A stretch of DNA of 64,000 nt from Octopus bimaculoides (taxonomy: Eukaryota), in contig NC_068983.1 in NCBI RefSeq assembly GCF_001194135.2, forward strand, positions 105,695,610-105,759,609, in the 5' to 3' direction. The translations under genes were made by a program, and so were the position numbers. Positions 1 to 64,000 of this stretch are shown piece by piece. Within the stretch, counting starts at the first letter, position 1, and each line of letters begins with the position of its first letter. The notes under the pieces are model-generated. The model had not been told where the DNA came from. It was given only the letters and a program-made list of their open reading frames with translations, and searched no databases.

Positions 1-247
1 TTGCATGGTGGAAATAAACGCAATTACCAAACTTTCATTCATAAATCCATTTATTATTTCGTTCTTTTGCATTTCAATTTGTACACTGAGGTTCTTTGAA
101 TATGTGTTATGTATTTTAAGGTTAAATAGTAATTCTGTTTACGTTTGTGTAACAGATATTTTGGTTGGATTATATAGTCATTGGTGTTACATTACTTTTT
201 ATATTCTGTAACTGTCACAATATACTTTTCTAGGCTGATTTTTTGTG

Positions 248-368
248 GGGAGGGAGTCAGTTGATTAGATCAACCCTAGTACACAATTGATACTTAATTT
301 ATTGACCCCGAAAGGATGAAAGGTAAAGTCGATCTCAGCAGAATTTGAACTCAGAACGTAGACAGACA
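248..368 (-). mobile_element. tRNA-derived SINE fragment with Nin/Deu-type core (similar pieces near 1525-1675, 7860-8110, 23945-24040, 36690-37070)
   Basis: Reverse complement of the gagttcaaatt...ctttcatcctttcggggtcaataaattaagta core seen in full at 56275-56625. Confidence 0.7.
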
Positions 369-599
369 GTCATAATATACAAACAGTACACTGTTTACAG
401 ATGCTTACATTTTTTATGTTTTCCGTGAATTTTTCATGGGTCCAGCTAGTAATCATTATTATAAAAAGATGTAAGAGTTTGTTTAGTTAATCAAATAGTT
501 TCAATCGTTTTGTCTTCCTCGTTGTTGCCTTAAGATATCCTTAACCACCACATATTCATTTATTCAAGTTTATCACAGTCACTTATTTCTCTAATTTTG

Positions 600-1200
600 T
601 CATAGATTGGCTGACTGAAAACTCTAAGATTTTTCTACAACTTACCATAGGAGATATGTCTCAATTCTCTCATAAAAATCCTAAGTAGCTTACTTGTGCA
701 ATAGCTAGAGGAAGTAATCTTGACCAACTTAGAGGTATCTCCCCATTATTGCAACACTTCAAAGACAGACCTTAGGAAAGCAGAATGTGCTTTTCTGCAA
801 CACAAACTTTCAAGCTTTCACAAATTTCTGATGGCTCCCTTTCTATGAAAGTCACTACTTTTTCAGAATCCTACCACATGCACTTCTCAACTAACATTTC
901 TGTTATTAACACACTTGCAGATGAAACTAGCAAATGTTTTTTTCTGTTTTGTTTCCAATTCAGATGTGCACCATGCCTACACTATCTTTGACTTGATCTA
1001 TTGTACTACTACATTAATGTATTTGACAAGTACATAGACCTCATTGATCAACCCAACCCATCAAAGCCACCAGTTCTGATGGTGTTTCTTCTAGTATCTC
1101 CAAACAGTGCATTCCAGACCTAGCTCCCACTTTCACTAAACTCTTCAATTTCTGATTCACACAATGTCTCATCTTTAAGAAGATAAATCTTTTTGAATAT
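600..1200 (+). mobile_element. Highly decayed CR1/Jockey-type LINE remnant
   Basis: Frameshifted peptide SKATSSDGV...KQCIPDLAP.F.KLFN resembles the SKA.GPDGI..LK.CAPELAP motif that precedes the RT domain. Confidence 0.45.
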
Positions 1201-2912
1201 CCCTTCCGTAGATCACAAGTAATCGGATTTCTCTGGTATTTACTTCTGGTCTTTTGTCCTTTAGAACTTCAACAAAAGTAATGTTGTTACTTTAAACTGA
1301 GTCAAGCACAAGCACCTCTTTGCTACATTATTTGCAAATGGCCTCATTCCATTTTTCACCTTTTGGAAGTTTCCTGTCAAACCACTTTATTCCAACCTGA
1401 GTGTACAGGACTCTCTCTGAGCCACTTTCTGTCAACTCTGATATTTTCCTATGTTTTGGTTATATCCTACATTCTTTCTTCTTTATATTGGTTTCAAATT
1501 TTGGCACAAGGACAGCAATTTCAGGGGTTGGGGGTAAGTTAATTACATCGATCCAGTGCTTGACTCCGAAAGGATGTAAGTCAACCTTGGTAGAATTTGA
1601 ATTCAAAATGTAAAGATGGATGAACTGTCACTAAACATTTTACCCAGCATGCCAATGATTCTACCAGCTCGTTGCTTTTTTCCTTCTGTATATTGATGAA
1701 TTTTTTTCTGTTACTTCTCAGTGCAAGAACACACTCCTATGCTTAACATTTTGCACATAGGTGTCATGCAGCAAATTATGTAAGACTTGCATTGATTATA
1801 TAAACAAAGACTTAAGAATCTCTCTCTAACTGGGAGATGATAATCTTGCAACACTACACTTTATATGGTAAACATAATTAAGACTCCCAAATCTGCTTCA
1901 AATGCTAAGCCTCACAATCATAACTGCATCCCAGATACTAAGGCTGTAATTATAGTTATACCAGGTTTCTTTACTTTATCATTGATCTAGCAAACTTATC
2001 AACAAAGTACAACTACAGTCTTACAGCTATGTTGTTTCTTCTTGCTTATTATGTAGCAGCTACCACAGTCTCTGCTCTTATGATGCAGCATGCAGTGTAT
2101 CACTTTTGTGCAGGTTTACAATTGCACTTGACACTTTGCCTAATTTTTTCAGTCACATTTTTCCTTTGGAAATTCAAGCCAAACATTAACATTTGTTTTA
2201 CCAATTTTGGAAGTCTGCAAAGATTATGAATACCAGTCTTACTTCTTTGATTAGAAAACAAAAAAACAAAAGGGGATTTTTTTCTGCATACTAAATAAAA
2301 GTACAGTAAGGACTTACACATATAACATAGGGAATTGAAAGCTTCAGTTAACTGAGACTACACAAGCCATCAATACAAAAGTTCCATCTAGAGGGGGGGG
2401 GGGTGTACAAAAACAAAACAAAACAAAAAAGAGTAAGAGAGATAACTCTCATAAGTTCATTTGCTAAATTTAGACAACATATAAAATGAAACTGGATCAA
2501 AGATTTCCATTTCAAGATATATCTTAAATTTTTGACTCTGGAAGATAAAAATGCCTAACTAAAGGTATTGAGGTTATGCATAGATGAGGATTGTGTGGAG
2601 TTTAGTGTGTATCTGCATAGGGGACTGATTTTTGCCATGAGGCACTTTAGGATCCACCCCCTTCCCCTGCTAAGAAAACAATTTAAAACAATGTAACATA
2701 TAATGATTTTGAAAAATGGGTAATGTTAGAAATAAGTTTATTTCAAAAACTAGAATGAGCAATCTTGAATACACTCTATTTAGAAAATGTATTGACTAGT
2801 TTAATTTATATATTGATCATGTAAGTGAATATGTCAGTTTATAAAAATAATTAAATTTTCTTTCATTTAAATTCTGATATGTTGTTCAACTTTAACTATT
2901 TTTTATTTTCAG

Positions 2913-12346
<9,434 letters not shown>

Positions 12347-15300
12347 AGGGAATAGCTGCTCACTCAAAGGGCTTATTTGCTTCAGGTCTTGGGAATTGAC
12401 ACATTTCTAAATAACAACAAATAAAACATGTTTTTAAAATTTTGAATATTAATCTTTTTTCAAAATTTTGGTTTTAAATATCAATTACATGATTTAAACT
12501 TATTTAAATTGTTCTTTAATTTTAGAATCTGCCTAAAATATCAAATATACAACAAACTTCAAACCTAGATTTCAGAGTTGAAATTGATTCAAATGAAAAT
12601 GTATTCAGAATTTGTTTTTACTAGTCATTTATTTTTACTGTGATATTGTTTTGATAAATTATCAAATCTGTGAACACCATGACAGTGTTTTAAATATTGA
12701 TTTTATATTGGTTTTATTTAATTTGTTTCTGACAACTTATTCAATACATTCTCATGAAAATCAACTTTGAATTTTTCTTATAAACATTCTGGATTATGCG
12801 GGAGTTAATTATAAATAAGCTAGCACAAAAATTCATTTGAGAAATAAGGATCCTAAAACTTACTGAATGGAAGCCTATTATTTCTTCTGTTAATTTAGGT
12901 TTTAAGTCTTTACTGTCTGTAATAATCATTATAATAATTATGATTATTATTATTGATATGATTATAATAGGCATCAAATTTTTTCCCTGTCTAAAAATTC
13001 TTAAGGCATCTATTTAGAGATGTGTACTTTCCCTTGATGTTTTTTTTTTTTCTCTATTATATTATTTATAAAAATTGTGGCAATTCCTGATTCCCCATCC
13101 TTGCTCTTTTTTTCAGCACAGCATATTTTTCTGAAAACTCTAACATTCATATCCTTTATATATTTTTTTTTTAATGGAAAGTAATTGTTTTAATATTAAG
13201 AGTATATTTTGTAAGTGGAAAAGAACATGATGAAGCCTGAAAATCTTATTCACTCATCAAAGTATAATTTACACATATTACTGTGTATCCTTATATGTTT
13301 ATTTTTCTTCTATAACATGTGTTAGAGATTGTATTCAAACAGACATGTGCACTGTTATATTTAAAAAAAAATGCATCAAAGACACTGAAATATCAAATGC
13401 ACACTTTTTTTACATTTAAATTCATTCACAACTGTTCAGTGTTCTCTATTCTCTGCTGGAGTTTAATTGACATTCCAATTTGTAATAACACTGGCTTAAT
13501 GGATGACAATTTTTATCTGACTGATATAGATTTACAGTCTTAAAACAAACATTTGAAATCTATGGTAGTATCTAGCTGAGATATTTATCATAAGGCAACT
13601 TTTAATACTTTCAAAAATTATTGAATACAGATCTGTTGTTATTTTATTAACTCTTGCTTAAAATTTAAAATACATTGTAAAATATTTCTTTACATTTTTT
13701 AAAATGTAATTTTAAGTTTTTATTTATTGAATATGTCATATTCTAGTTGCATTTGCTTTCAAAATTTTTTGAAATGTCTTACCATATTTAGTGTATTATC
13801 TATTTAACAACTCTACCTAGATATCAAATATTCCATTTCCTGTTTCACATTCTTCTTTGGTATTATAATTTCATTTCAATTTTATTTAATTTTTTAATGT
13901 TAATAGATGTATATATTTAATTGTTTGAAGCTGCCTAACACTTTTAGGAAATTACTTTACATTTAGTTAGGAAAAGCTATTTAAGAATCTCTAAAAATTT
14001 AATTTATTTGATTTAATTTTTATTACTATTTCTATCATAATTATCATGACTCTCTTATTAAATGTGTTTATAATAAAGTTTTACCACTTTATCAAAAAAC
14101 AATAAGTATTTCTAAGACATCATAGCTATAGAGTTGACATTTTGATGATTTTGTGAGCATTACATTTTTTAAAAAATATACTATTTACATTTAAAATTTC
14201 TTTAACTGTCAAATATATCTCTGGTTCTTTTGACATTGCTTTCTATTAGATGGGCTCATTCTAAAGGTTGTTTTTTTTTTTTTTCTTTAAAATTTTACAT
14301 TTTGTCAAAAATTAAAGAAACAGTAAAAGATTGAATGGAATTTTGATCTGATACTCAATGAAACAATAGGACAATAGCTGATTCAAATGTAAAAATATGG
14401 CTTGTGAACTAATGTTCAAGCTTATATTTTAAAAATATGTGGAAATGGCTTACCTATTTGTAAATTCTTTGAGTTTTGTTTTGTTCTGACCTTTTCCCTT
14501 CTGTGTTGTTAAATTTTGAATTACTTAACTGAAATTAGATTTCAAACATTTAAACAATTTTTTTTTCCTAAATTTTATAAGGTTAAGTGTTTCAAGCAAT
14601 GTTCTGTATTAGTTAATTATTACATTTAGTTATGTAATAGACAATTAACACCAATATGATCTATGCAAGTGGAAACTTTGCTATAGGATAACTTAGTCTA
14701 TAATATCTGCATAACTGGATTTGTTTATTTATTACTCTCTGCATTAAGCTGATGTTAGATAGTGGAGTAGAAATCTGTCTTTAGTTGCTGTTTGTATATA
14801 AAGGGAATAGGGAATTTTTGGTTGGATTGTTAATGTTATTTCAGTTATAGTTGGGCTACCAGAAAATTCTTTAATGTAGCAGCTTTGTTGCAGAGACAGA
14901 TTAAGCTGAGAGAAAAATAAATTTCATTTAGCCTTTTATTTTTTCTCTCCATTTCTTTGAATATGATATGTGTTCTTTTGCATTTGAATTGTATTGTGTT
15001 CTGGTATTTCACTCTTGAATTTTAGTAGTCTATAGTTTAGGATAACCTCTAGGTGCAAATGCTTTGATTAAATCTTTTTCTTTTTCTTTTCTTTTTCTTT
15101 TTTCTTTTTTTTTTTTCCAAAATGAAATTGTTAATATTATGAGAAGGACCAAATTTATGTATCTGCTATTTAAATGCTTTTTAAAAAAAAAAATATTTAT
15201 TAGAAACTGATGTATTCTATTGATAAATTTTATTTGATCAGTTTCTCTTTATCTATATCTCAGAGCTATTGCTTTGTTTGATTGTTGTAATTAATAGTTT

Positions 15301-16922
15301 CTGACATTCAGATTCACTAAAATTTGAAACAATTGTGATTGTATCATGTTATTTAAACTTATATTCTCTACTGACATTGGGCTGTTTAAATATTGAATAA
15401 CCTGCAATTGTATTAAACTTGAGTTCCAGTTAACCCCACATTTTGTTATGATTTTCTAGTCATAATACTGATATATTTTAATTTGTTCCCTCCCTCAATG
15501 ACTCTTTTGACCTATAAGGTAGGCATGCTGTAAGCATTTGAAGCATGTAATTTAATGCATTGTGTTGCTTATTCATTGAAGTTGAATTGGAAAATATATT
15601 TATTTTGAACTTTAAATATTGTAATCAACTATATTTGCATACAATTATATGCAATTTTATGCTTATTTTTGATATAACTAGAAAATCATAATTGTATTAA
15701 AAAATTTGGGGTTTAGGCACTGCACATCTTAGTGATGTTTATTTCATCTTTTATTTTCAGTCATATTCTATAGTCAAATTCATTAAAAAGACTCCTATTT
15801 TTCTAAGAAAACTACAACTTTCTTCCTGTTTATCACTCTTAAGATTTACTCCAGAAAAACAAAGTTGTGGACAATGCTAAAATAAAATCACTCATTAAAA
15901 ATACCTTGTAATTTATTCAAAACACTTTCAAAGAATTAGTTTTCTTTATATTTTTCATGTTACTGCCAAGTTGAGCACAAAGCTTATTTTAGTATTTATC
16001 ACCTCTAGCTTTCATTCCCACCATAGGCCATAAAGTGGATATTTGAATATATTTGTGATTTGTATATTTAAATGTGAGCAAAAGAATCTCTAATGAAGTA
16101 AAATAAGACAATTTACAATTTGGCTTCAAAATTAAAACAATTGTAAAGCTTGCTATAAATGTCACAATACCACCAACCCGATGTCATAGCTCTTTGGAAA
16201 TTCAGTCAGGTCTATGTGATGATAGCAAGCTAATAAAATATTATGTGTGTTTGTTTTTTCGACATAGTCGAGTCATCTGTTTGAAATTGAGAGCTTTTCA
16301 ACAATACATTTTATATGCCTTTTCATACTGTCATAACCTATTCAGAGGCTTTAGTTGGCTTTTGGTTATTTTCAGTATTCTGATGAAAACTTCCATAGTT
16401 ATAAAAATATTACAATTTTTAAAAACAAATTTGTATGCATAATTTCTTTTTTTTTTAAATTCTAATTTATTTTGTTCATCTAAAATTTCAGAAATGTTAT
16501 TCATTATATAATTTGCATATTCTATAGCTTCTCTTGATTTTTTTTTCTTCTTCTTGTCTATTAAAATTGTAGACTTGATTCAGGTACCATGACCAACTTT
16601 TTCAGCATTTTATATATAACCCTATTACAATTTAGAATATTTGTAAGAGATTTAATCACTTTCAAAGAAAACAAAAATCCATATTCATTTGGCCTGGGTT
16701 GGAACCTGGGCATAATAAATCCATTCATTAAAAGAATAATGTAGAATGAAAACATTTTCTATGGTAAATACACATATAAATGAACCACAGTTCTACATTT
16801 TTTTTCATTAAAGTCAAAGCATTTTATAATTCTAGACTCACAAATTTCAACATATACATCGTGTATATAACTCCATAAGAGAAATTTCACCTTATATCCA
16901 TATTTATATCTTCATCTTAGCT

Positions 16923-16960
<38 letters not shown>

Positions 16961-17448
16961 NNNNNNNNNNNNNNNNNNNNNNNNNNNNNNNNNNNNNNNN
17001 NNNNNNNNNNNNNNNNNNNNNNNNNNNNNNNNNNNNNNNNNNNNNNNNNNNNNNNNNNNNNNNNNNNNNNNNNNNNNNNNNNNNNNNNNNNNNNNNNNNN
17101 NNNNNNNNNNNNNNNNNNNNNNNNNNNNNNNNNNNNNNNNNNNNNNNNNNNNNNNNNNNNNNNNNNNNNNNNNNNNNNNNNNNNNNNNNNNNNNNNNNNN
17201 NNNNNNNNNNNNNNNNNNNNNNNNNNNNNNNNNNNNNNNNNNNNNNNNNNNNNNNNNNNNNNNNNNNNNNNNNNNNNNNNNNNNNNNNNNNNNNNNNNNN
17301 NNNNNNNNNNNNNNNNNNNNNNNNNNNNNNNNNNNNNNNNNNNNNNNNNNNNNNNNNNNNNNNNNNNNNNNNNNNNNNNNNNNNNNNNNNNNNNNNNNNN
17401 NNNNNNNNNNNNNNNNNNNNNNNNNNNNNNNNNNNNNNNNNNNNNNNN
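16961..17448. other. Assembly gap (others at 42804-42991, 52476-52618, 53320-53329, 53840-54396)
   Basis: N runs, several abutting (TA)n or SINE copies. Confidence 0.99.
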
Positions 17449-20400
17449 AATTGTCTTATTTGGAGAGAGAAAATTCAATTTCTAATCTATTAGTGGGAGA
17501 TAAAATTCTGTAAAATAAGGCCAATACAACATTGTCTATGTAAAATTATTATATCTAAATTTAGCTTTAGAAACTAATGAGCTGTTTATTATAGAATAAT
17601 TTTAAAGATTTGATTTTCCTTTCAGAATTTCATTTAATTTTACTATGAATTAATCTCGTTGTGATAAACTTTCTGGACTTTAAAACTTTTTCTATAATAA
17701 TGTAGTTATCAGGATATCTTTGCATTAACATATTATGTATATCTATTTAATATGCTACAATTTTTTAAATTATTTATTACAGAAAAGAAAAACAAAAACA
17801 CCATTTCCTAATTATGTATTTATTTAAGCCAGAAGAATGCACTAACATTGTCTTTTGCTTGTAAATTTTTCTATGTAGAAAATTTTGACTTTTAAATTAT
17901 CTTATGGATTTAATATGATAGTATTTCTCAATAAGATATTTTATCTATTTCTATGAATGCTAGGTTAATGATAAAAATATCTGACATAAATAACTGTGTA
18001 GAAATTCTACTCTAATCATTTTATCCAGCTTTTAGAAATACCTACTATTTTTATTAACATTTGTTAAACTTTACCCAATTTTTGAATTGGCCCTTTAGTT
18101 TTGCTGTTATCTTTGTTTTTTAGTATTATATTTCATTATTTTAAGGTAAATTTTTGTTGCTTAATTATTTTTGTTCATTGAAAGAAATATCCTGTATGTA
18201 TGTATGTAGCACTTGTTTTATCTTGGAAAATATTGGATTAGTTAGAAATATTTTACTTTTGTTATAAATCATTATTATTACCAGTTAATATTTTTTTAAT
18301 ATTGTAAAACTTAGTACCATTAAGTATTCTGCTTTTTATATTTATATCACTCTGTTGCAGATTATTTTTTTGTTAATTCTTGTCTAATTATAAATATTTA
18401 TTGCTTTGTGTCCCTATAAAAAGGTATCCTGACAGCTGGAATATCACTCTTATTACACCTATATAAAAATTGAGCAACTTCCAAAATTAATGACAAATTC
18501 TTCCTCTAATGTTTTGGAGGTCTGTTAAGCTCTAAACTATCTAATAAATTGTGGTAACTTCATCTGTAGCCACAGATGTCTTGTCACGAAGGAAATCTCT
18601 AGAGGATTTCATCACCATTTTTTAACATCCTTTTAAAATATGAATTTAACAGCCTTCCTGAATTCAGTTGGTTGTGAGTCATACCCTCTTTTATACAGTT
18701 CATTTTTACTAATAGATAGCTGTCTTTAAGAAGAAAATGATTTAACTTTTGAAAATTTAAGTTATATGGAAATCAAAATTTCATGAAAAAAAACGCCATT
18801 AGTTTAACTTCTTTTTTTCTTTTTTATTTTAAGAAGTTTGCTATTTTTATCATTATTCTAACTAAAAGAAAAAGGCAATGATCAAGTTCAAATAATTTTA
18901 AAAAGATAATTTAAATTTGTCTCCCTCTGCTACTTTCATATTTTATAACAGGCAGTCTTGTTTAAACTGAACAACAATTCATCTCTTTCATTACACTTTA
19001 TAATAAAGAGCCTTAAATCAGTCCATAACAAGCTATCAATAAAATACTGCTATCAGTATGTTTCTGAATAGTGTGTCCTTTCCAAACCATTTTCAAATGT
19101 TTCTCTCTCTTGCCTTGACTTATTTATCTATTCATTGTTTAAAAAGGAAAATTGCAGCAAACTGGTAATTACAGTTTAGTCATTTAGTTTTCATTTTTAT
19201 TATTTTTTTAGTAAATACACATTTTAACACAAACATTACATTGCATTAAGTTTTTTTTTTTTGCATATCTCATCTTTTACTACTAGCATGCAACTTAAAC
19301 ATTTGGTACCCAGTTGAATGCATTGTAAATAAATCTTCAATAGTGCAATTTGGGTAATTTTAAAATGTGTTTGTAAGCAAGTTTATATTTTTCATAAAAT
19401 GTATTTTTGTAGCTATTAGATTCTTGATAATCCATTTAATAATGTTGGAATATACCTTGCTAATTTATTTTCCAACATTATGTGCTGGCTGAACCAAATA
19501 ATGTTTATATTTTCTTTCATTCCAACTATTATTCTTTATCTATGACCATCCTTCAGTTTTTTTAGTTTTATGGATTATTTATATCAAGATCCACATGTTA
19601 TTTGAAATAAGTATTTTTTATTTTTTATTGTTTATTCTCATTATTATTTTTAGCAGCAGCATATGGCAAACTTTTCAAATTTGTATACTTGGTGTATTTA
19701 TTTTTTTAGTTATTCTTAAAATTATGTAACTACATTTTTAAAAACTTCTGGAATAGTATTATAGCATTTTAAATGCTCTGTATTAGATGATATTACTATG
19801 TACAGCTAACTAATCTCAGATTTCGTGTCCAGTTCTGAATTACCTTTCACAAAACTGGTTTTAAAACTATTCACTTGAATATCTTCGGTTCTGAACACTG
19901 CTGTTTTCATCTCAACTGGGAGAATGAGAGCATTAATAGTCAATTAGTAGTCCTGTTTCACTTGTTAGATTCTTTGTTTCAAGGTTTTGCATTTTTGTTG
20001 GAAACAAGTTTTGTTAATATAAATATCTCCATATTTAATCTTAGATGTTTTCCTTGTTAATTGCATATCATAACATATCAGTTTCTTGGCATTGGTGGTA
20101 TATCTAGTTGTAAACAGAATGAGTTAATATTTAATTTTAATTTATTAATCTTCTTCTACCCATTGCTAATTAAGTTTGTGGTTTCTAGTTGAATTCTCTA
20201 TTATTATCATGTTTTAGTCACATATTTTGTCCATTCTTTTGGTTCTTGTAGTCCTTCTTTAATCAAATTTCTGATATTAAATCTCTGGGTTTTTTTTATT
20301 TCAAACTTTTTCATCAAACTGCTGTTTTTTTTTTTTTTATACCAACATAATACTTATCAATTCTTAAAGTGAGACCAAAATAATTATATTTGTATTTAAA

Positions 20401-23400
20401 CTAAATGTATTGTCAAACGACATAATCTTTTGCATTAACTTGATCAATTTCTTTAAAGGTTTTATTTATTTTGCATCTGCTAGGATAAATACATTGTAGC
20501 TTTTTGGCCTTCCTTCAAATGTTTTTACTACTTATATCAACAGCTAGTTTGTCTCTGGTCTGAAAATAAAATGATGGGAAACCTTTATGAATTTTGAATT
20601 ACATAATTATGTAGATACCAGTTTGACTTTTTTTTTTTTTAAGTTGTGATATTTTCAAAAATAAATGTTGGATTACTGTTTTGTAGATTAGTACTTGGAA
20701 TTTTTCTGATTCCTTTACAGTCAGTTAAACAAAATATTTCTTTCTTTATATCTATTTTTGCTATGATGCTATGGTAATTGCCAGATTTAATTGTAGCTTG
20801 TGTAATTTTTTTTTTCTCACTAATCTATTTTGTTGTTTTAATATTTTCTGTGCTTATTGTTCACAGTATTTTGATATTGCTTAAAATTTTTCTTCTTCAG
20901 AAAATTTGTTTCTATACAAAATTAGAAATTTTTTATGTGCAAAGTTAACACATAAACAGTTAGCTACAAATTTCTTTGTATAACCATTTGGTTCCTGTTT
21001 ATCTAGTTGCCTTAAAACAGTGACTCTCTTGAAGGTGCTGTATGATATGTTGGTATCTACTCTGTTTCATAAACAATGGTCAAATTGTCTTGCATGTAAT
21101 TGATTGTAGGCAGCAGAAATTTTATCTTAGATCTTTTTATGCAAAAAGAAAATATTATGTTGCAGCAGTATTTGCTCTTGTTGGAATATAAATAGTTTAT
21201 AGTTGCATGTGAATCAAAAGTATTCAGTACTATGGTGTGGCTGGATGTTGAAAATAGCATTATGATTTATCTTAACAAGTATTTGACACTTTTTCTAGAA
21301 ATATAAAAATATCACTTTTTCCCCAAAATATATGGCATATTTTATTCACGTTTCTTTACAACTCCACATTCTGTTCTGTTCCACTGAGTACACTGTCTAA
21401 TAATCTTTAGTAAAATAGTTGATTGTCATTGTTTTAGCAAAGGAATTGTATTGATTGTTTGTGTTGAAAACAAGTACAACTTTTTAGTCATTTTTGCATA
21501 TCTCATTTCTAAGCAGAAAATGCAATTTCATAAATATACATTTAATGTTAACTAAAAGAAAAAATAATTGCATTTGAAACAAAAGAACTTTAAAAATCTG
21601 AAATTACAACCTTTTTAAAGACCGGTGACTTTTATTCAGGACAATATCATCTTGTGCATTTCACATTGTGACAATCAGTTGACAAAGAGCTGTGTTTGTT
21701 TGGGAAGTATAAATCTGGTTCCATTCTGTATTGTAGCTGTTCAGATGAATAGCATGACTAAGTACCAACACCAACAACTCTTACTGATGACAACATTTTC
21801 TTTGTTTTTTTGTTATCATTTTAGTCATTTTCTGTATAAATGTCATGCAACTAGTGAAGATGTGCAAATTTTTACTCTGTTTATATCACCCATTCTGACA
21901 GAAGCAGCTTTTCTAGTCTTCCATATTCATTACCTTAATTATTACTAAGTGAAGGCAAACATTATTTGCTTAACAAATGGAGAGTTGCTACAGTTCTTCC
22001 TTTATCTTTCACATATTTCTTTTTTTTTTTCAGTAGCAGTATACTATTCCTATATTTTATTCCATGTTTAAAAATGTGAATAGGAAAATAAAATAGATCC
22101 CTTCCCCATCTTTAATCAGTAACCTGATTAATATAGTGAACCCTTTTTTTATGCTTAGAAGTTAGTCCTTAGTATTTTAAAAATTAAAATTGTTACCATC
22201 AATTAAACTATAGTTTTGTACTTTGGATAATGTAGTAGCTGACTTAATTGAATCATTAGCTTATATATAGTTCTAAACTGATGTGAAAAGATTAACATAT
22301 TTCTATATAACTTATTAAATTTGTGGAGCCCGGCCCAAAACTATTAAAACTTTCATGGCTCTCTTCAACATTTTTTGCATTACATTTCTTTTTGCACTGT
22401 TTCACTGAATTTTTCATGCTGAATTGATGTTGTAAGATCTTTTATATAATATGAAAATCATTTAAAAAAATTTTTTTAATTTTTATTATTATAGTTTCAG
22501 CTTACAGCTGCGGCCATGCTGATGCTGTTTATATTACTTTTGAAATGTATGATTTTAATGTTATGGTTGCACAGAAAAATTAGTTTTCATGTTTCTCAAG
22601 TGTTTAAGATTACCAATTAATGTTTTTCCTACTGATTAACTAATTTTTCTTTTTTTTTTTTTTTTAAGGTTTTTGTAATATGGTTGAGATCTATCAAGTT
22701 ATTACATTGAAGAATTGCCTTCAAGTAGTTTTAGGTATTTTCCTAGATTAACTAACTTGATAAATGTCACAGAAACTTTTCAAACTCATCTGTGACAATA
22801 GATCCCTTTTCAGAATAAGCTATTAATAAGAATTAAATTCTCTTACATAGAGACACAAGTCATTTTTGGTTCATAATTGATTTTGAGTTAACTTTCTTAC
22901 TATTTTAACCTTGATTTTTGTAAGTAGAGTTTAAGATTATAATAGTAAAGAAAGACTATTGAGCTTTAAAACAGTTGGAAAATTTAATACTGAAATCAAC
23001 ATGACCATAATACTAGCTTAAATATCAAATTGAACAATATTAGATAACTATTGGCTGTTAATTGTTTTCTTTTCAAATTATATTTTGTTTTAAACATATT
23101 TGAGTCTTTTAATATTCATCTGAAGACAATCAGAACACTAGTTTCTTTTATAAAGAAACTATCAGATGAAATATTCTTGTTTAAAAAAAAAATCAATATA
23201 GATTAAAATGCCAATATTCCTTATACAATAATGTCTCTTCAATGTAGTTTGTTTATATTTTGTAAAGTTGCTTAAATTTTGGAAGACATTACTGAAATTA
23301 AACTGTGGATTTATAAAACAACTAGCCTACCTCACTCTGTAATACTATGTTCAGAGCTTAGAGCCACAGGAAGCAAAGTATTTCACTGGTTTATCATTAT

Positions 23401-24235
23401 GACTAATCATTTTCTTTTCTGAAACAAGTCGTGGATGCTTTTTATATGTCTGTGTTAAGTTAATTTTTTTTTTCTTTAAACTGGGAAGGACTTGTATAAA
23501 AGCATAGAATATTGAGCTTTTTATTTATGCATTTCACGCTTATTGTGGCTTTACCCCACCCTATTATGGATACAGGCTTTGACATTAACTCACTGGCAGG
23601 TTTTAAACTTGGTCCTAAAATACTCCTAAATAGGAGCTGATTTTTTTATTTTTATTCCCTCTCCCCACTCCTTTAACTAGTCCAGCCATGTCCTTGAACT
23701 GGTGCTTTGAAACAAAAATCCAACAATTTAGTGCTGCTGCTGTTGTTGGCATTATTGCGTGTTATAACTAATACCATTGCATTCTCTGTGATAGCTGTCA
23801 AGAGTGATGTATCAAACTGTTGGTTTACTGCTGCACACAGGTGGATTTTCAGACTAATTTATTTCTCAGCCTTCTCATTGAATAATAAACTGATACCAAC
23901 TCAAAAGATTGTTTTTGTTGTTATTAAATAAATTAGGTTAAAGAAGGTGAGTTGACAGAACAATAGTTAGATTTACTTTCATTTTTCATACAGTTCAAAT
24001 GCTACTGGTTCCAACTTTACCTCTTGTCCCAAATATCAATTTTAAAAACTTTTACAAAATACTTTTTTTTTTAAATTATAAGTACATGACAAATGCCAAC
24101 AAAACAAAGTGTCTTATTTGTAAGGGATGCAGTATTCCTAGTGAGGCAACAGCAGGCAAGATACTTGGCTAAGAGTAAACCATTATTTCTAGCAGTCATT
24201 GACTTGGAGTATACCAGAAATAGATTTTCTTCAAT

Positions 24236-24760
24236 GCTCAGATGACTCACTAGAAGTAGTCAACAGTTTCTGTTTCCTAGGAAACATAATTAGCAGGGGA
24301 GATGGTTTGTTCTGAAAGAGCAGATTGTATGATGCTTGTGTTAGAACTGCAGGATAGTGAGATATGGGCCTTGAATGCAGTTTTGTAAGGACTAGAAAAA
24401 GTGAAGCCAGCATACTCTGATAGGTGTGCAGTGTTTGTGTGCATGAATACTAGAATGCAAATGGGCTAAGAGGAAAACTGGATATTAAAGGAATCAGGTA
24501 TAGTGTGCAAGAGAGAAGGTTGGTGGTACAGGCATGTGATATGCGAAGAGAACGATTGCTGCATACATAAGTTCTGAGCATTCCAAGTTAGTAAAAGTTG
24601 AGAAAGAGGGAGACCAATGAAGATTTGGGATAAAGTAATGAAGCCTGACTGGAAGATGCTTATATCTCATGGAAATGACAACAGACCATACTGACTGGCA
24701 CTGTGTAGGTTTATGGAAGACCTCTGCACACTTTGACAAGGATAGTGATTAAGAATCTAA
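24236..24760 (+). mobile_element. RTE-clade LINE ORF2 C-terminal remnant
   Basis: DSLEVVNSFCFLGNIISRG...RLYDACVRTA..SEIWALNA, broken by stops and frameshifts. Confidence 0.7.
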
Positions 24761-25965
24761 TATAAATGTATCTGGTGTACTGTGCATGCACTTTGGAGAC
24801 TGTAAACAATATTCAATAAGCTTGAGTAAGTGTCTTCTATAGATGGAAACAAAGAAGCCTGTTATTATATGTGTGTGTGTGTGTTTGTCCCCCCATCACT
24901 GCTTGGCAACCAGTGTTGGTGTGTTTACATTCCTGTAACTTAGCAGTTCAGCAAGATACTGACAGAATAAGTAGTAGGCTTTAAAAAATAAGTCCTAGGG
25001 TTGATTTTGTTCGACTAAAACCCTTGAAGGCAGTGCTCCAGCATGGCCACAGTCAAACGACCGAAGTAAAAGAATAGATATGTATTTATAAAACAGAGAC
25101 AGCACATTTTAAGAAAAAATTATAACACTGCATCTCTACTAACCTTGAGCTACACACATCAACTCTAGTACTAATGGTCGACATTAACTTTCCATAACAA
25201 TCTTATACATTCACGACTGCATCATAAAGTGCATTCCTCTTCTGGCAGAGAAAACCCTTTAGCTCTGAAACAGCTGCTAGCATGTATTATTAATGTTGTA
25301 TGACACCAGCTGTGTCGTAGCTGTGACCTGTGTCTCTTTGTTAGTATGCTTAGAACTACATTATCCAATGTATATGTCCTTTAAGATGTTAGGGTGTAAT
25401 TTAAGGAATTTGACTGCTATTTCTAGCTGGTCAAGCAACCACAGAGACCCCTTTATTAGCTCATGTATATACTAAGATGTGGAGGATGATACCACTGAGT
25501 ATGCACTAATACATTTTGAACCCTTCTAAAAACTAAGGCTGTCTATGAGCAATAGTATTTCACATATCAACATGTCAAAAGATCTGACTCTTCATTTGGG
25601 TTGTCTAGTCTTTCGTCCACAACTGACTATATACTACCTAAACCAACAGCCAATTGTCCCACAAGATAGCCTCTACATAGATGTTTGATCTGCAAGAAAT
25701 AGCAGACATCACCTTCAAACCATCTCATAATGTCTTAAATAAGGGAAGGACTTTGGGTAATGATGTCCTACACACTAAGAAAAGAATTGATCATAGTTTG
25801 AATGCTATTGAACTTTAAGCCTGTTCCACCAGGACTGTCCTAGGGCTAAACAAATTAGCCCAATACTTCAGTATTAAGATGCTTTGAAAAATTCATGACT
25901 ACTGGGCCTCTTTTAGAGCAAGCCACTGGTCTTCTGCACTTGCTAACACTATACTATCATCCAAA

Positions 25966-26347
25966 GTGGAGTTGCAATGGCCCAGTGGTTAGAGCAGCGG
26001 ACTCGTGGTCATAGGATCGCGGTTTCGATTCCCAGACCGGGTGTTATCAGTGTTTATTGAGCGAAAACACCTAAAGTTTCACGTGGCTCTGGCAGGGGAT
26101 GGTGGCGAACCCTGCTGTACTCTTCCACCACAACTTTCTCTCACTCTTACTTCCTGTTTCTGTTGTGCCTGTAATTCAAAGGGTCAGCCTTGTCACACTG
26201 CGTCACGCTGAATATCCCCGAGAACTACGTTCAGGGTACATGTGTCTGTGGAGTGCTCAGCCACTTGCACGTTAATTTCACGAGCAGGCTGTTCCGTTGA
26301 TCGGATCAACTGAAACCCTCGACGTTGTAAGCGACGGAGTGCCAACA
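25966..26347 (+). mobile_element. Full-length tRNA-derived SINE with target-site duplication
   Basis: A box TGGCCCAGTGG, B box GGTTTCGATTCC. Flanked by ACTATCATCCAAA (25953-25965) and ACTATCATCTAAA (26348-26360). Confidence 0.85.
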
Positions 26348-26934
26348 ACTATCATCTAAACTTACATGACGATTCATCATTTTGTTGTTTTAGGAGAAGG
26401 TACATTGTTATCCTAATCCTTCCCCTCCAGAGATCAACAAATCAATGCTATAGTAAATTAGGTGAAATGACACTGTGAAGAGGAAATTCTGTTATCTTCA
26501 TTGATTTACTTCAAATATAGTGCAAGAGAGTCAATAATGTGAATGGGGAATAATAGGCAACTGACCAACAAGGTAGTAATGAGGAAGGGACAAATCAAAT
26601 CTGAAATGGTGTAAATACAAGCATGTCTGAGTGATAAAGGACTCCACTATGGAGCTATGTAGTTTTGGGTTCAGTTTCACAATGCAGCACCTTGATTAAG
26701 TGTCTACTGTAGCTTCAACCTGACCAAACCAAGTAAGCAAATTTAGTAGACAAACAATGCAAAAGCCCATCATGTGTAATGATTATGACGTGTTCCTGGC
26801 TTTGGGTTAAAGAAAATACAGGAGGATCAGTTAATTATGATTTTTGTCAACATATTCCCCTCTCAGACTCGCATGCTTATTGCCGCAATCCTTCAGTTTT
26901 TCTAAGCCCTGTAAAATTTCCTTCCCATCAAACA

Positions 26935-27385
26935 AACCCCGAGTTAGACATGTTTTTCACAGAAGACTGGAAACAATATGATGATGCTCATTTACAACCA
27001 TCACATGATGTCTAGACAAAGGTGTCTTGCAGGTACTAGTACCATGTAAAAAGCCCTTTTGCTGGTGACACATAAAAAGCACCCAGCATACTCTGTAAAG
27101 TGGTTGGTGTTAGGAAGGACATCCAGCTATAGAAACTATGCCAAAACACAATTGAAGCCTGGACAGCTCCTGTCAGACCATCCAACCCATGCCAGTTTGG
27201 AAAACAGATATTAAACAACAACAATGATGATGATGATATACAAGATAGTCTTCATCCAGTTCCTGTGTACCAAATCCACTCACGGCTTTTGTCATCCAAA
27301 GGCTATAGTAGAAGACACTTGCCAAAGGTGCTACACAATGGGACTGAACCCAAGACCACATGTTTGGGAAGCAAACTTCTTAACC
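26935..27385. mobile_element. Diverged RTE-tail element ending in (GAT)n, abutting an antisense tRNA-SINE fragment
   Basis: ttaggaaggacatccagc...ttaaacaacaacaatgatgatgatga, followed by the reverse complement of the main SINE head. Confidence 0.7.
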
Positions 27386-28182
27386 ACACAACTGCATATA
27401 CTCTGTGTGTTTGCCTCTCTCTTCTTATCTCTACGTGACATGACTTAACAATCTATGTTTGTTTATTTCTGTGTAACTTAGTAACTTGGCAAAATAGAGA
27501 TCAATAGAATACTAGATTTAAGAAGAAAAGAACTGAAGTTGATTCCATTGACTAAACTTTACAAGGCAGTGCTCTAGTATGACCATAATCCAATGACAGA
27601 ATCCTGTAAACAAGTAAAATCAAGCTTTGAAAAATCAAATGGAGTAGATAATTGATTTCTTAAGCAAGACAGAGCCATATGACGTGTAGGGACACTGCAT
27701 TTCGTTATCCAGCCATAATAAACTACAAAGTATATTAAATGCTTTACAAGTCAATATTGTGCTAGCAGTGCCATTAAATCACTTGTTACGGTTATCTCTA
27801 CAGATTTCTACAAAGTAATATTAAACACTGTGTTCTGCTGTGTTAGCAGTGCTACTAAACCACTCTTCAAAGTATATTAACCTTAACAAGAGCCTTATAA
27901 TGATAATTCACACAAAGCATGCAATGATAAGCAAAAAAGAAACCTAACCCATTGTAACTTCATACACTGCCGCAAACTATTAGCTTACTAATATAACGTC
28001 CTACAATACATTATAAAGATTCAAACAAGTATACAGTAGAATCATTACTATTTGCCATGGGAAGATTTCACATGCAAACCAACAAAACATTTATTAACTG
28101 TAGTCCCCTTATGCTTATATTGCTAAATAGCCTAATATGTCATGGTACCTATTTACAGCTGGTTAGACTGAGTTATTTAGAA

Positions 28183-28370
28183 TTAACCCTTTAGCATTTA
28201 AACTTGCCATATCTGGTCAAAATATTCTACTTGTTTTATGTTCAAATCAGCTAGATCTGGCCTCTCACACCTATGCTTTAATGTTATTCTGAAAATAGGC
28301 AATTGCATCATCAAAATCTCAGAGCAACAAGTTAATGCATGATTAATTCAAAGCAATGTGAATAAATAAG
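28183..28370. mobile_element. MITE with TTAA-CCCTTT end (piggyBac-like); second copy at ~30579-30794
   Basis: TTAACCCTTTAGCATTTAAA start; the other copy ends TTAAAGAGTTAA and shares internal sequence. Confidence 0.55.
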
Positions 28371-28537
28371 TACCGTAAATCTTCGAGCATAGTCCGCCCT
28401 TGAGTATGATACGCAGGAGATTTTTAGGGGGCTGTACCTCTGAAAAACCTAAACCTTGTGTATAATACGCACCCCTTCTCTAACTTGAGTCAAGGAGGTC
28501 TATATAATGTACTTGGTTTGTAAACGTATATATGGTA
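28371..28537. mobile_element. Short TIR element (TACCGTA...TATGGTA), Tc1/pogo-like MITE
   Basis: Imperfect 7-bp terminal inverted repeats; CpG-richer than the flanks. Confidence 0.45.
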
Positions 28538-28566
28538 AAGTCCTTTGTTATTATTGTATATATAAC

Positions 28567-29000
28567 ACTAGCAGCTAAACCTGGTTTCACCTGGTCTGTT
28601 TGGATGATGTGGCTGTGATTGTTTTCGGTTAGGCATAATCTATAACAGCGTTTCTCAACCTGATCATTTCGTATCCCGTTTCGATTGGAGCCTCCAGCTG
28701 TATGAAGATTTCACCCACCTCCTGTCAGAAAATGGTTTCAGGAGTTGTGAAGAAAGAATTTGTACGTAGTCTGTTTGTGAGAGCTATTCTATTGGACGTC
28801 TGTCTAATCATTAAAAAATTTATTTAATCATGAACATAGAAAGAAATTATACATTAATCGCAATTTTTGTAAGCAGTTTTATCTGTAAAAATTTTATTTG
28901 CAGAGAGAAATTGAAAGATATATGAAATGGATGTGCGTGTGTGAGAGAGAAAGAGGGTAAGAAAGAGAGATAGAGTGAGTGAGTGAATTTGTATGTCATT
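28567..29000 (+). mobile_element. Possible Helitron/Helentron-type non-autonomous element
   Basis: Starts ACTAGCAGCTAAACCTGGTTTCACCTGG (short hairpin) and has an internal (GA)/(GT) microsatellite. Family call is from recollection only. Confidence 0.35.
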
Positions 29001-29151
29001 GACTTACGTTGGCTGGAACAGCAAGTATGAAGCTTTTGAGGCGGCAGATGTGAAGAAAAAAAGGAACGGCAATCTTTTGATGTGGGCGTCGAATGAAGAG
29101 ACATGAAAAGTTTTATGACTGAACCTAGAACCATGTGGTTGGTAAGCAAAC

Positions 29152-29640
29152 ACTCTGACTCCAATTGAAGACTTCTCAGAAAACGAAAGGACATCTTTCA
29201 AGATCAGACTCTGAGAAGCTACAGTATCCCGCAGGATTTTAATGGGCTTCAAATGGGTATCACCAACCAAAACACAGCCACTCCTTGCACCTGTATTTAA
29301 CCTCATTTCTAATCTGAGATAATTTGATAGGATTGACTCTGTATGGGAGCTGTTTTACTTGCTGAGCATTCCCAACAACCACATCATGTTCAATAGTGCT
29401 GGTCCTTCTTGGAACATCCTGGAACAGCTGGGGATACTCCATAATCAAGGCTTTCAGCTCCAGGAAATCGTTGTCTTTGAGATGCTTTAATACATTATCC
29501 AATTTTTGTAGAACATTTGAATTCTTGAGTTTGGCTGGTTTGTCGATGTCTTCAACCATGAAGTCGTCTGTTATTGACTCTTCAGCGATTATGGTGACCG
29601 TTTGGACGTTTGAAGCACTATGGTCATAATACACATACAC
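29152..29640 (-). pseudogene. Scrambled Ty3/Gypsy pol fragments (PR-RT linker and protease)
   Basis: ...EYPQLFQDVPRRTSTIEHDVVVGNAQQVKQLPYRVNP...EVKY (pre-RT linker) and LKPIKILRDTVASQSLIL (aspartic protease, LRDTGA-type motif). Confidence 0.75.
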
Positions 29641-29806
29641 ATAACTGAACATATATAAACAAGCATCACCATCATAGAAGTGATGTAGTTTGTTTCTAGT
29701 TTTATATGGAAAACAAGCTGAATTTATAAGTCAATAAACTAAAACATTGTTTGATTGTTTGTTTGTTGTTTCTGCAAATTTTTTTTTTAAAGTGCAAAAA
29801 ATATGT

Positions 29807-29812
29807 TTTATT
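29807..29812 (-). terminator. Candidate polyadenylation signal (AATAAA) of the CENP-L-like gene
   Basis: AATAAA on the minus strand ~90 nt after the stop, with an A-run ~20 nt further downstream. Confidence 0.45.
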
Positions 29813-29900
29813 GAAATAGTGATTTCTTATAAAAGAATATTATACAGAGTAGGAATAAAATAGTCATAATACAGATCATAAACCAATGATATATTCTCCA

Positions 29901-29987
29901 TTAAGTGGTGTAAATAAAACTCAGCTGTTCTACAGACATCTGGCAGAATAATCCAAGAATATGAACAAGATGATTTGAAGAACAAAG
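29901..29987 (-). CDS. CENPL: CENP-L-like last coding exon (LCSSNHLVHILGLFCQMSVEQLSFIYTT*)
   Basis: ttttgtctaatttcAG acceptor; TAA stop at 29903-29901. Confidence 0.85.
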   Translation of the reverse strand, partial: LCSSNHLVHILGLFCQMSVEQLSFIYTT

Positions 29988-32900
29988 CTGAAATTAGACA
30001 AAATACATAAATGACAAATAATACATAGTCAATAAAATGATGAGAGGTTAAATTCTGAGACAGAACTATCTATCTTAGCAGAGTAATTACAAAGAACCCC
30101 CACCACCATAACCACTACAAACACCAGTATAAAACCCACTCAATAAATAATCATTATCATCAAAAATAAATTTATATTTGTGAAAGAATGGTATGATCTA
30201 GATTTAGTTGATGCTGATAAAGAATGATTAATCCTCTTGCACAGAGGTTCACAACCATTTTTCATATATGGACTCCCATTGATTGCTATTTTATTCTGGT
30301 GGATCACCGCATAGCCATTCAATGTTTAGAAACTTCTTTCAAAATTCCTATTTTGTTTTTCAAACATTTATTTGTGTAGGTTGAACTATGCAAAATGTTG
30401 GAGAAAGAAACCTAGCTGTTTCTTGCAATACATATCAATACATACATCTAAAGCAAAATTTTTTCAGGGGCCCTTAAAATATTATCGTTGATCCCCAATT
30501 TACCATTTTGTTGCTTGAACCCCCAAAAATCTTATATGGACCTTCAGGGGCCATATAGACACCATTTGAGAACTACTGCTTTAGCATTTAAACTAGCCAT
30601 ATCTGGCCAAGATAATATACTTGTTTTATTTCAAACTGGCCAGATCCAACCTCTCACACTTACCCTGAAATATTATTCTTGTAAATATTATTCATGTCAT
30701 TGAAATCTTAAAGCTACAAGGTAATGCAAGACCAAATTAATGTGAATAAATACACATTACATTTGACAGAGAAATATGAATGTTAAAGAGTTAAAGACCA
30801 GAGACAGTGTGACAATTTGCCTTAGACTAAAACTTTCCTGGTAGAAAGATGTATTTTGTTTATATGGTTTTAAGCAGTGACTCATTGATGGGCTCATTGG
30901 ACTCCTCTTTCAGTACATGCAACTATGTAATTATTGTTCTTGAATGCATATATTAATAAAGTAAAGATATGATTTTATATACATGAAACTTAAATTTTAT
31001 AGTCATCAATCAAAAAAGAAAATGCCAGACAAAAGTAGACAAAGGAAAATTTTTTTAGAAAAATATGAAAAAATAAAACTTACTTTGAACACTCCATTAA
31101 CAGAGACTGAGGCCAAAGCATTCCTGATTTTGATTAATTTCAATGACTAAAAAATAAAGAAAAACCATTTCACTTTATTTCAAATAAAAATTTTAAATAA
31201 ACTGAGAAAAAGAACAGGTTTTAAAGATTGATATGTTGGAACTATAAAAGTAGTTACTAATTGAGACAGTCAACACTTAATTTTGGCCTGAAAGAGAACT
31301 TTTTACTCTGGAAGAGAATTGAGACACCCTTATAAATGTGGTACAAACAAATTGAAATGCCCAATCTTTAATAAAATGAGGGATAATATTAAAAAAAAAA
31401 AGTTTAAACTTGTTAAACACTTGACTTTGTTGTTAGAAATCTGGAAAACTCAATTTTGAAAAATGGATCTAATTATGGATGGTTATATATCATATTAAAG
31501 ATATCTTCTTTCAAACAATTTATACATCTCTATGCAATAGTCTTAACAAGATTCTAAGATTATATCACTCAATACATTCTTTTTAAGACAGCTTTAAGAG
31601 CAGTTTACTAGGACACATACTGCCAGTGATAATTTCAAAGGAGCAGCAACTGTTACACACTAACATCAACATCATTGTTTTAATGTTCACTTTTTCATGC
31701 TAGCATAGGTCAGATAGAGCTCATTGAGACAGATTTTGTACAGTCAGACACCCTTTCTGTCACCCACCCACACCTGTTTTTAAGCAAGTATTTCTCCATG
31801 GCCAGATATATTTTCATAGAAGATTGAAAATAAATGGCACTGTATGATGATGCTCATTTACAACAGTTGTGTGATATCAAGACAAAGATACATACACATA
31901 TATATGATAGGCTTCTTTCAGTTTGCATCTAGAAAATACACTTGGAAGATGCTTGGAAATGAACCATACAGCCATACCTAAAACTCATGAGTTGATCAAT
32001 CAAAGCAGTGAAGATATTCAGAATTTTTTGAAGAACATATGTAAAAGCCTCAGCTAGGAAGTTAAAGAGCTTTGTGAACCTGACTTGCAAGTAGGTTTAA
32101 TTGCTCTAAGAAAATTGTTAACATTATGTAGCAATCAGTAAATTCAGATGTAATCTGTCTAACAGCCATGCAAATCTACTCAGTTAAATTCCAATGTTAA
32201 AATTATGCACATGGGTGAGTGATAAGAAGTTTGCTTTGCAGCTACAGGGTTCAAGTTCAGTCTCACTGAAGTATCTTCTGCTATAGCCTTGAGCTGACCA
32301 AAACTTTGAAGGGATTTGGTAGACAGAATCTGAAAGAAGTCTGTGGCACACACACACACACGAGAGGCCAACTGAAAGGTTCATAGGTTGACCAAGATGC
32401 TCTAATGAAATGTGACCAAACAAGGTTTATTTTTTTAACATATCTCCCCTTGTGATCCACACATTTCTTCCATCAGTGTTGCAGTGCTTGGATCCCATTG
32501 GTGAAGAAGCTTTCATCCTTTTGGTCAAAGTCATCAACAGCAGATATGATGTAATCACCATGATACTGGTTCCCAGCCAGGTGTTTTTTTCATTTTGAGG
32601 TACAGATGATAGTCAGATGGGGACAAATCAGGAGAATAGGGAGTGTAATCAACCAATTCAAAGCTACAGTCATGCACAGCAGCCATTGAAAGTAGGGACC
32701 TGTGTGCTGGAGCATTGTCCTAATGAAACAAGACCCCTTTCATCAGTTTTCCTGGGCTTTCATAACTGCTTTAGCAAGTTGACATAGTACTCTTCATAGA
32801 TAGTGTGGCCCTTTTGAAGATAGTTAATAAACACATTGCTGTTTGCATCACCTTCACTGCAGATGAAATGACCTTGACCTTTGGAGCAGGTGAGGAAGGG

Positions 32901-35900
32901 TATCCCCATTGCATGGAGCATGTTTTTGTTCTGGCTCAAAGTGATGAACCCAACACTCATCCAAGGTTAAGAAACATTAAAAAAAACTAGATGGATCTAC
33001 CTCAATGTCAGATTTTCCCTGGCATGCTTTCAATCAAGTGTCAGAAGACATGGCAACCACCAAGCAAAAATTTTCGTCATGCCAAGTTCATTGAGCAGAA
33101 TATTCTCAACTGTCTCATGCAGTATGCTAATAACATTGGCTACTTGATTTATTGTCAACTACTGGTCATCTATCACCATGTGGTATATACGATTGTTTTC
33201 CTTGGTGGTGATATCCAGACCTAGGATCATCTATACTCTCCCATCCCCTCCTAAATTGAGCTGCCCACTGTTGATAAAGCTGGAGTATCATCCCCTAATG
33301 TAGCAACCATATCAGTATGAATGTCATAGGGGACTAAGCCCTTTTTCTGCAGGTACTTAATAACACCATGAAGCCAAATTTTGTCCATTCTCAAGAGGAG
33401 TCATTACTAGTTACTTTTGAAGTCTCTTTTGAACAGTAAAATGCCAGTTTACCTGGAAAAAAACAATGCAGTTAATAAGAAGAGTTGAAATTAATGCATG
33501 CAAGATTTCATAGCTCAAGCATCACTCCTTCATAGTCAGCCTGTCAACTTTTCAGCCCACCCTTATATGTATGTGTATCTTTGTGTCTGTTTGTCCCTCA
33601 ATACCACTTGACAACTGGTGTTGGTGTGTTTACATTCCTGTAACTTAGCAATTTGGCAAAAGAGATCAATAGAATAAGTACTAGGATTTCAAAAAATAAA
33701 CACTAGGGTCAATTCATTCCATTACAATCCTTTAAGGTAGTATCCCAGCATGGCCACAGTCTAATGACTGAAACAAGTAAAAAATAAAAAGATGAATCAA
33801 TTCCAAGTATAACTTTAAAATTTCTTATCACAATATTGTAAAACTTCATACTTACAGTGATTTTTATTTTCAAAACCTCATAGTAAAATAATTCAATTTG
33901 TGATATGAATTCATTTACTTGATCAATTGTAAATTCACTATCATTTGGGTCTGGGTGAATTCTGCAAGGAATTGAAATTAATGTAATATTTAATAATAAT
34001 AAAAAATAAAAAAAGGATTGAGTGTTTAAAAAGTAAACATTTTATTTTAATATATTTAGTTGATAATTACAAATAATATGAGTCTTCTTTGGTTGCACTG
34101 CTTTTTTGGATTACCATGACTCTGCTGCCATCCAATTCCATTATTATGAATTTGAATCGGGAACTTGAGTCATAGTGAATCTTACATTGGCTGATTACAC
34201 AACCATGGATTTATTGCAGTTACTCTCTTGATAGCGTTTGGTGATCCTGACCATTGATCTTCTAACTGTCTCATGCTCAGCATCAATGTAAGAAGCACCA
34301 TTAGCTCAGTACAGCTCTTCCACTACCTCTTCACAATCCACCATGCTGCAGTCCTATGACTTTGCTGTATCCCTGGTATGGTGACTGAAAGGGAGCTATA
34401 CCTTGCCAAAGTGCAATCTGTAACTATGCATTGCATGGTTGTCACTCCAAGAGGTATTTTCAAAACACCCACATAATCACACAATACTGATGGCATTTTA
34501 GTTATGGAAGGAAATAGAGAAATTTAGAGAACTGTTATCTTCGTTGATAACAAAACTATTGCAACTTGTCTACAAAACAAATAATAAGAGGCCAAAACAA
34601 GAAGTGCTATGTGTAGTATTGAACTTACTTTAATTGAAGGGAATGAGCTGACTATGACATAATATGTATGCAATATTCACTCACAAGAAAAATTAATGAG
34701 TTGAGAAAGTGATTCAACATCAAAGATATCAGCATGCAAGAGATAACTGTTTTAGTCCGAATATATAATGTAGAGAGATGATACTACACCATTTTTTAAA
34801 TATAAATTAATATAACCTCAGAGAAAATAAAATAGAAGATATTTAGGTGCAAAAAAATAATTTGTCAATGATCTATTTTAAACTGAAGTTATTGCATTTG
34901 ACTGATGATGCTATGTTTACTTATGGATGACAAAAGTCAGTCTCAAAGCAACAATAGCTGGTTTCAAATTACAAGTTCTGGTATCTCACAAATTGTGAAA
35001 AAAGGAAAGCAAGCAGCACTCTCTCTCTCATGAAGTAATCACTTGAAGCTTGTATACATGTATTGTTGTAGCATGAGAAGATTGAGAATTCATTGCTGCA
35101 GCCTATGATGTTGAAATGAGGCTGTTTGTGTTCAGCCTGGTTCCTCTTCTTTGACATTGTGACCATAGGTGAGCCTGCCAGGAGCACTAGACTCTCAGAG
35201 CCACTGAACAATGCAAGCCCTCCACCAAGATAAAAAGAAATTGTGATTTAATCAAATAATCAGCTATACTCTTCTTTATGAAAATTAATCATTATAATTA
35301 CTATCATTACCAGTATTGTTGTTCCATCATGAACGTTCCCTGTAGATGCTGATTAATGAATAATTATTTAACATAAATCATACCCACTCAGCAAACAAAA
35401 GGCCTGAGAAAGTCATGGGCAGTGCATTTTATTTCAGACTAAGCCATAAAAAAAAAATTTGTAGAACAAGAAAATGGGGTCTGAATTAAGAGATTTGGCT
35501 GCTATATATAGCAAGTTAAAGGTCCACAGAGAGGATCACATGTTCACTGTTATATTAACATGTTTATCTCTCTAACACATTTCCCTTTTGGTTCATTTTC
35601 ATGTTTTTAAAAGGCTGGATTACTTCTATATACTGTATATACTTTTCAATGGGTTGCACTTTTTTAACCAAAAACTTTGATAAAAATCAGGGGTGTGACT
35701 TATCACAGGGATCTGAAGTAGAAATTTTCTTGTCAAGTTGGTATTTAATGATTTTTTTTTTTAGTTGATTAGACTTTCATAAAGTCACCTCTGTAAAGAT
35801 GTTTTAACATTTGTGAGCAAAGTTTTGAAATAAAGGTAAATATTTGATAATATTTAACAAATATTATAGGCGCAGGAGTGGCTGTGTGGTAAGTAGCTTG

Positions 35901-36031
35901 CTTACCAACCACATGGTTCCGGGTTCAGTCCCACTGCGTGGCACCTTTGGCAAGTGTCTTCTACTATAGCCTCGGGCCGACCAAAGCCTTGTGAGTGGAT
36001 TTGGTAGACGGAAACTGAAAGAAGCCCGTCG

Positions 36032-36070
<39 letters not shown>

Positions 36071-39000
36071 TTGTCCCCCCACCATCGCTTCACAACTGAT
36101 GCTGGTGTGTTTACGTCCCCGTAACTTAGCGGTTCGGCAAAAAGAGTCCGATAGAACACGTACTAGGCTTACAAAGAATAAGTCCTGGGGTCGATTAGCT
36201 CGACTAAAGGCGGTGCTCCAGCATGGCCACAGTCAAATGACTGAAACAAGTAAAAGAGTATTAGTTATATTTACATTAAAAAAAGCCATGTAACTCCCCA
36301 GATTACAGTGTGGCCTATTTGCGAGTTAACTGCAAATACCTATTTTGATAACCCAAAACTAAGGGTGCGACCTACCTGCGAGTATATATAGTAACTTTAT
36401 TCTACCTGGTATAAAATAACACCAATTCTTTTTTACTTACTTGTCCCAAACATACTGTAAATCTTTTGTATCAATTGCTATTTTAACTTCATTCATTCCC
36501 TTAATCTCATCAGGTACTTGAAACACAAGATAGGTAGGTGAAGCCACATCTTGAAAGAAGAAGAAAATAAAATACATAATACATATAATATACGTAATGT
36601 CACATTAGAATCTTACAATGTTTGAATTAAGTTTCAGGTTTTACTTCAAAATATTTTCAATCAGTTATCATTTAGTGAATTGTTAGGGCATCAGGCCTTG
36701 TGAAATTTCTTCTGACTCTTTACATTCTGGGTTCAAATCTTACCAAAGTCAACTTCAATTTTCATTCCTCCAGGATCAATCAAGCATTGAGATTGATGAA
36801 ATCAATGACTCCTCTCCTCAAAACTGCTGACTTTATGGCCTAAATAAGAAAATATTTTTCTAGAATATTTTGGTTAGAAGAGCGGTAGAATCAGTTAAGT
36901 ACTGAACATCTTTCATTGCATTGTTCTTTCCCTCTACATTTTGAGTTCAAATCTCACCAGATTTTGATTATTTTCATTAAAAGATGTACCAGTCATATGC
37001 TGGAGATGACTTAATTGACTATACATAATTTACATAGTTGTAAACCTATGCAAAAGTAAGAAATCAATAAGTCACTATGCAAGCATGGCTTAGATGTTTT
37101 GCAAATGTTTTTCTGCATGATAATTTTACTACTACCAAATACTCTTTAAGATTATGCTTTAACTACACCTTTGAATACGGAAACAAACATTTAGGGACCA
37201 AATGAGATCCTTGCAGAAAATGTGCAAAAGAAAACCACTTAAATGATGGTAGTGGAGAAAAAAAAAACAACTCTTAGATATGACATTGTCCTTAGATAAT
37301 GAAAATCGAAAATCTATCTCTGCCATCTACATGAAAGTGGACATTTATATTTATTTAATAAATTGTGAAACAATAAAAGACAATCAACCAAGTCAAGAAG
37401 ATTGATGAATATTAAAAGACCAATAATTCTATTTTATACTCTGTTAGAGGAAGAAGGATAACACCCTGGCCTTTGTAAGGGCCGGCAAGATTGATGAGGG
37501 GTATGTTGCAAGAAATAGAGTTTAGGAGTTTCTGCAGTAAGAAGCAGTAGTACATAAAGATAGCCAATTCCAGTTATCCCAAGACGAGAGACTTGGTCAG
37601 AGTACTTGCAACAGAATAGATTCCAAGGACCAGATGGTTCTGTTAAACCAGGAAATTGATTATATATATATATATACAGGGTACGGTGAATAAATTGCCT
37701 AAATTACACAAAAATGAAAATAACACTGACATCTCATTTTAACAGATATTATATTTACCAAAATTACATAAAAATATCTTGAAATATTAATGAGTAAATT
37801 GATTCAATAAAATCGTCATTAGCTTCAACCATGCCCTCCAGATGACTTCGAAAGGGTAGTCTCAAATGGGCCGGTTATGCTGCACTAGCATAGGCCATGG
37901 TTATGGTCTCACTTGACTTGCCAGGTCTTCTCAAGCACAACATATCTCCAAAAGTCTTAGTTGCTCATCATTGCTTCCGTGAGGCCCAACATTCGAAGGT
38001 CATGCTTCACCATCCCAGGTCTTCCTGGGTCTACCTCTTCCACAGGTTCCCTCTACTGCTAGGGTGTGTCACACAGCTGTCCTCATCCATATGTAACACA
38101 TGACTATACCAACGCAGTTGTCTCTCTTGCACACCACATCTGATGCTACTTATGTCCATACACATACATATATATATTATCCAATAACAGGTACAATATG
38201 TCCAGCAGTTTTTTGTATCCTTTCTGCTTACCCAATTTTACTCACAAGACTTGGATTGACCCAAGGTTATGATAGAATACATTTAATGAAAGTGCAGCAT
38301 GGTTGGAGTGAAACTGGATGTATGAGGGGGTGCTGAAAAGTTCCTGGCTTTGGGTAAAAGAAAACACAGGAGGATCAGTTAATTATTATTTTATTCAATA
38401 TATTCCCCTCTCCTTATTGTGGAAGTCCTTCAGCTTTTCTAAGCCTTGTAAAAAAACTTGCAAGGCTGAACCTCCAACTAGGCCTTTCGCGATACCCTTA
38501 AAGCCAGGAACTTTTCAGCATCCCCTCTTATATAACAGCAAAATGAATTTAACATTATGGCTATGCTTGCATGTATACATTTTGAGACGCCAGGTCTTGT
38601 TATAAAGAACAAAGTATTTACAGGCTATATTCCTTTAACACTGTTTATTTACCCACTTTCAGAGAGTATAAACTAAACACAGAGAAATAAAAGAAAAATT
38701 GTGTGATACAATGTTTGAAACTAACCAGAGTTGATCTTGCCAGTCCATAATGATAACATCCAACAAAGATCAATTGATGAGAAATGTAATGGACTGATTT
38801 TAGCATGAAATTCTTTCTGAAAGAGAAAACAAAGGAAATGGTTTATTAGGAAAAAAGTTTGCAGGTCCAAGATCATTACATACATAGTTGTATACACACT
38901 CACACACATATAGTTCCAGAATAGTTGAAGTCTGTCTTGAGTCAACAGCATTTAAGCAATTCTGGTACATGACTCCATAAATGATATGTCAGTCTATTGT

Positions 39001-42000
39001 AGGGTTAACCTCTTACTAGCTGTTGTTGGGACTCACTTTCAGATGTGTGAACTGAAGCAATGTGATTCTCAGATCAAGTACTCTATTGTGTCCTTCAGTA
39101 AAGTACTATCAGTACAGACCCAACTCCAATAATCAAAGAGCTGGCCATTAATTTAAGTTGTTAGATAACTGTAGTTGATCGTGTATAGTTAGATGATGCC
39201 CTTTACCTTCCAATTATACAAAAATCTAGAAATGAACAGCCTTGGTGAAAAGTAAAGAGAATCAAAATATTGATATTTAACTTCAGTATGAAATCAGAGA
39301 GAAACAGTCAATTAAATCAAACTCAGTGTATTACTGACGATCAAAATTTTGTGGTCACTTGATCAGCTAGAAATAGCAACCAAATCTTCTTTACTGAAAA
39401 AAAGAAGGAAGCACAATGGGATGATGAAGCATGATATGCGACAAGACATGATGGTCATAACTGGAATGTCTTGGATCATATGTAAAAAATTGTTTTGGGC
39501 AAAATGTTCTTTCACAGAACAATTCTTTGCTTGTTTCTTTCTCTATGAGGTAGTGCCAGCTATTCTGAAAGTCTGCCAATCAACTATTACATTCATCTCA
39601 TAAGTGTAATAGTATATTTACTAATCTTTTAGTAAATAAAAAATTGGCTGTCTGTAATAGGAAAGTACCCTACAATGTGTTTGCATAAGAAAAACTGACA
39701 TTAGAGTTATTTTTCACTAATTTCCAGCATATTATAAATCACAGGTAATTACAAAGAAAGGTCTAAACTGACTAATGAATAGATTTGTTAATTTTTAACA
39801 GGTGCAGGCATGACTATGGAGTAAGAAGTTTGCTTCCCAACCACGTGGTTCCAGGTTCAGTCCCACTTCATGGCACCTTGAGCAAGTGTCTTCTACTATA
39901 ACCTCAGGCTGGCTAAAGCCTTGTGAATGGATTTGGTAGATGGAAACTGAAAGAAGCCCATCACATACACATATATATCTAATATATAAATAGCAATTTC
40001 TGTCTGTCTGTTACCATCTAAGTGCCTAAACCAGTGAACCAATATTTACAAAATTTTACATACATGTTACACTAACATCCAGTTCAATAATAGACTTATT
40101 GAATTTCAATAAAAATCTATAATGTCCCCCTCCTAGGGGCATTGGGCGAATTATGATAAAATGAGAAGGTTGCAAAACGTATTAGTCAGAGGGAAAAGTA
40201 GTAGCAGAGAGAGGGTGACTTATACCAGTGAAGGCGAGAACAGTGGTTGCAATGAGATGAACGTTAATACAGATGTCATATACATGTGACGCTGCATACA
40301 TACTTTCGTAAATATGTAGATACAACACATACACACAGAGAAAGGTAGGTGTGAGGAATACGTAGTTTTAAGGAGAGAGGGTGGCTTTTCTGCTGTCCAT
40401 CGCAAAGCAACACTCACACACAAACATACATCATCATCATCGTTTAACGTCCGCTTTCCATGCTAGCATGGGTTGGACGATTTGACTGAGGACTGGCGAA
40501 CCAGATGGCTACACCAGGCTCCAATCTGATTTGGCAGAGTTTCTACAGCTGGATGCCCTTCCTAACGCCAACCACTTTGAGAGTGTAGTGGGTACTTTTA
40601 TGTGCCACCGGCACGAAGGCCAGTCAGGCGGTACTGGCAACGGCCACGCTCAAAATGGTGTATTTTACGTGCCACCTGCACAGGAGCCAGTCCACTGGCA
40701 CTGGCAATGATCTCACTCGAATGTCTTTTCACGTGCCAGTAAGGTGACGCTGGTAATATATATATATATATCTACTACACACCATTTTAAACTTGTGATT
40801 ACCAGCATGTACATTTGTAAATTTCTCTGTGTGTGTGATGTCCTATAACTATCTGTCTATCTACTTTTGTTGGGTCTTCTTCCCTCTTGCTGTCACATAT
40901 TGTGAGATTTTAGAATTATGTCAAAATTTTCAAATTTGGGTATATTGAAATAATTTTCCACGTTAAATCCAATTTTGTTATTTATTTGTTCCTAACATCC
41001 ATTTGTATAATGGACAAATTGGATTTCAATAAAAATCTATAATGGGCCCCCTACGGAGTGGCGCTGTACACATGTTTACAAATCAGCTACGATAAGCTAT
41101 GACATCCGACAACACCAGCTACAATACATGAACTATTTGTCAATGTATTTGTAAATCTATCTACCTAACTTATTTTACTCAGATGTACAGTCGTTTGTTA
41201 AAATATTATAGGGACATTCCATATTCACCTACTAATTGTATTAATAGTTTGTAATACCTAATTTTAGCAATAAATTATTACTATAAATGTTAATAAAATA
41301 TTTAATGGCTTAATTACACCAGATTCTAAATTTTTTATATTGACATAGGAATGGGGATAGGAATGGGAGCAGAACTAAAACAGGAACTGAACAGGGAATG
41401 GGATAAGACATGAAACAATGTAATGGGAAGGGGAACTAGAAATAACCCCTACTTTTCTGAGTAATTCAACTAGTATATGTATGTATGCATGCATGTTAGT
41501 GTTTGTCCCCAACTACCATTTGACAAGTAGTGTTGGTGTGTTTACATCCCCATAACTTAGCAGTTTGGCAAACGAGATAGAATAAGTACCAGGTTTTAAG
41601 GAAAAAAAAGTTATGGGGTTGATTCAACTAAAATTTTTCAATGCATTGCCGCAGCATGGCCATAGTCTAATGACTGAAACAAGTAAAAAATAAAAGATGT
41701 CATAAATGAGTTTAGATTACTTGACAACTGACCGCATAATCATAAGATTAAATTTTACTTCAGACATTGTGTTAACAGTGTTAGTCATTTTGATTTTAAG
41801 TGTTTTTTCAGTTTTCTTTTAACAAAGTATATTTAATGAATCATATTCATGCATCTGTAATTACTGAAGACTCTCTGCATTCAATGGCCATGTTTCATTG
41901 CTACAGAATAGCAGAACATTTTCTCCATAGGTCTCATCAAATACATTGCCCATCACATTCAGAATTTATCTCTTTGCTGTCGCTGTAAGTCACAGTTCTA

Positions 42001-45000
42001 TAAATTTTTATCCCTCTTGAACAATTACTTTTACATTTTCGCTCTTCAAAAAATTCCTTTCGTAAATAAAAAGTCGGCTGTCAATAATAGGAAAGTACTG
42101 TGAAAGAATGTATACCTCAAACCACTCACAAGTCCAAGATCTAAGCATGCTAGATCCTCTAATGATCATAACTGGGTAGCATGAAAATGGCTTCTCATGT
42201 GCAGTAAAATGTGGTGATAAATCTACACAGCACATAAGTGCCAGTAGTATCATTTTATTTTGAGTGCCTGCAAAAAACAAATATCAAAGGTATTTAAGAA
42301 ATGACTTCTAACATTAGCTATAAGGACATGGAAATATTCCTGCTGGAGGATTATAGTTAATTGAAATGAACAAGTGAATGGTTAGTACATGCTTTGCTGA
42401 ATTTGGAGGGATGAACTCAGAATATAAATTAAAGAAACTAGAAATTGTAGATTACAAGGCTTACCATTTCCATCATTCCATCAATTTTATTATAAAAAAA
42501 AAAAAAACTCCAATTATATCTAATCCCTTTCTTCCAATAGAATTCTCTATCCTACAGCTAATTCTTTGCTGTGTTGGATACCTAAATTACTATCAAAAGT
42601 TTCGCTGGTTATCTGGGTGCTATTGTTTATGTGAGTAGAGCAGACCAAGCCTACAGTAACAACCCAAAGTCAACAACTTTGTAATTTGCAAACTAAATTT
42701 CTTTTCTCACTTTTTTAAAACTTTTTTTCTACCTAATATTTATTGAAATACCCGACCAAGTAGTTTTGTATCCTTTTATTATAATATACTCCGTTATTTA
42801 AAGNNNNNNNNNNNNNNNNNNNNNNNNNNNNNNNNNNNNNNNNNNNNNNNNNNNNNNNNNNNNNNNNNNNNNNNNNNNNNNNNNNNNNNNNNNNNNNNNN
42901 NNNNNNNNNNNNNNNNNNNNNNNNNNNNNNNNNNNNNNNNNNNNNNNNNNNNNNNNNNNNNNNNNNNNNNNNNNNNNNNNNNNNNNNNNNNGGTTCATTC
43001 CCACTGCGTGGCACTTTGGGCAAGTGTCTTCTACTATAGCCTCGGGCCGACCAAAGCCTTGTGAGTGGATTTGGTAGACGGAAACTGAAAGAAGCCCGTC
43101 GTATATATGTATATATATATATGTATGTGTGTGTCTGTGTTTGTCCCCCCAACATCGCTTGACAACCGATGCTGGTGTGTTTACGTCCCCGTAACTTAGC
43201 GGTTCGGCAAAAGAGACCGATAGAATAAGTCCTGGGGTCGATTAGCTCGACTAAAGGCGGTGCTCCAGCATGGCCGCAGTTAAATGACTGAAACAAGTAA
43301 AAGAGTAACAAACCAACACTGATTGCCAAGCAGTATGTGGGAGAAGCACAGACACAAAGACACATGCACACATTTATATATCTGTATTTGTATATATAAA
43401 CAATAGGCTTCCGCACAGTTTCCATCTACCAAATTCACTTACAATCTATTGGGAAGGTTTTAAAACAAATTAAGACATCATCTTTCAGATAATTTTCCTC
43501 CTTTAAAATCAGTGACTATTTTATTGCAACAGAACACCTCAAATGATTAAAACTAGAAATTATGAATCTTGCAAAGCATATTAATAAAGATTCAGAAATT
43601 CTGACACAGAATGGTTTTCAATGGAAACAAAAAATTGTTTTAATGTGAAATGGAAACAAGTTTTAGACACAATTGCCTATGGGGAAAAGCACTGACACCT
43701 ACAATATACCAAGTATTGCAATGTCGCATAGAGACATAGCCTTTAAGGAATATTTCAAAAAGGGAATCACAGAATGGAATGAAAGCTTTGCAGTGCTTTA
43801 ATTAGTTATCAGGAACTACTAAATTCAAATTTGTTTCATTTACATTTAGTGTGCTAAAGAAAGACAACTCTCACAGTAAAGTTCACAAATTTTAACGAGT
43901 TTGTCTACCATGAAGAGAAGTAAGTCTTTTTTTTTGGAAAGGTTGTTTGACAGAAATGAAGAAGTGTGTGGACAATAATTACTAGAATAGACAACTTTAT
44001 CTGGAGAGTAATTTAAACATTTGTAATTGCTTTTGTAAAAAAGCTGCATGTAATTGTGAAATAGAGCAGTCTTCTATATCATATCTTCTAACCTCTTATC
44101 CACTTTTATGCTACTATTTTGTATATCATCATCATTTAAAATCCGTTTTCCATACTGACATGGGTTGGATGGTTTGACAGGAGCTGGCTAAGGAGACTGC
44201 ACCAGGCTTCACTGTCTGTTTTGGCATGGTTTTTACAATTGGATGCCCTTCCTAACACCAACCATCTTATAGAGTAGTCAGTGCTTTTTATGTGGCAATT
44301 TGATAGAGAGAAACTGAAAGAGGCTTCTCATTCATATATATATAGGTGTGGCTCTGTGATAAGAAGCTTGCTTCCCAAACACATGGTTCCACTTTCAGTC
44401 CCACAGCATGGTACCTTGGGCAAGTGTCATCTACTATAGCCTTGGACTCACCAAAGCCTTGTGAGTGGATTTGGTAGATGGAAGCTGAAAGAAGCCCGTC
44501 ATGTGTGCATGTGTGTGTGTCTTTGCGTCTGTGTTTATCCCCCACCACTGCTTGACAACCAGTGCTGGTGTGTTTACATCCCCATAAAATATAGTTTTGG
44601 AAAATGAGACCAATAGAATAAGTACCAGGTTTAAAAACAAAAAATAAGTCCTGGTGTCGATTCATTTGACTAAAAAATTCTCCAAGGTGGTGCCCCAGCA
44701 TGGTCATATTCTAACGGTTATTTCTGATACTTTTCTCGTATTGGGCGTTTATTTCTGTATGACTTGTTCATTTCTCTTTTTTTCCCCATTTTCTATATAA
44801 GTGAAGATATTTCCTCTATCTACAAAACAAGAAGTCACATTGCGGAACTGTTATTTTAACGAGTTGTGTCCATTTATCACTGACGAGATATATCTGGACC
44901 ACTGGATACTCCCAAATCAGTTGTTGAGTGTTCCACCTGTGAGGGATCAATGCTAGATGTGTCAAAACAATTGTCATGATTAATAAATTCTCGTATATTC

Positions 45001-45187
45001 CATCTTACATTTACCATATATATACTCTCTGGGTGATTGGCATTAGGAAGGGCATCCAGCTGTAGAAACTCTGCCAAATCAGATTGGAGCCTGGTGTAGC
45101 CATCTGGTTTCACCAGTCCTCAGTCAAATCGTCCAACCCATGCTAGCATGGAAAGCGGATGTTAAACGATGATGATGATATACATAC

Positions 45188-45240
<53 letters not shown>

Positions 45241-47377
45241 TACATATACTTATGCACACACACATATATATAATATATATACTTACATACATGTAGTCTC
45301 CATCTGTTTCATCTCTTGGATTGGTAGTTTTGTATCAGAACATGTGTTGACTCAGCTTTTTCTGTTTCTCATCCTATCTACTCTGCTGTACCCCACTCTC
45401 TTCCTTCTATACAATCAATGTATACACACTTGATGTCATGCCAAAAAACACTCCCTTTCTTATAGAAATGACACTACATATCTTTCATGCTCAACCTTCC
45501 TCTATCATGCATCATCCACTTACAACTCAGAAGCCACAAGCCAAACCTGCACTGATTCTATGATCAAAAATCTTGAAAGCATCCTCCAATGGAAATATAA
45601 CATACTTGTCTCTTTCAGTAGAAGACACAAAAACACAAATGCTGCTCACATCTAGAAAATGTCACCACGCCACAGCCTTCTTAATCAAGATCATCATATA
45701 ACTAGAGCCCTTGCAATTGCTCCAAATGTTGGACTTCACTATCACCAAGGATCTCTCCTGACAAAAACACATCCTTAACGGCATCTCAATGACTGGCCCT
45801 TCTCCTCAGGGCCAGAAGATACTTCATCCCCAACAATTATTGATATTTTATAAAGCTTAGGTGAATCCCACAATGAGGTATTGATCTCACATCTGGAATA
45901 GTGGTAATGCTGCACACACATGTATCCCAGACTATATCCAGAAAAGAGCCAATCTTCAAGTGATTGGTAGAAAAGTCAGTTAGACACACTCCAGTCTCTG
46001 GCCCACTGTCTCTTTTCTCTTTCTGACAACTGTTATAATGGCCTGTTACTCAGAGCTAGTTAAACTCTTGCAACTCAGGCACTCCCAACTCACTTATTGC
46101 TTTATTTCTCATCATCCTTGTGATGCCCCACCTACCATACAACACTAATTACTACCTGTACTCCCAATCCAAGTCCTTTCCCAGAATGGTGCCACTCTAG
46201 AAATCTTTCCCTATCCATGTCTTTCCAGCAGATGTTGACTTGCAAAAGTTCACGAGGATCATTAATGGCATTACTTTTACTGGTCTAAGAGGGCCTGCTA
46301 AAGGCATAGGTGCCTTTCTCCTGACTCAACAATAAATAAATAAGTGTATGTATAGATACACATACGCATGCATACATATACACACATATATACATACATA
46401 ATATATATGTGTGCATGCCGGTGGCACGTAAAAGCACCCACTACACTCTCGGAGTGGTTGGCGTTTGGAAGGGCATCCATCTGTAGAAACTCTGCCAAAT
46501 CAGATTGGAGCCTGGTGTAGCCATCTGGTTTCACCAGTCCTCAGTCAAATCGTCCAACCCATGCTAGCATGGAAAGCGGACGTTAAATGACGACGGTGAT
46601 GATGATGATGACAAGGAAGAGAAATATTTATGAACACGCAAACTGTCCAACCTATGCCAGTATGGAAGGCAGATGTTAAATGATGATGATGATGATGATG
46701 ACACACAACTTTGACACAAAATGAATTGTCTAACTTTTAGAAAGATAATTACCCTTTTTGGTATACATTGTCAATTGTACAGCATCTTTGTCAGCTGAAG
46801 TTAAATAGATAAGAACAAGTGATGAGTAAAATGACAATAAACAAATTCTTATGCAATCACAAAATCCAAGATTTTTAAAGGTAAGTAAAACTCATGTTTT
46901 TTTTCCCCCGCCTAAAGACATGAGCAATATAAACAAAGTAAAGAAGTTCCAGTTGGGTAATTGCAATAACAAAAGGATTAGGGAGATAAAGTAACAGATT
47001 ACAGAAGACAAAATAATAATAATAAGGGAAATTAACAAGAATAAGGAGATATCAACTACAATGTGTAACATGTAGGAATTTTATAATGCTTTCTCAGATT
47101 AGGATAAAGCTGCAATGTAAAGCAGGAGTATAAATTCATTCATTTTTTTTATCAATACATTTCATATATGGTTTGGACAAACATATTAAGAAAGTATTCA
47201 ATGGCTGGATATCCTTCCTGTTGCTAACCCTTACTTGTTTTTAGGTAAGGTATTTTTCTACTGGTCTTCACATAATGAAGTGATGAAAGCACAGAGGTAC
47301 AGGATGTATTGCTTACAGGAAACATAAAGAATGTTACTGTTTTAGGCAAATGATGTTACTGTGAAGACATGCAGTAC

Positions 47378-47422
<45 letters not shown>

Positions 47423-50400
47423 AGGTGACACTAAAAATTGTGTTACTATTTCATGCATATGTATAAATTAAATGGTAGTATGACTTTGGGACCATTAAGA
47501 CCTGCATAAACTCATCAAATCTGAAACAGTAAGAGATCAAATCTTCTTTGACCAGGTGTGAATTATAAAAGATGAAGACCAAACTAAATACAGAGTTCAA
47601 GAAAAGTAATGGTGATCTATGTAGATAAAAATCATTAACTTCACAAATATGAATTAAGTTTGTCTCTCGGGGAAGTTGGGTAAGAAAGATGATTTCCAGC
47701 ATTTCTTGACTGGCAATCTAGAGGAAGATTTACCACTCATTCACTTAACATCATGAAACTGGAACAAAATGCTACCCCATAAGTGAACCCCTTTATATTT
47801 ACATTCTGCATTACATTGTAGTATAAGAGAGTGAATATGAAAAACAACCTGCTTAATACATCCATGTATTGTATGCCATGTGATACATGTGATAGCAAGG
47901 ACTGCATTATCAATTAAATTGATGTTTAGCCTCTGGTGATCTTTTTTGACTTTTGGTCAACTTTGATTGAACTCTGGTCATCCATGATAAAAACTATTTC
48001 AACTATCCTGTTTTTTTTATAAATCTAGATCTATGTTTCTCAATGTGTTTTTCATTATAAAGACAGTAATGTATGGTTTGAGGGAGACTTTACTAATTCT
48101 AGAATGTTGATGAGAGACGACACAGAAGATCTGTCTATACTTTAAGTCTCAAGTGGAAGTAGACATTCAAGAATTGTGACAGAAAGTAGCTAGGATATTT
48201 TTAGAAAGAATAAAAATCAAAGGAAAATAGCAGAATTTTAATTTAGAGGTATCAACCTGTGTAGTAACATGGATAAACATATACAATTATAGTACTCTTG
48301 TGTTTTTCTCCGTCACGACATATAAATGAGAAAGGAAGGGGGTGATAGATGAATAAGGATGGCAAATTGATAGTGGGAGCATTTCAACTCTGTGTGAGTA
48401 TATGTGTATGTATTTAAACGGGAAGTATGTGAATGTGTGTATGTGCAATGGAGAACATTCAATGCTGAAAAGAAAAATCAAACAGTGTTTCAACTCTGTG
48501 TGAGTATATGTATGTGTGTGTGCATGTACAAGGAAAGTATGTAAATGTACGTGTGAACCAGCGTTCTTTCAGTAACAAACGATGATCAATCTCAAAAAAC
48601 AACCACTAGATAATGTTGACAAGTGTATTAATTTGATTTACCATCCATATTTATATATAAAATACTACAATTAGCCATCACTTTTGACAGCACAGGGCCA
48701 GCTAGTCTATAACTATTTAAATATAGATGTAGAAGTATGCTATTAAGAAGAATAGTGTAGATATGTTGACAGATTAATAGTGTAAAGATATTGACATTTA
48801 AAAGAAAGAATAGAGATGTTGACAAATAACAATCAATGTAGAAATGCTGAGAGATGATCAAATAATGTGTAGATTTCAAGAAATAGCAAAAATGTTAGCA
48901 GTGTTGAGACATGAGGAACAAAATTTATTAAAAGCAGAAAGAAGAATGAAAAAGATACAAAATACCTTCAGAAACTTTAAATCCTTCGAGTGTTGTAAAA
49001 TTACAGGAAGAAACAGACACTGAATGAATCCCCTTTGTTTTCTGCAAGAACAAATGGTTGAGATTTTTATAATGGTATCAAAAATGTCAGAATAGTAGAA
49101 GTCCTTCTTAAAGTGAATGGTCTTTATGTCATGTAGTGTACACACTCTTGAATCAACTTTAATGGTTCCTGATGTATTGCATTGCTTCGTTTAAAGTTAG
49201 CTCTGATTCAGTAGAACTATAATCAAAGGTGTCTAACTGTATCTATCCTTTTTTCCACAGAGCATCTCACACTGCATCATACTATTGGTCTTGATTTTAA
49301 GATGGTAAGGTTTGAAATAAAGGAACTTTGGTTGCTATTTCCAACACTATAAGCAACTGTGTAGTGTTTGATAGAGCTGGATTGCTGGCTTAGGCTTGGA
49401 TCTCTTTCTCCTAAAGAAAGATTGTACTGCCACTACTTACAATTGTGACCTATTGTGAGATCTAATTGTGCTGAGTATGGACATAATACTATTGTGAGAT
49501 CTAATTGTGCTGAGTATGGACACAATGTAGTACAAGGATACAAACTACCAACCTTTCAACAGGTTTGCTAGTAATCTGTTGACTCAGACATCTTTGTTCT
49601 CTTTGTATTGTATATTGTACACTATTTGGTACATTTGTGGTACCCCAAGCCAATAAATTGGCAAAACATCTCAATATCTCAAGGGATTCACTATTGTATC
49701 ATATCAAAATTTAATTTTTCTTTTTTTTTTCTAGTTAGTAATTTACAACAGAAATGCTGGGAAAACAGAAGCTAACATCTTTGTAAAATAGTAGAATCCA
49801 ATTTTACAAGTTAAATCCCTTATATACTATATATTTATTTATTTATTTTCCTTTTTAATTGATCAAAAGTATATTTTCTTTGCCTTTAATGCTTTATTCA
49901 CTATGTTACCACCATGCTGCAAAGAGCCTTGTGACACTTTGCCCTCACCTCTCATATATGTCTATTTTTTTGCCTCACAAAATTAAGTGGGGCACAATGT
50001 TATATCAATAGGGATAGACAGAAGTAATCAACTTAGACTTACTAACATTATTTACATTTGACGGATATTTGTCCTCATCTTGTTTGTTGTTAACACAATG
50101 TTTTGAGCATATGGAGTAGTGGTTAAGAGTGTGGGTTCTAACCCCAAGATTCTAAGTTCAATTCCAGGTAGTGACCTGAATAATAATAATAACACCGAAA
50201 AATACCTTAGGAATGAGAACCCAGGTTCAAAATTTCCCCAAGACACCTGATGTATAGAACTGCATTAGACTTACTAATAAAACCAATAAACTATTTATTA
50301 TCCCATATATCCATCTCTCCTCATGGCACATTATCTGATCTTACTTTACAAACTGAATTAACTGTTTCTCAGTACAGAACATCTCTAATGTCTGTTTTTC

Positions 50401-52291
50401 AAACTTGTTTGTATACCACCTTTGCCAAATTGACTCACTTCATCCATCTTTTCTCTGGCTTATAAGTAACTTTGGTCATTAGACATTTATGGAACTGGAG
50501 TGATAATTTTATGACAATTTTCATTTTGTTGGTAATATAAATAAATTGAAACAAAAAATAGTGAAGTTAAAATAGATACTCACTGACTGACAGTAAGATG
50601 TGAGAGATGTAGAATACATCTTGAATTTAGCAGGAGTAGTTTCAAAGTTCAAAATTGGACTTAATTTAAATAAATGACATGTATTCTTCAGGGCTAGTTA
50701 AAAAAAAAAAAAGTAAAATCAGAGATGGTACTGAAAGATATTAAACTATTTAGTATTTAAATTCAACATGTATGCTGTGGATCAAAGTCATAATTCATCA
50801 GAGTCATGCACTAATTTCCTAATTTAGATCTATAAGTTAAGACCGTTCTCTTGAGATTCATAACTTTCTTATAGTGAAATTTAACATGCAGTATAAAATG
50901 GTAAAAGAAGGCATCTGTAGCTGCATCAGATTTAAAAAATTACTTTTGGAAACAACATATGTCATTTCATGGCTACATAGAGACACTTTCCTGTATTTAC
51001 TCTTACCTTAAATCATAGAAACAATATTGAAAAGCAAAAACTTTAAACAATGTAAAAATGATTTTCTGATGTTTGCAACACTCAGCATATAGTCAAGAGT
51101 TCTCACAGCTCACATCATATCTTGCCCTCTTTCTTTACTCAAAACTTAATACATATAACATAATATCTCTTGACTGATGTACAGATCTTCTCTGCAGGTA
51201 ACCTTAAAAACATGCTGCAATGGAAACATCTCAACTTCATCTTAGTCAATAGTACCAATGAATCTGCCTCTATACATCTCAAGATGAGCGCAACAATGCA
51301 TTCACACTATCCTTGAAGAACGCGTAGGGAAAGTTCCTAACACTCAACAAATGCTAGGTCTTGCTTTCTCTGGTGAATGCACAAGGTTGATCATGAATAT
51401 ATCACTAGATTTATTCTTCAGAGCTAGAAAAGACTGCAGCCTTGAACAGTATCCTGACTGCATGCATGGTATAATTTTGTACTAGATGTGGTGATGTGGG
51501 ACAGTGCATTAACAAGCACATTCTGCACTGCATCCATACAAAAAAAACCATGTGAATGAAAAGAAAAAAAACTTTTACTAACACTCTTCATGTTCACTAT
51601 ATATATATCGATTTTTACTATAGCAGTTTGCTCTTCAGAACTTGTTTGTATACCACCTTTGCCAAATTGACTCACTTCATCCATCTTTTCTCTGTCTAAC
51701 ATCACTCTTTCTCATTAAGTACATTGCATAATCTTGCTTCCTCACATCTGCAATATGAAACACACTCAGCCTATTCCCCTTCTCCTATAACACACTACAT
51801 TAACTCTATTCAGCAGTTCATACACATCAAATTAGGTGACCTAAGAAAGGCTAGGTGCACTATTTCTCCTCAAAGAAATTTCCAGTGAATTAACATTAAC
51901 TTAGCTTTGCAAATCAAAATTATACATGTTAATCCTAGTGTATAAAACAAAAGTTTCTTTCATGTGCTTGATTTTATATCAGAATAAGTACGGAGAATAC
52001 CTGGTATCTTTGGTGGAGCAACTGCTTTAGCTGCTGATTGTATTTCACCTGTAAATATAAAAATGGAGTATGAGAAATTGCTTACATAAACAACTTTCCT
52101 TCTATATTTACTGATTTTACTTTTACGAATGCAGTTTAAATGATAAATATACAAAACAAAATTCTTAACAGTAGTTTTCATTATCTACATTGTATCAATG
52201 AATAAATTTCTTTAAAAGGAATTTTAAAATATATACTTGGTAGTTTTCGTATTACAGGTGTTCTTGTATGAAATTGTGGTGGCAAGGACAT
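29901..52291 (-). CDS. CENPL: Centromere protein L (CENP-L-like, CCAN inner kinetochore subunit), 11 coding exons, 312 aa
   Basis: Exons 52291-52237, 52048-52001, 50693-50584, 49041-48966, 46794-46753, 42267-42116, 38816-38726, 36549-36441, 33961-33856, 31146-31084, 29987-29901. All are GT-AG; intron phases 1,1,0,1,1,0,1,2,0,0 join into 939 nt with no internal stop. Protein: MSLPPQFHTRTPVIRKLPSEIQSAAKAVAPPKIPALKNTCHLFKLSPILNFETTPAKFKMYSTSLTSYCQSKTKGIHSVSVSSCNFTTLEGFKVSEADKDAVQLTMYTKKGTQNKMILLALMCCVDLSPHFTAHEKPFSCYPVMIIRGSSMLRSWTCEWFEKEFHAKISPLHFSSIDLCWMLSLWTGKINSDVASPTYLVFQVPDEIKGMNEVKIAIDTKDLQYVWDKIHPDPNDSEFTIDQVNEFISQIELFYYEVLKIKITSLKLIKIRNALASVSVNGVFKLCSSNHLVHILGLFCQMSVEQLSFIYTT. The segment CCV...FSCYPVMIIRG...WFEKEFHAKISPL...DLCWMLSLWT parallels human CENP-L as I recall it (FCCV...FTCLPLFLANG...WFQKTFDCYFSPL...NLSWMAAMWT). 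Confidence 0.88.
31084..31146 (-). CDS. CENPL: CENP-L-like exon (SLKLIKIRNALASVSVNGVFK)
   Basis: tttttctttattttttAG acceptor, GTAAGT donor, 63 nt, phase 0/0. Confidence 0.87.
32359..33566 (-). mobile_element. Near full-length mariner (D,D34D) transposon, inactivated
   Basis: ~1.2 kb with imperfect ~35-bp TIRs (acgagaggccaactgaaaggttcatagg / rc ataagggtgggctgaaaagttgacagg). Peptide GVLFH*DNAPAH...YSPDLSPSDY has 34 residues between the Ds. Confidence 0.85.
33856..33961 (-). CDS. CENPL: CENP-L-like exon (KIHPDPNDSEFTIDQVNEF...LKIKIT)
   Basis: ttccttgcAG acceptor, GTAAGT donor, 106 nt. Confidence 0.88.
35631..36393. mobile_element. TIR element (TACTGTATATACT...GAGTATATATAGTA) interrupted by a SINE
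   Basis: 13-14 bp terminal inverted repeats; SINE 35868-36260 lies inside. Confidence 0.55.
35868..36260 (+). mobile_element. Young full-length tRNA-derived SINE with internal (TA)n/(TG)n; the main family of the window
   Basis: aggcgcaggagtggctgtgtggtaag...ggttcagtccc head and ...gactgaaacaagtaaaagagta tail. Other + copies at 24800-25075, 32200-32358 with 33567-33790, 39799-39962, 41485-41697, 42992-43307, 44343-44706, 53688-53839, 56794-57220. Minus copies at 27240-27385, 38230-38320, 57392-57772. Confidence 0.9.
36441..36549 (-). CDS. CENPL: CENP-L-like exon (DVASPTYLVFQVPDEIKG...LQYVWD)
   Basis: ttttcttcttctttcaAG acceptor, GTAAGT donor, 109 nt. Confidence 0.88.
37675..37862 (-). mobile_element. 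Terminal fragment of the DD37D (maT-like) element
   Basis: TACAGGGTACGGTGAATAAATTG TIR and the next ~130 bp match 52354-52475. Confidence 0.75.
37870..38105 (-). mobile_element. RTE LINE 3' end remnant
   Basis: Frameshifted HVLHMDEDSCV...EGTCGRGRPRKTW...KHDLRML...EKT, typical of the RTE ORF2 C-terminus. Confidence 0.75.
38321..38530. mobile_element. 210-bp mariner-derived MITE (partial copy at ~26790-26915)
   Basis: 31-bp TIRs tatgagggggtgctgaaaagttcctggcttt / rc taagaggggatgctgaaaagttcctggcttt (2 mismatches). The gctgaaaagtt core is shared with the DD34D element TIR. Confidence 0.85.
38726..38816 (-). CDS. CENPL: CENP-L-like exon (KEFHAKISPLHFSSIDLCWMLSLWTGKINS)
   Basis: ttcctttgttttctctttcAG acceptor, G|GTTAGT donor, 91 nt. 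Confidence 0.9.
40429..40755 (-). mobile_element. Young RTE-tail retroposon ending in (GAT)n; + copies at 45039-45178 and 46418-46612
   Basis: Near-identical ...ggaagggcatccagctgtagaaactctgccaaatcagattggagcc...gttaaacgatgatgatg sequence in all three copies. Confidence 0.85.
42116..42267 (-). CDS. CENPL: CENP-L-like exon (GTQNKMILLALMCCV...SWTCEWFE)
   Basis: tatttgttttttgcAG acceptor, GAG|GTATAC donor (the one that keeps frame), 152 nt. Confidence 0.87.
45700..46260 (+). mobile_element. CR1/Jockey-type LINE 3' remnant
   Basis: Frameshifted peptide with GL.ITKDLS..KHI, ARRYF.PQQLL..YKA, HIWNSG..AHT...YIQKRA, characteristic of the post-RT region. Confidence 0.65.
46753..46794 (-). CDS. CENPL: CENP-L-like small exon (ADKDAVQLTMYTKK)
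   Basis: tttaacttcAG acceptor, GG|GTAATT donor, 42 nt, symmetric phase 1; only one frame is open. Confidence 0.82.
48966..49041 (-). CDS. CENPL: CENP-L-like exon (KTKGIHSVSVSSCNFTTLEGFKVSE)
   Basis: tttgttcttgcAG acceptor, AAG|GTATTT donor, 76 nt. Confidence 0.85.
49450..49527. repeat. 39-bp tandem duplication
   Basis: ctattgtgagatctaattgtgctgagtatggacataata followed by ctattgtgagatctaattgtgctgagtatggacacaatg. Confidence 0.92.
50045..50252. mobile_element. Rearranged tRNA-derived SINE (forward head, preceded by an apparently inverted tail)
   Basis: A box TGGAGTAGTGG at 50112, B-box-like AGTTCAATTCC near 50156, (AAT)n, ends CCTGATG at 50252. The assignment of 50045-50104 as its inverted 3' part is from recollection of the family. 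Confidence 0.55.
50584..50693 (-). CDS. CENPL: CENP-L-like exon (ALKNTCHLFKLSPILNF...TSYCQS)
   Basis: Poly-T tract plus aactAG acceptor, GTGAGT donor, 110 nt. Confidence 0.88.
52001..52048 (-). CDS. CENPL: CENP-L-like exon (SEIQSAAKAVAPPKIP)
   Basis: tttatatttacAG acceptor, G|GTATTC donor, 48 nt, phase 1/1. Confidence 0.8.
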
Positions 52292-52304
52292 TTTGGTAAA
52301 ATTC
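52237..52304 (-). CDS. CENPL: CENP-L-like exon with start codon (ATG at 52291; MSLPPQFHTRTPVIRKLP)
   Basis: Strong acceptor tttttttttcttttttcAG before 52304, 13 nt leader, donor GTATAT. The acceptor implies an upstream exon that I did not locate. Confidence 0.75.
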
Positions 52305-52353
52305 CTGAAAAAAGAAAAAAAAATTCACATATATATATATATATATATACACA

Positions 52354-53255
52354 TACAGGGTGCAGTGAATAAACTGTTGTCTAAATTACGTAAAAATGAA
52401 ATTAATACTGACATCTCATTTTAACAGATACATTTACCAAAATTACATAAAAATATCTTGAAATACTAAAGAGTANNNNNNNNNNNNNNNNNNNNNNNNN
52501 NNNNNNNNNNNNNNNNNNNNNNNNNNNNNNNNNNNNNNNNNNNNNNNNNNNNNNNNNNNNNNNNNNNNNNNNNNNNNNNNNNNNNNNNNNNNNNNNNNNN
52601 NNNNNNNNNNNNNNNNNNTGTTTAAGTTGGTGAATATTGCCATAATCTTTGCCTTCAGTTCATCTTTGGTATTACAAGAAATGTTGTTGGTCTCTCACTC
52701 AACAGTGTGCCACACATAATAATCAAGGGGGTTGCAGTCTAGGGAGTTAGGTAGCCAGATGTTAAAGGTGATGTGCTCGCAGAAATTGTCTAACAGCCAT
52801 GACTGGGTTCTCCTGCTTGTGTGCCATGGTGCAGAGTCCTGTTGCCAGACATAAGGTCTTCCAGCAGCCACCCTCTTGACCCAGGGCAGCACTACCTCCT
52901 CTAGGCACTTGATGTAGGCCTCTGTGTTGAGTCTGAGGGCGTGTGGGAAGGTGAATTGAGGCATAACTTCACCATCACTAGTGATCACTCCAAACACCAT
53001 GATGTTGACTGGATGCTTGATTTTTATCACTCTTGGTACATGTTTTGGAGATACAGCAAGCCAACAGTTGCTCTGTGTTTGCCCTTTGTTCATTTTGGAT
53101 TTTCCGGTATGAATGCCAAACAGCACTGCATGTCATTTCCAAATTTCTTGCAGAGTGAATTGCGTCATGGTGGTGTTTTCCTCACAGACCCTACTATGCT
53201 GTGTAGTTGACAAAATCAAAAATATAAAATGGCGACAATTTACCCATCGCACCCA

Positions 53256-53258
<3 letters not shown>
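52354..53258 (-). mobile_element. Internally deleted DD37D (maT/mori-like) Tc1/mariner element
   Basis: TIRs tacagggtgcagtgaataaactg / rc tactgggtgcgatgggtaaattg. Peptide IMVFGVI...WQQDSAPWH...NSLDCNPLDYYVW has 37 residues between the Ds. Spans an N gap. Confidence 0.85.
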
Positions 53259-53313
<55 letters not shown>

Positions 53314-53329
53314 GGTGATNNNNNNNNNN

Positions 53330-53655
53330 TTGCAATGCCACAAATGCTGAAAGGTACCTCACCAGGCTGCAAGATGAAATCTGGCCAGTTATCAGTACTT
53401 GGGAGAATATTGAAGATTTGATTTTTATGCAAGATGGTGCTCCTCCACATTTTGCTATTGTTTGTGATTGGCTAATTGCCAACTTTCCTGGGCGATGGAT
53501 GGGTCATCGAGGTCTGCGTGATTGGCCGGCCAGAATCCCTGGTTTAACACCCTGCGATTCTTTTCTTTGGGGTTGGTTAAAGGAGCAAGTCTACTCTACC
53601 AAACCAACAACTTTGGAAGGACTTGAAGGGTGCATACGAGAAGTTATGTTTTCAC
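53330..53655 (+). pseudogene. DD41D (rosa-like) transposase fragment
   Basis: FMQDGAPPHF...FPGRWMGHRG..DWPARIPGLTPCDSFLWGWLKEQVY. There are 40 residues between the Ds, consistent with DD41D after a one-codon deletion. Confidence 0.75.
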
Positions 53656-54396
53656 ATATTCATTTTTCTAAAAATTATAATCAATATAGGCGCAGGAGTG
53701 GCTGTGTGGTAAGTAGCTTGCTTATGAACCACATGGTTCCAGGTTCATTCCTACTGCATGGCACCTTGGGCAAGTGTCCTCTACTATAGCCTTGGGCCGA
53801 CCAAAACCTTTTGAGTGGATTTGGTAGACGGAAACTGAANNNNNNNNNNNNNNNNNNNNNNNNNNNNNNNNNNNNNNNNNNNNNNNNNNNNNNNNNNNNN
53901 NNNNNNNNNNNNNNNNNNNNNNNNNNNNNNNNNNNNNNNNNNNNNNNNNNNNNNNNNNNNNNNNNNNNNNNNNNNNNNNNNNNNNNNNNNNNNNNNNNNN
54001 NNNNNNNNNNNNNNNNNNNNNNNNNNNNNNNNNNNNNNNNNNNNNNNNNNNNNNNNNNNNNNNNNNNNNNNNNNNNNNNNNNNNNNNNNNNNNNNNNNNN
54101 NNNNNNNNNNNNNNNNNNNNNNNNNNNNNNNNNNNNNNNNNNNNNNNNNNNNNNNNNNNNNNNNNNNNNNNNNNNNNNNNNNNNNNNNNNNNNNNNNNNN
54201 NNNNNNNNNNNNNNNNNNNNNNNNNNNNNNNNNNNNNNNNNNNNNNNNNNNNNNNNNNNNNNNNNNNNNNNNNNNNNNNNNNNNNNNNNNNNNNNNNNNN
54301 NNNNNNNNNNNNNNNNNNNNNNNNNNNNNNNNNNNNNNNNNNNNNNNNNNNNNNNNNNNNNNNNNNNNNNNNNNNNNNNNNNNNNNNNNNNNNNNN

Positions 54397-54440
<44 letters not shown>

Positions 54441-54539
54441 TGTGTGTATGCATTGCTATATTATTGTAGACATGTAGTTAGCAAACAAGTTTGATACATC
54501 TTCAAATCTGACAACTTTCGTCAAGCCCAAATACATCTA

Positions 54540-55700
54540 GTACTGAAGCATCTACGTGGTCACCCGACTCGCAAAAAATAGTAGCTACATATCATTAACT
54601 CTACTCTCTTAAATAAAGGATGGAAACATTAGGTAACGTTATCTTACATACCACTAAATGGTCGCGGCCGGAAAATCTTTGATACGTGGTTTCCTGGATC
54701 AATGCTGACCTGGGTCAGCGCACTGTTTACACATCTAAATGGTTCACTATCATGAATTCCAAATGTCAGCACTGATTTGCCTCCCTGTCTCTATAAGGAC
54801 AGAGAGAAAGTTCAGCAATTACTTTTTCTTTATAGTCTCGCAAAGCGTTTTTTTCTCCCGACTTTTATATTGTTGCATTATAGTTTCTATGATAATTATA
54901 AGCCATTTCTTGTTTCTACTGAGTGTTATATTCTATTGTATGCATTTCTAAGATAAACCGAGGACAGCCATAACAACAACGACTGCGTAAAGAAATCCTT
55001 GACGCAAATAAAGATACTATGGGCCCAACAATTAAGGTTGTAGGAACAGTATTTCATCCACCAGTTCCTGACTACACAGCAAAATTCAAGTAGACAAGTA
55101 TTCACTCGACAAAACACGAGTTTGACAAGACTGTCATCTACAAGTTTCAGTTACAAACTCTATACATACAAGTGAAAATAAACGGCCAATTTACGTTAGC
55201 TTTAGATATCGAAAGCCATATGAGGGATAGAATATACTAAACATTGAAATATAAAATATTTTTGATGAAAAAGATGACTTCATATGCCTTTGTTCATCAA
55301 CATAATTGTCACTTTCCTGGCTTAAAATGTAAGATAATTAAAATAACTTCAAAATATAAAATGATGCCGAGTATTAACTAATCAACATTTCGAAAGAATG
55401 TATCAAAATTAAATTGAATATGTTAATAACTAAATTATCCATCTTAAAATTATTAGTTAAAGCAATTTACCTTTCCAGAAAGAAAGAAAAGTCTAAGAAA
55501 TTAGCAGTCTATATATAAGTATAATACAATGATAATTGCCATGAAATATACAACCAAACTGGCGAAGGTAATCAACAAACTTAATGTCGCGCCTAAAAAG
55601 CAGATGTGTTTTGATTGGTTAAAAATTGTTGTCGGGTCCATCCAAGTAAATATGAATTTCGAGTAGATAAAGTTGGAGTTACCTCCCCTTGGTCTCTCCT
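54540..55700 (-). promoter_or_regulatory. Candidate promoter / first non-coding exon region of the CENP-L-like gene
   Basis: By eye, CpG rises here relative to the gene bodies. It lies upstream of the acceptor at 52304, with a CCAAT on the minus strand near 55613-55618. No exon boundary was fixed, and part of the interval is repeat-derived. Confidence 0.3.
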
Positions 55701-55737
55701 TACTCTCTCTCTCTCTCTGTTTTAATTTAAAACTGCT

Positions 55738-56190
55738 TAGACTGCAACTCAGTCAGACATTCTTGTTGCCCGATATCAACTGCATTTGTCCCAAATGAGT
55801 CTACCAACCAGCTTGGAATGTCCATTTCCAGGAGATCTTTGAACTTAATTTTCATATCAATCAGTTTCTTGAAGTATTCAATGTACACTAAAATATCATC
55901 CTCTTATTGTTTCTCCTCATTAATGGCAATGGTTTGGAAATGCATCAACTCATGAACAATATTTATCTTGAATAGGTTAAGTTTTCCAAGGAAAGCACTA
56001 ACAGCCTCTTTGCAAATTAAAGATTTGTAATTTTACCTTGTAATTGTTTGTTTAGCAAATTTTACAACTCAAATACATCTGCAAGGTAGGATATGACACA
56101 TTTTGGCTGTTGGTATTTCTTCACCAAATTGCTAACTATTCAAAAACATTATGACCAGTGTTACCCAACCTATTTTCACCCAGACCCAAC
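55738..56190 (-). pseudogene. hAT (Buster/Charlie-like) transposase fragment
   Basis: Frameshifted ISYLADVFE..LLNKQLQG...VSAFLGKL.LF...DMKIKFKDLLEMDIPSWLVDSF; CAGTGTTACCCAAC terminus-like motif near 56157. Confidence 0.7.
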
Positions 56191-56274
56191 TATAACTTTC
56201 CAGAAAAATATATGCCCCACCAATGGGTGAAAAAAAAAACAACTATTTTATTTTAAATATTTTATCAGAAATAA

Positions 56275-56625
56275 TGGCGGAGAGCTGGCAGAATAGTTAG
56301 CACGCCGGACAAAATGCTTAAAGGTATTTCGTCTGCCACTGCGTTCTGAGTTCAAATTCCGCCGAGGTCGACTTTGCCTTTCATCCTTTCGGGGTCGATA
56401 AATTAAGTACCAGTTACGCACTGGGGTCGATATAATCGACTTAATCCGTTTGTCTGTCCTTGTTTGTCCCCTCTGTGTGTAGCCCCTTGTGGGCAGTAAA
56501 GAAATAGGTATTTCGTCTGCTGCTACATTCTGAATTTAAATTCGGCCAAGGCTGACTTTGCCTTTCATCCTTTCAGGGTCAATAAATTAAGTACCAGTTA
56601 AGTACTGGGGTCGAGTTAATTTCCC
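56275..56625 (+). mobile_element. Nin/Deu-core tRNA-derived SINE with internal duplication
   Basis: tggcggagagctggcagaatagttag head, gagttcaaattcc B box. The ggtatttcgtctgc...ctttcatcctttcggggtcgataaattaagtaccag...ctggggtcga block occurs twice (~56329 and ~56507). Confidence 0.85.
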
Positions 56626-56954
56626 TCAGCTTTATTGTTATTAAAGTAATGAAGAATATTTTTTTTACAGATTTCACCTGACTCAGCAGCCTTACATGGA
56701 GTGCAATAAAATTTATAAGACTTATTCATCACAGTTCATAGTGTTTGAATGCTGGAAATTAAAGTTAATTGTTAAATGAAAATTATTGCATATAGGTGCA
56801 GGCATGGCTGTGTAGTAAGAAGCTTGCTTTCCAACCACATGGCTCTGGGTTCAGTCCCGCTGTATGGCACCTTGGGCAAGTGTCTTCTACTATAGCCTTG
56901 GGCTGACCAAAGCATTCTGAGAGGATTTGGTAGATGTAAACTGAAAGAAAGCTG

Positions 56955-57000
<46 letters not shown>

Positions 57001-58589
57001 ATGTATGTTTGTATATATGTGTGTGTCTCTGTGTTTGTTTGCCCCCCCCCCATCCCCACTTGACAACTGGTGTTGGTGTGTTTATGTTCCTGTAACTCGG
57101 TGGTTCACCAAAAGTACCAGGCTTTAAAAAACAAGTCCTGAGGTCAATTCATCTGACTAAAAATTCTTCAAGACAGTGCCCCAGCATGGCCACAGTCTAA
57201 TGACTGAAACAAGTAAAAGATACTGGCAGATTGATGGAATTGCTAAGGCATCTGAGAAAATGCTCAGTTTATGTTTTTAGGTCTAGTTTCAATGTAGTCA
57301 AGTTTACATAAAATTATGTGTACAAGTCAAAATTGTTCTGTGTTTCTATTAAACATTCTAGATGTCTGTATGCTGGCTGACTTAATTCTTTTATTCTTTT
57401 ACTTGTTTCAGTCATTTGACTGCGGCCATGCTGGAGCACCGCCTTTAGTCGAATCAAATCGACCCCAGGACTTATTCTTTGTAAGCCTAGTACATATTCT
57501 ATCGGTCTCTTTTTGCCGAACCGCTAAGTTATGGGTACCTAAACACACCAGCATCGATTGTCAAGCGATGTTGGGGGGACAAACACAGATACACAACATA
57601 TACATACATACATATATATATACATATATACGACAGGCTTCTTTCAGTTTCCGTCTACCAAATCCACTCACAAGGCTTTGGTCGGCCCGAGGCTATAGTA
57701 GAAGACACTTGCCCAAGGTGCCATGCAGTGGGACTGAACCCGGAACCATGTGGCTGGTAAGCAAGCTACTTATGTTTAACAAAGTACATAAATAGCCTTT
57801 ATTAGTATACAGGCCCTTTAACAACTAATCAATCATTGGTAATTTCTTCAACCATTGCAAGCTTAGTGAGGGAGTGGTTTAATCACTGACAACCCAACCA
57901 TGCAACAGGTTATACTGGATTCCATGTTACCAGCAGCACTCATGAGAGACCTCGCACAAATGAACCTAGCATACATTCTACATCTATCTAGCAATAGCAG
58001 AGACTCTCTGAAATTCCAGGTTGATGTCCAGCATGTTGGAAGACCACTGGGAGAGAGGTACCCCTTAGCTTTTGTTAAAACATATCTCTAGGAGACGGTC
58101 ACTCTTATATAAAACCAGATACACAGGAAATGGCACTAAACATTTTTGAGATCTTTTAGCAGACCGAGGCTACTGTAACAAAGCAAGTCTAGTATATCGA
58201 AGTGAGGCTAGATGCCTTGTCAATATATTCATCTGCTGTGCAGGATGACTCACATATTACTATGTAATATGTAGCTCTTATACATAGCCTCCTGCTAGAC
58301 TTGAAAAAATTGAAAAAAAAAAAAAAATAGATGGCGTATGTAAATATGCAGTGCAAAAAGCAGGTAAGAACATTGACTACAAACAGAAGGATGCAATACA
58401 GCAAAAAAATGAGAAACTGAAATGAAAAGGTAAAGCATAATGGTATACAGAATATGAACACAAAGAAATAAGCAAAATGTTCAAGTCAATTAGGTAAAGT
58501 TTGAAGGAATACTGTGAAGAACAAAACTGCGTCATTGGTGATGCATGTTGAAAAGTCTTTGGTAAGTTTACAAATAGTTCATTATAGTT

Positions 58590-61500
58590 CAGATGTATAT
58601 AGTTTTAGATAGCTTGGTGGGCCAATGTACACGGCAACCACTACGAGTCATAGTGACATATGTAGATGGAGGAGGGGTCAGTGTGTGTGATGGTGTTGGT
58701 GGTGGTTGCAGCGGAGTAATGTTTGTTTTTTGTTGTACTGTGAATGTGAGGTGTATGAGGTGGTATTGTATCACTGTCTGTGTATGTCTGCTTAAGCCTC
58801 TCTCTTGAGACAGTTTCCTTTTTACCATTAATGTCTATGGTATATAGTTTGTCTGTGTGTGACAGGATGCGATAGGCTTCCATGCATGAAGACGTGAGAG
58901 GAGTTTTCACAGCGTTATTTTGTAGAAACACATTGGTCCAAGAATCAATGTCTTTTGGAACTGATAATTTAATGGTTTGGTGTCGTGTTGACATGGGTGG
59001 CAGTTCTTGCATCTATTTGCAAAGTCTGTGTATGTACATAGTGGGGTTTTGTGTGGACAGACCCACTGGGGTCAACATCTGGCCTGGTAACTGAAAAGGT
59101 GTGCCATAAACAAGTTCTGCTGGGGAATAACTGAGATCCTCCTTTATCGAGGTTCAACAGCCAAGAAGGACTATTGGAAGATATTCACTCCAACACTGCT
59201 GATCTGGGTGGAATCGTTCCACCATACCATTGGATTGTGGATGGTAACTGGTGGTTTGAATCCAACATGTACCTATGGTCTTCGTGAACTTGTGGAAGAG
59301 TTGCGATTTAAACTGTTTTCCACAGTTGGTAGTGATGGTGGTAGGGACTTCGTACTATAATATCCATCCTGTGAGAAAAGCTTTGACAGCAGATACTGCA
59401 GTGACATCTACTAAAGAAATAGCTTCTGGCCAACATGTGAAACGATCAATGCGGGTGAGCAGGTAGGTATATCCCTGGCTGACTGGCCAAGGTCTGACAA
59501 GGTCGATGAGTACATGGTTGAAATGCACATCTGGTGTGTTGAATGTGCCAAGGGGTGCACGGATGTGCCTATGCACCTTTGACTTCTGACAGAAAAGGCA
59601 GGAGCGTGACCAAGCAGTGATGTCTCATCTCATATTTGGTCAAAAGAATCTAGCCAAAATGAGTTTTACTGTGGCGGTGACACCAGGGTGTGACAGGTTA
59701 TGCAGTGTGCTGAAGACTGTTTGCCTGTCGGTCTCCAGAACAAAAGGACAAGGAGAATTCATGAAAGTATTGCACAAAATCTGTGCGTCAGCTGTGGGTA
59801 CTGGGAAGTAATTGAAGTTGCATGTGGTAAAGGCAGGTGAGGATATATCGATTGTCTTTAAGTGAGGTTGATCTTTAGCCAGGAGATGCAGGTTGATATC
59901 TGTGGGTGATGATAGTGAATTCAGTGGTAGGCGTGATAAGGCATCTGCTGCAGTGTTATCTACACAAGAGATATGGCGGATGTTGGCAGTAAATTGGGAA
60001 ATGAAATCCAAGTGCCTGGTTTTTCATGTAGAGTACTTGTCAGGCTTCAAGTGCAGGGCAAAGGTGAGTGGACGGTGGTCTGTAAAAATCGTGAATTGGC
60101 ATCCCTCGAGTGTGTGCCAGGAATGTTTGACTGCTAAATACATAGCTAACAGCTCCTGTCCGAAAGTGCTATAGTGAGTTTCAGCTGGTTTAAGCTAGTG
60201 AGAGGAAAGGCAAGAGGCTGGAGTTGTTGCTGGTGAAATTGTTGTAACAATGCGCCTATGGCAGTGTTGGATGCCAAGGGATAGCTAGCATCCCTTGGCA
60301 TCACTACAAGGGATAGCTGAGTATCCATGATGGGGTGGGCAAGAAGTGATGCCTGAGCGAGTTGCTGCTTTGCTGTGTTGAAGGAATCAAATTGGATGGA
60401 GTCCAATGCTATTGGCTCATTCCTCTTTTTCCTATTCTGAAGGAGTGTGTTTAACAGATAATGGATTTCAGCTGAATGAGGAAAAAAGTGCCAATAGAAG
60501 TTGAATAGTCCCGAGAAATGTCAGAGCTGATGTAATGAGGTGGGTGGAGGTAACTCCTGCAATGCCTTTACCTTGTCAGGCAGTGGCGATATGCCTTTGG
60601 GGCTGATAATGTGACCTAAGAAGGTCAAAGAAGATGCACCAAAAACACATTTGGTAGAGTTGATCGGCACTTAGTAAGTCTAGAATCGCTCGAACAGCTG
60701 ATGTACATGATGAAGATGTTCCTTGGGTGAGGCACTAGCTATCAAAATGTCGTCGATGTACATATAAACGAAGTCTAAGTCTCAGACAACTTCATCTATG
60801 AACTTTTGAAATGTACTGGCTGAATTCCGTAAACCAAATGGCATAGTTAGGAATTCAAAGATGCCAAAAGGAGTGGTTACGACAGTCTTTGGAATATCCT
60901 CTGAATTCACAGGAATCTGATGGTATGCCTTAATCAAGTCCAGTTTGGTGAATACTCTGCAGTTGTGGTGAGATGATGCAAAACCCTGATTCTGGGGTAT
61001 TGGGTGCCTGTCTAGAACTGTGATGGAGTTTAACCACCTGTAGTCATCAGTGGGCTGCCAGTCCCTGGAATGCTTTGGAACCATGTGCAAGGGTGACACC
61101 CAGGAGCTATTAGAGGGATGGATTATACCCAACTGGAGCATGTGGTTAAATTCCACCTGGGCCGCCTTTAGCTTCTCTGAGGAGAGGCAGTGAGGGTGAG
61201 AAAAACTGGAGCATCTTTAGTTTCGATGAAATGGGTGGTGGTGTGAGTTGGAGCAGCAGTAAAAAAATTTAGGTTAGTCAGCTCTGGATATGAGTTCAAG
61301 AGTGTATGGTATGGGTTGTCCATGGCAGCAATGAAAAAGATTGGACTAACTGCAGGGGTTAGTGGCCTTTTACCTGGGATAGAAAGTTCTGTGGTCGCGT
61401 CCCATAAGCATCGAGTGCGCATGTCCACAAGCTAATGGAAGTGGTGCAAAATGTCTGCACCTAATGTTGGGTAAGAGAGATCTGCGGCTGTAAAAATCTA

Positions 61501-62671
61501 CTTGAAGTTACGTCGCAGATCTAGATCCAACGAATGAGATATCTGGCTGAAAGTTGGAATCGGTGAATGGTTCACTGTCTGTAGAGTCACTAGTGATAAC
61601 AGTGGTTTATCTGTGAGGAGTTTTAACAGCCAGATACTGCAGGCAGCACCTGTATCTATAAGGCAGTTGGTGTGGGATATCTAGTCTGTTATGAAAAATG
61701 CACGATTGGCCACTGGCTGCTGCAGAGAATGTATCATGCTCAATTCTCTGGTTGGTTGTTTTCCTGTTGAGAAAAAGTACAGGGTTGGGTACATTTACGT
61801 GCTGAAGCTCCAAACTTTGCATGGTACCAGCATATGGATGAATGAGCAGAGGACGAGTGATGGCAAGGTGAGAAGGAGCGATTGAAAGAACGCTGTCTTG
61901 ATGAATGTGACCTGGAAGGAGTTGCATTTCTCTCGTTAATTCAGCTATTGCCTTTAGGATAGCAGCTGAGGCAAGGTCCTTATTAGTGGAAACTGATGCT
62001 ACTAGTGGGTGTGAGTAGGTATCCAGTGGTACTGGGATCGGCTTAGTGGTGTTGCCGGTGTACTCTATGGAGGCTATTTGTTTGATGGGAGTCGTCTCCA
62101 CCATAGAGGCTTGAACATTAGAGGGCAACCAGGAAAAAAGTAGTTGTTTCAATAAAGCACTATCAGCAGGTGCATTTTGGGCCAATTCCTTTATGCAGAG
62201 CAAAAGTTGTGAGGGTTTGTCATTGATGAGGGTTTGAGATTTTCTTTCTTCTGACAAGGACGTGCATTGAAAAATCTCCTGCTTAATGCTCCTATATGTG
62301 GCATCATGTGGGAGTTCAGTTATCAGGTCCCTCACAGTGGTTGTCAGGGATGGTGGTATTGTGTCAAGTAATATATGGAGCTGTTGGGCTTCGGAGACAA
62401 TATTGTTCGTGGTAAACGTTGATTCAATCTGTGAGAACCACACTTTCACATCACCTGTAAAACAAGGTAAAGAACTGTTATTCATGGTGAGATGTGTAAC
62501 AGAAAGATGTCAATTACTGGGGAAAAGTTTGTAAAATGGTATGTGGTTGTACTGTTAGATGTAACGGATAGCTCAGGCAGCTGTGTTGTGTCCACGTGGG
62601 GTATTCAAAATTAGCGTGCATGTGTTTCCTTAGTAACACACATTTTTCTTTGAACGAGGCATCTGATGAAC

Positions 62672-62708
<37 letters not shown>

Positions 62709-62746
62709 CATGTATATATATAAATATTTTCATATCGGAGTCACCT
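58590..62746 (-). mobile_element. Decayed Ty3/Gypsy LTR retrotransposon internal region (gag-PR-RT-RH-IN)
   Basis: gag VWFSQIESTF (62485-), protease CLIDTGA (~61650), RT SPLHMVPK / LDLIKAYHQ / MPFGLRN / YIDDIL (61156-60745), RNase H YSTFGQELLA...FTDHRPL, integrase zinc finger and LIDLVRP...IDRFTCWPEA, C-terminal TRSGCRVHWP. Many stops and frameshifts. Confidence 0.93.
62730..62746 (-). other. Degenerate primer-binding site, tRNA-Trp-like
   Basis: Minus strand AGGTGACTCCGATATGA, compared with TGGTGACCCCGACGTGA (complement of the tRNA-Trp 3' end), directly inside the putative 5' LTR. Confidence 0.55.
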
Positions 62747-62749
62747 TTT

Positions 62750-63551
62750 CATAGTGGCTGTCATTGACTGTTCAAGTGCGTATTATTACAAGGAAAAAAA
62801 GTTACTATAAATCACCATAAGACATTTTTGTGTATAAATATATTGTTTATTCTGTGTTCACCTTTTGTGGTCGAAGCATGTAGTATGATACAAAAACGTG
62901 TGTTTACAGACAAAGAAAGTTCTGATTTTTTTTCTTTTGCACTGAAAGAAGTATTACAGTTTGTATGCAAGTGTGTAATGAGAGCAGTCATTTTGAAAAT
63001 GCGTGCAATAAAATATCTTCGTTTACGAACCATATATCTTGTGTCGAGGTGAATAAACATGTGAGTTGCGTGTGGAGCTGCAGAGAAGGCATGTATTTTT
63101 GCACGAAACTTGGCAGGAACTGAGAGTTCCTACAGTATAGCTCAGAACGAGGTTAGTGTCTCAGAACGAGGCTAGTGTCTCAGAACGAGGCTACTGTATC
63201 AAAGTCAGGCTAGTGTATCAAAGCGAGGCTAGACGCCTCAGCGATATATTCGTCTGCTGTGCAGGTTGACTCACATATCACTTTGTAATATGTAGCTCTG
63301 GTACAGTAACAACCAAAGTGCTTCTAACATCGCCAGAAAGTTTCAAAAGAAAAAGAATCTAGTTTCATTTTGTTGCCGAGTCATAACAACTAATGGAGTA
63401 CATATTTTTAAACCTTCATTTTAATGTACCTAACTATTGAGTTCCGTGTTTTTACGTCGATAAAACGAAAGCTGCCTTTATTATTGATTGTTGACGAGTT
63501 TTACGGATTATTAACAATTATTTATTTACCTCTCACTTTGTAACCACTACA
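62750..63551 (-). repeat. Putative 5' LTR of the Gypsy element
   Basis: Bounded by CATAGTGG (mutated TGTAGTGG) next to the PBS and by ACCACTACA at 63543-63551. Shares ~120 bp with 58163-58278. Confidence 0.5.
63141..63235. repeat. 19-bp tandem repeat, 5 diverging copies
   Basis: ctcagaacgaggttagtgt, ctcagaacgaggctagtgt, ctcagaacgaggctactgt, atcaaagtcaggctagtgt, atcaaagcgaggctagacg. Confidence 0.9.
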
Positions 63552-63716
63552 GTTCGTTTTCTTTTGCCTGTCATATTACATGTTCAAAGTTCGAAAAATC
63601 GCCCAAAACGGTTAACGTGACCATTAATTAGAAACAAACTATCGTCATTGGTAGGTAGGTTTAAGAAATATAAATGCAGTAGACATTCATAGGCATGATT
63701 TAATATTGATAAACAC

Positions 63717-63767
<51 letters not shown>

Positions 63768-64000
63768 CACACACACACATATACGTTTATTATCTATCTA
63801 TCTCTATATATATATATACACACACACACACGCACACATACTGACAGGCCAAGCACACAAGTGTGCATACACATAAATACAGAAAGAACGACAAAAACAG
63901 CTCATACAACGCGCATACAGAAGACGAACGTTTACCGTTTCAGGAACGTAGAGAGAAAGATAGAGAGAGAGAAAAATACAGAGTGGGAGAGAAAGTGATA

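What the first reader, a model, noticed from the sequence alone, without database searches (positions are those of the whole stretch)
29901..52304. Hidden CENP-L gene: 11 small coding exons over 22 kb, almost missed by the ORF track
Seen: eleven 42-152 nt exons with canonical splice sites join without a stop into 312 aa, which is very unlikely by chance. Known: CENP-L pairs with CENP-N in the CCAN, and most CCAN subunits are lost in Drosophila and C. elegans. Inference: this animal keeps a divergent CENP-L. Such fast-evolving, fragmented genes are easily missed or split by annotation, which can cause false 'loss' calls. The exon count looks higher than I recall for human CENPL, so intron history is also worth checking.
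Basis: partly seen in the sequence, partly recalled or inferred. Interest (0 to 1): 0.75.

Follow-up and report, generated by a model that had tools for sequence, protein, structure and literature searches.

The report
Octopus CENP-L gene, already annotated
The region holds a real, intact 11-coding-exon gene for the kinetochore protein CENP-L of Octopus bimaculoides, but public databases already annotate exactly this 312-residue protein, so the finding is correct but ordinary.

Summary
On the minus strand, 11 coding exons of 42-152 nt (window 52291 down to 29901) have GT..AG borders. They join into a 939-nt reading frame of 312 codons plus TAA.

The protein is CENP-L:
- Pfam PF13092: E 4.4e-26, 92 bits against a cut-off of 24.
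- Human CENP-L in the PDB: E 3.5e-26.
- An AlphaFold model (pLDDT 90.6) superposes on human CENP-L at TM 0.81-0.85.

It is not hidden from annotation. The same 312-residue sequence is RefSeq XP_014786173.1, "centromere protein L [Octopus bimaculoides]". Window 19901-62291 is identical to GCA_001194135.2 CM046603.1.

The assembly gap at 42804-42991 lies inside intron 5, beside a SINE-like insertion. Gap-free O. vulgaris and Argonauta loci have the same 42-nt and 152-nt exons adjacent and in phase, so no coding sequence is missing.

The high exon count is the ancestral bilaterian structure. The intron positions and phases are shared with a gastropod, a bivalve, a horseshoe crab and a hemichordate. 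A lizard and a pipefish have only four introns, so vertebrates lost introns and the octopus gained none.

CENP-L is routinely annotated in molluscs, annelids and chelicerates. Novelty: already known. Interest: low.

The parts
52237..52304 (-). First coding exon. Acceptor before 52304, 13 nt of 5' UTR, ATG at 52291-52289, 55 nt of CDS, donor CAA|gtatat.
   Evidence: The same 68-nt exon occurs in O. vulgaris.
52001..52048 (-). Coding exon 2 (48 nt, enters in phase 1).
50584..50693 (-). Coding exon 3 (110 nt). Start of the Pfam CENP-L match (LKNTCHLFKLSPILNF...).
48966..49041 (-). Coding exon 4 (76 nt).
46753..46794 (-). Coding exon 5 (42 nt, the shortest). Donor AAG|gtaatt.
   Evidence: A 42-nt exon also occurs in O. 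vulgaris and Argonauta.
42804..42991 (.). Assembly gap (188 N) inside intron 5, next to a SINE-like repeat insertion (about 42992-43230). No coding sequence is affected.
   Evidence: Gap-free orthologous introns have no exon here.
42116..42267 (-). Coding exon 6 (152 nt, the longest).
38726..38816 (-). Coding exon 7 (91 nt). Holds the conserved W-M-x-x-x-W-T-G motif.
36441..36549 (-). Coding exon 8 (109 nt).
33856..33961 (-). Coding exon 9 (106 nt).
31084..31146 (-). Coding exon 10 (63 nt).
29901..29987 (-). Last coding exon (84 nt plus stop TAA at 29903-29901). Encodes the C-terminal helix.
55471..55492 (-). Putative 5' UTR exon, inferred only from homology to an annotated O. vulgaris exon. 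It is 22 nt here and 20 nt in O. vulgaris, with AG and GT borders kept.
   Evidence: Inference; no transcript data.
63031..63060 (-). Putative first (5' UTR) exon, inferred only from homology to the first annotated O. vulgaris exon. The donor |gttcgtaa is kept.
   Evidence: Inference; no transcript data.

Best explanation
This is the single-copy CENP-L (centromere protein L) gene of Octopus bimaculoides. It lies on the minus strand, with 11 coding exons spread over 22.4 kb of repeat-rich introns, and encodes a 312-residue protein.

By homology to human CENP-L and yeast Iml3, the protein should pair with its paralogue CENP-N through a C-terminal dimerisation domain. Together they would form the CENP-LN 'vault' of the inner-kinetochore CCAN, which grips centromeric linker DNA and binds a CENP-C motif.

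Shown here: the exon structure, the intact reading frame, family membership by sequence and by fold, identity to the public annotation, and conservation of intron positions across bilaterians.

Inferred from the family, not tested: binding to CENP-N, CENP-C and DNA, and localisation to centromeres.
For: - Exon model of 939 nt and 312 aa with canonical splice sites.
- The exact sequence is XP_014786173.1, centromere protein L [Octopus bimaculoides].
- The window is identical to GCA_001194135.2 CM046603.1, and the gene call there has the same span.
- Pfam PF13092: E 4.4e-26, 92.3 bits against a cut-off of 24.4, covering profile positions 4-280 of 307.
- phmmer against the PDB hits only human CENP-L, E 3.5e-26, residues 42-343 of 344.
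- AlphaFold2 with a 49-sequence alignment gives pLDDT 90.6 and pTM 0.88.
- Foldseek: human CENP-L chains at E 1.8e-23, TM 0.81-0.85, rmsd 2.8 A; then yeast Iml3; then RdgC, the known distant relative (PMC9235857).
- Orthologues with the same exon sizes exist in O. vulgaris and Argonauta.
- 94 family members were found in a library of 1.84 billion representative proteins.
- Intron positions and phases are shared with a gastropod, a bivalve, a horseshoe crab and a hemichordate.
- A decapodiform orthologue of 312 aa is a contiguous ORF on short contigs assembled from public sequencing runs, probably RNA-seq, and is collinear with the octopus protein.
- Mechanistic background on the CENP-LN vault, DNA binding and the CENP-C FIIDE motif comes from PMC9235857 and PMC9252888.
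Against: - No transcript data from O. bimaculoides itself were available, so the ten junctions rest on homology, splice consensus and the RefSeq model.
- dN/dS between O. bimaculoides and O. vulgaris is high (0.75, from only 11 synonymous and 31 non-synonymous changes), so constraint over the short term looks weak.
- The presence of the partner CENP-N in this genome was not checked.
Confidence: 0.97

Rival explanations
1. The locus is a decaying or non-functional copy (unitary pseudogene) that still looks intact.
For: dN/dS is 0.75 between O. bimaculoides and O. vulgaris. The gene is embedded in transposon-rich sequence.
Against: - No stop or frameshift in 312 codons, and all 20 splice sites are canonical.
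- Exon sizes are identical in O. vulgaris and nearly so in Argonauta.
- Family motifs are kept and the fold is confidently predicted.
- The CDS (95.4% nt identity) is more conserved than the introns (84-92%).
- Centromere proteins commonly evolve fast (general knowledge).
Confidence: 0.02
2. The exon chain is a chance assembly of open AG..GT segments and not a gene.
For: 3860 open AG..GT segments of 42-152 nt exist on this strand. Two false exon calls did arise in my first model.
Against: - The spliced-alignment score is far above all nulls.
- Pfam, PDB and Foldseek matches are all strong.
- The exact protein is in RefSeq.
- Orthologues have the same structure.
Confidence: 0.005
3. The protein is the paralogue CENP-N, or another member of the CENP-LN/RdgC-like fold, rather than CENP-L.
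For: CENP-L and CENP-N share an LN homology domain of about 130 residues (PMC9235857).
Against: - Only the CENP-L Pfam family is hit.
- Only CENP-L chains are hit in the PDB by sequence.
- Foldseek ranks CENP-L and Iml3 first, while a yeast inner-kinetochore chain I could not identify (8ow1_NN) reaches only E 5e-3 and TM 0.2.
- There is no N-terminal pyrin domain.
Confidence: 0.005

Closest known systems
RefSeq XP_014786173.1 / UniRef A0A0L8FXU8, centromere protein L [Octopus bimaculoides]
   Same: Identical 312-residue sequence. The gene call has the same span on the same assembly record.
   Different: Nothing. This is the same gene.
Octopus vulgaris / O. sinensis CENP-L (CAI9719937.1, CAI9719938.1, XP_029633993.1)
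   Same: 90.7% protein identity. The 11 coding exon sizes are the same, and the introns can be aligned at 84-92% identity.
   Different: One O. vulgaris isoform starts at an upstream ATG and has 333 aa. In the window the middle 5' exon is 22 nt rather than 20 nt, which puts that ATG out of frame.
Human CENP-L (PDB 7pkn, 7qoo, 7r5s, 7r5v, 7xho; chain L)
   Same: Same family and same fold: E 3.5e-26, TM 0.81-0.85, collinear over residues 42-343.
   Different: Only about 24% identity, and the N-terminal tail is shorter. In the vertebrates tested (a lizard and a pipefish) the gene has 5 coding exons against 11 here, and only the last intron is shared. Human genomic DNA itself was not examined.
Yeast Iml3 (PDB 4je3, 4kr1, 4it3; 6qld chain L)
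   Same: Same fold, and the orthologous CCAN subunit (Foldseek E 5e-9 to 5e-8).
   Different: Much more distant: TM 0.39-0.54, 10-12% identity, and a shorter protein.

Membership tests
CENP-L (Pfam PF13092; CCAN subunit) | Sequence match to the family profile above its curated threshold | tested here: met
   E 4.4e-26, 92.3 bits against a cut-off of 24.4, profile positions 4-280 of 307.
CENP-L (Pfam PF13092; CCAN subunit) | Fold of CENP-L/Iml3 (LN homology domain plus C-terminal dimerisation domain) | tested here: met
   Model pLDDT 90.6. Foldseek top hits are human CENP-L at TM 0.81-0.85, then Iml3.
CENP-L (Pfam PF13092; CCAN subunit) | Orthology to CENP-L rather than to the paralogue CENP-N | tested here: met
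   Only CENP-L is hit by sequence in Pfam and the PDB. The nearest named relatives are all annotated CENP-L. Intron positions are shared with other metazoan CENP-L genes. No explicit L/N phylogeny was built.
CENP-L (Pfam PF13092; CCAN subunit) | Intact, spliceable gene | tested here: met
   939-nt frame, 20 canonical splice sites, and an intronic gap only. Direct RNA evidence from this species was not available.
CENP-L (Pfam PF13092; CCAN subunit) | Partner CENP-N and other CCAN subunits present in the same genome | not tested
CENP-L (Pfam PF13092; CCAN subunit) | Heterodimer with CENP-N, binding to CENP-C and DNA, constitutive centromere localisation | not testable with these tools
   Needs biochemistry or imaging. 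Inferred from the human structure (PMC9235857).

The most novel reading that the evidence does not exclude
The octopus gene itself is known. The least trivial reading is comparative.

Its 10-intron coding structure is the ancestral bilaterian one. It is shared, position and phase, with a gastropod, a bivalve, a horseshoe crab and a hemichordate. The two jawed vertebrates tested have a 4-intron gene that shares only the last intron.

This implies a concerted loss of about seven to nine introns in the vertebrate stem, for example by recombination with a partly processed cDNA. It leaves one 543-nt exon where five ancestral introns used to be.

Together with a dN/dS of 0.75 between two Octopus species, CENP-L could serve as a small case study of gene-structure and sequence turnover in centromere proteins.
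Probability: 0.8. Interest if true: 0.2.

Novelty: already known. Interest (0 to 1): 0.1.

Why it matters
It matters little for discovery. The gene, its protein and its name are already in RefSeq and UniProt for this very assembly, and CENP-L is routinely annotated across molluscs and other non-ecdysozoan or slowly evolving animals.

The finding is useful in three smaller ways:
- It is a positive control. A reader with no tools recovered an 11-exon gene exactly.
- It is a caution. An open chain with canonical splice sites is not evidence by itself, because thousands of open AG..GT segments exist here and a false exon was easy to obtain.
- It is a comparative note. Vertebrate CENP-L genes, not the octopus gene, are the ones with the derived exon structure.

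Tried and rejected
1. A word-index search with 75 aa from two exons found nothing. The orthologue was in fact in the database, so this was a false negative and not evidence of absence.
2. Spliced alignment guided by my recalled human CENP-L sequence gave a 10-exon core. (That recalled sequence was later checked against PDB alignments.) The model included a false exon at 51065/51080-51007 and an exon 5 that was 18 nt too long. Both were rejected once O. vulgaris and Argonauta proteins were aligned. I also first chose the wrong frame for exons 1-2.
3. A single-sequence AlphaFold run on that wrong 325-aa draft gave pLDDT 32 and was discarded.
4. A profile search with a 49-sequence alignment returned only 3 proteins, so it gave no broad named family list. 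I used cluster look-ups instead.
5. The fish protein P0066 had no locus on record, so a pipefish was used instead.
6. The Tachypleus gene model aligned imperfectly, with an artefactual 2-nt exon. Its intron count (9-10) is therefore approximate.
7. Pfam scans of neighbouring ORFs found only retrotransposon domains. The first attempt failed on coordinates.
8. Pseudogene, chance chain and CENP-N were each considered and rejected (see the rival explanations).

Full report
**What is in the sequence.** The window is AT-rich eukaryotic DNA (GC about 0.19-0.45) with microsatellites and transposon debris. The finding's low coordinate, 29901, is the last base of a minus-strand TAA (29903-29901). Its high coordinate, 52304, is the first base after a minus-strand acceptor (ttttttcag|GAATTT), 13 nt upstream of an ATG at 52291. 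So the gene runs on the minus strand.

**First test of homology.** A tblastn with human CENP-L gave two collinear minus-strand pieces, 42262-42116 and 38822-38739. I had written the human sequence from memory as a lead, and later confirmed it residue by residue over positions 59-343 against PDB alignments. Joined, the two pieces hit only human CENP-L chains among 177,635 PDB sequences (E 3.1e-5).

**Exon model.**
- I wrote a small protein-to-genome spliced aligner that requires GT..AG, handles all three phases and adds simple splice-site scores.
- With human CENP-L it gave a collinear chain scoring 255. Controls scored 60-143: twelve shuffled proteins, the reversed protein, the opposite strand, and the rest of the window on both strands.
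- That draft was partly wrong. Searching the big protein collection with it returned O. vulgaris and Argonauta hians CENP-L, and aligning them exposed two errors.
- One error was an 'exon' at 51065-51007 with an excellent donor, which is spurious. The other was an exon 5 that was 18 nt too long.
- Re-running the aligner with the O. vulgaris protein gave the final model. It has 11 coding exons of 55 (68 with the UTR part), 48, 110, 76, 42, 152, 91, 109, 106, 63 and 87 nt, and ten GT..AG introns of 188-4485 nt. The frame is 939 nt, or 312 codons plus TAA.

**Is it more than chance?**
- A stop-free join alone is not. The minus strand of the region holds 8679 AG..GT segments of 42-152 nt, and 3860 have an open frame. 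My own false exon shows how easily such pieces arise.
- The evidence is homology and conservation.
- Pfam PF13092 (CENP-L) matches at E 4.4e-26, 92.3 bits against a curated cut-off of 24.4.
- Human CENP-L in the PDB matches at E 3.5e-26 over residues 42-343 of 344.
- 94 relatives were found in a library of 1.84 billion representative proteins.
- The CDS is 95.4% identical to O. vulgaris, while the introns are 84-92% identical.

**Structure.**
- AlphaFold2 with a 49-sequence alignment gave pLDDT 90.6 and pTM 0.88.
- Foldseek against the PDB puts six human CENP-L chains first (E 1.8e-23 to 1.6e-19, TM 0.81-0.85, rmsd about 2.8 A). Yeast Iml3 follows (E about 5e-9), and then E. coli RdgC.
- RdgC is the known distant relative of the CENP-L/N fold (PMC9235857).

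**The assembly gap.**
- The 188 N at 42804-42991 lie within intron 5. They are 3761 nt downstream of exon 5 (46794-46753) and 536 nt upstream of exon 6 (42267-42116).
- The two exons meet in phase 1 (G|GC).
- In the gap-free O. vulgaris assembly the 42-nt and 152-nt exons are neighbours across a 3221-nt intron. In Argonauta the intron is 1072 nt. Neither has an exon between them.
- The flank on the high-coordinate side of the gap (about 42992-43230) is a SINE-like repeat that is not at the orthologous place in O. vulgaris. The rest of both flanks aligns to the O. vulgaris intron, which has about 575 nt of plain intron where the window has the repeat plus the gap.
- No coding sequence is hidden by the gap.
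- A second gap (52476-52618) lies 172 nt upstream of the exon-1 acceptor and corresponds to about 86 nt of O. vulgaris intron.

**Existing annotation.**
- An exact-sequence look-up finds the 312-aa protein as XP_014786173.1, XP_014786174.1 and XP_014786175.1, 'centromere protein L [Octopus bimaculoides]', and as UniRef A0A0L8FXU8.
- The encoding locus, GCA_001194135.2 CM046603.1:105715510-105757900, is base-for-base the reverse complement of window 19901-62291. The called gene spans exactly 29901-52291.
- The same 90% cluster holds O. vulgaris and O. sinensis CENP-L.
- Other named relatives come from Acanthosepion, Littorina, Gigantopelta, Sinanodonta, Ostrea, Paralvinella, Owenia, Lamellibrachia, Limulus, Tachypleus, Ptychodera, Anneissia and Holothuria.
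- So the gene is neither missed nor split, and keeping CENP-L is the rule outside the lineages known to have lost the CCAN. Drosophila and C. elegans lack most CCAN components (PMC5579357).

**Transcript-level support (indirect).** A decapodiform cephalopod orthologue, also 312 aa, is a contiguous 939-nt ORF on short contigs (1.3-2.7 kb) assembled from public sequencing runs, probably RNA-seq. The index lists it in 114 blocks of that collection. It is collinear with the octopus protein across exons 2-11, with only four gaps of 1-2 residues. No O. bimaculoides transcripts were available.

**Intron history.** I fetched the annotated loci of eight CENP-L genes and re-derived their exons with the aligner. 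All except Tachypleus reproduced the deposited protein exactly.
- On a joint alignment, the octopus introns have phases 1,1,0,1,1,0,1,2,0,0.
- They fall in the same columns and phases in Argonauta, Littorina (gastropod), Sinanodonta (bivalve), Tachypleus (horseshoe crab; the first intron is missing) and Ptychodera (hemichordate; the intron after the 42-nt exon is missing).
- The lizard Zootoca and the pipefish Stigmatopora have only four introns. Only the last one coincides with an octopus intron, and a single 543-546-nt exon covers the span of five ancestral introns.
- So the 11-exon layout is ancestral for bilaterians, and the low exon number in vertebrates is derived.

**How it most likely works.** By homology (inference), the protein pairs with CENP-N through its C-terminal domain to form the CENP-LN vault of the CCAN. 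The vault surrounds linker DNA with basic residues and binds a CENP-C motif (PMC9235857; PMC9252888). The conserved family motifs are present in the octopus protein: SP-L/I-x-x-F, W-M-x-x-x-W-x-G, W-D-x-I-H and G-x-x-K-L/I. Rapid sequence change is normal for this family: 24% identity to human, and dN/dS of 0.75 against O. vulgaris from 42 substitutions.

**Surroundings.**
- By homology to an annotated O. vulgaris isoform, two short 5' exons probably lie at 55492-55471 and about 63060-63031. The transcription unit would then reach about 63.1 kb.
- The degenerate LTR retrotransposon at 58.6-62.5 kb would then sit in the first intron. It carries DUF7041, RVT_1 and an integrase zinc domain.
- No other gene is called within window 19901-62291.

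**Verdict.** Interest is low. The only mildly new point is the contrast in intron history with vertebrates.

Noticed in passing
window 58641-62485 (minus strand): Degenerate LTR-retrotransposon remnants, split into several ORFs: gag-like DUF7041 (61610-62485, E 1.6e-15), reverse transcriptase RVT_1 (60785-61156, E 1.7e-14) and a weak integrase zinc domain (59643-60011). This is the GC-rich stretch with strong GC skew seen. It probably sits in the first intron of the CENP-L transcription unit.
   Followed up: partly
window about 42992-43230, 35870-36230, 44290-44700, 32190-32470, 57316-57795, 53700-53830: Many copies of a SINE-like repeat, each ending in a (TA)n/(TG)n microsatellite. Translated fragments recur, such as 'RRSGCVVSSLL.NHMVPGS' and 'SFSFRLPNPLTRLWSARGYSRRHLPKV'. 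One copy abuts the assembly gap at 42804-42991 and is absent from the orthologous O. vulgaris intron, which probably explains the gap.
   Followed up: partly
window 55471-55492 and 63031-63060 (minus strand): Sequences homologous to two upstream exons of the O. vulgaris 333-aa isoform. The middle exon is 22 nt here and 20 nt in O. vulgaris. The upstream ATG that extends the O. vulgaris protein is therefore out of frame in this species (30+22+13 = 65 nt), which is consistent with the 312-aa RefSeq product.
   Followed up: partly
window 51007-51080 (minus strand): A decoy exon: an open frame (…QKIIFTLFKVFAFQYCFYDL) with a perfect AAG|gtaaga donor and local similarity to human CENP-L residues 62-80. 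It fooled the human-guided spliced alignment, but it is not part of the gene in any octopod orthologue. I could not tell whether it is pure chance or a decayed duplicate of exon 3.
   Followed up: partly
loci L005 (Zootoca vivipara) and L009 (Stigmatopora argus) against L001, L003, L004, L006, L007, L008: Vertebrate CENP-L genes have 5 coding exons, with one exon of 543-546 nt, and share only the last intron with the 10-11-exon genes of molluscs, a horseshoe crab and a hemichordate. This points to a block loss of ancestral introns in the vertebrate stem. In the lizard the gene lies next to a DARS2-like gene.
   Followed up: yes
CDS in window 29901-52291 against L002 (O. vulgaris): dN/dS is 0.75 (31 non-synonymous and 11 synonymous changes). 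Synonymous divergence (0.058) is lower than intron divergence (about 0.08-0.16). Counts are small. This could reflect fast protein evolution plus constraint on splicing signals in very short exons.
   Followed up: partly
window 5632-7086 and 2943-3296 (plus strand): A 484-aa open frame rich in S, N and P, with no Pfam match, and a 117-aa frame upstream on the same strand. They are probably large coding exons of a neighbouring gene on the plus strand, where AT skew is negative (12-24 kb).
   Followed up: no
window 52695-53126 (-), 53418-53789 (+), 32555-33400 (-), 29260-29652 (-): Transposase-like fragments resembling mariner/Tc1 (for example '…DNAPAHRS…YSPDLSPSDYHL') and a retroelement-like fragment directly downstream of the CENP-L stop codon. 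The three of these four ORFs that I scanned (52698-53126, 53418-53786, 29263-29652) gave no Pfam hit at E <= 0.01; 32555-33400 was never scanned, because one search failed on its coordinates. The identification therefore rests on motif recognition from memory.
   Followed up: partly
The word-index protein search missed the orthologue cluster when queried with 75 residues from two exons, although the cluster representative shares long identical stretches with them. 'No homologue found' from that tool is not evidence of absence for short queries.
   Followed up: yes
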